Part shown: positions 1-43,233 of the stretch, in pieces
Numbering within the stretch: the first letter of the stretch is position 1
Layout of the letters: the number at the start of each line of letters is the position of its first letter
Made by a program: the position numbers and the translations under genes
The notes under the pieces: model-generated
Databases searched by the model: none
Told to the model about the DNA's origin: nothing
Seen by the model: only the letters and a program-made list of their open reading frames with translations
From: a virus
Taxonomy: Duplodnaviria; Heunggongvirae; Uroviricota; Caudoviricetes
Reading direction: 5' to 3' (one strand)
Virus record (IMG/VR): IMGVR_UViG_2516143027_000009
Length of the DNA: 43,233 nt

Positions 1-516
1 ATGAAATTTAAAAAATGTCTTCTGCCTGTGGCAATGTTAGCGTCATTCACTCTGGCAGGATGCCAGTCAAATGCTGATGATCATGCCGCCGATGTTTATC
101 AAACCGATCAACTGAATACCAAACAAGAAACTAAAACCGTTAATATTATTTCCATTCTTCCCGCAAAAGTTGCCGTAGACAACGCCCAAAATAAACGGAA
201 CGCACAAGCCTTCGGCGCGCTTATTGGCGCTGTCGCTGGCGGTGTTATCGGCCACAACGTCGGGTCTGGCAGCAATTCCGGAACGACGGCAGGTGCAGTT
301 GGCGGCGGAGCTGTAGGCGCGGCAGCGGGTTCGATGGTGAATGATAAAACCTTAGTGGAAGGTGTTTCTTTAACATATAAGGAAGGCACCAAAGTGTATA
401 CCTCCACCCAGGTGGGTAAAGAGTGCCAGTTTACGACAGGTTTAGCCGTTGTTATTACCACGACGTATAACGAAACGCGTATTCAGCCAAATACCAAATG
501 TCCTGAAAAGAGCTAA
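1..516 (+). CDS. yfgH: Outer-membrane lipoprotein with glycine-zipper motif (host gene, likely YfgH-like)
   Basis: ATG at position 1; lipoprotein signal peptide with lipobox LAGC; Gly/Ala-rich GxxxG zipper (GALIGAVAGGVIGHNVGSG). Symbol is from memory of the E. coli yfgH-yfgI pair and length match, tentative. Confidence 0.6.
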   Translation: MKFKKCLLPVAMLASFTLAGCQSNADDHAADVYQTDQLNTKQETKTVNIISILPAKVAVDNAQNKRNAQAFGALIGAVAGGVIGHNVGSGSNSGTTAGAVGGGAVGAAAGSMVNDKTLVEGVSLTYKEGTKVYTSTQVGKECQFTTGLAVVITTTYNETRIQPNTKCPEKS

Positions 517-531
517 TAATCAGGAGGAGTC

Positions 532-1071
532 ATGAAGAAAGTTTTTCTTTGCGCCATCTTAGCCTCCTTAAGCTATCCGGCTATCGCCTCATCATTGCAG
601 GATCAACTCTCGGCTGTCGCAGAAGCGGAACAGCAAGGTAAAAATGAAGAGCAAAGGCAGCATGACGAATGGGTCGCGGAGCGCAACAGGGAAATCCAGC
701 AAGAGAAGCAACGTCGCGCAAACGCCCAGGCCGCGGCTAATAAAAGAGCGGCAACGGCAGCAGCGAATAAGAAAGCTCGTCAGGATAAACTGGACGCCGA
801 AGCCACTGCGGACAAAAAACGCGATCAAAGTTATGAAGATGAGCTACGTAGCTTAGAGATTCAGAAACAAAAACTGGCGCTGGCGAAAGAAGAAGCCCGC
901 GTCAAGCGCGAAAACGAATTTATCGATCAGGAACTGAAGCACAAAGCTGCGCAAACCGATGTGGTGCAATCTGAAGCTGACGCAAACAGAAATATGACTG
1001 AAGGCGGTCGCGATCTGATGAAAAGCGTGGGCAAAGCAGAAGAGAACAAATCGGACAGCTGGTTTAATTAA
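532..1071 (+). CDS. yfgI: Secreted Lys/Glu/Ala-rich coiled-coil protein (host gene, likely YfgI-like)
   Basis: RBS AGGAGG upstream of ATG; N-terminal signal peptide; 179 aa charged low-complexity protein; adjacency to the lipoprotein gene. Symbol tentative. Confidence 0.55.
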   Translation: MKKVFLCAILASLSYPAIASSLQDQLSAVAEAEQQGKNEEQRQHDEWVAERNREIQQEKQRRANAQAAANKRAATAAANKKARQDKLDAEATADKKRDQSYEDELRSLEIQKQKLALAKEEARVKRENEFIDQELKHKAAQTDVVQSEADANRNMTEGGRDLMKSVGKAEENKSDSWFN

Positions 1072-1110
1072 TCGATGTAAGTAACTTCAAGCCTATAATT
1101 CTTGAAGATA

Positions 1111-1142
1111 AAAAACCCTCTGTAGTAACAGAGGGTTTTGTT
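1111..1142. terminator. Bidirectional rho-independent terminator after host genes
   Basis: Hairpin CCCTCTG-TAGTAA-CAGAGGG flanked by an A-tract and a T-tract. Confidence 0.6.
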
Positions 1143-1267
1143 CATTCATAGTGCAGGGATCAAAATCATTCCCACTCAATTATTTACGGCATGCATAACC
1201 AATTGGCTGGTAACAACTTTCTGTAACCTGATTTTCACCGTACCGTTTTATATACCGTCGCCGGAAA

Positions 1268-1765
1268 TCAGTGCCACGATTTTTGCTTCTTCAGTGAATC
1301 GTATTGCTGTTCGCAGGATTCTCCTGCAATCCGATACTTTTCAGCCTCAGCTGCTGTTGCGTTGTAAACTCGATTGCTTTCTTCAAGCATGTCGGCGAGC
1401 ACACCGATGACCTTGCTGGCTGGCGTGCCAGTGGGGAAAGATCCGGTATAGTGTTCGGCGAGTCGCTTGGTTTTGTCAAGCTCGGCGCGCAGGCTGTCAG
1501 CAGCGGCATTAGCATGCTCAGCATCAACACGCGCCACATCGATACGGGATTGTGCTTCACGTTCAATTTGTGTTTTCTCCTGATCACGTTGTGACCTGGC
1601 CTTATCATCAGCCTGTTTCTGATCTTCCTGTGCCTGCGCATACCCGGCATCGTACTGGCGGCTGCCGTGTATATTCCAGGCAACCACTCCGACGATGAAC
1701 AGAGCAGCAAGCATCAACACGATAAGCAGCTGTTTCCAATATGCTTTTACGAATGTCAGGATCAT
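1268..1765 (-). CDS. Rz-like inner-membrane spanin (i-spanin)
   Basis: N-terminal TM helix, charged coiled-coil periplasmic domain, last gene of the lysis cassette, overlaps the endolysin stop; contains a nested lipoprotein ORF in another frame. Confidence 0.65.
1291..1539 (-). CDS. Rz1-like outer-membrane lipoprotein spanin (o-spanin), nested inside Rz
   Basis: Out-of-frame ORF wholly inside the Rz-like gene; lipoprotein signal with lipobox LLTAC; Pro-rich short mature peptide. Start codon uncertain (several in-frame Met). Confidence 0.45.
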   Translation of the reverse strand: MWRVLMLSMLMPLLTACAPSLTKPSDSPNTIPDLSPLARQPARSSVCSPTCLKKAIEFTTQQQLRLKSIGLQENPANSNTIH

Positions 1766-2391
1766 ACCGCCAGCACCTTACTGGCATTGATGTATCGCGC
1801 GCGCCGGTCGTCGATGCCGTTCCGGCCACCATTGATAATCAGAGTTACACGTGCAATATCGCCGGTATACTTCATGCATCCTTTGCTGGCAAAGAACCAC
1901 GCCGCGCTACGAGCCGCATATTCGTCCTGCGCCAGCAGTTCAGGGCTCTCCAGCAGGTCAACCTTCAGACCGTTTCCGCAATCACGATAGTTATTCAAAC
2001 CGGTAATCTGGATAAGTCCGCGCCCTCGGTAATTCCAGCCATCACCAGGGGCATTGTTCCCCATGCGTTTGCTGTATACCAGATTTGCGATCGCGCGCTG
2101 GCGCTCAAGTGGCAATGGTGGTTCACCAGCACGGCGCCCCAATGCGTTGGCCTGTCCCTGAGTGAGACGCCCAGCCCGAACAAAGTTAGCCAGTCCGCTG
2201 ACGCTGTAGTTGAAATTCTCCTGCAACCGGGTGAAGCCTCCAGACTCATGCCCGACCTGAGCAATAAACATAGCCTGATCTTCTGGTTTGCTGATACCAA
2301 ACTCTTTCATCGCAGAAGTTATATGCGAGAACCAGCGTGCGGCCAGTGCCTCGCTGATACCAGCAGCTCGCTGGAATTGTTTAATCTCCAT
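1762..2391 (-). CDS. Endolysin, glycoside hydrolase family 19 (chitinase-like)
   Basis: Motifs HESGGF and [11 protein letters not shown] typical of GH19 lysozymes; start moved to Met MEIKQFQ (upstream ORF part overlaps the holin-like gene). Confidence 0.75.
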
Positions 2392-2689
2392 GTTTAGACC
2401 TCGATACTTTGAAAATTTGAACGACGTTACCGCGCGTTTTAATAACCGCAGCAAGCATGACAGCGTTGATAATGACCTCGGATAAATCCACAGCCATTGG
2501 CGTACGTAACCAGATTGCATAGGCGACTCGAACAGGAATACTGGCCGCAGCAACAATCAGGAAATAAGCAAGCCATCCTCCCCACCTTCGATGTTGAGAG
2601 CCGTTACGCCGGAATGTGACAACGCGAATTGCTATGCCAGTGCAAATAACTGCATTGGTGATAAGCAAAAAAAACTCATGCGTTACCAT
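2381..2689 (-). CDS. Holin or antiholin-like small membrane protein
   Basis: 102 aa, predicted multiple TM helices, sits between holin and endolysin. Confidence 0.45.
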
Positions 2690-3080
2690 CGTCTTTTCTC
2701 CCCGGAATTAACTCGCGTGGATTATCGGAACGGTGATAGAGCCATATACCAATACGCACAGCGACAATTGCTGACACGAATGCGCCTGCAGAGAAAACAA
2801 TCCCTTTTTCAAAAGAGTCCTGCGTGATGGTAGGGATCAGGCTGGCTATGCCGATAAGAATTGATGCTGCTGGTTTGTAAAAGAGAAGGCCGCAAAGAAA
2901 GCTGAGCATCGACAGGAGCACCCGGCGACGGATGGGGTACTCTACTGCAGAGGTAACAAAAATTACCGCCCCAGCCAAAGCCCCTAAAGCAACCTCCGGA
3001 GGGACACCTGCAATAACCGCAGCAAGAGAACCAAAACTAAGCAACTGATTTAATTGCTCACTTGTTACTTGAGCAGACAT
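2676..3080 (-). CDS. Holin (class I-like, three TM helices)
   Basis: 134 aa, three hydrophobic helices, charged C-terminus, first gene of the lysis cassette. Confidence 0.55.
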   Translation of the reverse strand: MSAQVTSEQLNQLLSFGSLAAVIAGVPPEVALGALAGAVIFVTSAVEYPIRRRVLLSMLSFLCGLLFYKPAASILIGIASLIPTITQDSFEKGIVFSAGAFVSAIVAVRIGIWLYHRSDNPRELIPGRKDDGNA

Positions 3081-3361
3081 ACTTTCTCCTGTTTACTATC
3101 TATAAGCCAGTCAATTATTGATGACTAAACCCGCATAGTAAACCATATATGAATCATTATTGTTCCGTATCATATATCTCAATAAAAGTACTAATGATTT
3201 TACAGAACGAGCCAGCAGAGTGGGGGCAGTTGTACAGGAACCATAGACTTAATTTTGTATTTAATAATGCTATGGTGTAATAAACCTGAACATGTATTTA
3301 AAATACGTACTGATTCATGATAGAATTCAAAGATAACTTTTCACAAACTCCGTTTTTGATA

Positions 3362-3388
3362 CCCGCAAAATATTGCGGGCTTTTTTTT
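3362..3388 (+). terminator. Rho-independent terminator, plus-strand orientation, overlapping tailspike stop
   Basis: Hairpin CCCGCAAAATATTGCGGG followed by T8 on the plus strand; the minus-strand reading lacks a U-tract. Confidence 0.5.
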
Positions 3389-6300
3389 AACGTTCTTCCA
3401 GAGACTGAATCCGCTCTTTTATCTTATCCATTTCTCTGCGCTGCCATGCCGCCTCGATATAGAATAAGAGATCAGGTCTGACCCCCCATCTAGATCCTGC
3501 TGGCGTTATTTCAACGCGCTCAATGATGTCTTCCATTACCATCACTGGATTATCATCCTCATCAACAATGATGCTCCCTTCATTATCAGTCAGCGGCATT
3601 TCCCTTTGGCCAGTAATGACGTCATCATATACTGCGGGATAATCGTCATAGCAAAGAAAGGCATAGCGGCATGTTGTGCTTTCTTCTTCCATGAGTCCGT
3701 GAGAAATAAGAACATCACGAAGTTGCTGCGCGATTACACCATGATGTATCCTCGCCCCTTCTTCCCCCTTTATAGCGACAGCGTTCAGCCATTTATAAGC
3801 GATATACCTGACGTCACCCCAGGCATCCAGCAATGCTTCGTCAGGAGAGACCGGCTCTGTCTTTAATGTTCCGTCACTGGTAACCACAGGATTGGAGCCA
3901 AGATAAACTGTCGAGAACCTGTTTCCCGGACCACCAAGAGCATTTACATTATCAAGATAAGGTTTAACATCTCCGTTCTCAAAAAGATGTTCGAGTGCGT
4001 TATATACCGCGCGACGTGGAGTACTGCTTCCGGAACCATGCAACGTTATCATTGCACCATCTGCTGAAGACGTTGTTTCACCGCCGCTAACGATTAATCT
4101 CTGAGCGGTAACATCATCAGACGGTACTTTCTTCGCAATAATGGCGTAATTACCCTCAAGTTTGACTTCCGCGCGAACTTGTCCTGATGTACCTGCATGG
4201 ACAGTCAGTGACTGGACGGCAACATCATCTGTGAAATCAACGGGTACAGGAACCGTCCTCACGCCTGACGTCGACATAAAAGTAGGAAGCGTTCTGTTAG
4301 GAGTGGCTCCGTAGACAAAATCCCTTGAAACAAATTCTTCCTGTTTAATTTTCACCCTGAAACAATACAAATCAGCCGGGTGACCATCGTGAACATAAGG
4401 ATATTTTCTGTTGTTATCCCCTATGCTCCATGGGTTTAGAAAGTCTTCCCCACCGAAAATGTAGTACAGCCAGTTGTCTTTGATACAAACTGAACCAACA
4501 CCAACCGCAGAGTTAACTATTCCGCCCTGATAAATCTGATCAGTAACATTAACCCACTCTACATTATCCAGACTCCACTCATTGACGTTAACTCTGGTCA
4601 TAAATGTTCTTGGATAATTTCCTGCATAACGGTTATCAGGTTCTCCTCCTTCCCACTCACCAAATGCGCGCTCACTGCCAAAAATAATCAGCTCATCGCC
4701 AACTTTGGCAAAAGGAAGGTTTGAGTGATGAACATTATTTGGGAAGCGAAGAGAATTCCATGATGTACCTAAATCAGAGCTTCTGTGCAATGAACTACCG
4801 GGTTGAGTACTTAATGTCCCCCTGGTCGTCAGATACAGAATGCCATCATAATATTTTACACATGGCTCAGATGCATTCGCCTCATATTCTGCAGGTATGC
4901 GTCTGCGAACAAAGCTACCAGGAGAACCGAAAGCATCAGAGAAATAGAGTATCCCAAGCTCGCGTGGACCAATATCACCATTATGGTAGCCAACAGCAAA
5001 ACTGTTATCGCTAATCGTCGCAAAACTGTGAATCTCAGTAACAGGAGTGCTTCCGTCAACAAAAGAAGGAATAGTTCCAAGACTGGTTTTTCTCCATGGT
5101 GACGAGTGAAATGATGTACCAAAACTCCAGTATCTACCCTCGTTATTCTGATCCACATCCTGGGTATTTTGCGTCGTAACTGTAAAAGTATTTTTATCAA
5201 TAACAGTAGTCACCGTCATATTCCCGGTAACACCTGTAACACCAGAGTTTGAGAAGTTGACAAAATCACCAGCAAATAATCCGTGATCAGTAATGCGAAT
5301 ATAAGCGACTTGCTGATTTGCTGCTTTCGTTATACCACCATAAACGCGAAGGCTGCGACTCATTGGGCGATCCCACAACTCTGCAACCTGCAGTTTATTT
5401 CCGCTCACGGTCCGCGTCTCAATTACAGCAAAAAGGCGATTTCTGACAACCCCCATACTCATGCAGTGATAGTTAACTGTGGGATAGTTTTCATGTAAAT
5501 CTGTAAGCCATTCCGGCGTTGTCCAGGTCTTCCCGTCATCTCCTGAGCGAACCCATGCAACATGGAGGTTATTTACACCATGGCGGTCTCCAGCCATAAA
5601 AGGCGCATAGATGACATTGTCATATACAAACGTTTTATCCTGCGTCCAGGCGTTGTACCACGGTGTATCTGTAATTTTAAATAACTCTCCCTGGATAAAA
5701 TCTTCAGAAGCATAAAAAAGAGGCTGACCCGGTATTCTCTCAAATAAAAAACGAGCATTTTTAAATCGACTGACATCCGGAAGAGTTGATACTTTAAAAG
5801 TAAGCCCTAATCCGTCAATTTTATAACCTGGAGATGAGGCTTCAAGGCACGCGCTTATTGCAGTGGAATCGTCATTTATACCATCACCAACAGCTCCAAA
5901 ATCTTTGGGGCTAATAGCATCACGCATTTTATCCTGGAACGTTCGGTACACAGCCCCAGAACCATACTGAATAAACCAACCAAAACCACCAACAACCCCG
6001 GCGATTGCAGCATCGACATAATTACGCATTGAGCGATTATTTACAGCGTCCTGCTCAAATGATGGATCTGCAAGGTTAGAAATTTTGTTTTGCTTTGCAT
6101 CGTAATATTTTGCAAGCAAAGATGGTTTCATCAATGCACGTCTGAACCACCCAAAACATTGCTGGATCAGCATCGTCAGGTAGTCAAAGGCATCTTCATG
6201 CACTTCGGGGAAAAATTTTCCCTGATTGCGAAGGTCTGTCTCCTGCACTACATCAAGCACACGATCTATCGTAATTCGCCATCCAGTAGCAAGCGGAGAC

Positions 6301-6506
6301 GGAAGAACCACAGAACCGCCACTATAAGTGCCCGCCCCAGTTACCGTATAACCGGTATCCAGAACCAATTCTGTTACGTTTCCGTTCAGGTCAGACACCT
6401 GAACAACCAGGTCTGATTTTCTGAAAATTCGAAAAGTATACGGAAACGATGTCGTAACGCCGTTACCGGTGTATTCGTTGTGGTCAACTTCGGTTGAGAC
6501 CGTCAT
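3387..6506 (-). CDS. Tailspike or tail fiber protein with C-terminal intramolecular chaperone (peptidase S74-like) domain
   Basis: 1039 aa; N-terminal podovirus tail-fiber anchor-like segment (TGNGVTTSFPYTF); C-terminal ~150 aa resembles the self-cleaving chaperone domain of endosialidases and L-shaped fibers; position after the internal virion protein genes. Confidence 0.75.
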   Translation of the reverse strand: MTVSTEVDHNEYTGNGVTTSFPYTFRIFRKSDLVVQVSDLNGNVTELVLDTGYTVTGAGTYSGGSVVLPSPLATGWRITIDRVLDVVQETDLRNQGKFFPEVHEDAFDYLTMLIQQCFGWFRRALMKPSLLAKYYDAKQNKISNLADPSFEQDAVNNRSMRNYVDAAIAGVVGGFGWFIQYGSGAVYRTFQDKMRDAISPKDFGAVGDGINDDSTAISACLEASSPGYKIDGLGLTFKVSTLPDVSRFKNARFLFERIPGQPLFYASEDFIQGELFKITDTPWYNAWTQDKTFVYDNVIYAPFMAGDRHGVNNLHVAWVRSGDDGKTWTTPEWLTDLHENYPTVNYHCMSMGVVRNRLFAVIETRTVSGNKLQVAELWDRPMSRSLRVYGGITKAANQQVAYIRITDHGLFAGDFVNFSNSGVTGVTGNMTVTTVIDKNTFTVTTQNTQDVDQNNEGRYWSFGTSFHSSPWRKTSLGTIPSFVDGSTPVTEIHSFATISDNSFAVGYHNGDIGPRELGILYFSDAFGSPGSFVRRRIPAEYEANASEPCVKYYDGILYLTTRGTLSTQPGSSLHRSSDLGTSWNSLRFPNNVHHSNLPFAKVGDELIIFGSERAFGEWEGGEPDNRYAGNYPRTFMTRVNVNEWSLDNVEWVNVTDQIYQGGIVNSAVGVGSVCIKDNWLYYIFGGEDFLNPWSIGDNNRKYPYVHDGHPADLYCFRVKIKQEEFVSRDFVYGATPNRTLPTFMSTSGVRTVPVPVDFTDDVAVQSLTVHAGTSGQVRAEVKLEGNYAIIAKKVPSDDVTAQRLIVSGGETTSSADGAMITLHGSGSSTPRRAVYNALEHLFENGDVKPYLDNVNALGGPGNRFSTVYLGSNPVVTSDGTLKTEPVSPDEALLDAWGDVRYIAYKWLNAVAIKGEEGARIHHGVIAQQLRDVLISHGLMEEESTTCRYAFLCYDDYPAVYDDVITGQREMPLTDNEGSIIVDEDDNPVMVMEDIIERVEITPAGSRWGVRPDLLFYIEAAWQRREMDKIKERIQSLEER

Positions 6507-6610
6507 GTTAAATCTCCAGATAGTCGCAGCACCCGTTGCGCCGCATATCTGGTTATTCTATTACCTGGAAAACCACATATGGATAGAAAGGCTGTAAATA
6601 CGAATAGATA

Positions 6611-6625
6611 TTACCTTTCAGGTAA
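6611..6625. promoter_or_regulatory. Operator-like palindrome TTACC-TTTCA-GGTAA (copy 1)
   Basis: Same 5-5-5 palindrome as in the OR/OL regions; lies between the tailspike start and the 6702 gene. Confidence 0.5.
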
Positions 6626-6662
6626 TTTGCAAAACGTGCTGGATAGCAAACAAATTATTTGA

Positions 6663-6682
6663 TACTGTATAAATATACAGTT
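6663..6682. promoter_or_regulatory. LexA (SOS) box TACTGTATAAATATACAGTT
   Basis: Perfect CTGT-N8-ACAG with AT-rich spacer, about 20 bp upstream of the RBS and ATG of the 6702 gene. Confidence 0.7.
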
Positions 6683-6701
6683 ATTGCATGGAGAAGATAA
6701 G

Positions 6702-6959
6702 ATGCAGCAGTATCACTATCCACTGGAAGACGGATTTACCGAAAGGATTCACACGCCGGGAGGCGTCAGGTCACTGGTGGAGGGATCGCACTTGATGAAA
6801 TTACTCCGGGATCTCGATAAGGATGGATTTAATGTCGATGGCCCACTTGCCGAACTGACTGCACTGATTAACTACGTCACCAGCTCACAGATGTCTATGC
6901 AGGATCTGCAAACACATCTCGACTATTGTGCCGAACAATTACGAAAACAAACCCGGTAA
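6702..6959 (+). CDS. Small antirepressor-like protein: standalone copy of the module shared by three antirepressor fusions
   Basis: RBS GGAGAAG then ATG 6702; 85 aa; roughly 40% identity by eye to the C-terminal ~80 aa of the 8108, 9930 and 41299 gene products (shared PL..G...IH.P.GV..L.E.S.LM.LL..L..DG..V.G..AELT....Y......QTH..Y). Confidence 0.6.
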   Translation: MQQYHYPLEDGFTERIHTPGGVRSLVEGSHLMKLLRDLDKDGFNVDGPLAELTALINYVTSSQMSMQDLQTHLDYCAEQLRKQTR

Positions 6960-6981
6960 ATTTAAAGGCCGCAAGAGCGGC

Positions 6982-7710
6982 CTATCGTTTCGCTTTGTGC
7001 TCGTCCCAGCACGTTTTGCACCATGCCATTAAGCCGTCCGCATTTTGATTATTAGGGTAAAAGCTGGTCCGTTTTCTGCGGACATTACAAATTGGGCACC
7101 ACTTCATATGGCGTGTATTCTTTGGGCCATCGAGACACCTTGCACACCACTTAGTCAATCCATCTGGATTTTTTGACGATTTCCGGAATTTGTCATATGG
7201 AAGGTTTATTCTGCATCGCAAACACTGCTTGCGGCCACTTGAAACTCTGTTAGCTGATTCTTCTTTTGGCGGCGATACAGAAGGTATTCTTGCTGGCTCT
7301 GATACTGCCTGAGGTGCTTTTTTAGATGACTGAGACGATATGTCATCACCAGGGAATCTTCCATGATATGCCGGACGCGTTGACACTCCAGGTGGAAGCT
7401 CAGCTGTAAACGGCTTTGGCTGAATCAGTTGCCTCTCTTTTGCTAACTCCTGCTGTTTATAATATGTCTGGATTACCGCACTATCATAAGCAGGAGGTAC
7501 GGAAATATCAGGCGCGTTACCTCCAGTTTTTTGAAAATGAGTAGATGTGTGTTCTATCACCTGTGTACGACTAATCGTTACCTCCCCATCTTCGGTCTTT
7601 ATCGTTTTGTTCTGATTAACGACCGTACGATCAGAGATCTTAGTCTTGTTCTGGTTGATAACGTAAATAATCACCGCAACCACACCAACAACTATCCAGA
7701 AAACTTCCAT
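6982..7710 (-). CDS. Membrane-anchored protein with Pro-rich linker and tandem CxxC zinc-ribbon repeats
   Basis: N-terminal TM helix; two repeats C-x2-C...DGL..WC-x2-C; operator copy in its promoter region. Confidence 0.5.
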   Translation of the reverse strand: MEVFWIVVGVVAVIIYVINQNKTKISDRTVVNQNKTIKTEDGEVTISRTQVIEHTSTHFQKTGGNAPDISVPPAYDSAVIQTYYKQQELAKERQLIQPKPFTAELPPGVSTRPAYHGRFPGDDISSQSSKKAPQAVSEPARIPSVSPPKEESANRVSSGRKQCLRCRINLPYDKFRKSSKNPDGLTKWCARCLDGPKNTRHMKWCPICNVRRKRTSFYPNNQNADGLMAWCKTCWDEHKAKR

Positions 7711-7730
7711 TGCTTTTCCTCACAATAACA

Positions 7731-7745
7731 TTACCTTAAAGGTAA
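7731..7745. promoter_or_regulatory. Operator-like palindrome TTACC-TTAAA-GGTAA (copy 2)
   Basis: Sequence match to the operator consensus; divergent region between the 6982..7710 and 8108 genes. Confidence 0.5.
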
Positions 7746-7823
7746 TATCTTGCTTTCAGGTGATCAAGCGTTAAACGCAATCAACCAAATACGGTTGATT
7801 TTAATATTTCTTCGCGTTTATCA

Positions 7824-7838
7824 TTACCTTTGCGGTAA
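7824..7838. promoter_or_regulatory. Operator-like palindrome TTACC-TTTGC-GGTAA (copy 3)
   Basis: Sequence match to the operator consensus; upstream of the long leader of the 8108 gene. Confidence 0.5.
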
Positions 7839-7929
7839 ATTTACATCGCACTCCTCTTGTGCCATAGTAATCGGGCACTGGCAAAATCCAGTGCCGGGAT
7901 TGGCGTCCCGGGTTACTAAGTGGCGCATA

Positions 7930-7951
7930 CCACGCCAGACGTGGTTTTTTT
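7930..7951 (+). terminator. Intrinsic terminator inside the 5' leader of the BRO-domain antirepressor gene
   Basis: Hairpin CCACG-CCAGA-CGTGG followed by T7; about 150 nt upstream of the 8108 start codon. Confidence 0.45.
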
Positions 7952-8107
7952 ATGCGTTAAGCACAGCTATATCCGAATTATGGTGGGCTGGGCAGGGGTC
8001 CGAAAGGACGCCGGTACCACTTAGGCCGGTACGCCAACCTTGTCCAGTTCACCACCAGTAATTGGCGTTGCGGTGGTGATTAAAATCACTAAGTGGAGAT
8101 AACCACC

Positions 8108-8818
8108 ATGGCTAATGCTCAAACTTCCATCTTCAAATTTGAATCTGTTAACCCTATCCGTTCCATCATTATCGATGGCCAACCATGGTTTGTAGCCCAA
8201 GACGTTTGTAGTGCGCTGCGTATCCAAAACGTCACCCAAGCACTTGAAAAACTGGATGATGATGAAAGGTCTATGTTCAACATAGGGCATGAACATCGTG
8301 CAATTTTTGACAGCCGAGTAAAAGAGATCAACATCATCTCCGAGTCAGGCCTCTACACACTGATCCTCCGCTGCCGCGACGCAGTGACACCAGGCACTAT
8401 CCCCTACCGCTTTCGTAAATGGGTTACAGGTGAGGTTCTTCCTCAGATCCGCCGCACCGGAAGTTACATTAAAAACTCGCTCCCGCAGGAAGAACGCATA
8501 AAGATGGTTGCCGACCAGGTAGCCAACGCCACGGCGTCAGCAGTAATGCAGGCGATGAAGATAGAGAACAAAACCTACAGTGCCCCACTGAAGCCCGGCT
8601 ACCGTAGCCTGATTCATTCGCCGTCTGGTGTTCTCGGCCTGACGGAGAACTCACTGCTGATGAATCTGCTGAACCAGTTACAGGAAGACGGGCACGACGT
8701 ATCGGGCGCGGCGGCGGAACTGACCACCATGTTCTGCTACATCGTCGGTGTGAGCAAATGCCTGCGTGATATCCAGACCCACGCGGAGTACATCAACGAC
8801 AAGGCAGGGTTCTTCTGA
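8108..8818 (+). CDS. Antirepressor-like protein, N-terminal BRO-N domain fused to the shared C-terminal module
   Basis: N-terminal region typical of the BRO-N family (IFKFE...IDGQPWFVAQDVCSAL); RBS AAGTGGAG before ATG 8108; C-terminal 80 aa near-identical to the 9930 and 41299 products. Confidence 0.7.
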   Translation: MANAQTSIFKFESVNPIRSIIIDGQPWFVAQDVCSALRIQNVTQALEKLDDDERSMFNIGHEHRAIFDSRVKEINIISESGLYTLILRCRDAVTPGTIPYRFRKWVTGEVLPQIRRTGSYIKNSLPQEERIKMVADQVANATASAVMQAMKIENKTYSAPLKPGYRSLIHSPSGVLGLTENSLLMNLLNQLQEDGHDVSGAAAELTTMFCYIVGVSKCLRDIQTHAEYINDKAGFF

Positions 8819-8840
8819 CGGCGGCGGCACAGGGACGTGC
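8576..8840 (+). repeat. Copy A of a ~260-bp near-identical repeat (3' end of BRO gene plus about 20 bp after the stop)
   Basis: Near-identical to 41706..41970 (direct) and 9906..10160 (inverted); estimated over 95% identity by eye. Confidence 0.8.
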
Positions 8841-8889
8841 CTTTAAATAATTCTGTACAGATTGCAGACTGGGAGTGAATAGCGTACTA

Positions 8890-8904
8890 TTACCTCAAGG
8901 GTAA
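8890..8904. promoter_or_regulatory. Operator-like palindrome TTACC-TCAAG-GGTAA (copy 4)
   Basis: Sequence match; about 60 bp upstream of the 8964 gene. Confidence 0.5.
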
Positions 8905-8963
8905 GAAAGCATTTTTAATCTTCCCTTCAAAACGCGTCCTGTAGCCAAACATGGGAGGACGAA

Positions 8964-9596
8964 ATGAGAACAAATACAACAAGAAAAGCGATGCCATACA
9001 TTATCCCAGAAGCAGATTTCGATAGAAAACTGAACATGTCTGAGAAGAACACTAGTCACACCGAAAGCTACTTAGCGAAAGGTGTGGTTGATTTCGTTCT
9101 TCCGGGATTCACAACACCTTATGGTTATCGCCTTGTAAAATCTTGTAATGGCGATCATTACAGAATGATTACTACCAGCGATACTCCAGAAACGGTGTAT
9201 GCGGTTAAGTTAATCTTTCGGGAAGATATCGTCGAAGCCAAAAGAACATGTACGCAGATCATGGTATGGCGTACGCCTAATGTTATTCATGACCGTGCTG
9301 TTCATGGTTTGCCTCAGATTTTTTTTCAGTTCTTCCTAGAGCAATATGCGATCGTTGTATCTGATGAGCAACAAACAATCGATGGGAGAAGATTCTGGGA
9401 AAGAATGATTTCTTGGGCTATAAACACCCCGGGATATAATGTATACGTTTCAGATGGCTCTGAAGAAGATAGACCTCTTAGCTTCATGACATCATGGGAT
9501 GATTTCTATAGCCAGTGGGCTGATTTCTGTTGGGGCAGTGATAAAGATGTGCATACCCACAGACTACTGGTTATAAGCAAAGATAAACTGCATTAA
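8964..9596 (+). CDS. Hypothetical protein (accessory gene, no recognisable motif)
   Basis: Strong RBS GGGAGGA before ATG; 210 aa; lower GC than neighbours; own terminator; lies between the inverted repeat copies A and B. Confidence 0.6.
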   Translation: MRTNTTRKAMPYIIPEADFDRKLNMSEKNTSHTESYLAKGVVDFVLPGFTTPYGYRLVKSCNGDHYRMITTSDTPETVYAVKLIFREDIVEAKRTCTQIMVWRTPNVIHDRAVHGLPQIFFQFFLEQYAIVVSDEQQTIDGRRFWERMISWAINTPGYNVYVSDGSEEDRPLSFMTSWDDFYSQWADFCWGSDKDVHTHRLLVISKDKLH

Positions 9597-9600
9597 TAGA

Positions 9601-9622
9601 AGCCCGCAGCGCGGGCTTTTTT
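9601..9622 (+). terminator. Rho-independent terminator after the 8964..9596 gene
   Basis: Hairpin AGCCCGC-AGC-GCGGGCT followed by T6. Confidence 0.65.
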
Positions 9623-9694
9623 GTGGACGAAACAAAAGTCAGTGCTACACTCATTGACGCCACATTGAGGTGGCTTATAGATGGAAATTTCACA

Positions 9695-9856
9695 ATGAAA
9701 AAAGCATTTGCTGCACTGTTCGTTTTGTTGTCTCTGGTAGCTTCAACTCAGGCCTTTGCCGGTCGTTGTCAGCACGACAGCGATACTGCCGCTGACGGCT
9801 CCCGCTGCGGTGGGCGTTCTGCGGATTCCCGCCCGGGTGGCGGTGGCATTCGTTAA
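9695..9856 (+). CDS. Small secreted Cys/Gly-rich peptide (hypothetical)
   Basis: 53 aa from Met MKKAFAALFVLLSLVASTQAFA with a signal peptide; promoter-like TTGACG..TATAGA upstream; weak RBS. Confidence 0.35.
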   Translation: MKKAFAALFVLLSLVASTQAFAGRCQHDSDTAADGSRCGGRSADSRPGGGGIR

Positions 9857-9879
9857 AAACAAGGCCGCGAAAGCGGCCT
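9855..9879 (-). terminator. Rho-independent terminator of the ant transcript
   Basis: On the minus strand: hairpin AGGCCGC-TTTC-GCGGCCT followed by TGTTTTT. Confidence 0.55.
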
Positions 9880-9905
9880 GTGACATGTCACGCTAGTTTC
9901 GTTTT

Positions 9906-10160
9906 GCACGTCCCTGTGCCGCCGTTCTGTCAGAAGAACCCTGCCTTGTCGTTGATGTATTCCGCGTGCGTCTGGATATCACGCAGGCATTTGCTCACAC
10001 CAACGATGTAGCAGAACATGGTGGTCAGCTCCGCCGCCGCGCCCGATACATCGTGCCCGTCTTCCTGTAACTGGTTCAGCAGATTCATCAGCAGTGAGTT
10101 CTCCGTCAGGCCGAGAACACCCGACGGCGAATGAATCAGACTGCGGTAGCCTGGCTTCAA
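9906..10160 (-). repeat. Copy B (inverted) of the ~260-bp repeat
   Basis: Reverse complement matches copies A and C, including the post-stop segment. Confidence 0.8.
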
Positions 10161-10868
10161 TGGATAACCATAACATTTTGTCTGTGTTTTAATTGCCTCA
10201 CGAAGCGCATCTAACATCTTGACTGCCACTTCATCATTCTCTGATGCAGATCCAGCAGGGAGATACTCCCCTTCAAGCGGAACCCGAGCAACAAGAGACA
10301 ACGCTTCGGCAAATTGATCTTCACCAATTTCTTTGTACGAACAGCCAAAATGAGATTTCAGTGACGACCACATGGTGATCATCGCCTTAGCCTGTTTTTC
10401 TTTTGGCAGAGACTGACCGCGACTCATGACGAGTTGTTTAATGGCTTCCTGCTGTTCAGTTGTTATTTTACCCGGCAACGCCTTTTTAGCTTTGCGTGGG
10501 TTAACCACATGGCCTTTAGTCCAGTACTCGTAGAGCACATCGTCACACTCTTCCTGATACTGGATTACCTTGTCGCGGATTTCAGGGCGGACTTTGTTAG
10601 GGCTGATGCTGTTCAACCAAGCTGCCAATTTTCGTAAAGCCATACAAATCATGGCTTGCACCCCACCGGCAGAAGGTATGGTGATTTCCACCATACCCTT
10701 CGAGAAGCGTTGAGAAATCTTCTTATGTTGAGATTTCCAGTCTAGCCCCATTCCCTCAACGATAGGTTTCATTGGGGTATACGGTTCGCCGTTGTGATTG
10801 ACAACATAAAGCTCTGCGCCGTGGAATGGCACGTTGATAGTAGATACTGCTGTTGCTATACTCGTCAT
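9930..10868 (-). CDS. ant: Antirepressor Ant-like protein (P22 Ant N-terminal-like domain plus shared C-terminal module)
   Basis: N-terminal FHGAELYVVNHNGEPYTPMKPIVEGMGLDWKSQ resembles the P22 antirepressor N-domain (from memory); located downstream of an Arc-like gene with a divergent Mnt-like gene, as in P22 immI. Confidence 0.65.
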   Translation of the reverse strand: MTSIATAVSTINVPFHGAELYVVNHNGEPYTPMKPIVEGMGLDWKSQHKKISQRFSKGMVEITIPSAGGVQAMICMALRKLAAWLNSISPNKVRPEIRDKVIQYQEECDDVLYEYWTKGHVVNPRKAKKALPGKITTEQQEAIKQLVMSRGQSLPKEKQAKAMITMWSSLKSHFGCSYKEIGEDQFAEALSLVARVPLEGEYLPAGSASENDEVAVKMLDALREAIKTQTKCYGYPLKPGYRSLIHSPSGVLGLTENSLLMNLLNQLQEDGHDVSGAAAELTTMFCYIVGVSKCLRDIQTHAEYINDKAGFF

Positions 10869-10942
10869 GTCGTTAATTCCTATACGTAGTTTTACGATAC
10901 TGAAGCCCTGACGGTCTGGCCACCGTGGGGCTTCGCTGTTTT
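10869..10942 (+). ncRNA. Candidate sar-like antisense RNA (antisense to the ant RBS and arc 3' end)
   Basis: Plus-strand promoter TTGATA-17 bp-TATACT at 10834..10862 inside the ant 5' end; hairpin 10902..10934 followed by a T-rich tract gives a predicted transcript of about 70 nt. Confidence 0.4.
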
Positions 10943-11108
10943 ATGCCACGCTATTCTTCTCACCAGTGAGTCCATACACTTTCCTCAGCTGATAGATAAT
11001 CTCTGTATTGAACTTTCGGCATTCTTTTTCGCCATTTCTTTCAATAGCTAACTTCACATCGTCCGGAAAACGAACTCGTCGTTGACACATCTCTTTTGCT
11101 TTTTGCAT
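10941..11108 (-). CDS. arc: Arc-like ribbon-helix-helix repressor
   Basis: 55 aa from ATG 11108 with RBS AAGGAG; motif RVRFPDDVKLAIERNGEKECRKFNTEIIYQL matches the Arc/Mnt RHH pattern. Confidence 0.65.
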   Translation of the reverse strand: MQKAKEMCQRRVRFPDDVKLAIERNGEKECRKFNTEIIYQLRKVYGLTGEKNSVA

Positions 11109-11228
11109 TTCATATCTCCTTAGCCCCACCGTGGGGCAAAATAATTGTCACACCGTGCGTCATTGATGTCAAGCACACGGTGAGGCATACTTCAATCATT
11201 GCAAGTAACTCAATATTTGGTGAAGAAC

Positions 11229-11660
11229 ATGAGCAGAGAAGATCCACAACTAAGGATCAGACTTCCCGTCGAAGTAAAAGAAAAAATAGAAATTTCTGCA
11301 AAAGCCAATAAGCGATCAATGAACGCTGAAATAGTACAACGTCTTGACACCAGCTTTCTGAAAGATATTCATGAAGATGACGTAATTTCTGCTTATGAAG
11401 CAAAAATCATTGCAAACAATGCACGACATGAAATATCAAATATTATTTTCAAAAGAACCTTTAATGAAATTAATAAGAAAATAACACTTGGACATACAAG
11501 TTTTTATATAAACCTTAATGACCTTGAACTGGAATCACTTGCAGATAATGATTACCAGATCATCTTTGAAAAAACATTTAATAGGCTCAATGAACTAGGT
11601 TACATCATCTGTGAAAACTCATGGGATGCAGATGGTTTTGGAATTGAAATACCTGAATAG
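11229..11660 (+). CDS. mnt: Mnt-like ribbon-helix-helix repressor with a C-terminal extension
   Basis: N-terminus MSREDPQLRIRLPVEVKEKIEISAKANKRSMNAEIVQRL closely parallels P22 Mnt; divergent from arc-ant; AT-rich. Confidence 0.65.
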   Translation: MSREDPQLRIRLPVEVKEKIEISAKANKRSMNAEIVQRLDTSFLKDIHEDDVISAYEAKIIANNARHEISNIIFKRTFNEINKKITLGHTSFYINLNDLELESLADNDYQIIFEKTFNRLNELGYIICENSWDADGFGIEIPE

Positions 11661-11749
11661 GAAGAACAAAAGGCGTGTACATATTACACGTCTTTAATAC
11701 AATTGAAAAACGCCACATTACTGATGTATGTTACAACAAGGAGCGATAT

Positions 11750-12314
11750 TTTGAAAACCATATCTATATTAAAGGTTGCATTAGGCGTCGCTATTATTTT
11801 GACTCTCTCAATATTGTTTTATTTTTACCACAAACAAACTGCTATTGCTCTTGATAGTCACGCGGCAAACTCATTTTTCTCAGAGTACATAGTGCCGCTA
11901 TCAGGAAGCGGTATAACAAATAAATATACTGACTATGACATCAAATATGGAATTGATGATGGGGAGACTATTGTATTACATGTAATCATTAAAAACCTAA
12001 TGACAGTAAATAAAAATACAGACTTCAACGATAAAAATACAATACATCACAACAACAGCAAAACATTAATTTCTTATAGTAGCAACATCTATACGGATAA
12101 ATACCTAAAATACATATCAGAAGATACAATAAAAGAAACCCGCGAAAAGTTAAAAAACATATATTGTGCATCCGGCAGTTTTCACAAATTATCGCCGCAA
12201 GAGCGTTTATTCTACGAAGCAAGAAAACAACGTAAGTCAATAATATTACATTATTATGCTGATTCAGGGGAGACACTCATATTTAATATTGGGGTTTCCC
12301 CTGAATCATGCTAA
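11750..12314 (+). CDS. Single-pass membrane protein, candidate superinfection-exclusion protein (sieA-like position)
   Basis: AAGGAG RBS 7 nt before a TTG start (alternative starts ATG 11724 or TTG 11703); N-terminal TM helix; very AT-rich; lies between mnt and the ejection-protein genes. Confidence 0.5.
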
Positions 12315-12325
12315 AGGTGTTTAAC

Positions 12326-13438
12326 TCACCGCATCACCGGATCCACTTGGTTTATTAGTGGCGCAATCCAGAACAGGTTATTGCCGGGTATCAGGGTTCG
12401 GACATTATGCACAATACGATCACCGGCATCACCATTCAACACTCCTGAGGTCACATCAATGATGCTATCCGCAAGACCAAATGACGGTCCGAATAGAGAT
12501 CCTACGAATCCACGACTGGCATACCTGGACTGTGTGCCAGTGCCAAATAAAGCCCCCAGCCCAACAGCACCACCAGTCGCCTTTTCAGCCATGTTGTTAT
12601 ATTCCATCAATGGCCCAAGAATACCGGATCTATCTATACCCTCAAGCACCAGCTTCTCTGGTGACCAGTCAACATTTTTCCCTTTCGATGCTTCTTTAAG
12701 CGCATAGACCAGTGAGCCAAGAGCAATCTGAAATGCAGTGCCATAATAAAATTGCGCAGTTCCTTCCTGTAACCCACCAAGTAGCGCACGGTTGTATGAA
12801 GCCGTTGTGAATGATTTAAACTGAAATATCGTTCGCCCCATTGGAGTACTCGCCCATAAAGGTGTGTCACCAATACCGGGGGTGATGATAGTGTTATTAA
12901 CGTCTTTCAGAACCGCTGACTGGAATACTCCGGCAACGTACTGATCGTCCCATTTATCAAAGTTACCAATGTGCCATCCATCAATTACCTCACCATGTTT
13001 CTCGAACTCACTGCGAATACGCGCAGCCATATTGTCGTTGATACCGAGTTTTGCCATGCGACGTGCAGAAAACGCACCAGACAAAATACCGTCTGACGTG
13101 AGCATTCCGTTCATGGATTTGTTTATGTCATTAAATCGATCCATGAGTGTCAGCTTGCCGAAGGCATCAGTAATTCGCTCCATTCCTGCTTCGACTGCTG
13201 TTGTCCTGGAAGAACTGTCAACAAGATCACCAATTGCACGAGAACGTGAATGTAGTACAGTTTCCAATCCAATCCCCATCTTCAACATCTCTTCTTTGCT
13301 GGCCTTAAATGCCGGTGATTGGGATATCTGAGAAGCATAGCCTTTCATGGAGTTACGGAAACCATTAACCATAACCCCTCTGGCCAGATCTGGAATAGCT
13401 GATACTGTCATTCCACCGAGTTTGGTCGTGAAGTTCAC
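12326..13438 (-). CDS. Internal virion or ejection protein
   Basis: 370 aa, Gly/Ser-rich, last gene of the internal-protein cluster; position by analogy with T7-like gene order. Confidence 0.55.
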   Translation of the reverse strand: MNFTTKLGGMTVSAIPDLARGVMVNGFRNSMKGYASQISQSPAFKASKEEMLKMGIGLETVLHSRSRAIGDLVDSSSRTTAVEAGMERITDAFGKLTLMDRFNDINKSMNGMLTSDGILSGAFSARRMAKLGINDNMAARIRSEFEKHGEVIDGWHIGNFDKWDDQYVAGVFQSAVLKDVNNTIITPGIGDTPLWASTPMGRTIFQFKSFTTASYNRALLGGLQEGTAQFYYGTAFQIALGSLVYALKEASKGKNVDWSPEKLVLEGIDRSGILGPLMEYNNMAEKATGGAVGLGALFGTGTQSRYASRGFVGSLFGPSFGLADSIIDVTSGVLNGDAGDRIVHNVRTLIPGNNLFWIAPLINQVDPVMR

Positions 13439-15339
13439 ATCCCGCAGAAAAGCGCCAGCACGAACAAAAACGAAGACGGGTCATCAGGCATACCATATGT
13501 ACCAACAAGACGATCGCGTAATGCTGTTATGTCTCTGAGATCATTTGCTCTTGATTTTGAAAGTCTGGACTGTTCTTTCCGTAATTCCTTTTCGTACTTT
13601 CGCATTAATGAATCGAGTTTACCCTGAGGAACAACTTCACCATTGCTCTCATAACGTGCTTTCAGATTTGCCACACTTTCGTCATATTTCGCCTTTATTT
13701 TTTCAGGCACTTCCCGTAACAGACTGTCATATTCGTCCTCAATTAATTGCAGACGCTCTGTCATAGTTCGTTTGCCAAATGTTCTCGTCAACTCAATTTC
13801 TGCTGCCGCTTCACGGATATGACGTTGTAGAACGTAATTCACATCACTTTCGAGATAATCCCTGATAAGACTATCAGGCACATTTAATGTTCTTTCTTTC
13901 GTACTACCTGCGGCTTTTACAGAAAATACGCTGACAAAATCCTGTGGAACCTTAGCACCAGTAATTTTATTAATTACGATATCCGCTGCAATTTCAGCAT
14001 CCTCAGGATCCAGTGTTTTATTGCCTCTCGACCACCAGTCAACCAAAATACGTCGAAATTTATCGCGTTCACTGATTATTTTTCCAACTTTATATATACG
14101 TGGGAAATAGCTTGCCTGGCCTAATGCTTTCAGTTCTTCATCTGGCGGCAATAAACCAAGCTTTTGCATTTCAACCTTCACCCGATTTAATACAGTTCGC
14201 ATCGCCTGCGCCGTTTCCTGAACAACAGGATTAGCATGCACATCACCGCTTCGCATAGCATTCCCAACCTGCTGACGAAATGAATCAAAACTCATGTCAC
14301 CACCATCAGCTTTATACTTTGCGTATGCCTGTTTATTTCCGACAACAACAGCAGCTTCTTCACGCTGCCATCCACGTGTACGGGTTTCTACAGCTACCGG
14401 TGTTTCAATCCCCCTTTCATTTCCTTTAAGGGTGAAATTATTTTCGGCTAACTCCAGCGTTGTTTTTCGCACTGTCTTGGACGGAGACTCCATTAACCTT
14501 GTCAAAGGAGTAAGATAGCTCCCTGCTTTCCATGCAGCCTTTCCAACCACCCCACCGGAAACAGGGGTTAAATCATCCAGAGTCGCTGTATCAATTTTCA
14601 TAGCACCAACACTACCACCATCAGAAAGCGAAGCGGCAGCCCTGTCAGTCGCTGATGTAATGCTCATATTATCAAGAGCATCAGCAACCTCACGCGTGGC
14701 TGCAGCCCGGACGGATGGCGAAAGCGCAACACCAGCACTGGCAAACACGCCGCTCATCATCGCACCCGCTGCAATGTGAGCGGCACTTTCACCCCATGAG
14801 CGTGTTATTTGCTGATTATTCAGCACAACCTCGCTTAATGCTGTACCGGCTGCACCAATCGCAATCTGTGAGCCAATACGCGCCAGTGCCCCTCCTTGAG
14901 CACCGGGGATAAACATTGACGCAACAGTAACCGGATCCATTCCCGCAGCAATACTGGCAAGGGTTCCAACTACGCCAGCATCAGACAATAAACGTCTGTC
15001 TTCATTTTCATCATCTATCTGCTGCTTAATCCACGCCGTTTCCTCTGGCGATCGGGAATCTGCAAATTTCGCCCCCCAGTATTCATAACCGTGCAACTCA
15101 TTTTTATCAGCATATGGGTTATAACCTTCGACCGGTTCAAACTGTCTGGCTGGTCGGAAAAAACCAGCCAGAATATTGTTCTGTCGCATTGCAGCCCCCC
15201 ATACGGAAGGCTCCGGTGGCAATGGCTCAGGATTAGCCCCTTCCGGAAGGGCAACATCAAACCCAGTTTGTTCCGGCAAAACATTACCTGACGGGATCAG
15301 TCCGTTATTAAGATCTTCAGCTTGTGCATAAACTGGCAT
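13435..15339 (-). CDS. Internal virion or ejection protein
   Basis: 634 aa, contiguous with the neighbouring internal virion protein genes on the minus strand. Confidence 0.55.
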   Translation of the reverse strand: MPVYAQAEDLNNGLIPSGNVLPEQTGFDVALPEGANPEPLPPEPSVWGAAMRQNNILAGFFRPARQFEPVEGYNPYADKNELHGYEYWGAKFADSRSPEETAWIKQQIDDENEDRRLLSDAGVVGTLASIAAGMDPVTVASMFIPGAQGGALARIGSQIAIGAAGTALSEVVLNNQQITRSWGESAAHIAAGAMMSGVFASAGVALSPSVRAAATREVADALDNMSITSATDRAAASLSDGGSVGAMKIDTATLDDLTPVSGGVVGKAAWKAGSYLTPLTRLMESPSKTVRKTTLELAENNFTLKGNERGIETPVAVETRTRGWQREEAAVVVGNKQAYAKYKADGGDMSFDSFRQQVGNAMRSGDVHANPVVQETAQAMRTVLNRVKVEMQKLGLLPPDEELKALGQASYFPRIYKVGKIISERDKFRRILVDWWSRGNKTLDPEDAEIAADIVINKITGAKVPQDFVSVFSVKAAGSTKERTLNVPDSLIRDYLESDVNYVLQRHIREAAAEIELTRTFGKRTMTERLQLIEDEYDSLLREVPEKIKAKYDESVANLKARYESNGEVVPQGKLDSLMRKYEKELRKEQSRLSKSRANDLRDITALRDRLVGTYGMPDDPSSFLFVLALFCGM

Positions 15340-18056
15340 TATTTAGATCCCCACGAAAAGTAATCTTTAAATTTGTCCATACGTTCGTTATGCAGGCGCT
15401 GATACTGCTCATCCAGAGCGCGATGCTTGTCTTTGAAGTTTCGTATAGCCTGTCCACGCATAATTTCTTCCTGCTCGTACTGCTCCCGTTCCTGCTGCAT
15501 TTTCTTATAAGGTTCCCAATCTTCTAGTGATGGTTCCCAACGCATAGGACGCCCATGTTTGTTATAAAACGGCTGGACCCGATCGATGCCATTTTCATCC
15601 TTAGTTCTTACCATAATGGCGTAATCACCATTACGAGGTGTTAACACGTCAGGGGTTATGAATAATTCTCCATTAATACGACTCTCAGGGGTTTTTGTCT
15701 CAACTACAGGAGCATTACCTGACGTGATCCCAAGCAACGTCGGACTGGTTGTTATAATCTCTTTGCGCTCACCGTACATCAGCCGTTCTTTTTCAGCTTT
15801 CCACTGCGCCGCCTGCCAGCCTGACGGCCCATATTGATAAAGCGCCTCCGGTGCATATTTCATAAACTGCGCTTCTCCGTTAACCTCGCTGATACTCCAG
15901 GTGCGGGCTATCTGCTGGTTGGTCATTTGCTTCGCTACGTCAGCGTTACCACCAGCAACGCGGTAGTTAATGTCATACAGCGTCTGATAGTCATTACGGA
16001 ATCTAGCTGCTTCCGGCGTCTGGTCATCCGCAGACGGATCCCAACGGAACCACTGCGCCATATTGCTGACAGCAGAATTCATCGCCTTGCTGCGATTATT
16101 TTTGTACTCTTTTGAACTCTGCGTTGATGCCAATTGAGCTTTAAGAGCATCGGTCTGGTTGTACGTCAGGTTCTGCGCCTGCTCGATAGCCGCATCAGCA
16201 GACATGCCAGAATCTGTTAGTTGCTTAACAGTCAGATAAAAACCCTGCATATCCTTCGGCATATTTCCAATAGATGCATTGTCTGTTTCATATAACCGAC
16301 TAAACAAATTCGCTGCATTTTTAACCACTTCCTGATTGCTGGATCTGGATACTGCTGAAAGCTGCGTGATGACCTGCGAAGGCATGATGCCAGTCTGAGC
16401 CACAAGCCGAACAACCCCATCATGAGTGGAGGCATCATTAATACGAAAGTTCTGCGCCATTTCTGTGTAATCAGCAGCTTTCTGCATTGATTTGTTGCTT
16501 GGGTCTAATTTTTCACCTATTGTCAGCGCCTCATTGAATCTGCGTGAATCACGTTGCGCCTGAATTGCTTCATTTGATCGCTGAAGCAATGCAGACAATT
16601 TTCCGTAAGCATCGAGTTTTAACGCATAGTGAGGATCGTTAACCTCAGGCTTCACTTTCTGCATTTCTTCTTGCTGCTGAGAAGGAGGTAAATACTGAAT
16701 TGCCTGGAATATTCTCGCGTTATCAATCGCTATATCCAGTTGATTGATTATTTTATCTGCATTTTTTCCATACCCCCTGATGATAGTCTCCTGAGCCGGT
16801 ATATAATCTGGAACCTCACCGTTATATAGCTGGGCCATGGTGTTATTAATAGCTGGCTCAAGCTGTTCTAATATTAACTTCCTTTGCTTTTCTATCTGAC
16901 TATTAGCAAGGTTATCTATTTGATAAATAGTCAGCGGATCCATTCCAGTTTTATTTTTTCTATATCGGGAAAGCCACCCTTGTGTTTCTGATGGAAGATT
17001 TCGGATAAATTCTTCTTCTGATATTTCACCTTTACGTGGATCACCGACTTTGGCGATCAGTTTATCCACGTTACCCATCCCCCAGTTATATGCTGCTCCG
17101 GTCAATATTTCGGAGCCGTACTTACCATACAGTTGATTTACATAGTCACTGGCGAGCATTTCATGCTGTTGTTCGTCCGTAGGGTTGTATTTAACGCCAC
17201 GCTTGGCCGCCAGTTCTTTCCCTGTGCCCGGCATTAACTGGTATTTCCCCTGGGCTCTCTCTCCAGAAGATGTTATCGGTCCTTCAAGAAGACTACCATC
17301 AGGATTAAAATGTCGATCACCTGATTCAACAAGGCGTATGGCACGCATGTCCATGCCTCCAGAATCATTTTTCTGAAACAGACCATTTAGCCATCCTTCT
17401 GGATTGGCAGCGGCATAATTCTTCGCCCGCATTTCTGTGGCACGGCGATCATCACTTTCTATTTCTTCCAGAATGCGTTCTTGTGACCATCCCCTGGCAG
17501 CTCCATATCTAGCAATGGCTACCATTCTGGAATTTCTGGCTAAAGTGGCAGTTTGCGGGTCATTCCAGGCATCCGCTTCATTTTGTATCCATAATTTTCT
17601 CGTTGCCTGATATTGCTCATCTTCATAGGCATTTGTCTGCCCTATCTCATGTCTGAGAACTCCAGTACTGAACTGAATTTTCTGTGTTCTGGCTTGTTGC
17701 AAAAACATATTTCTTGCTGCTTCATCAGTCAATGAAGCAGCTATTTCTTCCACATCCTGATCAAATCCAGATATGTACTCTTGCCCCTTACCAATCGCAT
17801 TTTTGCCTTGTTGTGCATAAAAACCGGTTTGAGGGTTATAAAGACGTTCATTGCTGCGCTGATTAAGCTGAAGGATGGCATCCTGAGACAATGCAACATT
17901 CGCTTTCTGCCTGGCTTCACCATATGCCACCGCATACTGATCTGCGACATTCGCCAGCACCTGACCTGCTTGAGGAACATCGAAGATCTGAAAACCACCG
18001 GTTTGCACACCACGACTTTGCACCTGGCGTCCGGATGTAGTAGGAACAACAGGCAT
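15339..18056 (-). CDS. Internal virion protein with lytic transglycosylase (SLT-like) domain
   Basis: 905 aa; segment ESGDRHFNPDGS...GERAQGKYQLMPGTGKE resembles the SLT catalytic region; position equivalent to T7 gp15/gp16. Confidence 0.65.
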   Translation of the reverse strand: MPVVPTTSGRQVQSRGVQTGGFQIFDVPQAGQVLANVADQYAVAYGEARQKANVALSQDAILQLNQRSNERLYNPQTGFYAQQGKNAIGKGQEYISGFDQDVEEIAASLTDEAARNMFLQQARTQKIQFSTGVLRHEIGQTNAYEDEQYQATRKLWIQNEADAWNDPQTATLARNSRMVAIARYGAARGWSQERILEEIESDDRRATEMRAKNYAAANPEGWLNGLFQKNDSGGMDMRAIRLVESGDRHFNPDGSLLEGPITSSGERAQGKYQLMPGTGKELAAKRGVKYNPTDEQQHEMLASDYVNQLYGKYGSEILTGAAYNWGMGNVDKLIAKVGDPRKGEISEEEFIRNLPSETQGWLSRYRKNKTGMDPLTIYQIDNLANSQIEKQRKLILEQLEPAINNTMAQLYNGEVPDYIPAQETIIRGYGKNADKIINQLDIAIDNARIFQAIQYLPPSQQQEEMQKVKPEVNDPHYALKLDAYGKLSALLQRSNEAIQAQRDSRRFNEALTIGEKLDPSNKSMQKAADYTEMAQNFRINDASTHDGVVRLVAQTGIMPSQVITQLSAVSRSSNQEVVKNAANLFSRLYETDNASIGNMPKDMQGFYLTVKQLTDSGMSADAAIEQAQNLTYNQTDALKAQLASTQSSKEYKNNRSKAMNSAVSNMAQWFRWDPSADDQTPEAARFRNDYQTLYDINYRVAGGNADVAKQMTNQQIARTWSISEVNGEAQFMKYAPEALYQYGPSGWQAAQWKAEKERLMYGERKEIITTSPTLLGITSGNAPVVETKTPESRINGELFITPDVLTPRNGDYAIMVRTKDENGIDRVQPFYNKHGRPMRWEPSLEDWEPYKKMQQEREQYEQEEIMRGQAIRNFKDKHRALDEQYQRLHNERMDKFKDYFSWGSK

Positions 18057-18631
18057 CAGTAACCTCCTATTTTGAATCGGGAGTCAGAATTCATAAAACC
18101 TGAGTTAGATAACATTGGCGTCCCACCACTAGATGTACTTCCTTTAGAGAACGGACTCCACGTCCCACCAAACATCTGGTACGCACCGTATGCCTTCAGA
18201 GGCGCAGTGAGCAATGTTGTTGCTGCTCCCACATTCCCCTGTTTACGGGCTGAACTGGCTTCTGCTTTATAGTTGGCAGCCTGAACCTGATAACCGTAAG
18301 CCTCGCGTTGCGCGTTATTCACCGTCGTCAGAGAATCAAGAGCGCCAAACTGGGCAGTGTCGCCAAATATATCCAGCGCGTTACCTGTAGATAAATCAGC
18401 GCCGGTAGCCCCCATTGTCGCCGCCTGTGTACCAAGCCGCTGTCGGGTCTCTCTGCGCCGTTGCTCAGCTTCAGCGTTACCTCTGTTTATTGCATCATTT
18501 GCCTGAGCTGTGGCTATATCTGCGTTCGCTTCTGCAACCTTCGAGGCATACTTTCCCTGTTGGTACTGGGTGTATGCCTGAATGCCACTCATGGCGAGCA
18601 TTGCGCCACCAGCAATAACCGGATCGCACAT
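18056..18631 (-). CDS. Internal virion protein (T7 gp14-like position)
   Basis: 191 aa, Ala/Gly/Gln-rich; gene order. Confidence 0.5.
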   Translation of the reverse strand: MCDPVIAGGAMLAMSGIQAYTQYQQGKYASKVAEANADIATAQANDAINRGNAEAEQRRRETRQRLGTQAATMGATGADLSTGNALDIFGDTAQFGALDSLTTVNNAQREAYGYQVQAANYKAEASSARKQGNVGAATTLLTAPLKAYGAYQMFGGTWSPFSKGSTSSGGTPMLSNSGFMNSDSRFKIGGY

Positions 18632-19095
18632 TATTTTCTCTCCATGTGAAATCTGTGGAAATTAAGACCAAGAGCACCATAAGGCGCGGCTTCTTCAAGC
18701 CTGAATCCAAGCCAGTGCAGCCATGCTTTGGCAACATGGTTTCGCTCGTCGACATAGTTTTCCAGGCGCGGATAAACTGCCAGCATCTGCTGCAATACAG
18801 GGCGGCAGTGGCGAAGAAATGTCTTCTGATATTTTTCGATACGACTGGTTCCGACCAGCCAGGGCGTACCATTGCCACCGATCATTGACGCCGGAGATAC
18901 GCCAAACATGGTTACCAGTTCTCCGTTCGCAAATCCTGACCAGGCCATAGTCGCAGTACGCAGACCAACACGCAGCGCATCTTCGGTAGTCATCAGTGAT
19001 ACCGCATACAGTTCGTCAATATCAGCCTGACGAACATCCGGCAAAATCATCTGAAGATGCTCTTCGGTTGCGGGAATAATTTGAACATCGACCAT
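18631..19095 (-). CDS. Internal virion protein (T7 gp13-like position)
   Basis: 154 aa; gene order between the tail tube B gene and the internal proteins. Confidence 0.45.
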   Translation of the reverse strand: MVDVQIIPATEEHLQMILPDVRQADIDELYAVSLMTTEDALRVGLRTATMAWSGFANGELVTMFGVSPASMIGGNGTPWLVGTSRIEKYQKTFLRHCRPVLQQMLAVYPRLENYVDERNHVAKAWLHWLGFRLEEAAPYGALGLNFHRFHMERK

Positions 19096-21566
19096 CAGAA
19101 TCCCCCAACAGTAAGGCGAGGAATAACGGCAAGAACAGACAGCGGCAACGGATCAAGCTGACGGATTTTTACACGTCCGTTTTTGCCCCAGTTACTGTCC
19201 AGTTTCACTTCTACTTTTCCGGTAGCATCATCAACAGGATCATCGTAGAACTCGAATTCACGCTGTGGATATTCGTACCATTTACCGCCGGGCGTAGTCG
19301 CCCAGATGCCGCGACTGGCATTCACAACCAGAGTAACGGACGGGATCACCTGTTTTTTGTCCAGCAGCGTTTCCTGTCCGTTAATGTTGATATCCAGTGT
19401 TTCGAATTCAGCAGTTATTGGCAGGCCGATGTGCACAACAGCCCCAGGTGATTCCAGCGTGACGGCACCTCCGGAAACCACTTTCTGTGGTTCCACGTTC
19501 GCATCAGAGAGGATGTTTACGGTCTGGCCTTCAAGATGAGACAAGCCGCCAAATGTCCGGCGCGCCATCTGCCAGTTCGTGGTGGCCACATTCCTGAGGG
19601 ATGGCGGGACGTTCCTGTTAGCACGAACCACTACAGCGGTATTGCTGGTTACAGAAATAATGTCGCAACGTAATTCTTTTGACACCTCATCGCCAGTATC
19701 AGGATCAGTTCCGGTATAAGGGAACTGTAGTTGCGCGCCGACATCACTACTGGTGAAGTACGCACCACCAGAAACACTGATTGTATATTCCGCGCGGTAA
19801 TCCCATTCGCCAGAACCACCAGTGATGGTCATCGTTCTGTCAGACGTATTTCTTCCATCATAGCTAAGGCCAGAATCAACAAAGAAAGCATCTTCATCGC
19901 TGGTAAATAAACGGCTGGACAGTCGCTCGATGTATCTCACTGTTTGCCCGTTAACGGTTCGGTTAATGACGAAATACACCGCATCTTCATTGCCTTCGCT
20001 GATACTGCATGTGCTTTCATATTTTCCGGTACTGGACTGTGGTGCCCATGCAAAAACCTGTTGATCACGCAGATAGGTCATCACCAGTAATTTACCGTCA
20101 TCACGAATGCAGAAGGCGCTGGAGTAAGGGACAATAGAGAAGCACCAGTCAACAATGCTGTGCTTCTGAAAAAGATGATTGGCAAGGATAGTAAGGTCGT
20201 TCCCCTGATAGCCGTCAACATCGAATGAATAGGCCAGATCACGGACAACACTGCCTTTCTCCTGGACGAACAGAGCAATATTCGCCACGGCAATTGGTGG
20301 GACGTTGCTTGAGCCATTTGATCCCTGAGAGCTGAATGCAAATGATGATGGGGTTAACACTTTGTTCTGGTCGCCGGTGATGACGTACTCACCTCCGGAA
20401 GTCAGCGCCACCAGCGAACCAACATCAATCAGGTGGCGGATCTCATTAACCTGACGCCCGGCATAGGTGTAGATAATTCTATCGTCATCCTGCGTAGGAT
20501 TGCTTTTGCCAAAATCCTTATAATCCCCAGTACGGCTGGCCCAGATAGTCTGAGGGAACGCAGTCGATGCGGCGAAGTAAAGACGCTGTTGATAATAAAC
20601 AACAGTGCCAGGATAACCATTAACACTGTTCCAGGCATATTTAGCCCATTTATAGCTGGCATTATCCTCGCCAACGACCTGCGAAGGGATATAGGAAATC
20701 ACCTCAGCAGTTGCAGTAGTGCCATTTACAGCAGTTATACGGGCAATGCCAAAACCACTGTGCAGATACTCCCACTCAATGCCAGTATCATCATCACCGG
20801 AGCCTCCCCAGCCATCCCATGATGTGCCTTCTGTATGCGAAGGGCGCAAAGTGCCTGTTTTGCCTGCTGTAACGGCGCGATAGTAGTTACTGTCTGCACG
20901 GCGAATATCGCCAATCGACGTACTCTTACTGGTTTCCCATACCGGTACTGAATCCACTGCTGGCTGTTCCAGATAGAACAATTTGCCTACCTGCTCCGCG
21001 CCAAAAATAGAGGCGCTTGCCGTTAACGTAATTGTCCCGGTGCTGGCGCTGGCATAAACCGTCACTGACTCGTCAATATTGATATCTTCAAATGGCCCGT
21101 TCTTCGTTACCACATCAACCAGTTGCCAGTTGTCATGCGCATAGCGGCGCAACTCTTTCGGCGGGTATGCCGGATGAACCAGCGTAAGCACGTCTGCGCT
21201 TTGCGTGAATTTAATTCTGAACAGATCGGCTTCAGTATATGGCGTGGCAATTTCATAAATAACATTGCTGCTGTTCAGCACCAACGCACCATCTTTGATA
21301 ACGCGCATGTACTGGTGTCCGAACTCCAGAGCATAAGTCTGAACCGTCGAGAACTGGAACGGGATCAGGCGGCATTTCCGATTTGGGTATTTGGCGGCAC
21401 CGACAAAACGCGTACCAGGTCGACTCTCAACGCCGCCATACTGCCGCACGATAAAGTTATCGCACTTGCGCAATGCCACCTGGTACTTCGCCATGTCGAT
21501 ACGACCGTACAACGACGGTCCAATCTCACCACCGGCAAAGCTGGGCTGGATCCAACTGATAGCCAT
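19095..21566 (-). CDS. Tail tubular protein B (nozzle, T7 gp12-like)
   Basis: 823 aa; size and position match T7-like gp12 downstream of the gp11-like gene. Confidence 0.65.
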   Translation of the reverse strand: MAISWIQPSFAGGEIGPSLYGRIDMAKYQVALRKCDNFIVRQYGGVESRPGTRFVGAAKYPNRKCRLIPFQFSTVQTYALEFGHQYMRVIKDGALVLNSSNVIYEIATPYTEADLFRIKFTQSADVLTLVHPAYPPKELRRYAHDNWQLVDVVTKNGPFEDINIDESVTVYASASTGTITLTASASIFGAEQVGKLFYLEQPAVDSVPVWETSKSTSIGDIRRADSNYYRAVTAGKTGTLRPSHTEGTSWDGWGGSGDDDTGIEWEYLHSGFGIARITAVNGTTATAEVISYIPSQVVGEDNASYKWAKYAWNSVNGYPGTVVYYQQRLYFAASTAFPQTIWASRTGDYKDFGKSNPTQDDDRIIYTYAGRQVNEIRHLIDVGSLVALTSGGEYVITGDQNKVLTPSSFAFSSQGSNGSSNVPPIAVANIALFVQEKGSVVRDLAYSFDVDGYQGNDLTILANHLFQKHSIVDWCFSIVPYSSAFCIRDDGKLLVMTYLRDQQVFAWAPQSSTGKYESTCSISEGNEDAVYFVINRTVNGQTVRYIERLSSRLFTSDEDAFFVDSGLSYDGRNTSDRTMTITGGSGEWDYRAEYTISVSGGAYFTSSDVGAQLQFPYTGTDPDTGDEVSKELRCDIISVTSNTAVVVRANRNVPPSLRNVATTNWQMARRTFGGLSHLEGQTVNILSDANVEPQKVVSGGAVTLESPGAVVHIGLPITAEFETLDININGQETLLDKKQVIPSVTLVVNASRGIWATTPGGKWYEYPQREFEFYDDPVDDATGKVEVKLDSNWGKNGRVKIRQLDPLPLSVLAVIPRLTVGGF

Positions 21567-22171
21567 CAGGACAACCTCGCAATGGTAAACTCGTCAACCG
21601 GTGGCTGTGGTTCCTGTGATTCATTCTGGCTATGCGAGCCAGCACTAAGAATCACGCGATTGTACATATTGAGGGCAAACGTACCGAGGTCTGCATTCCC
21701 AGTCAGCGCCATGTTAATAGCTGCCGCAAGACGCCAGGCCAACGCCTCCATAAAAATGGCATCAAACATGTTCACATCTGTAACGCGAGAGACATACTTG
21801 AGCCATGCCTGAGGCTGGTCTGTGTAGATCAACTTTCCTGTTCCGTTGGTGTCTACACCTACTTCGTACTGAACGCGCATTGCTGCTGTTGGATTGCGTA
21901 CACCAGGAAGCATAATTTCAGTAATGCGCAGACAATCGGACGGGTACTGATACGCATATTCCCAGTCAGGCGGTGGATTGCTCGTATCTGCAAGCGCCAC
22001 GCGTTTGGTAGCAAAGTTCCAGTCAAAATCAGAAAGCACAGCATCACGGCAGGCCTCAAAGTGCAGCGAACATTCCCCCGCTTCCTTGCTGGCTTCCGTC
22101 AGGCTGTTAATGCTGCGGCTGTTGCCAATATTGGACAGCGCACGATTGCAGATCTCTACTACAGAGGCCAT
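21566..22171 (-). CDS. Tail tubular protein A or adaptor (T7 gp11-like)
   Basis: 201 aa; size and position match gp11-like adaptor. Confidence 0.55.
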   Translation of the reverse strand: MASVVEICNRALSNIGNSRSINSLTEASKEAGECSLHFEACRDAVLSDFDWNFATKRVALADTSNPPPDWEYAYQYPSDCLRITEIMLPGVRNPTAAMRVQYEVGVDTNGTGKLIYTDQPQAWLKYVSRVTDVNMFDAIFMEALAWRLAAAINMALTGNADLGTFALNMYNRVILSAGSHSQNESQEPQPPVDEFTIARLS

Positions 22172-22227
22172 AAGTTTCTATACTCCTGCAATAAAGGGGC
22201 CGAAGCCCCTTGTCTGATTCGCGAGGC

Positions 22228-22572
22228 TTACACGCCCAGTTCTTTACGCTTATCTGCGATCTTCTCGCGGAGCGTTTCGGCTTTGGCGTTATGGTGTGGC
22301 TTCTCGTTAAAGAGCAATTCGTACTCTTCACGGAGCTTATCCAGTTCACCATCATCTGACACATCGTTGATGATTTTGGTGCTGGTTGCTGCCATAGACA
22401 CCTTTCCTGCTACCTTTGCTTTTGCCTGTCTGGCTGCATCGTTAACAGGTTCCAGTGCGCTACCAGGCTCACCTTCGTATTCGATTTCTGCCCCCTCCGG
22501 CCACAGTGTGTTATGGATATGAGAGAGGCGCAGAACGCGGTATCTTGGTTTCTCACCTGACATCGATATCAC
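22228..22572 (-). CDS. Hypothetical structural-module protein
   Basis: 114 aa ORF within the late operon. Confidence 0.45.
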   Translation of the reverse strand: MISMSGEKPRYRVLRLSHIHNTLWPEGAEIEYEGEPGSALEPVNDAARQAKAKVAGKVSMAATSTKIINDVSDDGELDKLREEYELLFNEKPHHNAKAETLREKIADKRKELGV

Positions 22573-22573
22573 C

Positions 22574-23011
22574 TTAACCAGTTACTTTTGAGCGGATCGG
22601 ATACGGCGTATTGGCATCAACATCAAGATTGATACCCGCAGTGAATTTGCCAGCCGTTAGTGGGCCAGTTGCGACGGAGTAGTTAACACGCAGATATCGC
22701 TGAACACCGGCTGGCACCTTTGCAGAAACAACTCGCTTACCTGCTGTCAGGGTGGCCTTTGCCAGTGCGCCACTATCATAAATAGTGGTCCATGAGCTGT
22801 TATTCTCACTCGTCTGCAACTGGATGTTTACAGTTGCCTCACCACTTGCCGTGGCGGCTTCGTTAACCAGCACCCAAAACTCAAGCGGGTAACCCACGCC
22901 GATATCACGACGTTTTCCGTCAATTGGACCGAGATCGATTACGTCAGTAGAAGCCGCGGTATTCGTAACCGCCTGAGCTTCGGAGAACATCAACAGTTTG
23001 TCGGTGATCAT
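22574..23011 (-). CDS. Hypothetical virion protein (possible capsid decoration or minor capsid protein)
   Basis: 145 aa, beta-rich composition, immediately downstream of the major capsid gene. Confidence 0.45.
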   Translation of the reverse strand: MITDKLLMFSEAQAVTNTAASTDVIDLGPIDGKRRDIGVGYPLEFWVLVNEAATASGEATVNIQLQTSENNSSWTTIYDSGALAKATLTAGKRVVSAKVPAGVQRYLRVNYSVATGPLTAGKFTAGINLDVDANTPYPIRSKVTG

Positions 23012-23062
23012 CTTCTTTCTCCATTAGTGGGTCTGTTACGACCCACAGGTTAATAACAGGCG

Positions 23063-24049
23063 TTACACCACGCGGGCTTCTGTTTCCAGAAGCGCATCAG
23101 TTTCACGGATTGGTACACCACGGAATGAAGTCCACCACTCGCCTTCAGTCTCTTTTACGCTGATAGCCAGAGATGTTTTCTCCAGAGACTGCAGATCAAG
23201 AGCCTGGCCTACAGTGCGGTTCATGTAGAACACCGGGCGGCCCATGCCACGGTTTGGAATGCGATGTAGTGCTTTAACCATCAACTTCGCAATATTTGCG
23301 GCAGAGGAAGGTTCTGAAAGATTGCTGACATCGATATTTGCAATGCGAACAACATAACGCCAGTCACGCAGAGAAAGTCCGTTATCCCATTTGTAATGGG
23401 TACGATAGCCTTCGTACTTGCCGCCATTAGCATCTTCCAGTGTCACCTGGCCTTTATCTTCCATCTGGATGCCAGCCTTCTGCCCTTTCGGGAAGATGCC
23501 ATGCACGGTGTTTTCGCCCCACACCACTAACCAGATTGAGGTGTTATCTGTACCCGTGCCACCAGCATCAATGATGTTCTGAGCATTACCCGCAGACAGG
23601 CTGGAATAGCGGGAGGACAGTCCCATAAACTGCTGAGGGTTAACGCTGGAATCACCATAAAACAGCGTCTGCGCCATCTGCTGATTCATCGCTTCAATAA
23701 ATGCGCGGTCTTCAGACAGGCGGAATTCGGCGGTATTGCCGTTCAGATCAGCCAGTGACTTATCGACTTCAGCATAGGTTTCCAACATACCAATGGAATC
23801 GGTGACCTGCACTGTGGTTGATTTGCTTGGTTGTACACCATAGTTCAACAAACGCCAGGTAGCTGAAGGTAAACCAGAACGAATGGTGGTTTTGTGTCCG
23901 GTAGGAAGGTTCCCTTCGACAAAAGGCATATCCTGAAGGATCGGGTTAGTTTGACCGAGAAGCTCGATAATCTTATCGACTTTCCCATCTTTATCGACGC
24001 GCTTACCCCAGTCAGCCAGCGTTAGCGCAGTTAAGCCTTTAACAGCCAT
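23063..24049 (-). CDS. Major capsid protein
   Basis: 328 aa; position after the scaffold gene; composition and size typical of podovirus major capsid proteins. Confidence 0.75.
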   Translation of the reverse strand: MAVKGLTALTLADWGKRVDKDGKVDKIIELLGQTNPILQDMPFVEGNLPTGHKTTIRSGLPSATWRLLNYGVQPSKSTTVQVTDSIGMLETYAEVDKSLADLNGNTAEFRLSEDRAFIEAMNQQMAQTLFYGDSSVNPQQFMGLSSRYSSLSAGNAQNIIDAGGTGTDNTSIWLVVWGENTVHGIFPKGQKAGIQMEDKGQVTLEDANGGKYEGYRTHYKWDNGLSLRDWRYVVRIANIDVSNLSEPSSAANIAKLMVKALHRIPNRGMGRPVFYMNRTVGQALDLQSLEKTSLAISVKETEGEWWTSFRGVPIRETDALLETEARVV

Positions 24050-24063
24050 TGTTATTTCCTCTC

Positions 24064-24765
24064 TTATTTGCCATAGAGCACTTCGGCCGCACTACGCTGG
24101 CCTTCATTACCACCGGTGACCATGCCATCCTCAGACATCGCCTTTCCGATTTTCACGAACGTTTTGACCAGATCAGGGTGATTACCCAGTCCGGTGGTGT
24201 TCAGATATTCTTTGAGTTCAGGTGTCCCGAACTGGTCAAGCGCACGCTGTGCGGCGCTAAGGTTAGAAATCAACTTGTCGCCACCGATTTCTTTGTCAGC
24301 TTTTACATCCGCAGCCCACTGCTCGGTTGTTTTCTGCCAGGCTTCTGCCTGGCGCTGCTGAACACCTGCCAGAATCTTCGGATAAGCATCAACCAGCTTT
24401 TGCGCTTGCTCGTTGGTCAGGTTAAGTTCTCGCGCCACCGGCTCGAATTCCTTCAACGCTTCTGTATCCAGCTCTACGCCTTCGGCTGCCTGAAACTCGT
24501 ACTTCTCAGGCGCACCCTCTGGTTTATCGCCGTCCTTTTTTTCATCCTGCTTATCGTTTTCAGGCTTTTTGTCATCAGCAGGTTTATCGCCATCAGCAAC
24601 AAGTTGTGGCTTATCACCTTCCTGTTGTGATGGATCACCAACTGGAGCAGGGTTATCACCTGCAGGCGCTGACGGTTCTGACGCAGCCGGAGCTGCTCCA
24701 CCATCGACTGGTTGCTCATTGCAAAGACGGCGATACAGCAAACGCTCAAATAAATTCATGATCAC
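24064..24765 (-). CDS. Scaffolding protein
   Basis: Acidic, Pro/Ala/Asp/Lys-rich disordered N-terminal half and helical C-terminal half; between portal and capsid genes. Confidence 0.6.
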   Translation of the reverse strand: MIMNLFERLLYRRLCNEQPVDGGAAPAASEPSAPAGDNPAPVGDPSQQEGDKPQLVADGDKPADDKKPENDKQDEKKDGDKPEGAPEKYEFQAAEGVELDTEALKEFEPVARELNLTNEQAQKLVDAYPKILAGVQQRQAEAWQKTTEQWAADVKADKEIGGDKLISNLSAAQRALDQFGTPELKEYLNTTGLGNHPDLVKTFVKIGKAMSEDGMVTGGNEGQRSAAEVLYGK

Positions 24766-25058
24766 TCCTGTTCACTGGCCTCTTTGGCCATCTTCAAATA
24801 CTGTTCAGGGCAATGCGCCATAACGCGCTGAAACAGTTCCAGCGCCAGATTGCGTTGCCCCTCATTAAATGCCATTGCCATAGCGTCCATCGGTGAGATA
24901 GCGGAAAACACACGGCCTTTCTCCAGCACCGACCAGACAACGCGACGCCCCTGTTCACTGCTCATGACAAAGCGAATGTCATCAATTTCACGCTGCGCCA
25001 TGTCACGTTGCTTACGGGCGTTTTCTTCTTTCAGTTGATCGTCTTCGTAATCTGTCAT
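24762..25058 (-). CDS. Hypothetical protein between portal and scaffold genes
   Basis: 98 aa, start and stop overlap the neighbouring genes. Confidence 0.45.
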   Translation of the reverse strand: MTDYEDDQLKEENARKQRDMAQREIDDIRFVMSSEQGRRVVWSVLEKGRVFSAISPMDAMAMAFNEGQRNLALELFQRVMAHCPEQYLKMAKEASEQE

Positions 25059-26734
25059 TGTGATTGCCCACCCTGACCACTAACTGCATTCGCCATAGCT
25101 GACAACACACTCGGATCCGAAGTTTTAGCTTCGCTTAGCGTCTTGGCCCCCTGTGCCGCCGCCATCCCCATCGCCATCATTTGTTGCTGCTGTTGCTGCT
25201 GTGCCCGTTGCTGGCGAGCCTGCTCAACCTGTTCCTGCGGAACAATGACGGTTGGAGACACTCCGGACATATCAGCGAATGCATCGATCGCCTGATCAAC
25301 GTTGAGTTTGTCGAGAGCTTCTGGTTTCGCTTGCGCAAGTTGACCAATGAAGTTAACCGTGGACGCCAGACTGGACAGGCCGATAGACTTCTGCGCCTGA
25401 GCCATGACGGAAATGTATTCGACCTTCAGGGGCATACCTTCCATCACGTCTGGCGGTGGCGGCAGCATGTTTTTACGCACCATCATCGAGAAAGAGCGGT
25501 CAATGAGAGGATTAAGACATTCGTCGTTCAGACGCTCCAGAACCGGCCCCAACATCAGAAGTTTTTCTTCTTTCATTTCGATCACCGCTTCAACAGGCAT
25601 CGAGCGGGTATTGATGTTCTGCAACATCATGAACAGATCGACAAAGTAGGCGCTGTTAATGATTTGACGAGTGTCCTGAATGTCTGCCACCAAATCTGCT
25701 GTACTGGGGTTAACCAGATAAGCAGGCCTGAAACCATCCTGACCAGTAATCTGATCGATATACGTGATGTCGCCAGGAAGAAGGGAGGCACGCTGATTCT
25801 TGAGGGAAGTCGGAGCAACCATCGGCGGATTGGTGGCTTTATCAATCAACTGCGACTTGCGCTTCTGGAGAAGCTGCAATGCCTTAACAGGTCCAAGCGC
25901 CAGCATACCCGGGCATGATGATCCATAAACATCTTCGCCGTTAACTTCCCAGCGCGGAGCCATAATTGGAAACTCATCGAATCCGGACTCACGCAACAAC
26001 TTGTCGTTATCGCCACAAACCTCGTAATAAACCGATTTGAATGGCTTGTTCTTGCTATCCAGCTTCGATGTATCGCGGTCAATGTTCGGGTAAACCGAAT
26101 GCATCACTTCAATCCACTTCTCGTAGGTTCCGCTTTCCCACATGCTTTTTACGGATTCGCTGACGTTATTTAGCCCGAACTCCTGAACAAGCTGACGAAC
26201 AGTCATAGAGAACTTGCGAAAACAGGTGTCCACACTGCCACGAGGTGAGTTAGCCAGGTAGTAACTGCCTATCGGGAATGGCATTGTGCGAATGATGTCC
26301 TCGTCATCCTCCAGCACCGCCATTGCACCAGTGCTGTATGTGCCGAGGCTTCCGTATAACTGCGGCAGCGACTGATAGAGATTCGACTTATTGAACATAT
26401 CGTTCATGCGGTTCTGCACCGCCTCAAGCCACAACTTAACAGGGCCATAATCCATCATTTCAGGATCTGGCGTAGCCAGGCGAAACCACGGACGCGCGGG
26501 GCTTGTGATGCCTGACATCATGCCGCTGGCGAGAGTGCGCGCCGCCATAGTCCCGGTCGAATCAATAATGCGTGTATTGCGTCGATCGTTACGGTTGACC
26601 TCAGAAGTCAGAAAGCGGGAACCACGCGGGTTGATGTAATCACTCAACTCGCGCCAGTGCGGCTCGAACGACTGACGCTCGCTTTCAAATTGTGCGAACT
26701 GTTTGTTCAATCGCTCTTTAGTTGTTTCCGCCAT
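25055..26734 (-). CDS. Portal protein
   Basis: 559 aa; position after terL; Gln/Ala-rich C-terminal tail. Confidence 0.75.
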   Translation of the reverse strand: MAETTKERLNKQFAQFESERQSFEPHWRELSDYINPRGSRFLTSEVNRNDRRNTRIIDSTGTMAARTLASGMMSGITSPARPWFRLATPDPEMMDYGPVKLWLEAVQNRMNDMFNKSNLYQSLPQLYGSLGTYSTGAMAVLEDDEDIIRTMPFPIGSYYLANSPRGSVDTCFRKFSMTVRQLVQEFGLNNVSESVKSMWESGTYEKWIEVMHSVYPNIDRDTSKLDSKNKPFKSVYYEVCGDNDKLLRESGFDEFPIMAPRWEVNGEDVYGSSCPGMLALGPVKALQLLQKRKSQLIDKATNPPMVAPTSLKNQRASLLPGDITYIDQITGQDGFRPAYLVNPSTADLVADIQDTRQIINSAYFVDLFMMLQNINTRSMPVEAVIEMKEEKLLMLGPVLERLNDECLNPLIDRSFSMMVRKNMLPPPPDVMEGMPLKVEYISVMAQAQKSIGLSSLASTVNFIGQLAQAKPEALDKLNVDQAIDAFADMSGVSPTVIVPQEQVEQARQQRAQQQQQQQMMAMGMAAAQGAKTLSEAKTSDPSVLSAMANAVSGQGGQSQ

Positions 26735-26748
26735 TTCAATGACTCCGG

Positions 26749-26955
26749 TTACTGACCAAGCAGCGTTTTACCGCTGGTATTAGCGGTTGATGTGTCGCCC
26801 TGAGAACCGGTAAGCAGCGTAGAACTACGACCAGCAGCAGCGCGACGGCGACGAGTTTCTTCGTCGCGGGCATCAACAACGGCGGCATCCTGCTCCTGTG
26901 GTGCTGCCTGAACTTCTGGTGTTGCAGGCACTGATGGTGAGCTACCCATGCACAT
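26749..26955 (-). CDS. Small hypothetical protein upstream of portal
   Basis: 68 aa with a plausible GGAG RBS; low-complexity, weak support. Confidence 0.3.
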   Translation of the reverse strand: MCMGSSPSVPATPEVQAAPQEQDAAVVDARDEETRRRRAAAGRSSTLLTGSQGDTSTANTSGKTLLGQ

Positions 26956-27045
26956 ATCAATGACTCCGTACGCAATTAAATCATTACCAATTTAACCACA
27001 TATGATTTATTTATCGTAGATGATTGACATTTAACGCACGAATTA

Positions 27046-27060
27046 TTACCTTTCAGGTAA
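27046..27060. promoter_or_regulatory. Operator-like palindrome TTACC-TTTCA-GGTAA (copy 5), next to a TTGACA hexamer
   Basis: Identical to copy 1; TTGACA at 27023..27028; lies between the portal operon start and the structured region and tRNA. Confidence 0.5.
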
Positions 27061-27382
27061 GTAAAGGATTCATTCCGGTTACTAACCTGACTGGCTTGTC
27101 GTTAAATTGAACAGGTGGAGTGAGCTTTTATTTTGAGCAGTACGGCGTATGGCACATGCGCCGATAGCGGTCTGGATACGTTTAAGGGGCACCCTCCCTT
27201 GCTCGGGCAAACGAACCAGGTAGCCGGAATGTGCAAGTCGAGCGGTTTTATTCCGCGCACGGGGATTCACCATCCCGGCGATTCGGTGTGACGCCTCGGA
27301 AGAGACGAGGGTACAACGATGAGAGCATTTATGGAGCCGCGACAAAGTGTGGCGCCTTAACAGGCTAAGTGCTCTCAGCGTT

Positions 27383-27459
27383 GTGGCATTAGCTCAGTTG
27401 GACAGAGCAACCGCCTTCTAAGCGGTTGGTCGCAGGTTCGAATCCTGCATGCCACGCCA
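27383..27459 (+). tRNA. tRNA-Arg (anticodon UCU), phage-encoded
   Basis: Cloverleaf by eye: acceptor GTGGCAT/ATGCCAC, D-arm GCTC-AGTTGGAC-AGAGC, anticodon stem ACCGC/GCGGT with loop CTTCTAA, T-arm GCAGG-TTCGAAT-CCTGC, discriminator G and encoded CCA. Confidence 0.85.
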
Positions 27460-27503
27460 GAATCACGCCTAAGGACCGTGATGCCAGAAGTTCCAGGTGC
27501 TTG

Positions 27504-27546
27504 GCGGTGATGGTTTCCCTTGAAGGACTATCACCGCCCTTTTTAC
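27504..27546 (+). terminator. Rho-independent terminator downstream of the tRNA
   Basis: Long hairpin GGCGGTGAT...ATCACCGCC followed by CTTTTT. Confidence 0.5.
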
Positions 27547-27619
27547 AGCAGGACGCCATTGCGATGACTTCATGCTGTAAACCAGTACAGCCACGGAAGG
27601 CATAACTCATTGCTTCCAG

Positions 27620-27642
27620 TTCGCCCGGTTCGCCGGGCATTT
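27620..27642 (+). terminator. Hairpin plus T-tract immediately upstream of the 27657 gene RBS
   Basis: GCCCGG-TTCG-CCGGGC followed by T6, then the RBS AAGGTGAG. Confidence 0.45.
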
Positions 27643-27656
27643 TTTAAGGTGAGATC

Positions 27657-28079
27657 ATGAAGACAATTGATATGTTGGCTAAGTATCTAAATGAATGGCC
27701 ATTAAAATATTCTCGTATCGTTCAGGCTGAAGACTGCATTTTTTATGGCGTTTTTGCTGGTAATGAAATGCATTACGAAGTAATTCAGAGTGAGGGACTG
27801 GCCGGGTTAACTCTTAGCGAAGACCATGGTACTAGCGTTACGTACCATGACTGGATTTCAGCGCAGAAAACTGAAATGGAAAAAGGCAATGTGTTTGATA
27901 TTTCTCGCGCTGTATACGCCAAAGAAAAAAGTGATGATGATTACATGCGCGAAAACTTATACAACATGAAGTTACAATGCCTGGCTGAAGTGCTTAGTAA
28001 AAGATCTTTACTTGATGTGGTTGGTGCTGAGCAGGACGCCAAGGCAATCAACGCCGCATTCGATAAAATAACCTTCTAA
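27657..28079 (+). CDS. Hypothetical acidic protein encoded opposite to the late operon (accessory gene)
   Basis: RBS AAGGTGAG; 140 aa; low GC; own terminator; plus strand while the flanking portal and terL are on the minus strand. Confidence 0.6.
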   Translation: MKTIDMLAKYLNEWPLKYSRIVQAEDCIFYGVFAGNEMHYEVIQSEGLAGLTLSEDHGTSVTYHDWISAQKTEMEKGNVFDISRAVYAKEKSDDDYMRENLYNMKLQCLAEVLSKRSLLDVVGAEQDAKAINAAFDKITF

Positions 28080-28100
28080 CGCCGTGACATGTCACAATCA

Positions 28101-28125
28101 GCCCGCCGATTCGCGGGCTTTTTTA
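28101..28125 (+). terminator. Rho-independent terminator of the 27657 gene
   Basis: Hairpin GCCCGC-CGATTC-GCGGGC followed by T7; overlaps the terL stop. Confidence 0.6.
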
Positions 28126-29598
28126 TGCAAAAGGATCATAGTCTGTGATGGCTTTGCCTTGCTGGTTCTGCTGCCCGGGAATTCGCAGACGCTTCGACAC
28201 AGGGAACGCAAACGTCAGCAGTAGCGCATCGCCTTTACCAGGAGAACGCCCAAGTCGCTCTTTGATATCTTCCTTCGGTTCGATAACGATTTTACCGTCC
28301 ACGCGAACTTTGTACTCTGCCGTCGACAGGTCGTCCGCTGTTTCCTGGTCATCCAGCATGCCGCCGAGCCTCAGCCATGTCTTGCATGAGTTGAACATCT
28401 CCCCACGCTTGTTGAGCATCTGCGGGTCAGTAGACGCGCCACCGAACGGAACAAGTTGCCATGTACGACCCCAGCCGTCACCGATTGACTTCAAACCGGT
28501 TCCGTAACCGAAGTCGATGAACACCGCGTCAGCCTGATACTGGTCTTCAAAGTCAGCGATACGCTTCGCCATAATCAGATCGTCGGTAGTCTTGTTGCCA
28601 GTCCACAGCACCTTACTGTGTAGCCCCTGCCGCAGGTATATCACCGCGTCATCAACGCCGGAGTATGCCGGGTCAACGCCGATTATCACCGGAGCATGTG
28701 CCACCTGCGCAGCGGTTACCACCCGTTTCATTGCCTCGTCAGTAAGACCGGTAGGGATAAACTGCAATTCAGATGCATCAGGGAATATGCCGCGCACACG
28801 GATTTTAACGAAGTCGCTGTCTTCCCCGTAGTCATCAACCCATTTCTGCAACTGCTGTTTGTTAGTGCCTTCCACCGTTCGGCTGTCAATCTGCGCAGTT
28901 TTCCAGCGGTGTTTATATTTGCGGAAACATTCGCGGAAACGTCCGGTATTACGCGTCGGGTTTCCGAACGCCACCCAGATAATCTCAGTGTCTTCGTCCG
29001 TTAGTGCACCCTCGGCAACTTCCCACACCAGATCCGCAATGTTCGACGCTTCATCGAATACCACGATGATGCGTTTGCGCTCGTTGTGTAGTCCGGCGAA
29101 TGCCTCAGTGTTGTGCTCAGACCAGGGGATTGCGTCAGCTCGCCACCGCTTGTCGTGTCCAGGATCATTGCTGTACATCGCGGTAGCGGTACAGGTAAAC
29201 CAGTCTTTCGTGATAGCAAGGTTCGACCACTTGATAATTTCCGGCCAGGTCTTCGTTCGTAGCTGGTTGTCGGTGTTGGCGGTCACCACAACCTTACAAT
29301 CCTCGCAAGTGGACATGCCCCAGTTGATCAGCATTGAGATGAATGCGGATTTACCAATACCGTGACCAGAAGCGCGTGCCAGCATAAGCGGCTGATAACG
29401 CGTCTCTGGATTCTGCAGGTGATCACGTATCTCTCGGAACGCATCGGCCTGCCACTGACGTGGACCGGTAGCATGTGCCAGTTCAGTCCCCTCTTCCCCC
29501 CAAGGGAACGCATAGAGGGCATAGCCAAGCGGATCGTGAGTGAACCCTGCAATATCTTCGATTAACTGCTCTTCAGGAGATAACGCTGCATCTGTCAC
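28123..29598 (-). CDS. terL: Terminase large subunit
   Basis: 491 aa; Walker A-like ARASGHGIGKS ATPase motif near the N-terminus; position after terS. Confidence 0.8.
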   Translation of the reverse strand: MTDAALSPEEQLIEDIAGFTHDPLGYALYAFPWGEEGTELAHATGPRQWQADAFREIRDHLQNPETRYQPLMLARASGHGIGKSAFISMLINWGMSTCEDCKVVVTANTDNQLRTKTWPEIIKWSNLAITKDWFTCTATAMYSNDPGHDKRWRADAIPWSEHNTEAFAGLHNERKRIIVVFDEASNIADLVWEVAEGALTDEDTEIIWVAFGNPTRNTGRFRECFRKYKHRWKTAQIDSRTVEGTNKQQLQKWVDDYGEDSDFVKIRVRGIFPDASELQFIPTGLTDEAMKRVVTAAQVAHAPVIIGVDPAYSGVDDAVIYLRQGLHSKVLWTGNKTTDDLIMAKRIADFEDQYQADAVFIDFGYGTGLKSIGDGWGRTWQLVPFGGASTDPQMLNKRGEMFNSCKTWLRLGGMLDDQETADDLSTAEYKVRVDGKIVIEPKEDIKERLGRSPGKGDALLLTFAFPVSKRLRIPGQQNQQGKAITDYDPFA

Positions 29599-30191
29599 TG
29601 ATTGCCATCCTGACGTTCTTTCAGTCTCTTCCTGGCTGCCGCTATGCGATCAGCAATTGTCACATTCACATTAACATCCAGGCGTTCTTTGAATGCATTG
29701 ACATCGACGTGCTTACCAATCAGTTCGAGGTTCTTCACCTTGTCAGGCCATTTAATTTTTTTGAGGATTGTCTCTATCGAATCCTCGTCCATGTTCATGA
29801 TGGTCGATGACAGATCAAAGCCGCTAAGCGTAGTGCGCCAGATTTTCGGCCACTCGCGGATTGGCTTAAGGCTCCCATCGTCGTTGAGGATATCAATCAC
29901 GTCCATCTGGTCGATCTCCACCAGGCGCATGAGAACGTAATCAGCACTGACGCGCATTCGTTTGTTGCGCTCCTCCATCAACTCGGCAATCCGTTTCTGA
30001 ATGCGTTCATCGCGCATCATGACACTGGCTTTAACTGCCGCTGTATTTGGGGAGAATCCTGCATTAATCGCAGCCTGAGTCTGATTTTCAGGCGTTTTGA
30101 TGTATGACTGGCAATAAGCCTCCTGCATTGCTGTTAGTGGCTTAAATTGCGTTGATTTGCGTTTATAGGTTTTAGGTTCAGCAGGCATCAT
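29595..30191 (-). CDS. terS: Terminase small subunit
   Basis: Region AMQEAYCQSYIKTPENQTQAAINAGFSPNTAAVKAS resembles the small terminase DNA-binding domain; start moved to internal Met pair with GGTGG RBS (the ORF extends to 30269). Confidence 0.65.
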   Translation of the reverse strand: MMPAEPKTYKRKSTQFKPLTAMQEAYCQSYIKTPENQTQAAINAGFSPNTAAVKASVMMRDERIQKRIAELMEERNKRMRVSADYVLMRLVEIDQMDVIDILNDDGSLKPIREWPKIWRTTLSGFDLSSTIMNMDEDSIETILKKIKWPDKVKNLELIGKHVDVNAFKERLDVNVNVTIADRIAAARKRLKERQDGNQ

Positions 30192-30196
30192 AACCA

Positions 30197-30230
30197 CCAT
30201 GGTAATAGTTACCGTTGTGGTAATAGTACC
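30197..30230. repeat. Tandem GGTAATAGT(T)ACC repeats directly upstream of terS
   Basis: CCATGGTAATAGTTACC-GTTGT-GGTAATAGTACCATG; half-sites related to the operator but in the opposite arrangement. Confidence 0.5.
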
Positions 30231-30233
30231 ATG

Positions 30234-30260
30234 CAAAATAAAGCCGCCATAGTTGGCGGC
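30234..30260 (-). terminator. Intrinsic terminator between the 30266..30478 gene and terS
   Basis: Minus-strand hairpin GCCGCC-AACTAT-GGCGGC followed by TTTATTTTG. Confidence 0.45.
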
Positions 30261-30265
30261 AGTAT

Positions 30266-30478
30266 TCAAAGTCCATCAAATTCATCGTAAAAACTCTCGT
30301 CAAGATACCCTTCCCATTTACCGCGAATGAAAATTACATCCTCGCCGCAAGGGTGCTGACTGTCGATAACTATATCCCTCCTGGCGCAACCATACTTATG
30401 CATGAGAAATTTAACCTCTTTCGGAAAATTTGCTGAGTTATCTCTCATATCTTCAAGGTCGTAGCGTATTTTTGGCAT
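30266..30478 (-). CDS. Hypothetical small protein
   Basis: 70 aa from Met MPKIRYD with RBS GAAGGTG; the ORF track's upstream extension starts at a GTG inside the palindrome. Confidence 0.5.
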   Translation of the reverse strand: MPKIRYDLEDMRDNSANFPKEVKFLMHKYGCARRDIVIDSQHPCGEDVIFIRGKWEGYLDESFYDEFDGL

Positions 30479-30495
30479 AACACCTTCGTGACATG

Positions 30496-30837
30496 TCACA
30501 CTATTAATTTCGTTTCATGCCAGCCTTTAGTCACCCAGCATTGCGAGTCACCATTACACGGGCATGAATTAACGGGAACTCTCTCGCCGCACTTACCGCA
30601 AAGTTTTCTGCTGATCGATTTTATACGCCCGCGCACACGTGCATCATCCTGGCGGATCAGCAGCGCGATGTACTCGGCCATTTCATAGGGATCGTGACCA
30701 GGGCGCCGGGCGGCGCAGTTCCGCGCCAGCATTTCCTGCTCCTGCTTATCCAGCACCAGTTCAATTTTGCGCTCACCGGCGGCGGACTGCCGAGCGCGCT
30801 GCGCGGCTTTGCGCTCTGCTGCTGATTTAGCCATCAA
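30496..30837 (-). CDS. Small basic protein with C-terminal zinc-finger-like cysteine cluster (possible regulator)
   Basis: 113 aa; Arg/Ala-rich N-terminus; CGKCG...CPCNGDSQC cluster; located just upstream of the packaging genes. Confidence 0.5.
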   Translation of the reverse strand: MMAKSAAERKAAQRARQSAAGERKIELVLDKQEQEMLARNCAARRPGHDPYEMAEYIALLIRQDDARVRGRIKSISRKLCGKCGERVPVNSCPCNGDSQCWVTKGWHETKLIV

Positions 30838-31108
30838 TATTCACCTTTATAGCGAACACCTTTACCGGTTTATCGCCGAAGTGCGGATGTGTGATTGTCT
30901 TGATTTCATATCCGTCATACGGGACGTCAATTCTGCGGCTGGAATCGTCGCGCTTCGGATATCCCTTTGTGATAATCAGGCGGTCATACTCGCGGAACAT
31001 AATTCGCTTATTCCAGTAGTCATTGCACAGGCGATACTCTTCCGTTTTCTCTCCGCGAATCATGGCATCGAAGTATTCACCTTTAACGGCAAGTTGCAGG
31101 TTAGCCAT
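30827..31108 (-). CDS. Hypothetical protein, possibly ASCH/PUA-like fold
   Basis: Strong RBS GGAGGTGAGG before Met MANLQLAV; 93 aa; weak resemblance to ASCH-domain proteins. Confidence 0.45.
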   Translation of the reverse strand: MANLQLAVKGEYFDAMIRGEKTEEYRLCNDYWNKRIMFREYDRLIITKGYPKRDDSSRRIDVPYDGYEIKTITHPHFGDKPVKVFAIKVNIDG

Positions 31109-31368
31109 TACCTCACCTCCAGTCTCCATACCGCCTGACCAATCCGGCTGGCATGGGTATCTTTGGATACTGTTCCGTCTTTAGCCAGCTCCATAAGAAT
31201 TTTGCGCAAATCTGCCGAACGCCATTCTTCATCAGGAAATTCCTTCTCCATTGCCAACCGCAGATTCCAGGTTGCCATCCTGAATGGATATTCCCCGCCG
31301 AGAGCTTTATCTTGCAGGGCAGCCCGGGAACGCATCACCTGCAAAACCTTCTCTTTTACATCCATCAT
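31108..31368 (-). CDS. Hypothetical small protein
   Basis: RBS AGGAGG before the Met-Met start; TAATG overlap with the downstream gene. Confidence 0.45.
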   Translation of the reverse strand: MMDVKEKVLQVMRSRAALQDKALGGEYPFRMATWNLRLAMEKEFPDEEWRSADLRKILMELAKDGTVSKDTHASRIGQAVWRLEVR

Positions 31369-32081
31369 TTCGCCTCCTGCGGCGGTTCTGGTAGCGGCAT
31401 CCAGAACAAGGCGTTCCCTAACCACGATAAAGTGCCGTCGCTCAACTCCACGTATTCCCCTTGTACCTGTCCAGCCATATACTCGCCGTGCTTTGAATAA
31501 ATTAAAATCCAATCATCTTGAGCGGGCATTCGCTCACTACAGCTTATCCAACCATCCGGAGTTACCGGATAGTTGCCAGCCTGAACAGTAGGCATATCAG
31601 GACCTTTGCGAATCGCCCTGGCAAGATCGATTGGGTCGTCGTACAACCAGTCACCTGTTTGCGGATGATTGGCTTCTGCCAATTGTGCAGCCCACTCCAG
31701 GCCGTCTTTGTGTCCTTGCAGATAGTCCAGCGGTAACTCATCACTATTACTTACAGGTTCGGCTTCCAGTTCTGCAATGCGCTTCTCTGCAGCTTCCAGC
31801 TCAACACGCAGCTTCCCTACCGTTAGCGCAATATCCTCGTTCTCCTGGTCGCGGCGTTTGATGTATTGCTGGTTTCTTTCCCGTTCATCCAGCAGTGCCA
31901 GCACGGTTTCTGGTCCGGTCAGAAATTTGAAGGCGTTGAGCGCATCAATATCCACACCGTAATCTTTAAGTTCCTGTTCACTTAACAAATCATCATCAAC
32001 TGGCAACATTAACAGGCGATCCATTGCCGGAATTGCACGCTCTGCCTCCTCACGCAGTGCCTGATAGTCAATCTTGCTCAC
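31365..32081 (-). CDS. Ead/Ea22-like protein with C-terminal DUF551-like domain
   Basis: Acidic coiled-coil N-terminal half; C-terminal DGWISCSERMP...WMPLPEPP resembles DUF551, common in lambdoid early regions. Confidence 0.55.
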   Translation of the reverse strand: MSKIDYQALREEAERAIPAMDRLLMLPVDDDLLSEQELKDYGVDIDALNAFKFLTGPETVLALLDERERNQQYIKRRDQENEDIALTVGKLRVELEAAEKRIAELEAEPVSNSDELPLDYLQGHKDGLEWAAQLAEANHPQTGDWLYDDPIDLARAIRKGPDMPTVQAGNYPVTPDGWISCSERMPAQDDWILIYSKHGEYMAGQVQGEYVELSDGTLSWLGNALFWMPLPEPPQEAK

Positions 32082-32614
32082 TGGTTGCCTCCTTTGCGAA
32101 GCTGGGCAGCAAAGTCAACTAACCACTCAGTCATTTCAACCTTCCCTACCAGGTCTGAACCAGGGTGCATACAGCAATCACTCTGCGCCGCTTTGAAATC
32201 CTTATACTCATATTCTTGGGCCACCAGATTTTTTGCAGCTTCTATAGCAGCATCCACCCCCTGCGCCCGTACTTCAGCCAGGAATGCGTCGGTGGCTGGG
32301 GTGTCTGATTGCAGAGACTTTGCGCGATAGTCATTCCACCCTCTTGCATACATGGGATTAACTTGCACTCCATCTTTTACGCAATATGCCTGACCTCCAC
32401 GGTTGATAACCTTGATTTCGCCCATAGCGCCAGACTTCAGCCCCGCATTCTCCACAGCCAGCGCATTAGCACGCACCAGTTGCACTTCCAGTTGCGTTGC
32501 CAAATCGCTGAGCAGCTTTGCCACACTGCGCATATCAACGGCACCACATTCTGCTTTCAGTTCCGAAGCCATCTCATGCCCGTCGGCAACTAACCCTTTG
32601 ATATTACTTTCCAT
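32078..32614 (-). CDS. Hypothetical early protein
   Basis: 178 aa ORF overlapping neighbours on the minus strand. Confidence 0.45.
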   Translation of the reverse strand: MESNIKGLVADGHEMASELKAECGAVDMRSVAKLLSDLATQLEVQLVRANALAVENAGLKSGAMGEIKVINRGGQAYCVKDGVQVNPMYARGWNDYRAKSLQSDTPATDAFLAEVRAQGVDAAIEAAKNLVAQEYEYKDFKAAQSDCCMHPGSDLVGKVEMTEWLVDFAAQLRKGGNQ

Positions 32615-32675
32615 CTTTACCCTCGCTTATCCACATAACTTATTGATTACATTGATAACTAAAAAGATCGTCGAT

Positions 32676-33023
32676 TCAGAACTCTTCGATGTTCCAGCCA
32701 CCACCTGCTTTCTTTGGTTTAACCGTTACCCCGATGATTCGGAACGGATACTGATCTGCGGCGACTTTGGTTTTCACCCTGGCGTCGTCGGTCCAGAATC
32801 CCCCTTTCACTTCGTGCAGCTCCATCTCGCCGGTGGCGAGCATCACAGCAAAATCGGGCGTATAGAACGTGTTGTCAGCTAACCGCAGCTTGATACCCTC
32901 AAATCGATACCAGACGATTTCTCCTGCACGTTTACGCATCTCAAGGTGCTGGCAATACGCAGATTCTGTTTTGTTCATCTGGCCTGTTTTGAGTCGACCA
33001 AGAGCCTGTATCTGTTTTCTCAT
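32676..33023 (-). CDS. DUF1064-like protein (possible PD-(D/E)XK-type nuclease fold)
   Basis: 115 aa; motif YTPDF...ELHEVKG reminiscent of a D...E.K nuclease core. Confidence 0.5.
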   Translation of the reverse strand: MRKQIQALGRLKTGQMNKTESAYCQHLEMRKRAGEIVWYRFEGIKLRLADNTFYTPDFAVMLATGEMELHEVKGGFWTDDARVKTKVAADQYPFRIIGVTVKPKKAGGGWNIEEF

Positions 33024-33026
33024 GAT

Positions 33027-33103
33027 TTACCTCTGAGGTAATTAAAAACCACATAAGACACGAAATCAATAGAGTTTAGAATATTTTGTTACCCAACAGG
33101 TAA
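33027..33103. promoter_or_regulatory. Two operator-like palindromes (TTACC-TCTGA-GGTAA and TTACC-CAACA-GGTAA; copies 6 and 7)
   Basis: Sites at 33027..33041 and 33089..33103 between the P-like gene stop and the 32676..33023 gene start. Confidence 0.5.
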
Positions 33104-33140
33104 CTATCAAGACATAAAAAAATGCGCTATCGCGCTGGTA

Positions 33141-33917
33141 TTACTTGATAAATCCTGCCGCCTTTCCCCGCCTGTATTCCTCCATCAGCCACTGCGCCGG
33201 TGTTATTCCCCCCAGGGTGGCGGCGTTAGGCATGCACCCGAAACTTCGCCCTGGCGGGTGGTAAACGTCTCTCCCTGTGTCCGGAGGCGTACTCATGGGT
33301 TCTGGCTTTGCCTGTATGCTGATCACCGGATCGGGTATCTGCTGTCCGGAAGCCACCTTTTTCGCCCAATCATCGAGCAGCCTGCGCGCGTGTTTCTCAA
33401 CCTCAATCTCGCTAAGCTGGCGCTGATACATTGCACGGCGGGTATCACATACGACCCAGTACATAACCGGATGCCGCCACGGGAATCTTTCGGGACCACC
33501 AGGATATAAACTTTTTTCCTTGCTGTACCGGTGAAACTCCGCCATCACATCGTCAATGGTGACGCCAAGAACCATCTTGCTGTCTTTACACCACTTGATG
33601 AATTGCCCTGGCGACGGCCAGAACGGAGACTCACTGGCGCGGGCGTGGCGCATACCAGCGTTAACCTGTTCCATTGTAGTGATCCCATTCTCCAGAAACG
33701 CAAGCATCCATTGCTTACGGAATTCATTAAGTTTGTTCTGCTCCCTTATGGTCGAAACGCTTGCAGGAAATGCAGCCTGTAACTGGACAAATAGTTCATT
33801 GAAAATTCTAGCGACCTGCTCCTTTTTGCCATTGCTGTCACGCCGCTCTTCATGCACAGCAACACCATACTCACGTAAGCGATCGTACTCATTGAGAAGT
33901 TCTGGAGTTGATTTCAT
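33141..33917 (-). CDS. Replication protein P-like (helicase loader)
   Basis: Segment FPASVSTIREQNKLNEFRKQWMLAFLENGITTMEQVNAGMRHAR...PSPGQFIKWC aligns by eye with lambda P. Confidence 0.75.
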   Translation of the reverse strand: MKSTPELLNEYDRLREYGVAVHEERRDSNGKKEQVARIFNELFVQLQAAFPASVSTIREQNKLNEFRKQWMLAFLENGITTMEQVNAGMRHARASESPFWPSPGQFIKWCKDSKMVLGVTIDDVMAEFHRYSKEKSLYPGGPERFPWRHPVMYWVVCDTRRAMYQRQLSEIEVEKHARRLLDDWAKKVASGQQIPDPVISIQAKPEPMSTPPDTGRDVYHPPGRSFGCMPNAATLGGITPAQWLMEEYRRGKAAGFIK

Positions 33918-34719
33918 CCCACACCCCTTCTATCCAGTCAGTGTTATTCCAGTCAAGCTCATCGCTTTTCCCGACGTTTTTTGATTTTCCCCTGATATGA
34001 TTTACGTGCCTGGCGAATTTTTGTTCCCACTGAACCTGCGTGAACACTTTGCCCTCAGCCATCCAGTAATCCCGGAATGCAGCAAGTTCAGCAGGTGTAA
34101 ATTCCGGTTCCGGCAGGGCCGTTCCCCACAGCGCAGCACGCCGTCGAAAATCCGGCGACGGATGCCAGCCATCGGTCATCGGAAATTTCCCAATAGGTTC
34201 ACTCAGGCCATCCAGAAATGCAGGTTCTGCCACCTGCAACGGCGTACCGTTCGCTTCACTGGTCGGAGCACCCTCGCGCACGTGCGCTATGTGTGGGGTT
34301 TTATATATATCTTCCTCTTCCTCTTCCTCTGGTAACTCCTTTTGTAACGCTGTTGGCGTTACTTTTTGCGTTACTCGTTTTCGATGCTCTGCCACTCTTC
34401 TATTCGTAAGTGCACGTTTTTTCGATGATTCTCCATTATGTCGCTCAAAGTTTGGAAGAATTAGTTTGCCGTCATGATAAGCAAGCCATCCGACGCTAAT
34501 GAGGGCGTCAGCAAATCCTGTAATAAAAGCGAGTCTATCAAGTACTCCTTTTGTAACGCTGCCAGCGTTACCGTCTATTGTTTGCTGGTCAGCCCATGCC
34601 CATATACGAACCAGCTTTCCAAGAACAGCATCTGGATCAATACCCAGAATTTCTGCTATCTGAAAAATTTCAGGTTTATCAGGAGTGATAACTTCAACCT
34701 TAATCCAGCTGCTTGCCAT
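33889..34719 (-). CDS. Replication initiation protein (O-like) with C-terminal DnaT-like domain
   Basis: Position upstream of the P-like gene; acidic linker EEEEEE; C-terminal FTPAELAAFRDYWMAEGKVFTQVQWEQKF resembles DnaT-type domains; start Met uncertain. Confidence 0.6.
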   Translation of the reverse strand: MASSWIKVEVITPDKPEIFQIAEILGIDPDAVLGKLVRIWAWADQQTIDGNAGSVTKGVLDRLAFITGFADALISVGWLAYHDGKLILPNFERHNGESSKKRALTNRRVAEHRKRVTQKVTPTALQKELPEEEEEEDIYKTPHIAHVREGAPTSEANGTPLQVAEPAFLDGLSEPIGKFPMTDGWHPSPDFRRRAALWGTALPEPEFTPAELAAFRDYWMAEGKVFTQVQWEQKFARHVNHIRGKSKNVGKSDELDWNNTDWIEGVWDEINSRTSQ

Positions 34720-34912
34720 AGGTTTCCCCTCTTGCACTCTTTAGTGCACAAGCAAATTCATTACGATGGCGGTTGGCGCTATTCATTGCACATTCAACAC
34801 ATGTTCCGTTCAGAACATACCTTTCAGAGAGATGGCCGTGACGGCACCGCTTTCCTGTGAAATAGCGATTTAACCCGGCTTTTGCGGCCTCCATTCTGGT
34901 TACTATCTTCAA
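34700..34912 (-). CDS. Small cysteine/histidine-containing protein in the cII position
   Basis: 70 aa; C-x15-C-x2-C with His residues; between the tR1-like terminator and the O-like gene. Confidence 0.45.
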   Translation of the reverse strand: MKIVTRMEAAKAGLNRYFTGKRCRHGHLSERYVLNGTCVECAMNSANRHRNEFACALKSARGETYGKQLD

Positions 34913-34990
34913 TTTTTCCGCCCCTTTTTGTTATTGATATTGGCTATTTTGCACAATTGGAAAATTTGATCAACCAGATTTGGTTTTTTA

Positions 34991-35005
34991 TTACCTTTGA
35001 GGTAC
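34991..35005. promoter_or_regulatory. Operator-like variant TTACC-TTTGA-GGTAC (copy 8)
   Basis: One mismatch in the right half-site; between the Cro-like gene and the next gene. Confidence 0.35.
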
Positions 35006-35011
35006 GAATAG

Positions 35012-35039
35012 ATATGAAAAGACCGCCGGGTGGCGGTCT
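35012..35039 (-). terminator. tR1-like terminator hairpin after the Cro-like gene
   Basis: Minus-strand hairpin AGACCGCC-ACCC-GGCGGTCT followed by TTTTC. Confidence 0.45.
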
Positions 35040-35060
35040 ACAGAGGGTTGTAGCTGGATA

Positions 35061-35291
35061 TCATGAGTAGAAGAAGTATGCCAGTTCTGCTTTTGAGCGC
35101 AGCCATTGTCTTGTTTTACAGGCTTTAAAAAGCCCATTCATCAATACCTTACCTGGCATTTTGCGCTTGCCTGTTAAGTGAGTCTGGATATAGTGACTCG
35201 TCGTTCCGGCTTCCTGTGCGAAGGCTTCACGCTCATCCGGAGTAAGTGCAAGCCAGTGCTTTTTGAAATCGAAATGTCCGTTATCGCTCAT
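35061..35291 (-). CDS. Cro-like HTH DNA-binding protein
   Basis: 76 aa; HTH-like segment EAFAQEAGTTSHYIQTHLTGKR; divergent from the repressor across a three-operator region; followed by a terminator and the O/P-like genes. Confidence 0.55.
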   Translation of the reverse strand: MSDNGHFDFKKHWLALTPDEREAFAQEAGTTSHYIQTHLTGKRKMPGKVLMNGLFKACKTRQWLRSKAELAYFFYS

Positions 35292-35327
35292 AGCTATTGC
35301 CTGATATTTATTTCAGATAATAAATAT

Positions 35328-35390
35328 TCACCCATAAGGTAACAAAAATCAAGGATGGTTACCTATGAGGTGCATTTACCTGTTGGGTAA
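35328..35390. promoter_or_regulatory. OR-like region with three operator palindromes between Cro-like and repressor genes
   Basis: TCACC-CATAA-GGTAA (35328..35342), TTACC-TATGA-GGTGC (35359..35373), TTACC-TGTTG-GGTAA (35376..35390). Confidence 0.65.
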
Positions 35391-35445
35391 TATTGCTTTA
35401 AATTGAATCATCTACTGATTCATATATGAGGCGATTTTCCAGAAA

Positions 35446-36030
35446 ATGAAAAGTATCCAGGACGTCCGCAGGCAAAATCTCAACGACTTGATCGACCGTG
35501 AATTCAATGGTGTTCAGACGCGGATGGCAGAAAAACTTGGAACTCAGGCAAATCTGGTAAACCGCTGGGCTCTTGGCAAGAAGGTTATCGGCGACCAGGT
35601 TGCGCGAAAAATTGAAGCTGCCGCCAATAAACCCCGTAACTGGCTTGATATCGATCGCTCGCTTTCTCAGGAAGGTTTTCAGCCTGTCGGCCCAAGCGAC
35701 ATTGGTCAGCTGGCGGCTCACAACCTGGAACGCTGGATGAGCGAAAGCCGCGACCTTTCAACACAGGGAAAACTTCACCGCGCATCCGGCGTCGCCCAGG
35801 TGACAATCAGCCGCCTGTTAAACAATGAGGTCAGCGTTTCCATTTCCACCCTGGAGAATGTTGCATCCGCATTCGGGCGTCACGGATATGAACTACTGAT
35901 TCACCCGCACGACCCTGCGACTATCAACTATGACCGCTCACGCTACGCATTGTTACCCGAAACCGAGAAAGCAAAGATCGAAAGTTACATTGAATTTGTC
36001 ATCAACCAGAACGAAAAAAGCAAACAATAA
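35446..36030 (+). CDS. Immunity repressor (CI-like), dual HTH, no S24 peptidase domain
   Basis: N-terminal HTH (TQANLVNRWALGKKVIGDQVARKIEAAANKPRNWL) and a second HTH-like segment (ASGVAQVTISRLLNNEVSVSISTLENVASAFG); no Ser/Lys autocleavage motifs; flanked by operator clusters. Confidence 0.65.
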   Translation: MKSIQDVRRQNLNDLIDREFNGVQTRMAEKLGTQANLVNRWALGKKVIGDQVARKIEAAANKPRNWLDIDRSLSQEGFQPVGPSDIGQLAAHNLERWMSESRDLSTQGKLHRASGVAQVTISRLLNNEVSVSISTLENVASAFGRHGYELLIHPHDPATINYDRSRYALLPETEKAKIESYIEFVINQNEKSKQ

Positions 36031-36050
36031 AACTATATTTTTCAGTAAGT

Positions 36051-36075
36051 AAGCCGCCTCATGGCGGCTTTTTTA
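36051..36075 (+). terminator. Rho-independent terminator after the repressor gene
   Basis: Hairpin AAGCCGCC-TCAT-GGCGGCTT followed by T7. Confidence 0.65.
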
Positions 36076-36087
36076 TTGCCATCAAGA

Positions 36088-36164
36088 TTACCTTATGGGT
36101 AATTTTTTTAACTCATATCTATTGACATCAAACCAAATACGCATAATCATTACCTCAACGGTAA
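36088..36164. promoter_or_regulatory. OL/PL-like region: two operator palindromes flanking a TTGACA promoter
   Basis: TTACC-TTATG-GGTAA (36088..36102); TTGACA at 36122..36127 with CATAAT about 15 bp downstream; TTACC-TCAAC-GGTAA (36150..36164). Confidence 0.6.
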
Positions 36165-36182
36165 CAAGCCGAGGTAACAAGT

Positions 36183-36332
36183 TATGCAGTGGAAAATCAT
36201 CAACGGTTGGTACTGCGTTACTGCATGCGGATTCATGAGCTGGAAGTTCCGCACCTTACAGGAAGGCATCAAGTGGGCTTTCGTCAGCAAAGAAGCTCGC
36301 GATGTGGCAAACGATAACGAGATATGGGAGTA
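36183..36332 (+). CDS. Small hypothetical protein, first gene of the early-left operon
   Basis: RBS GAGG 8 nt before ATG; 49 aa; below the ORF-track length cutoff. Confidence 0.35.
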
Positions 36333-36341
36333 GGTTAGCAA

Positions 36342-37376
36342 ATGAGTGAATTATCAATCATCGAAATCACACCAGACATGGCACCAAGAATTTACGTTGA
36401 AAAAGGGCTGGAAAAGTTTCTCGAGCAGATCCGTGAAGGTGTTAATGAAGTGCCTGACATTAGCACAGACAAAGGCAGAAAGCGCATTGCATCTCTGGCT
36501 GCGAAGGTTTCAAGAAGTAAAACAGCGGTAGAAAAACCAGGACGTGATTATCTGAAACGCCTGAAAGAACAGCCGAAAGTAGTTGAAGCAGAGTTACGAC
36601 GCTTCGTAACCGAATGCGATCGGCTTCGTGATGAAGTACGCCGCCCACTCACCGAGTGGGAAAATGCTGAGAAATTACGCACTGAAGCACTGCAACAACG
36701 CCTGACAAATTTGCGAGCACTAGCTGACGTGATCGATCTCTCCGGAAACTACTTGCCATCATCTGATATTCAGGAACGAATTCAAGAGGCTAAATCAGTA
36801 GCACTTGATGAAAGTTGGCAGGAGTACGCAGCAGAAGCTGGAGTAGCCAAGGATTCAACCATCAAGAAACTGGAAGAATCACTCGCAGTAGCTCAAAAAC
36901 GCGAGCATGAAGCCGCTGAGCTGGAGCGACTTCGCAAAGAAGCGGAGGAAAAAGCGCGCATTGAGCGAGAAGAGAATATCCGACGGGAAGCTGCTGAACA
37001 GGCCAGGCTCGAAGCTGAACAAAAAGCGAAAGCTGAAATTGAGGCTGCGGCACGCCTGGCGGCGGAAGAAAAAGCACGTGCTGAAGTAGCAGAACGTCAG
37101 CGAATTGAAGCAGAGCAGCGTGCACGACGCGAAAAAGAAGAAGCCGTTGCCGAGGAACGCCGACGCCAAGAGGCGGCAGAAAAAGCCCGCCTTGACGAAC
37201 AGAAGCGTATCGCCGACGAAGAAGCGCGCCGAGCTGCAGATAAAGAGCATCGCCGTACCGTTAACCGCAGAGTAATCGCAGATCTGATAGCCCAAGGCAT
37301 TCACGAAGAATTCGCGCAGAAAGCAATGTTGGCTATCGCTGGCGGCAAAGTGCAGGACGCGTATATCAAATATTGA
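36342..37376 (+). CDS. Coiled-coil protein with Ala/Glu/Lys/Arg-rich TolA-like repeats
   Basis: 344 aa; globular N-terminal domain followed by a long EAxxKA-type repeat region. Confidence 0.55.
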   Translation: MSELSIIEITPDMAPRIYVEKGLEKFLEQIREGVNEVPDISTDKGRKRIASLAAKVSRSKTAVEKPGRDYLKRLKEQPKVVEAELRRFVTECDRLRDEVRRPLTEWENAEKLRTEALQQRLTNLRALADVIDLSGNYLPSSDIQERIQEAKSVALDESWQEYAAEAGVAKDSTIKKLEESLAVAQKREHEAAELERLRKEAEEKARIEREENIRREAAEQARLEAEQKAKAEIEAAARLAAEEKARAEVAERQRIEAEQRARREKEEAVAEERRRQEAAEKARLDEQKRIADEEARRAADKEHRRTVNRRVIADLIAQGIHEEFAQKAMLAIAGGKVQDAYIKY

Positions 37377-37377
37377 G

Positions 37378-37683
37378 GTGGGTATGAACGTTAATCAGCA
37401 GAAAAATCTTCAAAAAATCATGCTGGCATTCGACAAGGACTACCGCCTGTCAGAACAGCTATATGACCGACAAGTTGAACTGATCGATAGCATCCGGCTT
37501 CATCAACTGGCCTCAACTTTTGACGCTGTAACAGGCAAAGGAGTTCGCCAGGAAGTACTGGAGGCTGCTAAAGACAGCCCTGAGTTCGAAGAACTGATGG
37601 ATGCCTACCGGCGAGAGGCAATGGCAATTATCGCCCGCTGGGATCTGGCGGATCGGATTGATGGGCAGAGGGAAGCGGCATGA
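37378..37683 (+). CDS. Hypothetical protein
   Basis: 101 aa ORF, translationally coupled between the coiled-coil gene and the nuclease gene. Confidence 0.5.
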   Translation: MGMNVNQQKNLQKIMLAFDKDYRLSEQLYDRQVELIDSIRLHQLASTFDAVTGKGVRQEVLEAAKDSPEFEELMDAYRREAMAIIARWDLADRIDGQREAA

Positions 37684-38501
37684 AACCGGGAATTTATTTC
37701 GACATCAGCAATGAGGACTACCACGCCGGTGACGGCGTGAGTAAGTCGCAACTGGACATGGTTGCCAAGAATCCGGCGCTTCTTAAATGGGTTCAGGCAG
37801 CACCAGAAGACGAAGAGAAAAAGTCTGCACTGGATATGGGAACCGCATTGCACTGCCTGCTTCTGGAGCCTGGAGAGTTCGACAAACGCTTCATTGTTTC
37901 ACCGAAATTCGATCGTCGGACGAAACAAGGTAAAGCTGACGAAGAAGCATTTCTTCGTGATGTAGCGGATATGGGGATTACGGTACTTGATGCCGAGCAG
38001 TGGCGGAAACTGGAGCTGATGCGTGATAGCGCAATGGCTCACCCGGCGGCACGCTGGATGCTGGAAGCACCTGGTTACTGCGAAGCATCAATGTACTGGA
38101 ATGATGAAGAGACTGGTGAGTTGTGCCGCATTCGTCCAGACAAATGGCTGAACGAGCACAACGTGATCGTCGACGTGAAAAAGGTTGCAGATATGGACCG
38201 TTTTGCACGCCACATCGAGGAATTCCGCTACCACGTGCAGGACGCAATGTACCGCGAAGGCGCAATGAGGGTTACTGGTCAGCCGCATGGTTTTTTCTTT
38301 CTTGCCGTGAGCGAAAGCATTGATTGTGGTCGGTATCCGGTACGCGTGTTCGAGCTGGATGCGCCGGATGTCGATGCCGGGCACGCTCTGTTCCGCCGGG
38401 ATCTGAATACCTATCACGAATGCCGCATCAACGATGAGTGGGGCGGAGTGGAAATTATTAAACGCCCTGACTGGGCACGTAAACAGGATATGTACGTATG
38501 A
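37680..38501 (+). CDS. recE: RecE-like exonuclease (PD-(D/E)XK nuclease domain)
   Basis: 273 aa; resembles the C-terminal nuclease domain of exonuclease VIII; immediately upstream of a RecT-like gene with start/stop overlap. Confidence 0.6.
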   Translation: MKPGIYFDISNEDYHAGDGVSKSQLDMVAKNPALLKWVQAAPEDEEKKSALDMGTALHCLLLEPGEFDKRFIVSPKFDRRTKQGKADEEAFLRDVADMGITVLDAEQWRKLELMRDSAMAHPAARWMLEAPGYCEASMYWNDEETGELCRIRPDKWLNEHNVIVDVKKVADMDRFARHIEEFRYHVQDAMYREGAMRVTGQPHGFFFLAVSESIDCGRYPVRVFELDAPDVDAGHALFRRDLNTYHECRINDEWGGVEIIKRPDWARKQDMYV

Positions 38502-39379
38502 GCAATGATATCGCAATCACATCACAACCAGGCGCAACTGTAGGTACTGCTGCGGCAATCTTCAGCCCGGAGGGCATGAATCAACTGGTGCGTTTCGCGG
38601 AGTTGATGTCACAAAGCAAAGCGACTGTACCGAAACATCTTGAAGGCAAACCTGCCGATTGTCTGGCGGTGACCATGCAGGCGGCACAGTGGGGAATGAA
38701 CCCTTTCGCCGTGGCGCAGAAAACGCATGTGGTAAACGGAACGTTAGGCTACGAAGCACAGTTGGTAAACGCGGTCGTATCCTCTTCCAGCCTGCTAGCG
38801 ACACGCCTGAATTATCGCTGGAGCGGTGACTGGTCGAATGTTAACGGCAAAACAGATAAATCACCGAATCTGACGGTAACTGTGTCAGCAGTTCTTAAAG
38901 GAGAAGCAGAACCCCGTGAGCTTACCATCAGTATGGCGCAAGCCGGAGTGCGTAACTCTCCATTGTGGGAACAGGATCCGCGCCAGCAGCTTGCCTATCT
39001 TTGCACGAAACGATGGGCTCGCCTGCACGCTCCTGATGTGCTTCTCGGTGTTTACACCCCTGACGAATTACAGGAAACGGCACCGCGCGTTGAGCGAGAC
39101 ATTACTCCGCAAACGACTACTGCTGCGGGAATGAACAGTCTGATCAACGCTAAACCAGTGAAAAAGCATGATGAGCAAACGCGTAAAGCGGATAGCCGTG
39201 ATCCAGAAGAAATGCTGATGGCCTTTACCAGCGCAGCGATGAATTACAGCACTGTCTCCGAACTGGATAAGGCTTACAAATACATTGCACAAAAACTTTC
39301 AGATGATGACGAACTGCTGGCAAAAGCCACCGACGTTTACAGCGTTCGTCGGGAAGAATTAAACGAAACATCTATGTAA
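38498..39379 (+). CDS. recT: RecT-family single-strand annealing recombinase
   Basis: 293 aa; conserved RecT-like central region (QAAQWGMNPF...GYEAQLVN); paired with the nuclease gene. Confidence 0.7.
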   Translation: MSNDIAITSQPGATVGTAAAIFSPEGMNQLVRFAELMSQSKATVPKHLEGKPADCLAVTMQAAQWGMNPFAVAQKTHVVNGTLGYEAQLVNAVVSSSSLLATRLNYRWSGDWSNVNGKTDKSPNLTVTVSAVLKGEAEPRELTISMAQAGVRNSPLWEQDPRQQLAYLCTKRWARLHAPDVLLGVYTPDELQETAPRVERDITPQTTTAAGMNSLINAKPVKKHDEQTRKADSRDPEEMLMAFTSAAMNYSTVSELDKAYKYIAQKLSDDDELLAKATDVYSVRREELNETSM

Positions 39380-39428
39380 CCACCACCGCGGCGCCACACG
39401 CGCCGCACTGCAACCAAGAGAGGTATTT

Positions 39429-39677
39429 ATGAAAGGTGCATTAGGTAAGAAGGAACTCCTGGCGGTGGTGCCACTGTCATGGAGCACTATCGACCGTATG
39501 GAGCGCGCAGGGGAATTTCCTAAACGCTGGTATATCACTGACAAACGCTGCGCATGGAACCGTGACGAAGTTGAGCGTTGGCTTGATGAACGTCAGGCAG
39601 CAAGCCCGGCAGAGTTCCAGGGTAAAAAACCTCCTGTTCAGCAACGTGTATATCGTCCCGTGAGCAACGCTGCATGA
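39429..39677 (+). CDS. AlpA-family transcriptional regulator or excisionase-like protein
   Basis: 82 aa; HTH region LSWSTIDRMERAGEFPKRWYITDKRCAWNRDEVERWL typical of AlpA/Xis-like proteins. Confidence 0.65.
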   Translation: MKGALGKKELLAVVPLSWSTIDRMERAGEFPKRWYITDKRCAWNRDEVERWLDERQAASPAEFQGKKPPVQQRVYRPVSNAA

Positions 39678-39791
39678 GTGCGCTGCTAAGGCACTGGATC
39701 AAATGGTCAGGATGGTACTTATTCCTGGCCTCTGTTTCAGCATGGCTTTATCTGCTGGCATTAATTTTCAGAGAGGGTTGGATTAAGTGAG
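39675..39791 (+). CDS. Small hydrophobic membrane peptide (38 aa)
   Basis: ATGA overlap with the AlpA-like stop; single TM helix WYLFLASVSAWLYLLALIF; below the ORF-track cutoff. Confidence 0.3.
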
Positions 39792-40086
39792 AAAGTTAAG
39801 CCGACTTGAAAAATATCACATGAATAAGGTTTCAATGCGCAGTCCGTCAAAGATTGTCGCCGTTACTCCTGCGGCGATAGAGATCGAAAAACGCGCGATT
39901 GAAAGAGAGAAAAAAGGGCAGTTCCGCATTGCCGCTCACCTTTGGCTTCAGTGTATGGATGTTGCTTCTGGTGATGTTGAGCGTGCAAGGATCGCGGTTC
40001 GCAGGGACCAATGTATCACAAAAGGTAACGGCCTTCGCCGTGGAGACTATAGCGGTATAGGATGTTGCGGGGTGGTTTATGACTAA
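39787..40086 (+). CDS. Hypothetical protein
   Basis: 99 aa ORF (GTG start, alternative ATG at 39820) overlapping neighbours. Confidence 0.4.
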   Translation: MRKLSRLEKYHMNKVSMRSPSKIVAVTPAAIEIEKRAIEREKKGQFRIAAHLWLQCMDVASGDVERARIAVRRDQCITKGNGLRRGDYSGIGCCGVVYD

Positions 40087-40729
40087 GAAATACACACTAA
40101 TCTATGCAGATCCACCCTGGGTATACCGGGACAAAGCCGCAGATGGTAATCGCGGTGCCGGTTTTAAATATCCGGTTATGAGTGTGATGGATATCTGCCG
40201 CCTTCCTGTGTGGGATTTGGCCGATGAAAACTGTCTGTTGGCCATGTGGTGGGTGCCAACACAACCACTCGAAGCACTAAAAGTTGTTGAAGCCTGGGGG
40301 TTCCGTCTGATGACCATGAAGGGCTTCACGTGGATAAAATGTGGTAGTCGACAACCAGATAAACTGGTTATGGGTATGGGACACATGACTCGCGCCAATA
40401 GTGAAGATTGCCTGTTTGCAGTTAAGGGAAAACTACCTCCGCGCATTAATGCAGGGATCGTTCAGTCATTTACCGCACCGCGGCTTGAGCATTCAAGAAA
40501 ACCAGATGTCGTTCGTGAAAAACTTGTGCAATTGTTAGGCGATGTTTCTCGCATTGAACTGTTCGCCCGCCAGACGTCTCATGGCTTCGATGTTTGGGGT
40601 AATCAGTGCGAAGACCCGGCAGTGCAACTACACCCCGGATACGCGTTGGATATTGGCGGATTAACAAATGCATTCAGCAATGCTCCGCTGTCACCAACAG
40701 ACAACCAGGGACGGGAGCGTGCAGCATGA
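40079..40729 (+). CDS. MT-A70-family DNA N6-adenine methyltransferase
   Basis: Catalytic motif DPPW near the N-terminus (IYADPPWVY); 216 aa. Confidence 0.75.
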   Translation: MTKKYTLIYADPPWVYRDKAADGNRGAGFKYPVMSVMDICRLPVWDLADENCLLAMWWVPTQPLEALKVVEAWGFRLMTMKGFTWIKCGSRQPDKLVMGMGHMTRANSEDCLFAVKGKLPPRINAGIVQSFTAPRLEHSRKPDVVREKLVQLLGDVSRIELFARQTSHGFDVWGNQCEDPAVQLHPGYALDIGGLTNAFSNAPLSPTDNQGRERAA

Positions 40730-40974
40730 AGCAGATTATGGTTGCACACAACGGCGTCAGGTTTGAAGTCGTCATGGTTTTGACTAAGTTCCACAATGAT
40801 GAGGTATTGCACAGAAAAGAAACTGTAACTTACCGTTATAAACACCGCAGTTCAGCTGTTAGAAAATTACGGAAGATTGCGGAAGAACTAAAAAATGATC
40901 CTCATCGTGTTATTGAGGTAAAAGGCAACCCATATAAAATCAAAACTTCAGTGGAGCTAAGACATATGCAATAA
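40726..40974 (+). CDS. Hypothetical small basic protein
   Basis: ATGA overlap with the methyltransferase stop; 82 aa. Confidence 0.45.
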   Translation: MKQIMVAHNGVRFEVVMVLTKFHNDEVLHRKETVTYRYKHRSSAVRKLRKIAEELKNDPHRVIEVKGNPYKIKTSVELRHMQ

Positions 40975-41097
40975 AATCACGCCTGACGAATCGCGATTAT
41001 CTCGCTATTGGTATTGCAGAGATTGCTGGACTCAATGGCGCATGATTTGACAATGCCGCCAGAGCTATCGCATACTGACCGCACTAGAAAACAAACA

Positions 41098-41135
41098 GCG
41101 GTCATCCGCACCCGATAGCTTTGCGGCTTTTTTAT
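41098..41135 (+). terminator. Rho-independent terminator ending the early-left operon
   Basis: Hairpin around CCGCA...TGCGG followed by CTTTTTT. Confidence 0.5.
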
Positions 41136-41298
41136 GCCTGCAATCTGGCATAGTCACATCCGTACAAAGGTCGGGTGGAGAGGCGTAATACAACACCCGA
41201 AAGGGGAATATGCCCGGAGCTACTGTTTGTGCTCTAGTTGACACCCGATCACCAGCTACTAACTGGTTTTCGTAACTAAAAACAAACAGGAGGTCATC

Positions 41299-41949
41299 AT
41301 GACCAGTCAACTCATCCCCGTATTCAACGGCACTATATCCAACGAAACCGCTCTTCTCGTTAATGCCCGTGATTTACACACTTTCCTCGATGTGGGTAAG
41401 CGATTTGCTTCGTGGATTGTCGAACGAATTGCTGAATATGGTTTCGTTGAAAATCAAGACTTTATGATTATTTCCCAAGTTCGGGAAAAAATAGGCAGAG
41501 GCCGTCCTGCAAAAGACTACCACCTCACCCTCGATACAGCCAAAGAGCTGGCGATGGTCGAGCGTAATGAAAAAGGTCGTCAGGTACGACGCTACTTCAT
41601 TGAATGCGAGAAACGTTTAAGACAACAAGAAACAAAAGTGGAGAAGGTCTTGTCAGGCTTCATGCCCGCCATTATGGAGGCGATCAAGCTGGAAGACAAA
41701 AAAGAATACAGTGCCCCACTGAAGCCCGGCTACCGCAGCCTGATTCACTCGCCGTCTGGTGTTCTCGGCCTGACGGAGCACTCACTGCTGATGAATCTGC
41801 TGAACCAGTTACAGGACGACGGGCACGACGTATCGGGCGCGGCGGCGGAGCTGACCACCATGTTCTGCTACATCGTCGGTGTGAGCAAATGCCTGCGTGA
41901 TATCCAGACTCACGCGGAGTACATCAACGACAAGGCAGGGTTCTTCTGA
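41299..41949 (+). CDS. Antirepressor-like protein, AntA-type N-terminal domain fused to the shared C-terminal module
   Basis: RBS CAGGAGG; N-terminal segment NARDLHTFLDVGKRFASWIVERIAEYGFVENQDF resembles AntA/AntB-type domains (from memory); C-terminal 80 aa near-identical to the 8108 and 9930 products. Confidence 0.65.
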   Translation: MTSQLIPVFNGTISNETALLVNARDLHTFLDVGKRFASWIVERIAEYGFVENQDFMIISQVREKIGRGRPAKDYHLTLDTAKELAMVERNEKGRQVRRYFIECEKRLRQQETKVEKVLSGFMPAIMEAIKLEDKKEYSAPLKPGYRSLIHSPSGVLGLTEHSLLMNLLNQLQDDGHDVSGAAAELTTMFCYIVGVSKCLRDIQTHAEYINDKAGFF

Positions 41950-41970
41950 CAGAACGGCGGCACAGGGATG
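41706..41970 (+). repeat. Copy C of the ~260-bp repeat (direct with copy A)
   Basis: Near-identical DNA including about 20 bp after the stop codon. Confidence 0.8.
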
Positions 41971-41982
41971 TGTCGGGCAAAA

Positions 41983-43233
41983 TTATTCCCCCGCTATCCA
42001 CTTCTCAAACTTCGACGGGGAGAACGGAATCAGATCTGTATGCTCCCCGTTAATCCAGGAATCAATCATATCGGCCCACTGCTGCAACATGTAGGCGCGC
42101 TGTCTGGCGTATTCCGCTTTGTTATATACGGCGCGCACACCTTTCTGCTCATGTGCCAGAGCCTTTTCAATCCAGTCTGAAGGATAACCAGCCTCATGCA
42201 ACAACGTACTGGCTGTACGGCGCATATCATGTACAGTGAAGTCCTGAATATGCTCACCATCTTCATTTATTATTTTCACCGTTCTGTCGATCAGAGAGTT
42301 CAGCGCGGCATTAGATAATGGCTTCCGGAAATTGTAACGACCAGGAACCAGATATTCACTTCCACCAGCGCACATCTGCAACCCGACCAATATATCCTGT
42401 GCCTGTTTAGGCAGGTAAATAACGTGCGCCCGGCTTCCCTTCATGCGGTCTGGAGGAATTGTCCATGTCCATTTTTTAAAATCTATTTCATCCCACGTTG
42501 CATTGGTGAATTCGCCCTTACGAACCATAGTGATAAGCACCAGTTTTAAAGCCATTTTCATAGTGCCCATAGCACCAATGGCATCCAGCGTACGGAAGAA
42601 CAGGCCAATTTCTTCTGGTGTCAGTGTTCGCTCTCGTGGTTTAAATATGGCGATAGACGAAGGTTTAATGTCAGCCGCAGGATTAAACAAACCATGACCA
42701 CGGTCATTGGCGTGACGGTATACGCTGCTGATGATCTCCCTTGCCTGTACTGCTGTTGCCCGACCACCGCGTTCGACAATCCGGTCACACAAATCACGAA
42801 CCATCGATGTGGTAATTTCAGCCATCATTTTGTTGCCAAGAACCGGAAGTATGTCACGGTCGATCACTGCCTGCTTCATTGCGCGGGTACTTTCAGCCAG
42901 GATGACGTGTTTCATATAACTGTCGGTATGTACCGCAAACGTCTCGGCACCACGAATCTTTTTGATACCGTCACGTTTAGCCGCAGCCGGCGACTGGCCT
43001 GCTTTAAGCAGCTTCTTTGCAGCAATCAGTTCTTCTCGCGCTTCTGCCAGGCTGATACCGTCACGCCCATACTGCCCGATTACCAGTGTTTCGCGGCGAC
43101 CGTTGATACGGTAGTCATAGCGAAACGAGACCGTGCCTGACGTAAGCACAGCTACATACAGCCCGTCACGATCGGAGACCTTGTACAGTTTGTCCTGCGG
43201 CTTGAGGTTTTTTAATTTTGTATCGGTAAGCAC
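41983..43233 (-). CDS. int: Tyrosine integrase (P4-like), 5' end cut by the window edge
   Basis: N-terminal DUF4102-like arm-binding region (LTDTKLKNLKPQDKLYKVSDRDGLYV...), catalytic core with HDMRRT and C-terminal Tyr; the ORF reaches the window end without a clear start. Confidence 0.85.
   Translation of the reverse strand: MLTDTKLKNLKPQDKLYKVSDRDGLYVAVLTSGTVSFRYDYRINGRRETLVIGQYGRDGISLAEAREELIAAKKLLKAGQSPAAAKRDGIKKIRGAETFAVHTDSYMKHVILAESTRAMKQAVIDRDILPVLGNKMMAEITTSMVRDLCDRIVERGGRATAVQAREIISSVYRHANDRGHGLFNPAADIKPSSIAIFKPRERTLTPEEIGLFFRTLDAIGAMGTMKMALKLVLITMVRKGEFTNATWDEIDFKKWTWTIPPDRMKGSRAHVIYLPKQAQDILVGLQMCAGGSEYLVPGRYNFRKPLSNAALNSLIDRTVKIINEDGEHIQDFTVHDMRRTASTLLHEAGYPSDWIEKALAHEQKGVRAVYNKAEYARQRAYMLQQWADMIDSWINGEHTDLIPFSPSKFEKWIAGE

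Follow-up and report, generated by a model that had tools for sequence, protein, structure and literature searches.

Which capsular or surface polysaccharide is addressed by the tailspike encoded in this stretch of DNA, and by what kind of enzyme? The gene occupies positions 3387..6506 on the minus strand of the window, by which we mean the whole 43,233-nt stretch analysed, and the ORF list shows it as one uninterrupted frame of 1039 aa, stop codon included (1039 codons, with the stop codon at 3387-3389). GGAG lies 7 nt upstream of the ATG. A preliminary description had placed the frame at exactly these coordinates without stating its strand, and had divided the product into a conserved N-terminal anchor, a central region of roughly 700 aa and a chaperone-like C-terminus. 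That three-part layout is real (anchor, aa 1-~194; body, aa ~195/205-876; Peptidase_S74 domain, aa 877-1039), and the estimate for the central region was close to the about 670-680 aa found here. The same description, however, took the central region to be probably a beta-helix depolymerase and left its receptor and glycan specificity unassigned, and on these points our reading departs from it. We consider it very probable, from the sequence comparisons below, that an integrated podovirus of Uetakevirus type (epsilon15/phiV10/ZX5-like) has its tailspike encoded here, and that this spike acts as an endo-alpha-2,8-sialidase (endo-N-acetylneuraminidase, CAZy GH58) with the polysialic-acid K1 capsule of Escherichia coli as its specific target.

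The body carries four endosialidase Pfam domains, all far above their cut-offs. An N-terminal extension (End_N_terminal, PF12218, E 5.9e-32; aa 205-271, 5694..5894, minus strand) precedes the catalytic six-bladed beta-propeller (End_beta_propel, PF12217, E 1.4e-233; aa 272-721, 4344..5693, minus strand), which covers its profile fully (1-367). Inserted in the propeller is a beta-barrel (End_beta_barrel, PF12195, E 3.2e-46; aa 383-465, 5112..5360, minus strand), while a stalk or 'tail spike' domain (End_tail_spike, PF12219, E 8.4e-78; aa 722-876, 3879..4343, minus strand) closes the mature protein at its C-terminus. The closest solved relative is endoNF, gp17 of phage K1F (PDB 1v0e, 3gvl and, for the chaperone, 3gw6), whose 1v0e/3gvl sequence matches aa 205-876 end to end with E=0; the phi92 endosialidase 4hiz also matches (E 1.6e-271). 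Both the best Pfam match and the PDB sequence match are thus far beyond chance. EndoNF has its domains in the same order, and identity to it is 57% in the extension, 69% in the propeller, 67.5% in the barrel and 56% in the stalk. A single-sequence AlphaFold2 model was unusable (mean pLDDT 32, pTM 0.23, no residue above 70), so the fold assignment rests on identity to solved structures, and at 56-69% domain identity to such a structure we regard the fold as settled.

Residue conservation within this framework is extensive. The active-site residues of the propeller are H309, R515, E547, R562 and R613, which align to, and are identical with, H350, R549, E581, R596 and R647 of endoNF. Seven endoNF positions described as catalytic or intolerant of substitution (H350, R549, E581, K585, R596, R647 and N699; PMC12632334) are conserved without exception (7/7), and the propeller holds two Asp-boxes, SGDDGKTW at aa 321 and SSDLGTSW at aa 576. 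The barrel corresponds to a polysialic-acid binding site of endoNF (PMC12632334). Relative to endoNF, the window protein has a 7-aa insertion, FVDGSTP, at aa ~482-488. In the stalk, R837 and S848 of endoNF have their counterparts in R803 and S814, whereas M819 stands in place of Q853; we take these three to be stalk binding-site positions, after Schwarzer et al. 2009. Processivity may therefore differ from that of endoNF. A propeller with Asp-boxes, the catalytic residues and the combination of barrel insertion and stalk together place the protein among the GH58 endosialidases, a family marked by an inverting mechanism, processivity and a trimeric 'mushroom' shape (PMC12632334, PMC5380687). 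Because the body carries endosialidase domains and aligns to endoNF, the specificity that had been left unassigned is predicted to be alpha-2,8-polysialic acid, that is, the K1 capsule.

Two phages bear nearly the same enzyme. The spike of phage vB_EcoP_ZX5, also a Uetakevirus (ORF7, QTH80017.1; PMC9782041), is the same 1039-aa protein at 99.8% identity, with two amino-acid differences (S368R and E976D), and RefSeq WP_000218907.1 from E. coli APEC O1 is again the same protein, its gene DNA being 99.8% identical. ZX5 and APEC O1 share with the window the position of the spike before the holin and endolysin genes, the prophage type and the att core; there is essentially no difference between them and the window beyond slight variation in the accessory genes adjacent to the spike. 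ZX5 is a viable temperate phage which forms plaques on an O87:H52:K1 strain, and the same three domains were reported for its spike in 2022 (PMC9782041). The second relative, SiaK1 of CUS-3 (ABQ88383.1), a P22-like Lederbergvirus prophage of E. coli K1 RS218, has the same body and chaperone in its tailspike. Between gene nt 699 and 3091 (aa 233-1031) the siaK1 DNA shows 99.5% identity to the gene in the window; at protein level the propeller and barrel do not differ at all (100%), the extension is 76% identical, and the stalk change at endoNF Q853 is present in CUS-3 too. In the CUS-3 record, endo-alpha-sialidase activity is backed by evidence from a direct assay. The two tailspikes differ in their last 8 aa and in their flanks, and above all in their anchors, which are unrelated (P22 gp9-type in CUS-3, Uetakevirus-type in the window; 8% identity over aa 1-204). 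CUS-3 further carries neuO, a capsule O-acetyltransferase gene with AAGACTC repeats, beside its spike, whereas the window does not; a search for these CUS-3-like heptanucleotide repeats across the window found none.

The anchor of the window protein (aa 1-194; 5925..6506, minus strand) belongs instead to the epsilon15/phiV10 tailspike type, and a conserved anchor, as initially proposed, is indeed common to many tailspikes. Over aa 1-166 it is 64-72% identical to the tailspikes of E15-like and SPN1S Salmonella phages and of O157 typing phage 10, and this similarity over aa 1-~166 is matched by its location in a genome of the same type. The epsilon15, phiV10 and SPN1S tailspikes resemble the window protein in anchor, gene position and genome type but not in their bodies, which are O-antigen-specific beta-helix or other enzymes and not endosialidases. 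The anchor of endoNF also differs, being T7-type. PDB 28lx/8ck1 (Dpo31/Dpo36) matches aa 1-180 (E 1.5e-32) and PHROG tail families match with E down to 2.6e-140; Pfam gave no match. The spike of phage EC.W1-9 has an anchor that is 97.5% identical over aa 1-204 and is joined to a different body. In DNA the two are also 97.5% identical, from a point 475 nt ahead of the gene to gene nt 582.

Judged from these alignments, the gene reads as a mosaic in which a short junction, aa 195-232 (5811..5924, minus strand), containing KDFGAVGDGINDD, links a Uetakevirus anchor to an endosialidase body of CUS-3 type. With blastn, the breakpoint for EC.W1-9 falls at gene nt 582 and that for CUS-3 at nt 699, and a three-way DNA alignment sets the junction between them, nearly identical neither to the anchor donor nor to CUS-3. 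Within it, at aa 203-215, stands the motif K/R-DFGA-x-GDG-x-x-DD, which opens beta-helix (pectate-lyase-like) bodies and the endosialidase N-terminal extension alike, and which matches End_N_terminal weakly, as it does Pect-lyase_RHGA_epim (E 0.001, below cut-off). The latter match at the junction, to PF12708, is sub-threshold and spans 22 aa and only the first residues of that family. We tentatively raise the possibility that the motif is a preferred recombination point at which structurally unrelated enzymes are swapped onto one Uetakevirus anchor, aa 195-232 then being the trace of a third parent. Among the tailspikes compared, those from 497 E. coli genomes included, identity to this anchor also ended elsewhere, around aa 166 and within gene nt 120-350. 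The tailspike is in any case a routine example of module exchange.

At the other end of the protein, the intramolecular chaperone domain (aa 877-1039; 3390..3878, minus strand) is recognised by Peptidase_S74 (PF13884, aa 877-937, 41.4 bits against a cut-off of 22) and by the solved endoNF chaperone 3gw6 (E 5.6e-94 over aa 757-1038), with 52% identity to the endoNF domain. In the K1F record the boundary between gp17* and gp17-CTD lies at Ser911, which aligns to S877, while K916 aligns to K882; domain homology and the Ser-Lys dyad (endoNF S911/K916) thus both indicate membership in Peptidase S74. The chaperone-like, self-cleaving C-terminus anticipated in the preliminary description is supported by these matches, and release of the domain by self-cleavage before S877 is predicted, within the local sequence SNPVVT/SDGTLKTEP (slash, predicted cut).

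The surroundings of the gene are those of a prophage. The rest of the window resembles phiV10, TL-2011b and ZX5 at 96-98% identity, with an att core at one end and an integrase at the other. The attachment core, ATTGAGTGGGAATGATT (1164..1180, minus strand), is an exact match to the ZX5 att core in PMC9782041 and marks where the tailspike-bearing prophage ends, with yfgH and yfgI to its left and the lysis genes and tailspike to its right. Since the window stops at the integrase gene or within it, the second att site is outside view. Around the tailspike gene, a promoter and terminator scan returned weak consensus matches only; one hairpin lies immediately past the stop codon, its T-run on the opposite strand. 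Of 5426 complete E. coli genomes, 72 contained the full gene, in copies 99.7-99.9% identical in DNA to that of the window, and named K1 strains among the carriers include APEC O1:K1:H7 isolates and O7:K1 CE10. These copies are annotated 'endosialidase catalytic beta-propeller domain-containing protein', the RefSeq name thus already being endosialidase. Both the literature and RefSeq already cover this protein, its domains and the class of its substrate.

By homology to K1F endoNF, three chains would assemble into a trimer, with folding nucleated by the C-terminal 163-aa chaperone domain, which would then cut itself off before Ser877 by means of the Ser877/Lys882 dyad to leave a mature spike of 876 aa. 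The first ~194 residues would attach the spike to the virion tail. Polysialic acid would be bound by the beta-barrel and stalk and cleaved at the active site of the beta-propeller (E547, R562 and R613, with H309 and R515), and the phage may in this manner tunnel through the capsule to the outer membrane.

The reading proposed initially, in which the ~700 aa at the centre would fold as a right-handed parallel beta-helix and depolymerise O-antigen or capsule as a lyase or hydrolase, draws some plausibility from the company this anchor keeps. The EC.W1-9 'eliminase' body matches Pect-lyase_RHGA_epim (E 1.1e-11), GH28-related and 'right-handed parallel beta-helix' bodies are carried by the same anchor in E. 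coli genomes, and the junction motif DFGAVGDGINDD faintly resembles the start of Pect-lyase_RHGA_epim, at the sub-threshold score given above. Yet a Pfam scan of the whole protein found no beta-helix or pectate-lyase family at E 0.01, the crystal-structure sequence of endoNF, whose catalytic domain is a beta-propeller (PF12217), aligns with aa 205-876 with no large gap, and neither an Asp-box nor any of the sialidase catalytic residues is missing. The stalk of the endosialidase family contains only a short triple beta-helix stretch, a fold unlike the right-handed beta-helix first suggested. We reject the beta-helix depolymerase as scarcely credible.

Two further readings were considered. The spike might bind polysialic acid without cleaving it, or act on a modified substrate such as O-acetylated K1 or another sialic-acid polymer. 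The stalk-site substitution of Q853 by M819 would fit such a shift, as would the finding that discrimination between K1 strains as hosts maps to loops of the barrel and residues of the stalk (PMC12632334) and the neuO repeat region accompanying the same body in CUS-3. We nevertheless judge a shifted function very unlikely, given that the catalytic residues are all intact, that the identical CUS-3 propeller is recorded as an active endosialidase and that ZX5, bearing this spike, plaques on a K1 strain. Alternatively, an intact-looking gene might persist in a defective prophage as a relic no longer made into virions and lacking any present role, a reading for which the second att site, being out of view, leaves some room. 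The full-length frame is, however, two amino acids from the spike of a phage isolated as infectious particles; genes for virion structure, lysis, replication and the integrase are all there and share 96-98% identity with viable phages, and the DNA of the gene is conserved at 99.7-99.9% across the 72 genomes. A relic is thus highly improbable, and the active, K1-specific endosialidase remains the reading that we adopt.

Endosialidases attract applied interest as anti-capsule agents and as probes for polysialic acid, to which the copy in the window adds nothing beyond the CUS-3 enzyme. Its value lies rather in annotation, in that the prophage can be marked as K1-capsule-specific and its host, by implication, as a K1 strain of ExPEC/APEC type. 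For the family, the Uetakevirus anchor becomes the third type, after those of T7-like K1F and P22-like CUS-3, on which one endosialidase body is found as it moves between phage groups.

The tailspike gene is an uninterrupted frame of 1039 codons on the minus strand of the window (3387..6506), exactly where the preliminary description had placed it, and GGAG lies 7 nt 5' of its ATG. Five Pfam domains were detected in the product, every one far over its curated cut-off: End_N_terminal (aa 205-271, E 5.9e-32), End_beta_propel (aa 272-721, E 1.4e-233, full profile covered), End_beta_barrel, inserted in the propeller (aa 383-465, E 3.2e-46), End_tail_spike (aa 722-876, E 8.4e-78) and Peptidase_S74, the 'chaperone of endosialidase' (41.4 bits over aa 877-937; cut-off 22). 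Among all PDB sequences, aa 205-876 aligned end to end with endoNF, the endosialidase tailspike gp17 of phage K1F (1v0e, 3gvl, 3gvj and 3gvk, E = 0), with a further match to the endosialidase of phi92 (4hiz, E 1.6e-271); aa 757-1038 matched an endoNF construct of stalk plus chaperone whose structure is solved (3gw6, E 5.6e-94). Identity to endoNF was 57% in the N-terminal extension, 69% in the propeller, 67.5% in the barrel, 56% in the stalk and 52% in the chaperone. A single-sequence AlphaFold model of the spike was unusable (pLDDT 32).

The centre of the protein had previously been read as a beta-helix depolymerase of unassigned specificity. That reading is ruled out by the endosialidase domains and the end-to-end endoNF alignment, which make the catalytic domain a beta-propeller, and a Pfam scan of the whole spike protein returned no beta-helix or pectate-lyase family at E 0.01. 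Its capsule depolymerase nature stands; the beta-helix fold does not.

Individual residues were compared in an alignment with the complete gp17 of K1F, for which precursor, mature gp17* and gp17-CTD are annotated in the record. All five endoNF active-site residues (H350, R549, E581, R596 and R647) are identical in the query, at H309, R515, E547, R562 and R613, as are the second-shell residues Q330, D331, H527, S528, K585 and N699; deep mutational scanning of the K1F tailspike classed these positions as catalytic or substitution-intolerant (PMC12632334). The protein also has a pair of Asp-boxes, SGDDGKTW (aa 321) and SSDLGTSW (aa 576). The endoNF maturation boundary before Ser911, taken from the K1F mature peptides, aligns with S877, and endoNF K916 with K882, within the site sequence SNPVVT|SDGTLKTEP. 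Together with the Peptidase_S74 match, this conservation bears out the self-cleaving C-terminal chaperone proposed earlier, the cleavage itself being predicted by homology. Three endoNF stalk positions reportedly described by Schwarzer et al. 2009, R837, S848 and Q853, were also compared: the first two are conserved and the last is replaced by methionine, a change shared with the prophage CUS-3, judging by the 99.5% DNA identity in this region.

In tblastn searches of phage records, the full-length spike was 99.8-99.9% identical to that of the temperate phage vB_EcoP_ZX5 and to two 'Phi05' contigs that lack annotation; aa 193-1039 were 95% identical to the endosialidases of CUS-3 (recorded as active), phiv205-1 and vB_EcoP-720R6, and K1F-like and other K1 phages followed at ~62%. 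ZX5 ORF7, described as an N-terminal tail-fibre domain, an endosialidase and an endosialidase chaperone (PMC9782041), differs from the query at two residues only, S368R and E976D. This near-identical phage has a K1 host, having been isolated on O87:H52:K1, and is classified in Uetakevirus (PMC9782041).

The gene is a mosaic. From 475 nt upstream to gene nt 582 (window 6982..5925, aa 1-194) the DNA is 97.5% identical to phage EC.W1-9, whose spike, unlike the query, continues from the anchor into an 'eliminase' body of the pectate-lyase-like type (PF12708, E 1.1e-11). Gene nt 699-3091 (window 5808..3416, aa 233-1031) are 99.5% identical to CUS-3 siaK1; the CUS-3 anchor is unrelated (8% identity). 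The conserved N-terminal anchor of the preliminary description was correctly recognised: over aa 1-166 it shares 64-72% identity with the spikes of O157 typing phage 10 and of Salmonella phages resembling epsilon15, and the one solved relative is Dpo31/Dpo36 (28lx, 8ck1; E 1.5e-32). The intervening 116 nt (aa 195-232; window 5811-5924) closely match neither the EC.W1-9-like anchor donor nor CUS-3; they encode KDFGAVGDGINDD, a motif that weakly matches both End_N_terminal and the opening residues of the pectate-lyase-like family PF12708. A motif here, DFGAVGDGINDD, is found both in spike bodies of the pectate-lyase-like type and in the endosialidase N-terminal extension, and crossovers between unrelated spike bodies could favour this GDGxxDD motif. 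The G+C content of the tailspike region (~42-45%, versus ~50% in the flanking lysis and host genes) suits a horizontally exchanged module. Such exchange is documented for K1F and CUS-3 (review PMC5380687), and the query is a classic case, here with a third anchor type.

By homology with endoNF, we infer that the chains trimerise with the assistance of the C-terminal chaperone, which would then be self-removed by Ser877/Lys882-dependent cleavage. Residues 1-~194 would fix the mature 876-aa spike to the tail, polysialic acid would be held by the barrel and stalk, and the propeller would cut internal alpha-2,8 bonds, opening a path through the K1 capsule. Endosialidases reportedly have a trimeric mushroom shape and an inverting mechanism, and their processivity is said to rise once the chaperone is released (Stummeyer 2005, Schulz 2010, Schwarzer 2009, Morley 2009).

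Immediately 3' of the spike stop codon lies a GC-rich hairpin, CCCGCAAAATATTGCGGG (3362-3379), followed by a 306-nt gap and a holin-like gene; with its T-run on the plus strand, it would terminate opposite-direction transcription, not the spike transcript. ZX5 integrates at the guaA 3' end, and its core ATTGAGTGGGAATGATT (PMC9782041) occurs once in the window (1164-1180), with yfgI on one side and the lysis genes of the phage on the other. As the integrase ORF at the far end (41983..43233) reaches the window's last base, the second att site and guaA lie just outside. The remaining window is 96-98% identical to phiV10, TL-2011b, HEMP4 and ZX5; these matches, the att core and the integrase indicate a piece of E. 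coli chromosome (yfgH, yfgI) and, after it, a Uetakevirus prophage that appears to be complete.

Other features of the prophage were observed. Directly upstream of the spike region, a 242-aa ORF (6982-7710, minus strand; phrog_6762) is hydrophobic at its N-terminus, and its Cys-rich C-terminus is weakly like endonuclease VII and Lar-like zinc-finger segments; the APEC O1 annotation has no equivalent gene at the corresponding position. A 270-nt inverted repeat (8550-8819 / 9929-10198; arms 91% complementary, 1109 nt apart) could mediate inversion or module exchange. Its arms encode the ~90 C-terminal residues that two convergent genes of the anti-repressor type have in common, one for a Bro-N protein (8093..8818, plus) and one for a P22_AR_N protein (9930..10868, minus); ORF 6684..6959 carries a weaker copy of this C-terminal motif. 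A low-GC island (11199-12314; 35% G+C over 11001-12000 versus 45-50% nearby) has the appearance of a moron or accessory cassette. Its two genes run opposite to the tail genes. One (11199..11660) encodes an Arc-like ribbon-helix-helix protein (PF03869, E 1.2e-14); the product of the other (11703..12314; phrog_8033) has an N-terminal hydrophobic stretch and gave no Pfam match.

The protein is already known and the prophage is of a known type, which resolves the finding. The full gene occurred in 72 of 5426 complete E. coli genomes, including APEC O1, IHE3034, O7:K1 CE10 and O1:K1:H7 isolates, always named 'endosialidase catalytic beta-propeller domain-containing protein'. The anchor alone was present in 497 of the 5426, fused to GH28-related, SGNH/GDSL, beta-helix and other bodies. 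The body alone (3416-5808) was found at 263 places in 194/5426 genomes, with up to four copies per genome and two in APEC O1 and many others. These multiple copies imply that K1 strains often carry several endosialidase-bearing prophages, presumably the present type together with CUS-3-like ones.

Follow-up and report, generated by a model that had tools for sequence, protein, structure and literature searches.

In the window (the whole stretch of DNA analysed here, 43,233 nucleotides), silencing of the resident prophage would not depend on OL and OR alone: about 14 operators of the immunity repressor Rep are predicted at nearly every transcription unit. These sites are copies of a 15-bp palindrome, TTACCNNNNNGGTAA (exact TTACC-N5-GGTAA); the palindromes are real and, judged from sequence, almost certainly serve as operators of the prophage's own Rep. 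With a probability of about 80%, Rep would directly repress many transcription units through them, and the small antirepressor Ant would free these units upon the SOS response.

Palindromes in the window and in related genomes

Eleven exact copies of the motif lie in the window (6611, 7731, 7824, 8890, 27046, 30209, 33027, 33089, 35376, 36088 and 36150), an excess over the dinucleotide-shuffled background (mean 0.03, maximum 1) that upholds, and strengthens, the initial observation. With up to one mismatch tolerated, the count rises to 14 (0.71 expected), the exact set being joined by 30191, 34991 and 35328. A weight matrix trained exclusively on the sites of five other genomes and then run on the window returns 14 sites at 12.5 bits or more, separated by a clear score gap from the next best position (9.8 bits); Markov simulations give 0.23 expected sites at 12 bits or more. 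The 14 sites occupy about 10 loci. The consensus frequently extends to ATTACC-N5-GGTAAT, and every training site has A or T at its centre. All sites (15/15) fall in the 9.1% of the window outside the curated gene list, and the chance of non-coding placement of 14 out of 14 is ~3e-15. The 13 palindromes originally listed are all present, 34991 and 35328 with one mismatch and the middle OR site with two, but that list was incomplete: the small terminase gene is directly preceded by an exact site at 30209 and a weak one beside it at 30191, both of which had been overlooked.

By sequence, the window is an ε15/phiV10-like (Uetakevirus) podovirus prophage, with 96-98% nucleotide identity to HEMP4, ZX5, TL-2011b and phiV10, ε15-like gene order and virion genes, and a portal 80% identical to that of ε15. 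Palindromes occupy the same syntenic positions in ε15, SPC32H, TL-2011b, phiV10, Tyrion and Klebsiella BUCT711 (6/6 other complete Uetakevirus genomes) and are shared in part by a Serratia prophage (20 kb compared). The motif is kept although Rep identity drops to 43-54%; invariant columns make up 92% of the half-sites, 33% of the central five bases and 53% of the flanks. Because the motif is invariant over the whole sampled Rep family, no protein-site covariation is usable to tie Rep to it. The spacing of paired sites is conserved as well: the two OL sites are 62 bp apart in 6/7 complete Uetakevirus genomes and 63 bp apart in the Klebsiella phage, and 62 bp likewise separates the pair after the replication genes in 7/7, while the DNA between paired sites diverges. 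In the ε15 RefSeq record, seven such dispersed sites, none at OR, are labelled 'protein_bind', repressor, lysogeny. Since scattered sites are common to all ε15-like phages checked and already annotated in ε15, the dispersed operators described here are a new case of a known, ε15-type arrangement, and their apparent oddity for a lambdoid or P22-like phage, as first remarked, disappears once the element is placed among its relatives.

Sites of the immunity region and of the dispersed units

The immunity region contains the following features:

35446..36030, plus strand: rep, encoding the 194-aa immunity repressor; aligns over its full length with SPC32H Rep (PDB 5D50_A, E 3.5e-42)
35061..35291, minus strand: cro-like gene, divergent from rep and heading the rightward early operon; match to PHROG 35 'transcriptional repressor' (E 5.6e-13)
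35328..35342: OR site on the cro-like side, TCACCCATAAGGTAA, with 1 mismatch; overlaps the predicted PR
35359..35373: middle OR site, TTACCTATGAGGTGC, 2 mismatches, 12.5 bits; 17 bp from 35376
35376..35390: OR site on the rep side, exact; overlaps the invariant GGTAATAT
36088..36102: upstream OL site, exact; 17 nt past the rep terminator stem 36051-36070, centre about -62 from PL
36122..36150, plus strand: predicted PL promoter, TTGACA-17-AATCAT
36150..36164: downstream OL site, exact; shares its first base with the end of the PL -10 and spans the predicted start site
34991..35005: site beyond the cro-like gene, minus-strand sequence GTACCTCAAAGGTAA with 1 mismatch; 14 nt past the terminator stem 35039-35020

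Residues 1-190 of Rep align to 2-197 of 5D50_A (phmmer against PDB), and Pfam gives an HTH_3 match at residues 106-147 and a weak YdaS match at 21-61. The protein is divided into N-terminal DNA-binding, middle dimerisation and C-terminal tetramerisation/Ant-binding domains (domain names from PMC9986798), and N36, L37, R40 and W41 in the N-terminal recognition region are invariant across the sampled homologues. The cro-like gene takes the position of ε15 gp39. As initially described, three sites lie at the classic OR position between the divergent cro-like and rep genes, and two flank a TTGACA promoter at the OL/PL position. The predicted PR reads TTGTTA-17-TATTAT or TTGATT-18-AATATT on the minus strand, GGTAATAT is a candidate -10 of the rep promoter, and the 17-bp OR pair recurs in SPC32H, ε15 and the Klebsiella phage. 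The predicted PL, in which TTGAC of the -35 is invariant and the last base matches in 5/6, reads into a 50-aa gene (36184-36336) and recombination genes. A TTGATC-16-CAAAAT promoter is predicted to start transcription about 59 nt downstream of the 34991 site.

Palindromes were also claimed ahead of many other transcription units, and are found there; because sites occur at OR, at OL and at these many units, one repressor with dispersed sites is the best reading. The dispersed sites and the features beside them are:

6702..6959, plus strand: ant, encoding a small antirepressor of 85 aa; matches SPC32H Ant (PDB 5D50_E, E 5.4e-47)
6665..6680, plus strand: LexA box ahead of ant, CTGT-N8-ACAG within TACTGTATAAATATACAGT; 22 nt before the ant start
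6611..6625: exact site between the tail-fibre gene (start 6506, minus strand) and ant; 39 nt upstream of the LexA box
7731..7745: exact site; gene 6982-7710 (minus strand) starts 21 nt downstream of it
7824..7838: exact site at the isrK promoter; begins at the last -10 base of a predicted TTGATT-18-TATCAT
8890..8904: exact site 60 nt upstream of gene 8964-9596 (PHROG 1349)
27046..27060: head-operon site, exact; 91 nt upstream of the gp3-like gene (start 26955, minus strand) at the head of the portal/capsid operon
30191..30205: weak terS companion, TAACCACCATGGTAA, 1 mismatch, 6.1 bits; 18 bp from 30209, overlapping the terS ribosome-binding site and start codon
30209..30223: terS site, exact; the terminator stem 30260-30243 ends 19 nt ahead of it, and the small terminase start follows after about 20 nt
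33027..33041: second site of the pair after the replication gene, exact; 62 bp from 33089, ending 3 nt before the DUF1064 ATG
33089..33103: exact site, the first of the two that follow the replication (lambda-P-like) gene; 12 nt past the terminator T-run

The core of the LexA box (CTGTAT/ACAG) is invariant in six genomes, and Kim and Ryu reportedly showed in 2013 that ant of SPC32H is under LexA control. The 6611 site is about 70 nt upstream of a predicted tail-fibre promoter. At 7731, a half-site would serve as the -10 of a weak TTGATC-17-TACCTT promoter, read by eye and below the promoter-scan threshold. The predicted promoter at 7824 reads into isrK (7875-7951), a C4 RNA (7976-8059) and a Bro-N gene (8108-8818). 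The placement of 7731 and 7824 by the initial annotation in front of the membrane zinc-ribbon and BRO genes needs correcting in that both sites precede an isrK-C4 RNA leader, which lies before Bro-N. At 8890, a site conserved in TL-2011b at 33333, a weak TTGCAG-17-TACTAT promoter, also read by eye, ends on the first base of the site.

Among the remaining loci, the 33089 site occupies the spacer of a predicted minus-strand TTGATA-16-CAAAAT promoter, and the ribosome-binding GAGG of the DUF1064 gene (33023-32676) falls within the 33027 site. The 30209 site, which precedes the minus-strand start of terS (30188/30191), is kept in five aligned relatives. At 27046, an operator half-site would form the -10 of a plus-strand TTGACA-17-TACCTT promoter, whose -35 is invariant in six genomes and which points to tRNA-Arg (27383-27459) and gene 27657-28079.

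Proposed repression by Rep and competing explanations

About half of the sites overlap predicted promoter cores, the promoter calls being consensus matches no commoner than in shuffled sequence. An operator that covers part of the promoter (-35, spacer or -10) or the start site would let Rep prevent initiation, as at 36150, 35328, 35376, 33089, 27046 and 7824, and probably also at 7731 and 8890. The units under Rep control would comprise PL, PR, the rep promoter and the unit restarting past the cro terminator; further predicted operators are located after the replication genes, at the terminase entry, in the divergent region before the head operon, in the ant/tail-fibre divergent region and at three accessory cassettes, including the isrK-C4-Bro antirepressor module. 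The promoter scan returned no convincing sigma-70 promoter overlapping 6611, 34991, 36088, 30209 or, for the head operon, 27046; these sites are either 58-75 nt ahead of the closest predicted start or placed between a terminator and a ribosome-binding site.

Many sites come in pairs at defined distances: 62 bp (OL; after the replication genes), 93 bp (isrK promoter, 7731 and 7824) and 17-18 bp (OR, terS). We infer that Rep binds at every site and that, where partners are at a fixed distance, the two DNA-binding pairs of one tetramer may grip two operators together; one bridging geometry cannot fit every pair, since inter-site distances of 48 and 17-18 bp are out of helical phase. Published work describes Rep as binding DNA in tetrameric form and Ant as breaking up the tetramer (PMC9638917; PMC9986798). 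The Rep encoded here would likewise form dimers and tetramers and be inactivated by the small LexA-controlled Ant: upon SOS induction, LexA would release ant, Ant would strip Rep off DNA, and all units would be freed together. Overexpression of the ZX5 repressor, 99.5% identical to the window Rep, lowers holin and endolysin transcripts by >99.9% (PMC9782041).

It is possible, if doubtful, that some sites act as stoperator-like elongation roadblocks, with Rep bound just past an intrinsic terminator stopping leaked RNA polymerase, so that read-through from cro, the replication genes, regulator genes or rep would be kept from the next unit in the lysogen. Four sites lie 14-19 nt past terminator stems in the direction of transcription (36051-36070 before 36088; 35039-35020 before 35005; 33137-33116 before 33103; 30260-30243 before 30223), the terS site falls between terminator and ribosome-binding site, an interval without a credible promoter in any of six genomes, and 33027, at about +42 from a predicted start, coincides with the ribosome-binding site of the following gene. 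However, at least two of the four (33089 and 36088) are also in, or paired with, a promoter-overlapping arrangement, and the order of terminator, then operator, may therefore merely reflect compact packing of consecutive units; moreover, once PR and PL are shut, little transcription remains to be blocked. The orientation test that defines stoperators is inapplicable because the sites are symmetric and have no orientation.

In lambdoid switches, Cro and the repressor use common operators, and the dispersed sites might chiefly serve another operator-sharing protein (the cro-like protein, which would act early in lytic growth to time middle and late units, or a host factor), with Rep confined to OL and OR. 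Conservation of the cro-like gene beside OR fits this improbable alternative, as does a second conserved box, CCAWATRTGG, which lies 29-41 nt downstream of many dispersed sites and implies a further regulator; this box marks head, tail-fibre, lysis and other lytic promoters. Nothing here, however, indicates a binder besides Rep, the motif accompanies every Rep homologue with a conserved N-terminal domain, the ε15 authors gave the sites to the repressor, and no E. coli regulator is known to us to recognise TTACC-N5-GGTAA. That the repeats are non-regulatory, arisen by chance or left over from module-boundary or recombination sequences, would fit their frequent position at genome-module borders and beside accessory cassettes, but is already in effect refuted by statistics and conservation: the excess over shuffles is roughly 350-fold, dyad symmetry is strict with selection on half-sites and not on the spacer, pair spacing is fixed, and the sites, including those at OL and OR, are conserved from Escherichia to Serratia and Klebsiella.

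Relation to known repressor systems

Direct repression of many units by Rep, the favoured reading, has its nearest parallel in ε15 and SPC32H, with which the prophage shares full-length homologous Rep and Ant, identical half-sites, a LexA box before ant, gene order, and sites upstream of terS and gp3, between ant and the tail-fibre gene, at OL, at OR and, as a pair, after the replication genes. The window Rep is about 43% identical to the ε15/SPC32H protein. Unlike ε15, neither this prophage nor TL-2011b has a site ahead of the lysis cassette; there are two OL sites instead of three, and the extra sites 7731, 7824 and 8890 (isrK-C4-Bro module and two genes) lie in an accessory region absent from ε15. 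We found no report of how the dispersed sites act.

The arrangement also has features of lambda, namely three operators at divergent rep/cro promoters and separate operators for the leftward promoter. To our knowledge, lambda has no operators beyond OL and OR. Lambda CI undergoes RecA-stimulated self-cleavage, whereas repressors of the Rep family are inactivated by an antirepressor (PMC9638917).

The initial annotation likened the dispersed sites to stoperators, which are asymmetric 13-bp sequences bound by a monomer via two DNA-binding domains and active in just one orientation relative to transcription (PMC9283540). Cluster A mycobacteriophages (L5) do resemble the window in having many repressor-site copies in short non-coding gaps, some between co-oriented genes (here four or five sites, just past terminators), with >20 sites in L5 versus about 14 here. 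On the defining features the likeness breaks down: the sites here are perfect or near-perfect dyads of 15-17 bp, about half of them at predicted promoter cores, and Rep matches in PDB only SPC32H Rep, described as a dimer/tetramer (PMC9638917; PMC9986798), and not a monomeric protein with HTH and 'Stoperator' domains. The dispersed C1 operators of P1, 22 of which are reported over the genome (PMC8546580), are the closer analogy, a functional one only: one immunity repressor serves many dispersed operons, including an antirepressor operon behind a C4 antisense RNA, the counterpart here being the C4-family RNA and Bro-N gene behind 7731 and 7824, and in both systems a protein partner, not cleavage, inactivates the repressor. 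By contrast, the P1 C1 operator is an asymmetric 17-bp sequence, ATTGCTCTAATAAATTT (PMC8546580), whereas the sites here are dyad-symmetric and often in fixed-distance pairs; P1 is a plasmid-prophage myovirus, unlike the podovirus prophage of the window, and PDB and Pfam searches with Rep return just HTH families and 5D50, and no match related to C1.

Taken together, the post-terminator sites, the sites upstream of CCAWATRTGG and the fixed 62-bp pairs raise a broader scheme of genome-wide silencing, which we consider unlikely, in which a looping tetrameric Rep would both block read-through and exclude a putative activator of middle and late promoters. If true, it would be a Gram-negative podovirus counterpart of stoperator silencing, achieved from symmetric sites.

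A dispersed palindrome in the ε15-like phages

By its sequence, the prophage is an ε15/phiV10-like podovirus of the genus Uetakevirus; across long stretches it shares 96–98% identity with the Escherichia phages HEMP4, vB_EcoP_ZX5, TL-2011b and phiV10. The 43,233-base window holds 11 exact copies of TTACCNNNNNGGTAA, against a mean of 0.03 expected from dinucleotide-preserving shuffles, and 14 sites with at most one mismatch to the palindrome (0.71 expected). A position weight matrix trained solely on sites of five other genomes and then run over the window returns 14 positions at 12.5–24.1 bits (6611, 7731, 7824, 8890, 27046, 30209, 33027, 33089, 34991, 35328, 35359, 35376, 36088 and 36150, each named by the start of its 15-bp palindrome), with the next best at 9.8; simulated sequences yield 0.23 positions at 12 bits or above. 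A weak fifteenth site starts at 30191, and all 15 fall in the 9.1% of the window outside the curated gene list. Each of the 13 sites listed in the initial annotation is present, but the 30209/30191 pair, directly upstream of the small terminase gene terS, had been overlooked.

The palindrome is strongly over-represented in ε15, SPC32H, TL-2011b, phiV10, Enterobacter phage Tyrion, Klebsiella phage BUCT711 and a Serratia ficaria prophage (compared over 20 kb), which carry 11–18 sites each at no more than one mismatch versus 0.3–0.7 expected, and the enrichment persists though identity of their repressor, Rep, to the window protein drops to 43–54%. The shared sites form the following classes:

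terS: a pair 18 bp apart, just upstream
gp3-like gene heading the portal/capsid operon: one site about 90 nt upstream
ant (the small antirepressor gene) and the tail-fibre gene: one site between them
lysis cassette: one site upstream, missing from the window and TL-2011b
int: one near-perfect site about 45–55 nt upstream
OL, at the PL promoter: two or three sites
OR, between the divergent cro-like gene and rep: three sites
cro terminator: one site after it
replication genes: a pair after them

When six genomes are aligned over seven of these regions, the ten half-site columns prove invariant in 92% of instances, the five central columns in 33% and the flanks in 53%. Among the complete Uetakevirus genomes, the 62-bp pair at OL is kept in six of seven (63 bp in the Klebsiella phage) and the one after the replication genes in all seven; the DNA between the paired sites diverges. 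The near-perfect int site, TTACCYTAAAGGTAT, is found in 6/6 complete relatives, at 135–149 in TL-2011b and as the reverse-complement equivalent in the Klebsiella phage. In the prophage it would fall just beyond the right end of the window (43233), so that one more site than seen is probably present. Ahead of the lysis cassette, ε15, SPC32H, phiV10 and Tyrion have a Rep site and TL-2011b has none; in the window, the corresponding stretch (3080–3387) keeps the CATATATGGTT box without the Rep site. A different or missing O-antigen-modification cassette accounts for the difference in the DNA upstream of the lysis region.

The RefSeq record of ε15 (NC_004775) carries the label "protein_bind, repressor, lysogeny" at 12–27, 2931–2947, 19895–19911, 32479–32494, 32554–32570, 32616–32632 and 35906–35922, and all seven of these sites read TTACC-N5-GGTAA. 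They represent the terS, gp3, tail-fibre, OL and post-replication classes. The 2007 ε15 genome paper by Kropinski and colleagues reportedly discusses these repressor sites. The dispersed arrangement is a conserved, already annotated trait of ε15-like phages, and an origin of the palindromes as chance or non-regulatory repeats is excluded, being contradicted by both the statistics and the conservation.

Sites, promoters and terminators

A consensus promoter scan carried out for every site gives matches no commoner than in shuffled DNA and leaves several sites without a convincing partner; promoter calls are retained only where the hexamers are conserved across genomes. For six to eight of the operators, there is overlap with a predicted promoter core. 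Around the immunity region and the early units, the features are:

36122–36150: predicted PL promoter, TTGACA-17-AATCAT; TTGAC of the −35 is invariant in six genomes, the last base matching in 5/6
36088: upstream OL site, 17 nt beyond the rep terminator and centred at about −62
36150: downstream OL site, on the predicted PL start site, 62 bp from 36088
35328: OR site overlapping the predicted PR promoter, which reads into the cro-like gene
35359 and 35376: OR sites 17 bp apart, on the rep side
34991: 14 nt beyond the cro terminator (35039–35020) and followed by a conserved predicted promoter, CCAAATCTGG-TTGATC-16-CAAAAT
33089: after the lambda-P-like gene and its terminator, filling the spacer of a predicted TTGATA-16-CAAAAT promoter
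33027: 62 bp past 33089, ending 3 nt ahead of the DUF1064 gene and containing that gene's ribosome-binding site

The invariant GGTAATAT, overlapped by 35376, may be the −10 element of rep. Elsewhere in the prophage, the sites are arranged as follows:

30209 and 30191: terS region, in the order terminator 30260–30243, 19 nt, 30209, then 30191 over the ribosome-binding site
27046: an invariant TTGACA stands exactly 17 nt ahead of TACCTT, the operator's own half-site
6611: at the midpoint of the gap separating the LexA-controlled ant promoter from the promoter region of the tail-fibre gene, overlapping neither
7824: starts at the last base of a predicted TTGATT-18-TATCAT promoter that reads into isrK, C4 antisense RNA and a Bro-N gene
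7731: 93 bp upstream of 7824 and 21 nt ahead of the divergent gene 6982–7710
8890: 60 nt ahead of gene 8964

No credible promoter is seen between the terminator and the terS sites in any of six genomes. The predicted promoter at 27046 faces tRNA-Arg and gene 27657–28079, with the head genes behind it. TL-2011b also has counterparts of 7731, 7824 and 8890. Four operators begin 14–19 nt past intrinsic terminator stems in the direction of transcription (36051–36070→36088, 35039–34991, 33137–33089 and 30260–30209); this order of terminator and operator may mark compact unit boundaries or a block to read-through.

Rfam matches above the gathering score place the isrK Hfq-binding sRNA at 7875–7951 (plus) and the C4 antisense RNA at 7976–8059 (plus), directly upstream of the Bro-N-domain gene (8108–8818, plus), a layout resembling the c4-ant module of P1 or the isrK-anrP module of Gifsy-1. 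ORF 7750–8061, the context initially given for 7824, is rejected as a gene, which it probably is not: the two RNA models cover most of it (7875–8059). A P22-type immI module, devoid of Rep sites, occupies 9930–11660:

9930–10868, minus: Ant with a P22_AR_N domain
10870–10937: sar antisense RNA
10941–11129, minus: arc-sized ORF
11199–11660: divergent Arc/Mnt-like gene

The prophage thus holds three antirepressor modules: SPC32H-type ant, isrK-C4-Bro and P22-type arc-ant-sar-mnt.

A second motif, CCAWATRTGG, usually followed by TT, is conserved ahead of the head, tail-fibre and lysis genes and of three other promoters:

3141–3151, minus: lysis cassette
6571–6581, minus, with an inverted partner at 6544–6554, plus: tail-fibre gene
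26994–27004, minus: head operon
33047–33057, minus: DUF1064 gene
34974–34983, minus: unit after the cro terminator
7785–7794, plus: isrK promoter

It occurs at matching places in ε15, SPC32H, TL-2011b, phiV10 and Tyrion, with a Rep site 29–41 nt upstream at five loci (7 nt in the case of 34991), and is probably a −35-region element of activator-dependent promoters.

A tRNA-Arg(TCT) gene (27383–27459, plus) sits between the terminase and head genes; the 83-aa ORF on the opposite strand over it (27389–27640, minus), annotated in relatives as TL-2011b gp24 and phiV10 p04, is doubtful. Overlapping ORFs 12326–13438 (minus) and 13435–15339 (minus) are together as long as gp38 of TL-2011b, which is one gene of 3015 bp; the interruption may represent a frameshift, a programmed shift or a genuine split. 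An above-threshold Rfam match to sRNA-Xcc1 (41169–41258, plus) falls between the methyltransferase region and a DUF1382-like gene adjoining the integrase gene.

Rep as the probable common repressor

The product of 35446–36030 matches the SPC32H repressor Rep over its whole length (PDB 5D50 chain A, E 3.5e-42), that of 6702–6959 matches the SPC32H antirepressor Ant (5D50 chain E, E 5.4e-47), and a perfect LexA box (6665–6680) lies 22 nt ahead of ant. Rep is described as a three-domain protein that binds DNA through its N-terminal domain, dimerises through the middle one and uses the C-terminal one for both tetramerisation and Ant binding; the DNA-bound form is reported to be a tetramer, which Ant takes apart (PMC9638917; PMC9986798). 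The SPC32H structure is an unusual tetramer, and its mode of gene repression "has not been extensively characterized" (PMC9986798). Residues of the N-terminal region invariant across the family, among them N36, L37, R40 and W41, fit the unchanged half-site. This DNA-binding region gives a YdaS-like match only, below threshold (residues 21–61); the Pfam HTH_3 match (residues 106–147) is to the middle domain, called the dimerisation domain in the SPC32H literature, so that domain-based annotation misplaces the DNA-reading part of Rep.

Through putative binding to the sites and at predicted promoters, Rep most likely represses many transcription units directly, not PL and PR alone. Where an operator lies in a promoter core, Rep would prevent initiation, and the constant 62 bp between paired sites suggests that a single tetramer may hold two operators at once. 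On SOS induction, Ant would be released and the Rep-controlled units would all be freed together. Over-expression of the ZX5 repressor, 99.5% identical to the window Rep, lowers holin and endolysin transcripts by >99.9% (PMC9782041), in agreement with many-unit repression, but this does not single that model out.

A putative roadblock role is plausible for the four post-terminator sites and for 33027 and 30191, which lie on ribosome-binding sites. Another protein, e.g., the cro-like product, may share the palindromes with Rep. Covariation of Rep and palindrome was sought in Serratia, Klebsiella and Salmonella relatives; the half-site is identical in every one, down to 43% Rep identity, which leaves this test without power. 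A relative with a swapped immunity region was sought by setting phage records with a related portal against those with Rep; among the portal matches listed, every enterobacterial one also carries Rep. CpxR-like or other host sites were considered as well; no host regulator is known to us to have a matching symmetric consensus.

Relation to other dispersed-operator systems

By every feature that could be tested, the prophage belongs with the ε15/SPC32H Rep-Ant system. The initial reading of one repressor serving many dispersed sites stands, but the arrangement is not the anomaly it was taken for, being conserved among ε15-like phages and annotated in ε15, and its likeness to mycobacteriophage stoperators is not borne out: a stoperator is an asymmetric 13-mer to which a monomer binds, and works in one orientation (PMC9283540). 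Among enterobacterial phages, P1 comes closest in function: its C1 repressor has 22 dispersed asymmetric operators (PMC8546580), including one ahead of the c4-antirepressor operon. In the window, too, a C4-family RNA and a Bro-N gene stand behind Rep sites. The repressor proteins and sites of the two phages have no detected relationship. Dispersed-operator control is not a new principle: P1 and the mycobacteriophages are established examples of it, and annotation of the ε15 sites dates back years.

For annotation, the label of Rep operator can be given to these palindromes wherever phiV10- or TL-2011b-like prophages occur in pathogenic E. coli. The accessory genes beside them, namely the isrK-C4-Bro module, gene 8964 and gene 6982–7710, are predicted to be silent in the lysogen and jointly released on SOS induction. 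The conserved map of about 14 sites, with its strict 62-bp pairs and post-terminator sites, offers a testable geometry for repression by the Rep tetramer.

Follow-up and report, generated by a model that had tools for sequence, protein, structure and literature searches.

The closest described relative of the locus considered here is the Ant/Rep/LexA switch of the Salmonella phage SPC32H, a system that is already known, from genetics in 2013 and from structural work in 2016, and that belongs to the same phage genus, Uetakevirus. On SOS induction the SPC32H repressor (Rep) reportedly remains uncleaved and is inactivated by the antirepressor Ant, whose gene is said to be repressed by LexA through a site overlapping the ant promoter; a one-base change in this site reportedly makes Ant constitutive and SPC32N lytic. 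The Ant tetramer is said to bind the C-terminal domains of two Rep dimers, these domains reportedly carrying the Ant contacts, and thereby to dismantle the tetramer in which Rep binds DNA. The Rep–Ant complex of SPC32H has been solved (PDB 5D50), and PDB 5D4Z belongs with it to the same switch. A 2022 paper in NAR (PMC9638917) describes a Rep tetramer that binds palindromic DNA and an Ant tetramer that engages two Rep dimers, breaking up the Rep tetramer, and a review (PMC7380047) places SPC32H among the LexA-controlled antirepressor systems.

The stretch of DNA analysed here, referred to as the window, comprises 43,233 nucleotides and represents a phiV10/epsilon15-like podophage (genus Uetakevirus) carried as a prophage in E. 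coli. For positions 6663–6959, the first-pass annotation had proposed that the prophage is induced by way of a LexA-controlled antirepressor, its repressor lacking an autocleavage domain; the present analysis supports this proposal, which is also the published mechanism for the orthologous SPC32H pair. We conclude that 6663–6959 is very probably the SOS-input module of this E. coli prophage, with Ant inactivating Rep.

The ant gene, its product, and its repressor

The window is collinear with phiV10, and phage TL-2011b shares ~97% identity with it over 81% of its first 25 kb. The ant gene is located on the plus strand at 6702–6959, from an ATG at 6702 to a stop codon ending at 6959, and encodes an 85-aa antirepressor orthologous to SPC32H Ant. 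It is preceded by a ribosome-binding site, GGAGAAG (6690–6696, plus strand), which is conserved in the relatives from E. coli, Salmonella, and Enterobacter. The same 258-nt CDS was called by PGAP (NCBI) in E. coli MS8345, the chromosome of which is identical here. Because PGAP uses the ATG at 6702 and the homologues are 85–86 aa in length, a longer, TTG-initiated ORF from 6684 was rejected as the start of ant.

Between ant and a convergent ORF (6982–7710, 242 aa) lies a GC-rich hairpin, AGGCCGC-AAGA-GCGGCCT (6966–6983), which is a probable bidirectional terminator. It was reported by the terminator search on the minus strand, with a folding energy of −14.3 kcal/mol, and it is graded as probable only because this energy is not significantly better than that of shuffled sequences (z-score −1.3). 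The epsilon15 record likewise has a rho-independent terminator at the equivalent place. Since the hairpin separates ant from the convergent ORF, ant is taken to form a single-gene unit, situated outside the immunity region and divergent from the tailspike gene. This synteny, with ant divergent from the tailspike gene and followed by a terminator, was found in all relatives.

The 85-aa protein is homologous over its full length to SPC32H Ant (SPC32H_020, 86 aa; 88% identity, 73/83 residues, E = 6e-57), which the SPC32H record annotates as "ant: anti-repressor protein", and its residues 2–84 align with residues 3–85 of PDB 5d50_E (E = 4e-47). The presumed target of Ant is Rep, a 194-aa prophage repressor encoded on the plus strand at 35446–36030 and composed of an N-terminal DNA-binding domain and an HTH_3-like C-terminal domain. 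Rep matches PDB 5d50_A ("Repressor") over its full length (E = 3.5e-42), and 99% of its length aligns with SPC32H "rep: repressor" at 42.7% identity (50% in the N-terminal and 40% in the C-terminal domain). Orthologues of both partners of the SPC32H switch, Ant and Rep, are thus present, and they occupy the same genomic positions as in SPC32H. With Ant 88% identical but Rep only 43% (40% in the C-terminal domain), the predicted binding of this Ant to this Rep rests on the co-occurrence of the two.

Searching with tblastn, Ant or an Ant module was found in 34–35 of 50,697 phage records, and a Rep homologue was found in 37 records that are essentially the same set. Among 5426 complete E. coli genomes, ant was present in 530 and rep in 539 (~10%), and Ant homologues were found across the Enterobacteriaceae. 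The far better conservation of Ant than of Rep between the E. coli prophage and SPC32H suggests that the specificity of Ant is loosely matched to any one Rep, and it could mean cross-talk between heteroimmune relatives. Taken together with the trans-acting antirepressors documented for Gifsy and Fels prophages (PMC3121763), this would agree with an SOS-controlled Ant acting mainly in trans, on the repressors of other resident prophages and not on its own Rep. The near-identical sets of phage records holding Ant and the Rep family, and their similar counts in E. coli genomes, argue against such a role, as does the interaction of the cognate SPC32H pair in PDB 5D50; cross-talk would, moreover, come on top of action in cis and not instead of it. 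We therefore regard a mainly trans-acting Ant as improbable, and action of Ant on its own Rep as the preferred reading.

A less probable reading concerns the function of the protein itself. A Pfam search with the 85-aa sequence returned no family, its sole match, to DUF724, being sub-threshold and dismissed on that account; Ant is assigned to phrog_450, which is labelled "unknown function", and PGAP and most phage records label it "hypothetical protein". On this basis it could be an SOS-induced accessory protein, for example a DinI-like modulator or an exclusion or toxicity factor, in which the resemblance to antirepressors is incidental. This is very unlikely, considering that its close homologue was crystallised with a repressor and deposited as "Anti-repressor protein", that the fused form of the Ant module (described below) is found only at the C terminus of antirepressor-type proteins, and that Ant and the Tum/DinI protein of phage 186 share no similarity. 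In the E. coli genomes that carry it, ant is labelled only "hypothetical protein", and its partner rep bears a generic HTH label. The ant locus of E. coli, an antirepressor locus in our reading, is therefore common and under-annotated, and is not novel.

The LexA box and promoter region of ant

A near-consensus LexA (SOS) box, TACTGTATAAATATACAGTT, is located at 6663–6682, 20 bp before the ATG of ant; the sequence quoted in the first-pass annotation was recovered exactly, upstream of the small gene. It matches the consensus TACTG(TA)5CAGTA at 18/20 positions, and both half-sites are intact. To rank candidate sites, an approximate heterology index was used, which was built on 18 E. coli SOS boxes and is indicative only; on this index the ant box scores 1.8, on par with the tightest chromosomal boxes, against 12.3 for the runner-up in the window. 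Three matches to the loose pattern CTGT-N8-ACAG were counted in the window, where 0.67 would be expected, and only the one at 6665 has an AT-rich spacer and extended half-sites. The other two matches, at 23033 and 27575, were rejected as LexA sites because of their GC-rich spacers and high approximate indices (19.9 and 12.3, respectively). With the stricter pattern TACTGTAT-N4-ATACAGT, the ant box was the sole match in the window, even when three mismatches were allowed.

The ant–tailspike intergenic region was then compared in an alignment of nine phages spanning four host genera (E. coli, Salmonella, Enterobacter, and Klebsiella). Six of the nine have a conserved LexA box in front of ant; it occurs at the same position in phiV10, SPC32H, epsilon15, Tyrion, and BUCT554, and the box of the window aligns column for column with that of SPC32H. 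Across the nine phages the box, the upstream palindrome, and the ribosome-binding site are kept while the remaining sequence drifts, and judged by this alignment the box is a phylogenetic footprint. In three Klebsiella phages, ATGT replaces CTGT in the left half-site (approximate heterology index 6.6, likewise indicative only), and some members of the phage family may accordingly be under weaker LexA control. Over a 211-bp upstream region, SPC32H and SPC32N differ by exactly one base, which turns ATACAGT into ATAAAGT; this C-to-A change sits in the ACAG half-site of the ant LexA box and agrees with the mutation reportedly described in 2013.

The position of the palindrome in a divergent intergenic region, and the degenerate left half-site in Klebsiella, could also be read as signs of a chance AT-rich palindrome or of a regulator of the divergent tailspike gene, in which case 6663–6682 would not be a LexA site for ant. 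Against this, the box is unique in the window, near-consensus, and conserved while its flanks diverge; it lies 20 bp from the ATG of ant but ~160 bp from the tailspike start; and the single base that distinguishes SPC32N from SPC32H falls within it. We consider this reading highly improbable, and the palindrome is treated below as the LexA box of ant.

An operator had also been proposed in front of ant, and one was found: a putative Rep-type operator palindrome, ATTACCTTTCAGGTAAT, at 6610–6626 in the ant/tailspike divergent intergenic region, 54 bp further upstream than the LexA box. This palindrome is invariant across the nine phages and is a member of a TTACC-N5-GGTAA family, of which 14 sites (≤1 mismatch) were counted in the window, against 1.5 in shuffled sequences. 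The sites cluster between rep and the cro-like gene and, on the downstream side of rep, at the early-left (PL-like) promoter. Three of them lie at 35328–35391, between the cro-like gene (35061–35291, minus strand) and rep, in an interval whose SPC32H equivalent also holds three, and the leftward early promoter is flanked by two, at 36088 and 36150. Other sites precede structural, terminase, and further operons, and the motif has the same distribution in SPC32H and TL-2011b. In the epsilon15 GenBank record the palindromes are labelled "protein_bind: repressor", including one between gp19 (the ant orthologue, annotated as hypothetical) and the tailspike gene; a LexA site annotation is absent from this record, and the IHF site that it places beside the operator was not conserved in the window when the sequences were aligned.

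In two promoters of the window, paired operators are spaced at exactly 62 bp, in the layout operator, 18 nt, −35, 17 nt, −10, operator. By the same geometry, a putative −10 element of the ant promoter, TATAAA (6668–6673, plus strand), would lie inside the LexA box: its offset from the upstream operator equals that in the two paired-operator promoters, and the LexA box is found where the proximal operator would be. This −10 is a good one, while the candidate −35 element, AGCAAA (6644–6650), is weak. Because nothing in front of ant passed the threshold of a simple sigma-70 consensus scan, this assignment is inferred from geometry. As laid out in the sequence, the ant promoter may be a standard Rep-controlled scaffold with an SOS box in place of the proximal operator.

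The upstream operator was considered as a second lock on ant. It is unlikely that this operator alone would be enough to silence the gene, because it is intact in SPC32N, and yet Ant is reportedly constitutive there. Through this operator Rep probably controls the divergent tailspike promoter and perhaps ant too; the site may alternatively add Rep-dependent feedback on ant.

Proposed switch and further copies of the Ant module

The absence of an autocleavage domain from the repressor, as claimed in the first-pass annotation, was borne out. Pfam searches with Rep returned HTH domains only and no Peptidase_S24, and a tblastn search with E. coli LexA found no S24-like region anywhere in the window, by which a hidden S24/LexA-like repressor elsewhere in it was also rejected. 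The architecture of Rep, a DNA-binding domain followed by an HTH-like oligomerisation domain without S24, is that of SPC32H Rep. Induction by lambda-like, RecA-stimulated repressor cleavage, with ant dispensable, is the default mechanism of lambdoid phages but can practically be dismissed here, given a Rep without S24 domain, a window without S24-like sequence, and the homology of Rep to an SPC32H repressor that is reportedly not cleaved. The review cited above (PMC7380047) is consistent with this view.

In the switch that we propose, host LexA bound to 6663–6682, where it would overlap the −10 element of the ant promoter, would silence the single-gene ant unit in the lysogen. Upon DNA damage, RecA-stimulated self-cleavage of LexA would free the promoter, and the 85-aa Ant would be made and would bind Rep (35446–36030), which is predicted to be unable to cleave itself. 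By analogy with SPC32H, the Ant tetramer would split the DNA-binding Rep tetramer into two dimers, upon which Rep would come off its TTACC-N5-GGTAA sites at the early promoters and lytic development would begin. Shown for the window itself are the sequence elements with their statistics, the orthology of Ant and Rep to the SPC32H pair and their co-occurrence, the conservation of the box among relatives, and the lack of a cleavage domain in Rep; LexA binding, SOS induction, Ant–Rep binding, and Rep disassembly in the E. coli prophage are inferred by analogy with the Salmonella phage.

Transfer of the SPC32H annotation would predict that SOS induction of phiV10-like prophages proceeds through LexA and Ant, and not through repressor cleavage. 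The prophages affected include those of O157, O103, and K1-type strains, some of them with endosialidase tailspikes, and the prediction is relevant to the induction of prophages by antibiotics and genotoxins as well as to the engineering of phiV10-type reporter phages. Induction of E. coli Uetakevirus prophages of the phiV10 species by a DNA-damaging microcin has been described in a preprint (bioRxiv 10.64898/2026.05.26.727859).

The 85-aa protein had further been described as a diverged, standalone copy of a module common to three antirepressor fusions, and this held. When the window was searched with Ant by tblastn, three further copies of the module were found at 40–42% identity, each at the C terminus of a larger ORF, where it makes up the last ~80 residues of the protein. 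In combination with domain searches, the three ORFs were identified as a Bro-N fusion (8108–8818, plus strand, from the PGAP start ATG at 8108; the ORF list starts at GTG 8093), a P22_AR_N fusion (9930–10868, minus strand), and an AntA fusion (41299–41949, plus strand). The three fused copies hardly differ from each other, and fused and free copies have 25 invariant positions in common.

Divergence of the fused module was compared with that of Rep across related phages. The two diverge in step, in what is a small sample: module and Rep identities are 95–100% and 99% in E. coli phages, 77 and 78% in Enterobacter phage Tyrion, and 54 and 45% in Klebsiella phages, respectively. The free Ant breaks this pattern, with identities in Salmonella phages of 88% for Ant but 43% for Rep. 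The parallel divergence of fused copy and Rep in this small sample suggests that the Ant module is the Rep-binding unit.

The four Ant-module genes each lie beside a different control element (LexA, isrK/C4 RNA, Mnt/Arc/sar, or sRNA-Xcc1), and among them a LexA box precedes only the standalone ant. Downstream of isrK and C4 RNAs plus two Rep-type operators lies the Bro-N fusion, and the P22_AR_N fusion is located inside a P22-like Mnt/Arc/sar cassette. The AntA fusion, preceded by an sRNA-Xcc1-like element, is found towards the distal end of the leftward block of early genes, immediately ahead of the integrase gene. This set of four genes with separate control elements goes beyond the accessible literature. 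Tentatively, and with more doubt than confidence, all four products might act on the same Rep, such that the switch would read several independent inputs via one output domain, or the Rep-controlled fusions might provide positive feedback. If so, the Rep-controlled fusions could make SOS induction irreversible, and it would be shown directly that large Ant proteins owe their choice of repressor to their variable C-terminal module.

Comparison with known antirepressor systems

The P22 Ant (immI: mnt-arc-ant with sar RNA) and the P1 c4-icd-ant cassette are antirepressor systems whose products bind phage repressors and thereby inactivate them. The N-terminal domains of these proteins (P22_AR_N, Bro-N, and AntA) occur in the three fusions of the window, two of which also have RNA regulators beside them: sar at the P22_AR_N fusion, and C4 with isrK at the Bro-N fusion. 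The 85-aa Ant, in contrast, carries none of these N-terminal domains, which sets it apart from the multi-domain Ant proteins, and it has a LexA box instead of Mnt/Arc/sar or C4.

For LexA control of ant, the first-pass annotation had named Gifsy-type and 186-type phages as comparators. The shared logic stood, whereas no sequence similarity was found to Tum or to the Gifsy-1 gene, and the right comparator is SPC32H Ant. Like Ant as proposed here, the GfoA/GftA/GfhA proteins of the Salmonella Gifsy prophages are small, are encoded outside the immunity region, bind non-cleavable repressors, and are under direct LexA control (Lemire et al. 2011, PMC3121763). The 73-aa Gifsy-1 gene product encoded after dinI, which would be gfoA by its operon order (PMC3121763), gave no alignment with Ant at E ≤ 100, and a tblastn search with Ant found no match in Gifsy-1. 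The Gifsy genes form a dinI-antirepressor-irsA operon, whereas the E. coli ant stands alone between its LexA box and the probable terminator, with no dinI homologue beside it; by both homology and operon structure, Ant thus falls outside the GfoA/GftA family.

Tum of phage 186 resembles Ant in having a LexA box over its promoter (p95), a gene located outside the immunity region, and a product that inactivates a non-cleavable repressor by binding it (PMC3121763; 186 annotation), and the p95 box has a core, TACTGTATGTTTATACAGT, that matches the SPC32H ant box exactly. Tum differs in being 146 aa in length, in its DinI-like C-terminal half, in acting on another repressor family, and in belonging to a P2-like myovirus. 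No significant similarity between Ant and Tum was found by BLASTP (14/46 identical, E = 0.06 in a single comparison), nor was any match found in phage 186 by tblastn with Ant, and homology to the Tum family was accordingly not detected in either search. By these comparisons, Tum and the Gifsy antirepressors are functional analogues of Ant and not homologues.

The SPC32H Ant/Rep/LexA system remains the closest known. The two phages differ in host (E. coli and Salmonella, respectively) and in Rep, which is only 43% identical; the three multi-domain proteins that end in an Ant-like module are present in the E. coli prophage and absent from SPC32H. The likenesses extend to the genus Uetakevirus, the position of the LexA box, the upstream palindrome, the orientation of the gene divergent from tailspike, the two-domain, non-cleavable Rep architecture, and the operator motif TTACC-N5-GGTAA, such that every feature tested in this comparison is shared between SPC32H and the E. 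coli prophage.

Repressor operators and the divergence of Rep from Ant

Across the whole window, the Rep-type operator motif TTACC-N5-GGTAA was observed at 14 sites against 1.5 expected. Sites were placed at 6611, 7731, 7824, 8890, 27046, 30191/30209, 33027/33089, 34991, 35328/35355/35376 and 36088/36150, such that the motif precedes nearly all operons and extends beyond the immunity region alone. Operator pairs spaced at exactly 62 bp flank promoters on both sides, with a fixed promoter geometry, and the same 62-bp pairs are present in Salmonella phage SPC32H, where the Ant/Rep/LexA switch has been characterised, and in the close relative TL-2011b. This spacing fits a tetrameric repressor touching two operators.

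Between the window and SPC32H, the antirepressor Ant (6702-6959) is 88% identical, whereas the prophage repressor Rep (35446-36030) is only 43% identical (50% in the N-terminal domain and 40% in the C-terminal domain); the two phages share one operator motif. Judged from these sequence comparisons, the Ant-binding surface of Rep could be conserved, and related phages could cross-induce one another.

Antirepressor fusions and their associated RNAs

Each of the three larger ORFs that carry an Ant-like C-terminal module lies next to an RNA family match. The Bro-N fusion gene (8108-8818) is preceded on the same (+) strand by matches to the Rfam families for the Hfq-binding RNA isrK (7875-7951, 67.7 bits) and the C4 antisense RNA (7976-8059, 66 bits). 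Two Rep-type operators (7731-7745 and 7824-7838) are located ahead of these RNAs, and a terminator-like hairpin was found at 7929-7945. The order of RNAs and fusion gene resembles both the c4-icd-ant cassette of P1 and the isrK-anrP cassette of Gifsy-1.

A complete P22 immI-like cassette occupies 9930-11660, comprising a Mnt-like ribbon-helix-helix ORF (11199-11660, +), an Arc-like ORF (10941-11129, -), the sar antisense RNA (10870-10937, +; 44.8 bits, where the gathering score is 43) and the P22_AR_N fusion antirepressor (9930-10868, -), whose start codon is directly preceded by sar. In this antirepressor the C-terminus is replaced by a module like SPC32H Ant.

The AntA fusion (41299-41949, +) has a match to the sRNA-Xcc1 family directly upstream (41169-41258, +; 64.8 bits), and the two have the leftward early gene block on one side and the integrase gene on the other. 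At this position TL-2011b instead carries a DUF1382 gene and a methyltransferase.

The ORF convergent with ant, the tailspike and a tRNA

Convergent with ant, and sharing a terminator hairpin with it, is a 242-aa ORF (6982-7710, -) with a hydrophobic N-terminus and repeated CxxC motifs in its C-terminal region. Its match to Stc1 was weak and sub-threshold; the ORF is annotated as hypothetical by PGAP and merely as a misc_feature in TL-2011b. For the 1039-aa tailspike (3387-6506, -), PGAP reports an endosialidase catalytic beta-propeller domain, and the K1-capsule strains IHE3034 and APEC O18 are among those whose chromosomes match the ant locus best. On these two grounds, the phiV10-like prophage of the window may target the polysialic-acid capsule. 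Between the terminase and structural modules lies a tRNA-Arg (anticodon TCT; 27383-27459, +), and a tRNA-Arg is annotated at the equivalent place in SPC32H.

LexA boxes in other phages

In three related Klebsiella phages (L006, L007 and L011), the LexA box ATATGTATATATATACAGTA, about 40 bp upstream of ant, has ATGT rather than CTGT as its left half-site and an approximate heterology index of 6.6; SOS control of ant may be weaker in this branch. The LexA box core of the phage 186 tum promoter p95 (L012, 9043-9066), TACTGTATGTTTATACAGT, matches that of SPC32H ant at every base, yet Tum and SPC32H Ant are antirepressors without sequence kinship.

Follow-up and report, generated by a model that had tools for sequence, protein, structure and literature searches.

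In this work, the ~80-aa module repeated in an epsilon15/phiV10-like (Uetakevirus-type) E. coli prophage was found to be an already known, structurally solved phage antirepressor domain, the Ant protein of SPC32H. The prophage (the 43,233-nt stretch of DNA analysed here as a whole, hereafter the window) encodes the Ant domain four times, once as a standalone gene and three times fused to exchangeable N-domains. Because the module is known and its structure solved, this is an instructive case and not a novel kind of system. We consider it probable that the fused and standalone Ant proteins are all antirepressors of Rep, with the front end and its regulator setting the timing and the module setting the target. 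The first-pass annotation had described one module in four genes, and all four ORFs were confirmed with the described architectures at coordinates correct to within a few bases. It had left the module without a known family and had named a match to a characterised domain as speaking against its reading; SPC32H Ant, which was crystallised with its repressor, is such a match. The Ant-Rep antirepression of SPC32H was reportedly described by Kim & Ryu (2013, J Virol) and Kim et al. (2016, PNAS), with the structures PDB 5D50 and 5D4Z.

The standalone ant gene (6702..6959, + strand, 85 aa) is the orthologue of SPC32H ant by PDB match and synteny. Its product matched chain E of 5D50 ('Anti-repressor protein') over residues 2-84 with E=4.1e-47 (phmmer), the gene is ~88% identical to SPC32H ant (tblastn), and it lies divergent from the tailspike gene, matching the position of SPC32H_020. 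It was found in 11 of the 11 epsilon15-like genomes compared. A LexA (SOS) box (TACTGTATAAATATACAGTT, 6663..6682) is located 20 bp upstream of ant, where CTGT-N8-ACAG is matched exactly at 6665-6680, and an equivalent box precedes the standalone ant in nine of the 11 genomes, SPC32H and epsilon15 included. The standalone ant is probably the core gene, repressed by LexA and coupling induction to DNA damage. The fused module is also homologous to SPC32H Ant, over its full length and in its predicted fold. It aligned with 5D50 Ant over residues 5-79 of 86 (E=3.4e-14), with no more than about 40% identity to the Ant of the solved complex. The AlphaFold model of the module consists of three helices (pLDDT 80), and its sole confident matches in the PDB were chains G and H of 5D50 (prob 1.00, TM 0.63-0.73), all remaining structure matches having E>6. 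No Pfam or NCBIfam model covers the module, and PHROG 450, which does, is labelled 'unknown function'. The 6702 protein had been regarded earlier as a diverged fourth copy, in agreement with its 39-43% identity to the fused module; 18 invariant positions are common to both types. Judged from their sequences, the two types are paralogues that have diverged deeply (about 40% identity). SPC32H and epsilon15 have one 86-aa Ant only, whereas the window adds three paralogous C-terminal copies. In a search of 50,697 phage records, a Rep homologue was present in all 34 records with the module.

Lysogeny would be held by an SPC32H-type Rep. The rep gene (35446..36030, +) encodes a repressor of the SPC32H/epsilon15 type that matched chain A of 5D50 ('Repressor') over its full length with E=3.5e-42 (phmmer). 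All four Ant-domain proteins presumably act on it. Rep has two HTH regions and the peptidase domain is absent; having no self-cleaving domain, it would therefore need an antirepressor for its inactivation. In SPC32H, Ant (86 aa) assembles into a tetramer, which takes hold of two Rep dimers and disrupts the Rep tetramer that binds DNA (PMC9638917). The motif TTACC-N5-GGTAA, identical to the annotated 'repressor' binding sites of epsilon15, occurs 14 times in the window (0.71 expected), and none of 100 shuffles reached 14. Such operator-type sites lie around rep (35328, 35376, 36088, and 36150), in the tailspike/ant intergenic region (6611..6625), where one annotated epsilon15 repressor site has the same position, and, as two exact matches, upstream of gene A (7731-7745 and 7824-7838), which may be repressed through them. 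The window thus shares with SPC32H the tailspike-side position of ant, the LexA box, a homologous Rep, and the operator motif. The window Rep and the SPC32H Rep are only about 44% identical, though the Ants are 88% identical, and because this overall identity shows no covariation, specificity is unreadable from sequence. Furthermore, Rep homologues form two deeply separated groups (about 45% identity). In E. coli and Enterobacter, the fused type is accompanied by the phiV10-type Rep, in Klebsiella by the SPC32H-type Rep. PAS61 and BUCT554 have the phiV10-type Rep and no fused copy, so the fused genes are dispensable.

Gene A (8108..8818, +, 236 aa) joins a BRO-N domain (Pfam Bro-N, 9.6e-20) to the module at 8576-8815. 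Its N-domain occurs in 618 phage records, and full-length relatives were found in only 18, all epsilon15-like. An isrK-family RNA element (7875..7951, +; Rfam RF01394, 67.7 bits, gathering 50) lies upstream of gene A, and a C4-family antisense/immunity RNA (7976..8059, +; Rfam RF01695, 66 bits, gathering 45) lies directly 5' of its start. An isrK element likewise precedes all the other BRO-N::module genes examined, those of TL-2011b, Tyrion, HEMP4, and Kp4865-1, where the association with C4 is conserved as well. The RNAs associated with fused genes are absent from SPC32H and PAS61, both of which lack fused genes. In P1 and P7, translation of ant is blocked by c4 (PMC12197685), and the RNAs of the window may likewise serve as riboregulators. 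With C4 and isrK directly 5' and operators further upstream, gene A resembles immI of P1/P7 (operator-controlled promoter, c4, icd, ant) and isrK-orf45-anrP of Gifsy-1. On the other hand, an icd/orf45-like leader ORF was not identified, and the C-terminal domain of genes A and C is not KilAC/ANT according to Pfam. The architecture of gene A is also that of ORF4, the Bro-N antirepressor of vB_EcoP_ZX5, the overexpression of which lowered lysogens from 10^9 to 10^6 (about 1000-fold) and repressor transcripts by 75% (PMC9782041). ORF4 is identical to gene A in the module (100%) and 81.5% identical overall, and the ZX5 Rep is 99.5% identical to that of the window. This experiment supports antirepressor activity of the gene A type; since the whole ORF4 protein was overexpressed, the active domain was not pinpointed. 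In the ZX5 study, the Bro domain at the N-terminus was the only one noted, and no connection was drawn between the C-terminus and SPC32H Ant (PMC9782041). ZX5 has one fused copy and the standalone gene, whereas the window has three fused copies.

Gene C (41299..41949, +, 216 aa), located beside the integrase gene, consists of an AntA domain (Pfam AntA, 8.2e-28) and the module (41707-41946), with the repeat tail extending to 41972. Its leader contains an sRNA-Xcc1-family RNA element (41169..41258, +; Rfam RF02221, 64.8 bits, gathering 53), which is also found upstream of the HEMP4 AntA::module gene. An AntA domain behind a structured leader RNA again resembles P1/P7 immI and Gifsy-1, but this leader scores as sRNA-Xcc1 and not as C4. 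The N-domain of gene C occurs in 686 phage records, and full-length relatives in only two, both epsilon15-like. Over residues 1-141, the gene C product shares 68% identity with Ant of VT2-Sakai, whose C-terminus differs.

Gene B (9930..10868, - strand, 312 aa) carries a P22 Ant-like N-part (P22_AR_N, Pfam 5.9e-45, and a middle region) in front of the module (9933-10172), and no P22_AR_C was detected in it by Pfam. By BLASTP, it is 89% identical to CUS-3 Ant over residues 1-222 and near-identical to about residue 205; beyond this shared N-part the two are dissimilar, the Ant module standing in gene B and P22_AR_C in CUS-3. Since the N-part matches CUS-3 and the C-terminus is swapped, the module most likely determines the target (Rep), and the front end the timing. 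A sar-family antisense RNA (10870..10937, +; Rfam RF00262, 44.8 bits, gathering 43, full model length) spans the start of gene B together with the arc-ant spacer. The match is marginal, 1.8 bits above the threshold, yet its context fits, and a sar-family match likewise lies beside TL-2011b gp42. In P22, sar pairs with the ant mRNA (PMC12197685). Upstream of gene B is an Arc-like small repressor gene (10941..11129, -; PHROG 228 'Arc-like repressor', 1.8e-05), the TL-2011b equivalent of which, gp41, is annotated 'Arc-like repressor'. Divergent from arc-ant is a gene for a Mnt-like ribbon-helix-helix regulator (11199..11660, +; Pfam Arc domain 1.2e-14); the corresponding gene of SCU-387 carries the annotation 'Arc family DNA-binding protein', and CUS-3 has mnt genes at the equivalent position. 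These elements together resemble the immI region of P22/CUS-3 (mnt, arc, sar, ant), in which, however, Ant ends in P22_AR_C instead of the SPC32H-type module, and the resident repressor of the window is epsilon15-type rather than P22 C2-type. Unlike the SPC32H gene, the fused genes of the window have no LexA box and stand behind RNA or Arc/Mnt-type controls.

Genes A-C are accessory genes, in which a paralogous Ant domain stands C-terminal to N-domains of the Bro network. This network, in which phage and satellite proteins exchange domains, was reportedly described by Iyer, Koonin & Aravind in 2002. There, too, one C-terminal unit is combined with several N-domains, often with C4/isrK immunity RNAs alongside, but the ten Pfam families listed for the network omit the Ant module (PMC10111431), and the C-terminal partner in the window differs in that both its structure and its target are known. 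Each N-domain is accompanied by a secondary-immunity (immI-type) control of its own. The 5' regulator and the N-domain would decide when the protein is made and the C-terminal module which repressor is hit. The fused modules would then bind the resident Rep, and the fused genes would be Rep antirepressors independent of SOS, acting for instance when a genome enters a cell that is Rep-immune. Alternatively, the SOS-free use of the fused genes could be a feed-forward once Rep begins failing.

The fused modules could instead target the Reps of related prophages, as cross-talk or anti-immunity against competitors, the standalone Ant serving the resident Rep. This would agree with the deep divergence of the standalone and fused types (about 40% identical) and of the two Rep groups (about 45%), with immI-type controls, which suit a superinfection role, and with the documented Salmonella trans-acting antirepressors that induce other prophages (PMC3121763; summarised in PMC7380047). 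It nevertheless seems unlikely, as ZX5 ORF4 acted on ZX5 itself, the Rep of which is nearly that of the window, and the fused type occurs with both Rep groups, hence there is no exclusive foreign-Rep pairing. A generic oligomerisation domain would not be expected to be confined to genomes with an epsilon15-type Rep (34 of 34 have it), N-parts elsewhere bear unrelated C-termini such as P22_AR_C, and the strict amino-acid conservation in the three copies fits a common specific partner. These points make it quite improbable that the module is mainly a tetramerisation domain for DNA-binding Bro-type regulators, with the N-domain active and Rep uncontacted, even though SPC32H Ant is tetrameric, the domains were not separated in the ZX5 experiment, and Bro-network N-domains are regarded as DNA-interactive, one relative being a repressor (PMC10111431). 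Co-assembly of the fused proteins with the standalone Ant, braking or amplifying SOS induction, is conceivable from the homologous domains with their shared invariant positions and from Ant functioning as a tetramer. We regard it as very improbable: mixed tetramers are uncertain at about 40% identity, the data give no hint of hetero-oligomers, and ZX5 ORF4 by itself drove the phage towards lysis. Antirepression of Rep by all four proteins is thus the reading we prefer.

The three fused copies form repeats of ~265 nt, 94-97.5% identical, at the 3' ends of genes A, B, and C. The repeat finder gave a direct pair at 8563-8819 / 41694-41950 (96%) and inverted pairs at 8550-8819 / 9929-10198 (91%) and 9907-10163 / 41716-41972 (95%), a similarity far exceeding chance. 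In the stop-anchored alignment, identity begins exactly at the first codon of the module (Tyr), 240 nt upstream of where the stop codon ends, and continues for about 25 nt past the stop (~20 bp had been noted earlier), copy A carrying a 2-3 nt indel in this tail. The tail (8819..8843, +) includes a hairpin (GGCACAGGGACGTGCC) common to all three copies, with no T-run after it. Over 243 nt, copies A and C differ at 6 positions, A and B at 15, and B and C at 16; past codon 4, the 10 differences between A and B are without exception synonymous. The repeats are thus coding sequence kept under purifying selection. The first-pass annotation had proposed recent recombinational shuffling. Recombination both at the module and inside it holds, but 'recent' does not suit copy B, which has ~15 mostly synonymous changes relative to A and C, the fused copies forming lineages that track the N-domain across genomes. 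In 469 E. coli genomes, module DNA follows at least five annotated N-domain types, its partners being Bro-N, AntA, P22_AR_N, Phage_pRha, and ORF6N, and the N-parts of the fused genes occur elsewhere with other C-termini. The shared module DNA also offers homology for recombination, by which N-domains have been exchanged between slots and the A-B segment has been inverted in one strain or more.

A ~33-kb deletion between copies A and C, also envisaged earlier, was not borne out, as a survey of 5,426 complete genomes did not turn up its junction. The inversion of the A-B segment, on the other hand, was seen in SCU-387 exactly as envisaged, where the flanks are colinear with the window and 8585-10163 is inverted at 98.8% identity, both breakpoints falling inside the repeats. 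Both orientations thus occur naturally, and in either one the inner genes are codirectional with the upstream antirepressor gene, as would suit a programmed DNA-inversion switch in which copies A and B shift the inner two-gene cassette between antirepressor operons. Such a switch is hardly credible, since the complete reciprocal junction was found in just one of the 5,426 genomes (SCU-387), the ORF list of the region contains no invertase gene or recombinase site, and the repeats are coding sequence under selection. The inversion looks like occasional homologous recombination. The inner segment (8844..9906) that is inverted in SCU-387 contains a Rep operator-type site (8890-8904), a 210-aa ORF (8964-9596), and a gene for a 77-aa membrane-associated protein (9623-9856), its ORFs matching PHROG 1349 and PHROG 3117/14503.

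The four open reading frames and three DNA copies of the ~80-aa module described in the first-pass annotation were recovered at the same coordinates by ORF listing and repeat finding. The standalone ant gene (6702-6959, +) encodes an 85-aa protein that is a diverged copy of the module. The three fused genes carry the module behind different N-domains, namely Bro-N in gene A (8108-8818, +), P22_AR_N in gene B (9930-10868, -), and AntA in gene C (41299-41949, +). The repeats of genes A and C are direct (8563-8819 and 41694-41950, 96%), and the pairs A/B (8550-8819 and 9929-10198, 91%) and B/C (9907-10163 and 41716-41972, 95%) are inverted. In an alignment anchored on the stop codons, similarity between the copies begins at the opening Tyr codon of the module, takes in a small hairpin, and ends ~25 nt beyond the stop; copy A carries an indel of 2-3 nt. 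Over 243 positions, copy A has 6 mismatches to copy C and 15 to copy B. Past codon 4, all 10 differences between A and B are synonymous, which argues for selection at the protein level; by this measure, the copies are not merely fresh duplicates, and selection evidently holds their protein sequence identical. The ~25 nt 3' of the stop (8819-8843, 9907-9929, and 41950-41972) are conserved in all three copies and contain the hairpin GGCACAGGGA(C/T)GTGCC, which is not followed by a T-run and is therefore unlike an intrinsic terminator.

No model in Pfam or NCBIfam matches the module, and KilAC, P22_AR_C, and ORF6C were all absent from it. ORF6C gave a single signal (E=0.061), which falls outside the module in the middle part of gene B, and no ANT/KilAC domain was detected in the proteins of genes A, B, or C. 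All four proteins match PHROG 450 ('unknown function') with E-values of 1e-35 to 9e-48. The module had at first been left without a known family; this no longer holds, since sequence and fold searches of the PDB both lead to the Ant protein of Salmonella phage SPC32H. In the sequence search, the standalone protein matched chain E of 5D50, 'Anti-repressor protein', over residues 2-84 (E=4.1e-47), and residues 1-75 of the fused module aligned to residues 5-79 of the 86 in the same chain (E=3.4e-14). Modelled with AlphaFold (pLDDT 80.4), the fused module has three helices, and its first ~15 residues are of low confidence. Foldseek matched this model confidently only to 5D50_G and 5D50_H among PDB entries (prob 1.00, TM 0.63-0.73; next E>6), so the fused module is predicted to have the same fold as the solved Ant chain. 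The 5D50 structure is the Rep-Ant complex of SPC32H, in which Ant, as Kim et al. are said to have found in 2016, first touches the C-terminal domains of the repressor Rep and then captures its N-terminal domains. [quoted passage not shown] PHROG 450 gains a function by this assignment, and a domain absent from Pfam is flagged.

In the best-supported reading of these sequences, the module would be the Rep-binding part in all four proteins, and the N-domain together with the 5' regulator would set when each fused protein is made. The antirepressor reading of the fused proteins has direct support in the literature from overexpression of the whole ORF4 protein of phage ZX5, a homologue of gene A described as a Bro-N 'anti-repressor', upon which lysogens fell from 10^9 to 10^6 and repressor transcripts dropped by 75% (PMC9782041). 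The C-terminal homology of ORF4 was unrecognised in that study (PMC9782041). The ORF4 module is 100% identical to copy A, and the Rep proteins of ZX5 and the window are 99.5% identical.

The Rep gene of the window (35446-36030) encodes a protein that matches 5D50_A (E=3.5e-42) and has two HTH regions and no peptidase domain. RecA-stimulated self-cleavage therefore cannot remove Rep, and an antirepressor is required. The standalone ant is divergent from the neighbouring tailspike gene, in the same place as SPC32H_020, and a perfect LexA box, TACTGTATAAATATACAGTT, is located at 6663-6682, 20 bp upstream of the gene; the box is kept in 9 of the 11 related genomes compared. No CTGT-N8-ACAG box (strict LexA) was found near genes A, B, or C. 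LexA-controlled expression, which is a feature of the SPC32H-type Ant, is thus predicted for the standalone ant only. This gene is present in all 11 related genomes, and PAS61 and BUCT554 have a phiV10-type Rep without a fused copy; the standalone gene thus serves as core antirepressor, with the fused genes as accessories. The Rep proteins form two groups that are ~45% identical (43-45%), and the standalone Ant proteins are 84-88% identical across that split (E. coli versus Salmonella phages, 11 genomes); no simple pattern of Rep/Ant co-variation indicating a cognate Ant type was seen over the 11 genomes. The palindrome TTACC-N5-GGTAA, the same as the repressor sites annotated in epsilon15, occurs at 14 sites in the window versus 0.7 expected, and none of 100 shuffles reached 14. 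Further sites of this operator type lie far from rep, in the late and early regions (27046-27060, 30191-30223, 33027-33103, and 34991-35005). Their scatter suggests that Rep directly controls several promoters, as is also annotated in the epsilon15 record.

Each fused gene is accompanied by a different set of control elements. Directly upstream of gene A, isrK (7875-7951, 67.7 bits in Rfam) and C4 (7976-8059, 66 bits) both passed the gathering threshold, and two Rep operator-type sites are also present upstream. The start of gene B is covered in antisense by sar (10870-10937, 44.8 bits versus a gathering threshold of 43). Gene B also has an Arc-like gene upstream (PHROG 228, 1.8e-05) and a divergent Mnt-like ribbon-helix-helix gene (Pfam Arc, 1.2e-14). 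The leader of gene C contains sRNA-Xcc1 (41169-41258, 64.8 bits, gathering threshold passed). The same pairing recurs among the relatives: isrK and C4 are upstream of every BRO-N::module gene in TL-2011b, Tyrion, HEMP4, and Kp4865-1, the AntA::module gene of HEMP4 has sRNA-Xcc1, and the P22_AR_N::module gene of TL-2011b has sar. In SPC32H and PAS61, which have no fused genes, isrK, C4, sar, and sRNA-Xcc1 are all absent. It was reported that sar of P22 stops ant translation, that c4 of P1/P7 acts likewise, and that the antirepressor gene anrP of Gifsy-1 is under IsrK control (PMC12197685). By analogy with these systems, the three fused genes are putative immI-type secondary-immunity cassettes. 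Upstream of gene C, the early-left operon contains genes for AlpA-family and PerC-family regulators (39429-40086, +), and phiV10 and epsilon15 have the same arrangement. This operon is under Rep control, and read-through from it could also reach gene C.

Gene B shares with P22 immI the P22_AR_N domain (5.9e-45), the upstream Arc-like and divergent Mnt-like genes, and sar, but P22_AR_C is missing from it, whereas the Ant of the P22-like phage CUS-3 has this domain at 5e-29. Gene B is 89% identical to CUS-3 Ant over residues 1-222 and near-identical to about residue 205. The similarity stops within ~205-222, where CUS-3 Ant continues into P22_AR_C and gene B into the SPC32H-type module. Gene B is therefore a chimera and not a full member of the P22 immI type. 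Compared with P1/P7 immI, only gene A has a C4-type antisense RNA upstream, whereas gene C has sRNA-Xcc1 instead; gene C has the AntA domain (8.2e-28) but no KilAC/ANT-type C-terminal domain. The domain swapping of the Bro network is seen here as well, with the module behind Bro-N, AntA, P22_AR_N, Phage_pRha, and ORF6N, and with the same N-parts joined elsewhere to other C-termini. Such swapping and the C4/isrK immunity RNAs were also noted previously (PMC10111431), but the ten Pfam families listed there do not include the module (PMC10111431). No PADLOC defence system matched the fused proteins or their neighbours.

The near-identical copies had been proposed to recombine, by deletion between A and C and by inversion between A and B. 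Synthetic junction sequences were searched in 5,426 complete E. coli genomes. Deletion between A and C was not borne out, as its junction occurred in 0 of the 5,426. The first A-B junction, in which BRO-N and the module are followed by the sequence downstream of B, was present in nine genomes, e.g., N21 and UTME-9. A simple flip was considered for these two strains and rejected by breakpoint mapping, which placed a block of promoter, BRO-N, and module in inverted orientation at the position of gene B, beside a flipped truncated P22_AR_N fragment. The predicted A-B inversion does exist in one genome, SCU-387, which has the reciprocal junction: both flanks are colinear with the window, and 8585-10163 is inverted (98.8%) with both breakpoints inside the modules, as in a simple homologous inversion. 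The ORF list of the region showed no invertase gene or recombinase site pointing to a programmed switch. Concerted evolution within a genome was considered and rejected, since across genomes the module copies group by N-domain lineage and chimeras are confined to the mapped crossovers. The same clustering, with chimeras exactly at crossovers, shows that the shuffling proposed for the module is real but occasional. Some genomes carry an AntA::module gene in slot A, the place of gene A beside the standalone ant, instead of in slot C beside the integrase (MN187550.1, phiv142-3, 5424-6077; NZ_CP122634.1; NZ_CP157151.1), and slot C has in other strains a differently annotated 'phage antirepressor Ant' N-domain. 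The N-domains thus move between slots.

A word-indexed homologue search returned 18 short proteins and missed the fusions; in its place, 1.84 billion representative proteins were searched exhaustively with a profile. This gave only 61 module clusters, mostly standalone proteins of 80-130 aa, with a few fusions to AntA, Bro-N, Phage_pRha, or ORF6N. At the DNA level (at least 94% identity), the module was found at 582 sites in 469 of the 5,426 complete E. coli genomes, with at most three per genome and with BRO-N, 'Ant', AntA, ORF6N, or P22_AR_N as partners; the 1-3 nearly identical 265-nt prophage repeats in ~9% of these genomes are now explained. The window belongs to an epsilon15/phiV10-like prophage: its 6500-11200 region is 95% identical to TL-2011b and also matches phiV10, HEMP4, and numerous chromosomes of E. 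coli. A Rep homologue accompanies the module in each of the 34 phage records that have it. The N-parts are distributed more widely: N-domains of the AntA type match 686 phage records and the gene A N-part matches 618, with N15 gp30 among the latter; VT2-Sakai Ant shares 68% identity with the N-part of gene C. Full-length fusions were found in 2 records for gene C and 18 for gene A, all epsilon15-like. Judged from these co-occurrences, it is the C-terminal domain that tracks the repressor. Complete genomes of Klebsiella and Raoultella also encode the fused-type module on its own, as a 95-aa protein that starts at the conserved 'MPAILEAMK' helix. The fused-type central motif DGHDVSGAAAEL is common to the Klebsiella standalone Ant, and the E. 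coli/Salmonella standalone Ant has DGFNVDGPLAEL; this sharing hints at the origin of the fused lineage. In phiV10, a frameshift within the module divides the BRO-N::module gene (19551-20230) into PhiV10p23 and p22, so that this phage probably has no functional fused copy.

The standalone gene was already known, and the new element is the SPC32H-type Ant domain as the C-terminal effector of Bro-network, immI-controlled antirepressors. Many 'antirepressor' annotations rest only on Bro-N, AntA, P22_AR_N, Rha, or ORF6N and do not tell which half touches the repressor; here, the C-terminal partner is a domain that was crystallised with its repressor and is active as a free-standing 86-aa protein. 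The near-perfect splice against CUS-3 Ant puts the module in place of P22_AR_C in a phage whose repressor is of another family, which makes it directly testable whether the C-terminal domain picks the target and the N-terminal cassette the timing. We hypothesize, tentatively and at clearly less than even chance, that one repressor-binding 'warhead' is wired in a single prophage to four independent input circuits (LexA; Rep operators with isrK/C4; Mnt/Arc/sar; sRNA-Xcc1) as a multi-input induction and anti-immunity hub. Under the corresponding rule for the whole Bro network of phage 'antirepressors', recognition of the repressor would lie with the C-terminal domain, and the N-domain plus 5' riboregulator would serve as a portable control cassette. 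It would mean that exchanging P22_AR_C for the Ant module retargets an immI system to another repressor family. Selection keeps the three modules protein-identical, and the homology of the module DNA would drive swapping. What this offers is improved annotation and a clean model locus rather than a new principle.

The segment between copies A and B encodes two proteins, one of 210 aa and unknown function (8964-9596, +; PHROG 1349) and one of 77 aa that is membrane-associated and has a hydrophobic stretch resembling a signal peptide at its N-terminus (9623-9856, +). A YafO-family toxin gene takes the place of the 210-aa gene in TL-2011b, UTME-9, and other strains, which marks the position as a variable accessory slot. 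A 242-aa ORF located between ant and gene A (6982-7710, -; PHROG 6762, unknown function) carries a hydrophobic helix at the N-terminus together with two Cys-rich motifs matching endonuclease VII/Stc1-type zinc fingers; it had no PADLOC match and is absent from SPC32H and epsilon15. The tailspike gene (3387-6506, -; 1039 aa) is annotated by RefSeq in matching genomes as 'endosialidase catalytic beta-propeller domain-containing protein', i.e., K1-capsule specific, and strain N21, isolated from CSF, and APEC O2:K1:H7 both have this gene beside the same ant locus. In the packaging/head region, a tRNA-Arg(TCT) gene is located at 27383-27459 (+), and SPC32H has a tRNA-Arg at the same relative place.

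Follow-up and report, generated by a model that had tools for sequence, protein, structure and literature searches.

A membrane-anchored tandem zinc-ribbon gene in the immunity region of an epsilon15-like E. coli prophage is a candidate phage exclusion gene

The gene at 6982–7710 of the window, by which we mean the whole 43,233-nucleotide stretch of viral DNA analyzed here, is a well-conserved, uncharacterized accessory gene of temperate phages and a good candidate for a new phage-against-phage exclusion protein. The window is an epsilon15-like E. coli prophage, and the protein of 242 amino acids consists of an N-terminal transmembrane (TM) helix, a beta-hairpin, a long disordered linker, and two zinc ribbons (Table 1); this domain architecture was established by computation. 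From its context, we tentatively propose that the protein may be tethered to the membrane, bind nucleic acid, and act in superinfection exclusion or abortive infection, a reading that we regard as plausible rather than probable. Exclusion and abortive-infection systems, rexAB and sieA/sieB among them, have classically come from genes of prophage immunity regions, and, to our knowledge, the mechanisms of very few of these systems are known.

Table 1. Features of the zinc-ribbon gene and its surroundings, in window coordinates
Feature	Position	Strand	Basis or remark
Accessory cassette, ~880 bp (terminator, gene, promoter, O1)	6954..7833	.	blastn against phiV10
Intrinsic terminator-like hairpin AGGCCGC-TCTT-GCGGCCT, then TTTAAATTT	6966..6983	-	terminator scan; directly past the stop codon
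CDS of the tandem zinc-ribbon protein, 242 aa	6982..7710	-	ORF list; stop codon 6982-6984
Zinc ribbon 2 and C-terminal helix, residues 203-241 (C205/C208/C231/C234)	6988..7104	-	pLDDT >90; Cys invariant
Zinc ribbon 1, residues 161-194 (C163/C166/C189/C192)	7129..7230	-	pLDDT >90; Cys invariant
Disordered Pro/Ser/Gln-rich linker, residues 54-158	7237..7551	-	pLDDT 46-64
Conserved juxtamembrane beta-hairpin, residues 29-52	7555..7626	-	AF2 strands 29-39 and 42-52, pLDDT ~78
N-terminal TM helix, residues 3-21, predicted N-out/C-in	7648..7704	-	Kyte-Doolittle, AF2
Shine-Dalgarno GAGGA	7717..7721	-	sequence reading; kept in 54 sibling loci
Operator O1, perfect palindrome ATTACCTTAAAGGTAAT	7730..7746	.	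pattern search
Predicted sigma-70 promoter	7739..7767	-	-35 TTGATC (7767-7762), 17-bp spacer, -10 TACCTT (7744-7739) inside O1
Operator O2 ATTACCTTTGCGGTAAA	7823..7839	.	neighboring context; also in phiV10

The gene is real and under selection

The reading frame starts with ATG, 6 nt downstream of the Shine-Dalgarno sequence, and it was intact in all 55 of the sibling prophage loci. The pN/pS calculated from 38 E. coli alleles was 0.27 for the whole gene and 0.064 for the zinc domain, and that of the linker was 0.72. By these measures, the open reading frame is a genuine gene on which selection acts. The copy in TL-2011b (L067), for which the record shows a misc_feature only, was considered as a pseudogene, and this was ruled out by its intact frame of 242 codons with 95% identity.

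The protein matched PHROG 6762 over its full length (residues 1–242 on profile positions 1–242, 492.9 bits, E = 3.9e-148) and is, by this profile match, a member of that family, which is annotated as of unknown function. It was also 100% identical to WP_000451764.1, a "hypothetical protein" of E. coli MS8345. The Pfam scan of the protein gave nothing above threshold, NCBIfam gave it no assignment, and no family of PADLOC-DB 2.0 was detected at E values up to 1, in agreement with the original prediction that this is not a standard phage function. No name for any family member was found in any source, and a literature search found no paper on the zinc-ribbon/TM prophage family; the ZX5 paper gives definitions of both the repressor and the antirepressor but of no operators.

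Domain architecture and predicted topology

The N-terminal TM helix, which had been read from the sequence beforehand, was recovered by two approaches: the Kyte-Doolittle maximum of 2.33 was located at residues 1–19, and AF2 placed a helix at residues 3–21 with a pLDDT of about 90. Across the family, the flank on the N-terminal side of this helix comprises only about 0–3 residues (net charge -0.1), the 15 residues past the helix carry a net charge of +1.8, and the zinc domain is strongly basic (+8 to +18). Because of the short N-terminal flank and these positive charges, the part of the protein past the helix is predicted to face the cytoplasm. We infer this topology, and likewise the binding of zinc and nucleic acid. 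A periplasmic Cys-rich domain was considered and ruled out because the charges follow the positive-inside pattern, the N-terminus is not of the signal peptidase type, and the domain has a charge of +14.

The hairpin next to the membrane has a motif that the family shares, T.I....TI.T..G.....ER, and G42 hardly ever changes. The linker proved to be Pro-rich as first described, with 14 Pro and 13 Ser in the 102 residues from 57 to 158 and a pLDDT of about 50, and its length and sequence vary in the family alignments. In some relatives (Haemophilus L019; P0088, P0091, and P0119), a coiled-coil-like segment replaces both the hairpin and the linker.

By analogy, this design resembles that of phi29 p16.7, the membrane-anchored DNA-binding early protein of a lytic Bacillus phage: both would join a TM anchor at the N-terminus through a spacer to a cytoplasmic C-terminal domain of the nucleic-acid-binding type, and the gene of the window phage is probably expressed early. 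The product could be an early membrane-anchored, non-specific DNA binder that, like p16.7, keeps phage DNA or replication intermediates at the membrane, a reading that we consider quite unlikely. The anchor, the spacer, and the basic domain match such a design, the coiled-coil-like segment of some relatives adds to the likeness, and a promoter under a repressor operator implies early or de-repressed expression. However, the family is accessory and the gene dispensable, being absent from phiV10 and from 42 of the 80 sibling prophages, and its predicted co-transcription with cI in lambdoid relatives would lead to expression in lysogens, where the phage does not replicate. The fold and the sequence are also unrelated to those of p16.7: the PDB profile search found no similarity to p16.7, or to any other solved protein beyond the zinc motif of PacI.

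The zinc ribbons are of a nuclease-linked, Stc1-like type

The protein contains exactly eight Cys residues, arranged as two C-x2-C-x22-C-x2-C units, each of which includes DGL..WC. The two units are 35% identical (E = 2e-7), so the internal repeat that had been recognized by eye stands. Among 51 relatives that are 22–68% identical, Met1, the eight Cys, and W188 were the only invariant columns. As the eight Cys and W188 are invariant in these relatives and the pN/pS of the zinc domain is as low as given above, the Cys pattern is not a product of chance.

The Pfam family Stc1 (PF12898) was matched in two stretches with 21.4 bits (E = 3.8e-4), which is below its gathering threshold of 24.8 bits, and one family member has a precomputed PF12898 match. 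The tandem module of eight conserved Cys that is expected of Stc1 was found in 51 sequences as the doubled C-x2-C-x22-C-x2-C unit, and the 242-residue protein is related to the Stc1 family even though its own score is sub-threshold. PHROG families of endonuclease VII and HNH proteins were matched at E values from 1e-5 to 9e-12, and these matches span ribbon parts only, for example, profile positions 45–95 of 271; the N-terminal region of phrog_1035, "endonuclease VII," was matched by ribbon 1 (E = 9e-12), and phrog_2633 and phrog_5558 were matched by ribbon 2. The profile search retrieved 1,589 representatives, many of them arrays of the same ribbon, and a Pfam scan of 64 representatives gave 36 with Stc1 (best 3.4e-18), 8 with HNH, 8 with HNH_5, and 6 with Endonuclease_7. 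Matches in BFVD were HNH, beta-beta-alpha-Me, endonuclease VII, and "Stc1 domain" proteins.

Structure prediction and fold search agreed with the zinc-ribbon reading of the original prediction. Both ribbons were modeled with high confidence (Table 1), and their nearest solved folds were Hpy99I (3fc3) and PacI (3m7k). This fold comparison used a separate model of the C-terminal part; a Foldseek search of the full-length model against the PDB returned noise only (best E = 1.0) because of the disordered linker. The Cys4 structural module with a beta-hairpin and a helix, as in HNH/endonuclease VII nucleases, is present. At E values up to 10, Pfam matched only Stc1 and two RING-finger families, with no HNH, HNH_5, or Endonuclease_7 domain. 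For a catalytic His or a metal-ligand Asn/His, the family alignment contained no near-invariant His in the zinc domain, the conserved positions of which are Cys, Trp, Asp-Gly, Lys, Phe, Arg, and Leu.

Taken by sequence comparison, the ribbons belong to the Stc1-like type that otherwise occurs in arrays fused to HNH/endonuclease VII nucleases. Unlike the Stc1, HNH, and endonuclease VII proteins, the zinc-ribbon protein has neither a nuclease domain nor conserved catalytic His/Asn, and the combination of this ribbon with a membrane anchor is unique to the family in comparison with nuclease-linked ribbons. The fusion to nucleases in other proteins is guilt by association only. The ligands of zinc ribbons in general can be proteins or nucleic acids. 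Two further candidates were rejected: a catalytic HNH nuclease, as the catalytic residues are not conserved, and an anti-sigma factor of the ZAS type, which has a different topology and a conserved His beside the CxxC pairs that is missing here.

The match of ribbon 2 to phrog_5558, "Lar-like restriction alleviation protein" (residues 201–241 on profile positions 7–47 of 130, E = 2.2e-8), also bears on another explanation, in which the gene would encode an early counter-defense or host-takeover protein, either a Lar-like anti-restriction protein or a host-nuclease inhibitor that mimics or titrates HNH-type modules. Early expression under operator control would fit the timing of anti-defense, and the cassette is accessory and polymorphic. 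Nevertheless, the phrog_5558 match covers the generic ribbon only, and no Lar family appeared in the Pfam scan at E values up to 10. The membrane anchor would be left unexplained in an anti-restriction protein, and co-transcription with cI, as predicted in lambdoid relatives, is unusual for anti-defense genes, so we hold this explanation to be very unlikely.

The gene is carried by an accessory cassette

Positions 6500–8200 of the window were compared with phiV10 by blastn. The homology stops at 6953 and resumes at 7834, and phiV10 lacks the cassette, which is inserted beside the isrK/C4-antirepressor module. In 80 sibling prophages, the same slot was empty in 42, held this gene in 25, and held a different two-gene cassette in 5. 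The zinc-ribbon gene was found in 129 of 5,426 complete E. coli genomes (~2%) and in about 30% of one prophage lineage. Proteins of the family are about 200 amino acids in size, and members also occur in Serratia, Providencia, Yersinia, Edwardsiella, Acinetobacter, Aeromonas, and marine Gammaproteobacteria. In temperate phages, the gene forms a self-contained accessory ("moron") cassette, which is dispensable. Two neighboring slot occupants are toxin-antitoxin-like, HicA being above the Pfam cut-off and a YafO-like protein below it; neither is a proven defense gene.

The promoter lies under a repressor operator

The operator pattern gave 23 strand matches in the window against 1.0 expected. 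Its core, TTACC-N5-GGTAA, is present in 11 exact copies, and with one mismatch allowed, 14 copies were found in the window compared with a mean of about 1.3 in shuffled sequences. The copy O1 covers the predicted -10 element, which bears out the earlier claim of an operator in the promoter of this gene. Upstream of the gene in sibling prophages, O1 is unchanged except for one point change in 1 of 54, and an equivalent operator occupies the same position in Citrobacter/Enterobacter-type, Serratia, and Providencia prophages. The arrangement of a -35 element, 17 bp, and a -10 element within the operator also occurs in L080, L081, L084, L085, L002, L088, and L006, and the operator/promoter layout is conserved. 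The predicted -10 element is weak by consensus, and a generic consensus scan did not call the predicted promoter.

Since the repressor operator overlaps the predicted -10, the gene of the window phage would be shut off in a stable lysogen. The layout argues for expression of the window-phage gene upon de-repression, and not in the stable lysogen. Repression in a stable lysogen is not the classical pattern for an exclusion gene expressed by lysogens. In the window, the zinc-ribbon gene is 28 kb away from the repressor gene, which occupies 35446–36030.

The second operator, O2, is 93 bp from O1 (center to center) and abuts the -35 element of the predicted isrK/C4/ant promoter. The divergent gene at 8093–8818 encodes a Bro-N domain (E = 1e-19), as expected from its first description as a BRO antirepressor gene, and the 382-bp spacer between the two genes holds the isrK and C4 sRNA genes, which had been missed. 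Besides this isrK/C4 spacer, the points that go beyond the original prediction are the Stc1-like nuclease-linked ribbon type, the extent of the family beyond E. coli, and expression upon de-repression.

The P1 immI c4-ant module contains the division inhibitor icd. Since the zinc-ribbon gene adjoins a module of this P1 immI-like c4-ant kind, a Kil/Icd-like host inhibitor or toxin was also weighed, which would be controlled by the repressor and would block division or harm the membrane on induction, without a role in exclusion. The single TM helix, with a small-xxx-small motif within the first 24 residues in 19 of 51 members, would suit such a protein, as would the predicted repression by the phage repressor in the window phage and the toxin-antitoxin-like nature of other cargo of the slot and region, including the HicA that passes the threshold and the YafO-like protein that does not. 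On the other hand, a constitutive toxin would not be tolerated in a lambdoid cI operon, and the low pN/pS of the ribbons points to a specific ligand rather than to generic membrane toxicity. We therefore regard a Kil/Icd-like function as highly improbable.

Relatives of the gene occupy immunity regions

In lambdoid phages of Aeromonas, Acinetobacter, Marinobacterium, and Neptunomonas, the homologue is located behind cI. The distance downstream of the cI-type repressor gene (HTH and Peptidase_S24) is 15–18 nt in phiARM81mr, Marinobacterium, Neptunomonas, and eight IMG/VR contigs, and this gap holds only a Shine-Dalgarno sequence (L010, L016, L021, and L096-L103), from which co-transcription of the lambdoid homologue with cI is predicted. 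In phiARM81mr, the homologue is p22 and the gap measures 18 nt. An Acinetobacter homologue lies 54 nt downstream of a cI-type repressor gene, and in Oceanobacter, Pseudoalteromonas, and L105, the homologue and cI are arranged tail to tail. In another Acinetobacter locus (L013), the homologue is downstream of an Arc/Mnt-like repressor gene and beside a KilA-N antirepressor gene. The gene of epsilon15-like prophages adjoins a Bro-N, KilA-N, Rha, or P22_AR antirepressor gene, and Providencia L006 has no adjacent antirepressor. No conserved partner gene was seen among the flanking genes of the homologue loci, which is consistent with a single-gene system; a two-gene system was ruled out, as the flanking genes are not conserved.

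These positions also raise the possibility of a lysis-lysogeny regulator that acts at the membrane in the style of lambda CIII, sequestering or protecting an antirepressor, a repressor, or a CII-like protein via FtsH. Most loci are in or beside immunity modules (cI, Arc/Mnt-like, antirepressors, isrK/C4) across very different phages, and both operator-controlled early expression and co-transcription with cI would amount to expression while lysogeny is being established. However, presence/absence polymorphism among near-identical prophages is atypical for a core regulator, no partner is conserved, and the gene does not co-vary with the type of antirepressor (Bro-N, KilA-N, Rha, P22_AR, or none). 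The ribbon type is linked to nucleases and not to known regulator-sequestering proteins. A regulator of this kind is unlikely in our view.

Proposed function and comparison with known systems

The original prediction had named a sensor, an exclusion protein, and a regulatory protein as options. The context favors exclusion or defense, and a regulatory role keeps the small probability given above. Exclusion or defense is favored because the cassette is dispensable, lambdoid homologues take the rex position behind cI, and an Arc/Mnt-like gene is the neighbor in Acinetobacter. Both this function and the timing of expression are what we infer for the gene.

In the proposed mechanism, the N-terminal helix would anchor the product in the inner membrane and leave essentially no part of it in the periplasm. 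Toward the cytoplasm, it would expose the beta-hairpin, the flexible linker of about 100 residues, and the two basic, non-catalytic Cys4 ribbons. The tethered ribbons may capture the nucleic acid of a superinfecting phage, or its DNA-ejection complex, at the site of entry, and as a result, either entry would be blocked (exclusion) or the membrane would be damaged through clustering of TM helices (abortive infection). Expression would be tied to the immunity circuit, through co-transcription with cI in the lambdoid relatives and, in the epsilon15-like prophage, through a promoter that would become active once the repressor is missing or inactivated, as upon fresh infection or induction.

A more far-reaching version is possible, though we hold it to be doubtful: the family would be a new single-polypeptide class of exclusion or abortive-infection proteins that is widespread among Gammaproteobacteria temperate phages, residing in the rex slot of lambdoid phages and the sieA-like slot of epsilon15-like phages, in which inactivated HNH-type fingers leashed at the inner membrane seize incoming DNA or the ejection complex. 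If phage exclusion is the function, a membrane-tethered nucleic-acid binder made of nuclease-derived zinc fingers would be a new defense mechanism, relevant to phage therapy where the targeted K1 and STEC strains harbor prophages of this kind, and a tractable model for the fate of phage DNA while it crosses the inner membrane. Should the protein instead prove to be a replication tether or a regulator, it would nonetheless add a new component to the immunity regions of temperate phages.

Among inner-membrane exclusion proteins, the nearest likeness is to SieA of P22, which is also prophage-encoded, single-gene, and expressed from its own promoter. The phages in question are temperate and short-tailed, and in both, the gene lies in the immI neighborhood, with the tailspike gene on one side, those for ejection/core proteins on the other, and antirepressor control genes alongside. 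P22 sieA adjoins orf59a and mnt, and SieA has three TM segments and lacks zinc ribbons (PMC10883804). By analogy, the Acinetobacter homologue behind the Arc/Mnt-like gene may correspond to sieA beside mnt. The window protein and SieA are unrelated in sequence: a search for SieA homology gave only the "Sie-like" phrog_8545, at E = 0.89 and in the TM region alone, and the motif FxRYPxEAxxFNK of SieA types A–C (PMC10883804) is absent from the 242-residue protein. SieA is expressed from the prophage, in contrast to the window gene, the promoter of which lies under a repressor operator.

The comparison with lambda RexA/RexB rests on established knowledge of lambda and is one of position, as the zinc-ribbon protein and Rex are not homologous. 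In lambda, rexAB sits behind cI, and the lambdoid homologues similarly lie directly past cI or between cI and the leftward early genes; a membrane component is common to both systems. Rex consists of a soluble sensor and the 4-TM RexB, whereas the zinc-ribbon protein is one polypeptide with one TM helix. The window gene differs further from rex in having its own promoter and in not being directly behind cI, and its timing in the window phage would be different from that of the cI-operon arrangement in lambdoid relatives.

The zinc-ribbon ORF is a real and conserved gene

The zinc-ribbon ORF (242 aa), with a GAGGA Shine-Dalgarno sequence 6 nt before the ATG, is a real gene. Its 242-codon frame is intact in the window and in all 55 IMG/VR sibling copies (38 distinct alleles), and the pooled pN/pS was 0.27 both overall and for the TM helix plus hairpin, rose to 0.72 in the linker, and fell to 0.064 in the zinc domain. 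All the features named in the original prediction, a membrane-anchored tandem zinc-ribbon protein under operator control, were found to be present. Residues 1-21 are strongly hydrophobic (Kyte-Doolittle 2.33), and AlphaFold2, with 29 homologues in the input, predicted a helix (3-21), a beta-hairpin (29-52, pLDDT ~78), a disordered Pro-rich linker (54-158, pLDDT ~50) with 14 Pro and 13 Ser, and a compact domain at the C-terminus (160-241, pLDDT >90). The only eight cysteines of the protein are arranged as two C-x2-C-x22-C-x2-C units (163/166/189/192 and 205/208/231/234), both of which contain DGL..WC; the two ribbons are 35% identical (E = 2e-7), which agrees with the internal repeat first described. 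The net charge of the zinc domain is +15 (+8 to +18 in the family, median +14), and such a strongly basic domain would fit nucleic-acid binding without being proof of it.

The full-length gene occurs in 129 of 5,426 complete E. coli genomes, and protein homologues with 37-64% identity were found in Superficieibacter, Enterobacter, Citrobacter, Salmonella, Serratia, Providencia, and Buttiauxella. An exhaustive profile search gave ~70 representatives (counted at the 50% identity level) of the same architecture: TM helix, hairpin, variable linker, and two ribbons in 180-240 aa. Genome and viral contig scans added members from Edwardsiella, Yersinia phages YeP4-6, Acinetobacter, Aeromonas phage phiARM81mr, Marinobacterium, Oceanobacter, Neptunomonas, Pseudoalteromonas, and Pasteurellaceae. 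When 51 diverse members were aligned, Met1, the eight Cys, and W188 were invariant, and N21, G42, K161, F175, D183, G184, K203, R212, D225, G226, L227, and W230 were nearly so. The family is widespread, small, apparently single-gene, and directly testable.

The gene is an accessory cassette of an epsilon15-like prophage

The window represents a temperate podovirus prophage of E. coli, of the epsilon15-like (Uetakevirus) type. Around the zinc-ribbon gene it is 94% identical to TL-2011b and, in part, 91-95% identical to phiV10, ZX5, and their relatives; the copy of the gene in an E. coli MS8345 prophage is 100% identical. Homology to phiV10 stops at 6953 and resumes at 7834, and the ~880 bp between these breakpoints comprise exactly the gene with its ribosome-binding site, a terminator-like hairpin, and a promoter region that includes the operator O1. 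The gene is therefore a cassette. Among 80 sibling prophages retrieved via the neighboring gp19-like gene, the slot was empty in 42, held the zinc-ribbon gene in 25 and an unrelated two-gene cassette in 5, and was missing altogether in 8. Since the gene is dispensable among near-identical prophages, a membrane-acting regulator of the lysis-lysogeny decision is doubtful, and a membrane tether for the phage's own DNA, similar to phi29 p16.7, is unlikely for the same reason.

The alternative cassette (siblings L108, 5258-6397, and L178, 5252-6480) encodes proteins of 151-179 aa and 189-203 aa on the same strand. It has a good promoter (TTGCCA-18-TAGAAT), and after this, just upstream, comes an operator-like site. 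Elsewhere (L148, 6675-7187), a paralogue of one of the proteins has a weak, sub-threshold match to YafO toxin.

The cassette is flanked on one side by the tailspike and gp19-like genes and on the other by the antirepressor region, followed by ejection/core-protein genes (see table). As originally predicted, the zinc-ribbon gene is divergent from a BRO antirepressor gene. The 382-bp spacer between them holds isrK and C4 antisense RNA just ahead of the antirepressor, an arrangement that was not noticed at first and is the same as that of P1 immI.

Features of the zinc-ribbon gene region and other elements of the prophage
Feature	Coordinates	Strand	Remark
Tailspike gene	3387-6506	-	Flanks zinc-ribbon gene
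Operator copy	6610-6626		Upstream of gp19-like gene
gp19-like gene	6702-6959	+	Small; next to tailspike gene
Terminator-like hairpin	6966-6983		Within cassette
Zinc-ribbon gene	6982-7710	-	
Operator O1	7730-7746		Perfect 17-bp palindrome
Predicted promoter of zinc-ribbon gene	-35 TTGATC 7767-7762, 17 bp, -10 TACCTT 7744-7739	-	Upstream sequence
isrK	7875-7951	+	Rfam
C4 antisense RNA	7976-8059	+	Rfam
Bro-N antirepressor gene	8093-8818	+	Bro-N E = 1e-19
P22_AR_N antirepressor gene	9930-10868	-	Second antirepressor module
sar RNA	10870-10937	+	Antisense to 5' end of P22_AR_N antirepressor
tRNA	27383-27456	+	Rfam; mid-prophage
Presumed repressor gene	35446-36030		
sRNA-Xcc1 match	41169-41258	+	Rfam, 64.8 bits; near right end
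Exact TTACC-N5-GGTAA copies	6611, 7731, 7824, 8890, 27046, 30209, 33027, 33089, 35376, 36088, 36150		

Several other features of the prophage were observed. Its two antirepressor modules differ in their antisense-RNA control (isrK/C4 versus sar), and the sar RNA control of the second resembles P22 immI. The N-terminal domains of the two antirepressors are unrelated, and a C-terminal stretch of ~100 residues is 84% identical. The gp19-like gene is a free-standing copy of this common C-terminal domain (42% identity, E = 9e-16), and its product may act as a mini-antirepressor or compete with the antirepressors. The tailspike of the identical MS8345 prophage is annotated with an endosialidase catalytic beta-propeller domain, which suggests K1 capsule specificity, and the tRNA there is annotated as tRNA-Arg.

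The predicted promoter of the gene overlaps a probable repressor operator

The core TTACC-N5-GGTAA has 11 exact copies in the window, and 14 with one mismatch compared with ~1.3 in shuffles. The exact copies are scattered through the genome and precede several transcription units, which resembles the dispersed C1 regulon of P1. Because copies also cluster around the repressor gene (35376, 36088, 36150), the motif is very probably the operator of the main repressor of the phage. The presumed repressor has HTH domains and lacks the S24 protease (autocleavage) domain, and induction presumably occurs via antirepression, given the two antirepressor modules with antisense RNAs.

The operator copy first noted in the promoter was confirmed as the palindrome ATTACCTTAAAGGTAAT, 20 bp upstream of the ATG, and the predicted -10 lies within its left half. 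The operator is unchanged in 53 of 54 E. coli-type siblings. This promoter was missed by a generic consensus scan and is therefore probably weak. The same -35/17/-10-in-operator layout recurs where a homologue follows same-strand genes, in each case with the upstream operon's terminator ahead of it: TTGACC-17-TACCTT inside ATTACCTTATGGGTAAT in the compared loci L080, L081, L084, and L085; TTGAAC-17-TACCTT inside a TTACC..GGTGA palindrome in Serratia; and TTGAAT-17-TAACCT inside a TTAACC-N5-GGTTAA palindrome in Providencia, with the same geometry and a different operator specificity. The straightforward reading would place the zinc-ribbon gene in the repressor regulon; it would then have little or no expression in a stable lysogen and be switched on upon infection or induction.

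A second palindrome, TGTGACATGTCACA, is located ~74 nt upstream of the homologue ATG, just upstream of the -35, in five Enterobacteriaceae loci (L011, L080, L081, L084, and L085); the window lacks it. The half-sites resemble those of CRP, but they are wrongly spaced.

The ribbons are related to modules of HNH-type nucleases

The whole protein matched PHROG 6762 (function unknown; E = 3.9e-148). No member was named in any source of the large protein collection, NCBIfam and PADLOC gave zero matches, and no publication on the family was found in a literature search. The ribbons matched PHROGs annotated as endonuclease VII, HNH endonuclease, endonuclease, and 'Lar-like' (E 1e-5 to 9e-12) over the ribbon-bearing parts of those profiles, and their Pfam Stc1 score of 21.4 bits was just below the 24.8 threshold. 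The 1,589 representatives from the profile search comprised the full-length family and proteins with 2-10 ribbon copies; 64 multi-ribbon proteins were scanned, and Stc1 (36; best 3.4e-18), HNH (8), HNH_5 (8), and Endonuclease_7 (6) were matched. Judged from these matches, the ribbons are structural Cys4 modules, related to Stc1-like ribbons, of the type that accompanies HNH-type nucleases. The zinc-ribbon protein itself failed the tests for a nuclease, as the Pfam scan found no nuclease domain and the 51-member alignment no conserved catalytic His.

The N-terminal flank of the TM helix, measured by hydropathy window, has a family-wide median of 0 residues (at most ~3) and a net charge of -0.1, and the 15 residues following the helix have a net charge of +1.8. 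With these flanks, the highly basic Cys-rich C-terminal domain, and no signal-peptide features at the N-terminus, N-out/C-in is by far the most likely orientation. It would give a cytoplasmic module fixed to the inner membrane by a leash of ~100 residues. In the homologue of Yersinia phage YeP5 (L009, 1900-2634), a (KT)8 repeat directly follows the helix, and the annotated start is probably ~29 codons too early. Pasteurellaceae relatives keep the two ribbons, with a coiled-coil-like segment replacing the hairpin and linker; the TM helix is present in the Haemophilus protein (L019, 5611-6252) and apparently absent in that of Aggregatibacter (L018, 5845-6261), so the membrane anchor may not be universal in the family.

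Homologues occupy immunity regions of unrelated temperate phages

The family was found in immunity regions of unrelated temperate phages. A homologue lies directly 3' of a cI-type repressor (HTH + Peptidase_S24, Pfam-verified) in phiARM81mr (Aeromonas), Marinobacterium, Neptunomonas, and eight IMG/VR contigs, where the gap of 15-18 nt contains only a Shine-Dalgarno sequence. An Acinetobacter prophage has a wider gap of 54 nt between cI and the homologue downstream, and this gap contains a hairpin; two other loci have a single small gene between cI and the homologue. Tail-to-tail orientation relative to cI was seen in Oceanobacter, Pseudoalteromonas, and one IMG/VR contig. The Acinetobacter corruptisaponis homologue comes after the gene of an Arc-like repressor, and that gene is divergent from a KilA-N antirepressor. 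In epsilon15-like prophages (Serratia, Superficieibacter, Citrobacter/Enterobacter-type hosts, Edwardsiella), it adjoins a Bro-N, KilA-N, Rha, or P22_AR antirepressor; in Providencia, no antirepressor adjoins it. No flanking gene was conserved across the homologue loci, so the protein appears to act alone.

The position behind cI is that of lambda rexAB. The homologue positions are also analogous to that of P22 sieA in immI, which adjoins orf59a and mnt in the interval from the ejection-protein genes to the tailspike gene (PMC10883804). In lambdoid relatives with the cI-operon arrangement, the homologue should be made in lysogens, and a functional model must accommodate this pattern as well as that of the repressor regulon. 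The cI-operon position argues against an early counter-defence protein and against a Kil/Icd-like host inhibitor, both of which are unlikely.

We tentatively favor a role in phage-against-phage conflict, inferring every functional step, in which the tethered ribbons may cause exclusion or abortive infection. This proposal is based on a cassette that is dispensable and polymorphic and brings its own promoter and terminator, rexAB/sieA-like positions in several unrelated phage types, and a membrane anchor combined with a strongly conserved, basic, nuclease-derived, non-catalytic zinc module. [quoted passage not shown] If co-expressed with cI, the protein would protect lysogens; if made on de-repression, it would protect a cell just deprived of repressor immunity. 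T4 Imm/Sp and T5 Llp, exclusion functions produced early in lytic growth, are precedents for the latter. No homology to SieA, Rex, or any catalogued defence protein was found, and the proposed function is at present assigned from context. Accessory genes in the immunity regions of temperate phages are a familiar type of element; the protein design would be new, as would the mechanism if this is an exclusion protein.

Further neighbors of homologues were also observed. In Superficieibacter (L011, 5419-5883), there is a HicA toxin/HicB-like (DUF1902) pair. Immediately downstream of the Marinobacterium homologue is a secreted staphylococcal-nuclease-like protein with an Excalibur domain (L016, 6654-7307), which matched the PADLOC candidate C3a212 (E = 6e-8).

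Follow-up and report, generated by a model that had tools for sequence, protein, structure and literature searches.

The question raised by positions 7750-8107 of the window (the whole stretch of DNA analysed here, 43,233 nt) is how this structured segment controls the antirepressor gene that follows it. The window is a Uetakevirus-like (epsilon15/phiV10-type) prophage, and in the related Uetakevirus vB_EcoP_ZX5 the overexpression of a Bro-N anti-repressor favours lytic growth (PMC9782041). The gene in question is the following:

8108..8818, + strand: antirepressor gene ant, with an N-terminal Bro-N domain (Pfam PF02498, E = 9.6e-20) and the same start codon in RefSeq

An earlier note on this DNA had described, between the operators and this start codon, a leader of about 350 nt containing a perfect inverted repeat, a GAAA-looped hairpin, an internal terminator and a stem next to the ribosome-binding site (RBS), and had suggested control by attenuation or antitermination, or else a separate small RNA. 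Reading of the sequence from 7300 to 8500 finds all four elements in place, each folding better than shuffled counterparts (z -2.4 to -4.8). The region is, however, a known type of phage immunity device, that of P1 c4 and Gifsy-1 IsrK, and not an attenuator: one transcript is predicted to bear a short decoy RNA ending at a terminator, a small antisense RNA and the RBS of the antirepressor gene, which the antisense RNA would mask. The reading that this Bro-N antirepressor is under the control of a portable immunity cassette based on antisense RNA, of the P1 immI (c4)/Gifsy-1 IsrK type, is given a probability of roughly 0.78, and the locus is an unannotated, otherwise ordinary example of a known mechanism.

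The antirepressor is a trigger of prophage induction, and its control is absent from current annotation. Specifically, the RNAs of the module are annotated neither in the one inspected RefSeq E. coli genome bearing the exact sequence nor in the related phage records examined, among which the phiV10 record marks just a "terminator"; the control of the antirepressor is therefore invisible in these annotations.

Two RNA families in tandem upstream of ant

An Rfam scan of the whole window, a check that the earlier note had proposed, places two families above their gathering thresholds, in the order isrK, C4 and then the RBS along the strand. Specifically, isrK (RF01394) matches 7875-7951, a span that includes the terminator, with 67.7 bits (gathering 50; E = 1.7e-12), and the C4 antisense RNA (RF01695) matches 7976-8059 over the full length of its model with 66 bits (gathering 45; E = 9.2e-11). 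The suggestion of a separate small RNA is thereby borne out, with two RNAs, one IsrK-like and one C4-type, in place of one. Moreover, a permissive scan returns the c4-a1b1 motif (RF03163) at 7862-7914, overlapping isrK, with 44.1 bits, slightly below its gathering threshold of 46.7, and the isrK and c4-a1b1 models cover the same DNA in the window, in 12 other loci and in P1. The isrK-C4 tandem recurs in all 12 fetched phage loci and also in P1, where isrK scores below gathering. Matches to the leader are widespread: they occur in 253 phage records, including phiV10, TL-2011b, phages of Klebsiella, Enterobacter, Hafnia, Yersinia and Salmonella and many Stx-converting phages, and, among 5426 complete E. 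coli genomes, in the prophages of 472. E. coli CUVET20-PYO2 and AREA_486 are examples with the identical sequence.

Promoter, operators and the extent of the leader

The elements that precede the transcribed leader are listed below.

7730..7746, unstranded: operator-like palindrome ATTACCTTAAAGGTAAT, in the gap that separates the module from the divergent 242-aa gene (start 7710)
7779-7786 / 7793-7800, + strand: hairpin AATCAACC/GGTTGATT, 8 bp with a loop of 6, followed by a T-rich tract (terminator scan)
7823..7839, unstranded: second operator ATTACCTTTGCGGTAAA, directly abutting the -35 box
7840..7868, + strand: promoter-like site, with -35 TTTACA (7840-45), a spacing of 17 nt and a TG-extended -10 CATAGT (7863-68) (consensus scan)

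The isrK model begins 6 nt past the -10 box, and the sequence places the likely transcription start at G7875, an assignment supported by the Gifsy-1 mutant positions G28 and G31, which fall within the a1 segment (see below) when 7875 is taken as +1. With the start taken from the promoter-like site, the transcribed leader measures about 233 nt (7875-8107). It is shorter than the 350 nt previously ascribed to it, and the promoter-like site and the second operator lie inside that interval.

The half-sites of the second operator are conserved and its 5-bp spacer is variable in phiV10, Tyrion, EC.W1-9 and Klebsiella phages. The 17-bp motif ATTACC-N5-GGTAAW occurs at 11 sites in the window (6610, 7730, 7823, 8889, 27045, 30190, 30208, 33026, 35375, 36087 and 36149) against 0.18 expected by chance, and these sites, together with the position of the operators at the module, point to a phage-wide repressor that probably controls the module promoter. 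Three of the 11 palindromes flank a 194-aa double-HTH protein (35446-36030), which is likely the repressor. The scattered operators of the prophage resemble the dispersed C1 operators of P1.

The perfect inverted repeat, AATCAACC/GGTTGATT, is real (-9.1 kcal/mol, z -4.8), but it precedes the promoter and hence is not part of the leader RNA. In phiV10 and Tyrion it aligns with a CAAACC-N6-GGTTTG hairpin that overlaps the stop codon of a small upstream gene, and the stem changes relative to that counterpart are compensatory; in the window, the reverse-oriented 242-aa gene is inserted between the small upstream gene and the hairpin, which is best read as a terminator-like boundary element.

The IsrK-like RNA and its terminator

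The first RNA of the module comprises the following segments.

7875..7951, + strand: IsrK-like short RNA, consisting of the a1/b1 element and the terminator (RF01394)
7900..7906, + strand: a1, UUGGCGU, complementary to a' and located in the loop of the second isrK hairpin
7916..7923, + strand: b1, CUAAGUGG, complementary to b'
stem 7929-7945, T run to 7951, + strand: intrinsic terminator ACCACG-CCAGA-CGTGGT (consensus scan; part of the isrK model)

The spacing between the promoter-like site (7840-68) and the terminator (7929-51) suits an IsrK primary transcript, both ends of which are predicted. In its fold, a first hairpin with the conserved loop GCAAAAUC is followed by a second hairpin that shows a1 in its loop, by b1 and by the terminator. 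Within the isrK segment (7875-7951), neither the minimum-energy nor the centroid fold contains a competing antiterminator, and the terminator is retained in the fold of the full transcript as well. The GCAAAAUC loop (7881-7888) is near-invariant among relatives, whereas a1 and b1 vary; a search across the module for a complementary partner of this loop found none.

The C4 RNA and its two composite targets

Past the terminator, the read-through segment holds the antisense RNA, the second pair of target segments and the RBS.

7976..8059, + strand: C4-type antisense RNA (RF01695)
7998-8009: GAAA hairpin GUCC-GAAA-GGAC, the first inner hairpin of the C4 fold
8017..8024, + strand: b', CCACUUAG, in the loop of the second inner C4 hairpin
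8031..8037, + strand: a', ACGCCAA, in the single-stranded joint of C4
8049..8079, + strand: a2 hairpin, with arms TCACCACC (8049-56) and GGTGGTGA (8072-79) and a2 in the loop
8062-68, + strand: a2, UUGGCGU, the target of a'
8089..8096, + strand: b2, CUAAGUGG, overlapping the Shine-Dalgarno GGAG (8095-98)

By analogy with the annotated 77-nt P1 RNA, the mature C4 is predicted to span 7982-8056. The minimum-energy fold of this segment is the fold of the family (-43.1 kcal/mol, z -4.6), in which a long closing stem surrounds two hairpins and a single-stranded joint, and the GAAA hairpin, also genuine, takes its place within it. In this fold the tRNA-like stem bears an unpaired ACC(A) 3' tail. In P1, the c4 RNA is matured by RNase P from a longer precursor into a stable RNA of about 77 nt; by the same analogy, RNase P probably cuts out C4 here, and the C4 3' end is likewise placed by homology. 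In two viral contigs (L149 and L183), the C4 3' arm runs straight into a T run (CCGCCCTTTTTTTT), and C4 in relatives of this type may end at its own intrinsic terminator rather than by trimming; the segment past a2 still complements the C4 3' arm in them.

C4 is exactly complementary to both composite sites, over 8 nt through b' and 7 nt through a'. The composite a+b target occurs at just two places in the 43-kb window, namely a1/b1 and a2/b2, and a search of the prophage for further C4 targets through this composite site found none beyond those two. The Shine-Dalgarno GGAG sits 9 nt upstream of the ATG at 8108 and, since b2 overlaps it, C4 is predicted to block the translation of ant. The mean predicted duplex energies are -30.5 kcal/mol for the decoy site and -29.3 kcal/mol for the RBS site, with the first site the stronger in 43 of 66 loci; the idea that the decoy is the stronger binder of C4 was rejected, as this difference is not consistent.

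Covariation of C4 with both targets

Two scans of viral contigs yielded at least 86 unique loci holding C4 and an exact a2, which comprise at least 14 a' variants, at least 39 b' variants and at least 47 a'/b' combinations. Every C4 was set against the region upstream of it and against the corresponding regions of the other specificity classes; b' was counted as matched where such a region holds its exact complement over 7 nt or more. For b', 33 of the 39 classes show the match in their own upstream region, whereas it occurs in 15 of the 1450 non-cognate pairs; for a', the figures are 35 of 39 and 0 of 1074. The a1/b1 site, itself conserved, shows covariation of the same strength as a2/b2. In the 12 fetched loci, b' is different in each, and both b1 and b2 track their own b'; examples of b' variants with their matching sites are CCUUUUAG/CUAAAAGG, CAUGAUGA/UCAUCAUG and CCGAUAAC/GUUAUCGG, and the a' variants behave alike. 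This contrast between cognate and non-cognate matches provides strong evidence, at the level of sequence, that C4 pairs with both sites.

The stem beside the RBS, the remaining element of the earlier description, is upheld by covariation in 51 relatives. Its 5' arm, TCACCACC, doubles as the 3' arm of the C4 closing stem; alternative structures therefore exist, the a2 hairpin and the closing stem being mutually exclusive. The TCACCACC/GGTGGTGA stem (-16.8 kcal/mol, z -4.0) presents a2 in a hairpin loop, as is the case for a1. RNAalifold run on a MAFFT alignment did not find a structure in the a2 region, because its length varies, and the stem was therefore scored by explicit pair counting. In the 51-sequence alignment, 89% of the cells pair, compared with 31-68% in slid controls, and five of the eight pairs show double changes, in 20 cells, a result reached by 0 of 500 shuffles. 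Variants of the C4 3' arm are matched past a2, as in CCAUCACC/GGUGAUGG, UCGCCACC/GGUGGCGA, CCUGCCACC/GGUGGCAG and CCGCCC/GGGCGG. A four-arm switch, in which GGTGGT would pair with ACCACC just before the start codon, was predicted in the window and rejected, because loci with an altered third arm do not track the fourth.

Relation to P1, Gifsy-1 and other systems

Both the P1 c4 system (PMC8546580) and the c4-a1b1 motif (PMC2864571) have already been described. The GenBank annotation of P1 gives the order C1 operator and promoters, a1, b1, c4 RNA (77 nt), a2, b2, icd RBS/start and ant, with a2 located 4 nt past c4 and b2 ending 11 nt before the icd start. The immI region of P1/P7 thus shares with the window a repressor-controlled promoter, a1, b1, C4, a2 a few nucleotides further on and b2 at the first downstream RBS, all spaced alike, and in the P1 C4, which has the same fold, a' likewise occupies the single-stranded joint and b' the second hairpin loop. 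P1 likewise pairs the C4 3' arm with the segment past a2 (CCUGCCACC with GGUAGCAGG), and the isrK model matches P1 (35 bits) because a terminator-like hairpin lies between b1 and c4 in this phage. Conversely, the parts themselves differ: the operator is the 17-bp palindrome ATTACC-N5-GGTAAT here and the asymmetric C1 operator in P1, the antirepressor is a Bro-N protein here and Ant1/2 in P1, a' reads ACGCCAA here and CUGUCAA in P1, and b' reads CCACUUAG here and CACUAAC in P1. In P1, the expression of ant depends on the translation of icd. The window, unlike P1, lacks icd (it has no icd-like ORF), and ant therefore directly follows C4, with a gap of 51 nt.

The isrK-orf45(STnc1160)-anrP-isrJ locus of the Salmonella prophage Gifsy-1 shares with the window IsrK, an intrinsic terminator and a read-through transcript that includes, besides the antirepressor gene, an RNA of about 80 nt. 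In that prophage, the isrK promoter drives the downstream antirepressor gene through the fraction of transcripts that read through, the long RNA is translationally silent, IsrK provided in trans increases antirepressor translation 139-fold, and the stable RNA STnc1160, of about 80 nt, is processed from the read-through RNA (PMC4825925). Lysogens of Gifsy-1 express both IsrK and STnc1160 at high levels (PMC7067206). The authors of the Gifsy-1 study attribute activation to a structural switch in the long mRNA and not to titration of processed C4, and constitutive STnc1160 failed to relieve IsrK toxicity (PMC4825925). In our reading, the proven Gifsy-1 pairs G28-C162 and G31-C159 correspond to a1-a' here; moreover, the minimum-energy fold of the full transcript of the window pairs a1/b1 with a'/b' in cis, which is the inactive "structure A" of Gifsy-1, defined there with the compensatory mutants G28A/C162U and G31A/C159U (PMC4825925). 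The two loci differ in that Gifsy-1 has an orf45 coupled to anrP, whereas the orf45 frame of the window has 14 codons; the Rfam scan of the window reported no isrJ. The Gifsy-1 paper (PMC4825925) does not cite P1 c4, and the equation of IsrK with the a1/b1 element of a c4-type module joins the P1 immI and Gifsy-1 IsrK literatures, which have been described separately. This equivalence also predicts which phages would be hetero-immune at the level of the antirepressor.

The same two Rfam RNAs stand beside a BRO-family gene with the N-terminal domain in the APSE phages of Hamiltonella, a different phage lineage with a different host, where c4 and isrK are both present and a'/b' are reported to match the non-coding region upstream of that gene (PMC7313666); the same paper treats isrK as a separate virulence-related sRNA, unlinked to a1/b1. 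In the satellite phage P4, the CI RNA is processed from an untranslated leader and pairs with seqA and seqC, which flank it (cited in PMC4825925). P4 CI causes premature transcription termination of the replication genes, whereas the downstream site of the window overlaps an RBS.

Proposed mechanism

For the mechanism proposed here, complementarity and covariation are seen in the sequence, and we infer processing, repression and titration. Transcription would start at about 7875, under a promoter with an operator of the putative phage repressor right next to its -35 box, and most transcripts would stop at 7929-7951 to yield an IsrK-like RNA of about 77 nt showing a1 and b1. Read-through of the terminator would be needed for both C4 and the ant mRNA, and the read-through RNA would bear the tRNA-like C4 (7982-8056), probably released by RNase P. 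The a' and b' segments of C4 would then pair with a2 and b2 and mask the RBS of ant, keeping the antirepressor silent in the lysogen. Conversely, a1/b1 would contend with a2/b2 for a' and b', both on the read-through RNA itself (in cis) and as the abundant short RNA (in trans), as the Gifsy-1 experiments suggest, so that strong transcription from the promoter, as in a burst following repressor loss or infection, would titrate C4 and switch on the translation of ant. Since the two-site a'/b' code varies between phages, it would also set the specificity of immunity.

Relative to the literature consulted, three points appear to be new, namely that IsrK corresponds to a1/b1, how large the specificity repertoire is and that the three arms covary; they represent refinements rather than a new class. 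The same seems to hold for an a2 hairpin whose 5' arm is taken from the closing stem of C4 and for the apparent independent reassortment of a' and b'. A broader reading, which we put forward tentatively and consider possible rather than probable as a whole, combines a three-RNA competitive circuit, the coupling of the a2 hairpin to C4, an a'/b' barcode and the recognition of sRNA-Xcc1 (see below) as a second, C4-like and previously unrecognised repressor, that of an AntA-type antirepressor. As part of this joint reading, the members of the circuit would all derive from one transcription unit, namely IsrK as the terminated decoy with a1/b1, C4 as the antisense RNA released by processing and a2/b2 as the target at the RBS. 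As all three arms covary, a structural coupling would link the folding or excision of C4 to the exposure of the site that C4 targets. If this is true, the independent reassortment of a' and b' would provide temperate enterobacterial phages with a combinatorial barcode of antirepressor immunity, far more diverse than the P1/P7 pair.

Alternative readings

Attenuation or antitermination, the control suggested by the earlier note, is not the best description of the locus. A leader acting in cis, which would set ant mainly by regulated read-through of 7929-7951 through alternative structures or a protein factor, accords with the real terminator between promoter and ant, with the alternative pairings of the leader and with Gifsy-1, in which transcripts read through in part and IsrK in trans increases a transcriptional fusion 8-fold. 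It is nevertheless unlikely, because the isrK segment retains the terminator in its minimum-energy fold, with no competing antiterminator predicted; moreover, variation and covariation reside in the C4 segments and their targets and not in the terminator arms, the three-way covariation supports antisense pairing of C4 with the RBS, and the translational effect in Gifsy-1 (139-fold) greatly exceeds the transcriptional one (8-fold). The terminator could also matter in another manner, in which C4 bound to nascent a1/b1 would strengthen the stop at 7929-7951, limiting C4 and ant in an autoregulatory way with RBS masking as a secondary effect. The end of b1 5 nt short of the terminator stem, the conservation of a1/b1 with a covariation as strong as that of a2/b2 and the analogy drawn by the Gifsy-1 authors with P4 CI RNA and its seqA/seqC sites (PMC4825925) all agree with such P4-like termination; in contrast, b2 overlaps the Shine-Dalgarno here and in most loci, which a termination-only role does not need, and the P1 annotation assigns translation repression to a2/b2. 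As the main reading, it is improbable, although it is compatible with RBS masking and neither precludes the other.

The published Gifsy-1 model would place at the locus a small ORF starting in the conserved AUGGUGGG (ATG 7980), to the translation of which ant would be coupled, with IsrK opening the RBS of the ORF. The AUG is the same and lies at a like distance from the start (nt 106 here, nt 107 in Gifsy-1), but the frame stops after 14 codons, at a TAG (8022-24) within the b' loop, 84 nt before the start of ant; since it ends so early and ant has its own Shine-Dalgarno, the published coupling steps do not carry over. Moreover, the ATGG...CACC stretch ranges from 75 to 86 nt in the a2-bearing loci, so the frame is not kept, and the transfer of this model to the window is very unlikely. 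The reading that dispenses with RNA function altogether, ascribing the region to chance hairpins or to a coding stretch, can point to a 103-aa ORF with a TTG start that spans 7750-8061 in the ORF list. It is contradicted by Rfam E-values of 1e-11 to 1e-12, by length changes in relatives that break the 103-aa frame and by RefSeq, which has no gene there, and it is already refuted by the covariation of stems and intermolecular sites.

Other antirepressor loci and neighbouring genes

The prophage contains three antirepressor genes, at 8108-8818 (+), 9930-10868 (-) and 41299-41949 (+), whose products differ in their N-termini (Bro-N, P22_AR_N and AntA) and are almost identical in the C-terminal 80 or so residues. 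Each of the genes adjoins a different Rfam antisense RNA, respectively isrK with C4, sar (10870-10937) and sRNA-Xcc1 (41169-41258). The sar copy beside the second ant recalls P22 sar/ant, in which an antisense RNA likewise controls an antirepressor; P22 sar is, however, a cis-antisense RNA from the opposite strand, whereas C4 is encoded on the same strand as its target and pairs via short segments.

The sRNA-Xcc1 locus (41040-41300, + strand) is laid out as in the C4 module. A promoter-like TTGACA box near 41048 precedes a short RNA whose hairpin loop holds ACTAGAAAACAAACAG (41083-98), and a terminator-like hairpin and a T run come next (about 41108-33), ahead of the Xcc1-like RNA. Within the Xcc1-like RNA, CTGTTTGT (41223-30) and TCTAGT (41233-38) are complementary to the upstream ACTAGAAAACAAACAG site, and CTGTTTGT is also complementary to ACAAACAG (41282-89), located at the Shine-Dalgarno and the ATG (41299) of the AntA-type gene. 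This layout and these complementarities suggest that sRNA-Xcc1 here represses an antirepressor in the manner of C4.

Upstream of the module, a 91-aa ORF (6684-6959, + strand) encodes a free-standing, divergent copy of the C-terminal domain common to the three Ant proteins, and its product could be an Ant competitor. The DNA at its 3' end is near-identical to phiV10p24 (annotated as similar to epsilon15p19), and the isrK/C4 module of phiV10 and Tyrion is directly preceded by a small gene. The 242-aa gene (6982-7710, - strand), reversed between this ORF and the module, gives a weak Stc1 zinc-finger-like match; homologous DNA occupies the same place in TL-2011b, where it is annotated "similar to hypothetical protein", and the gene is absent in phiV10. 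Lastly, RefSeq annotates an endosialidase catalytic beta-propeller domain in the tailspike gene (3387-6506, - strand), and the tailspike suggests a K1-capsule-specific, Uetakevirus-like prophage; its N-terminus is presumably epsilon15/phiV10-like.
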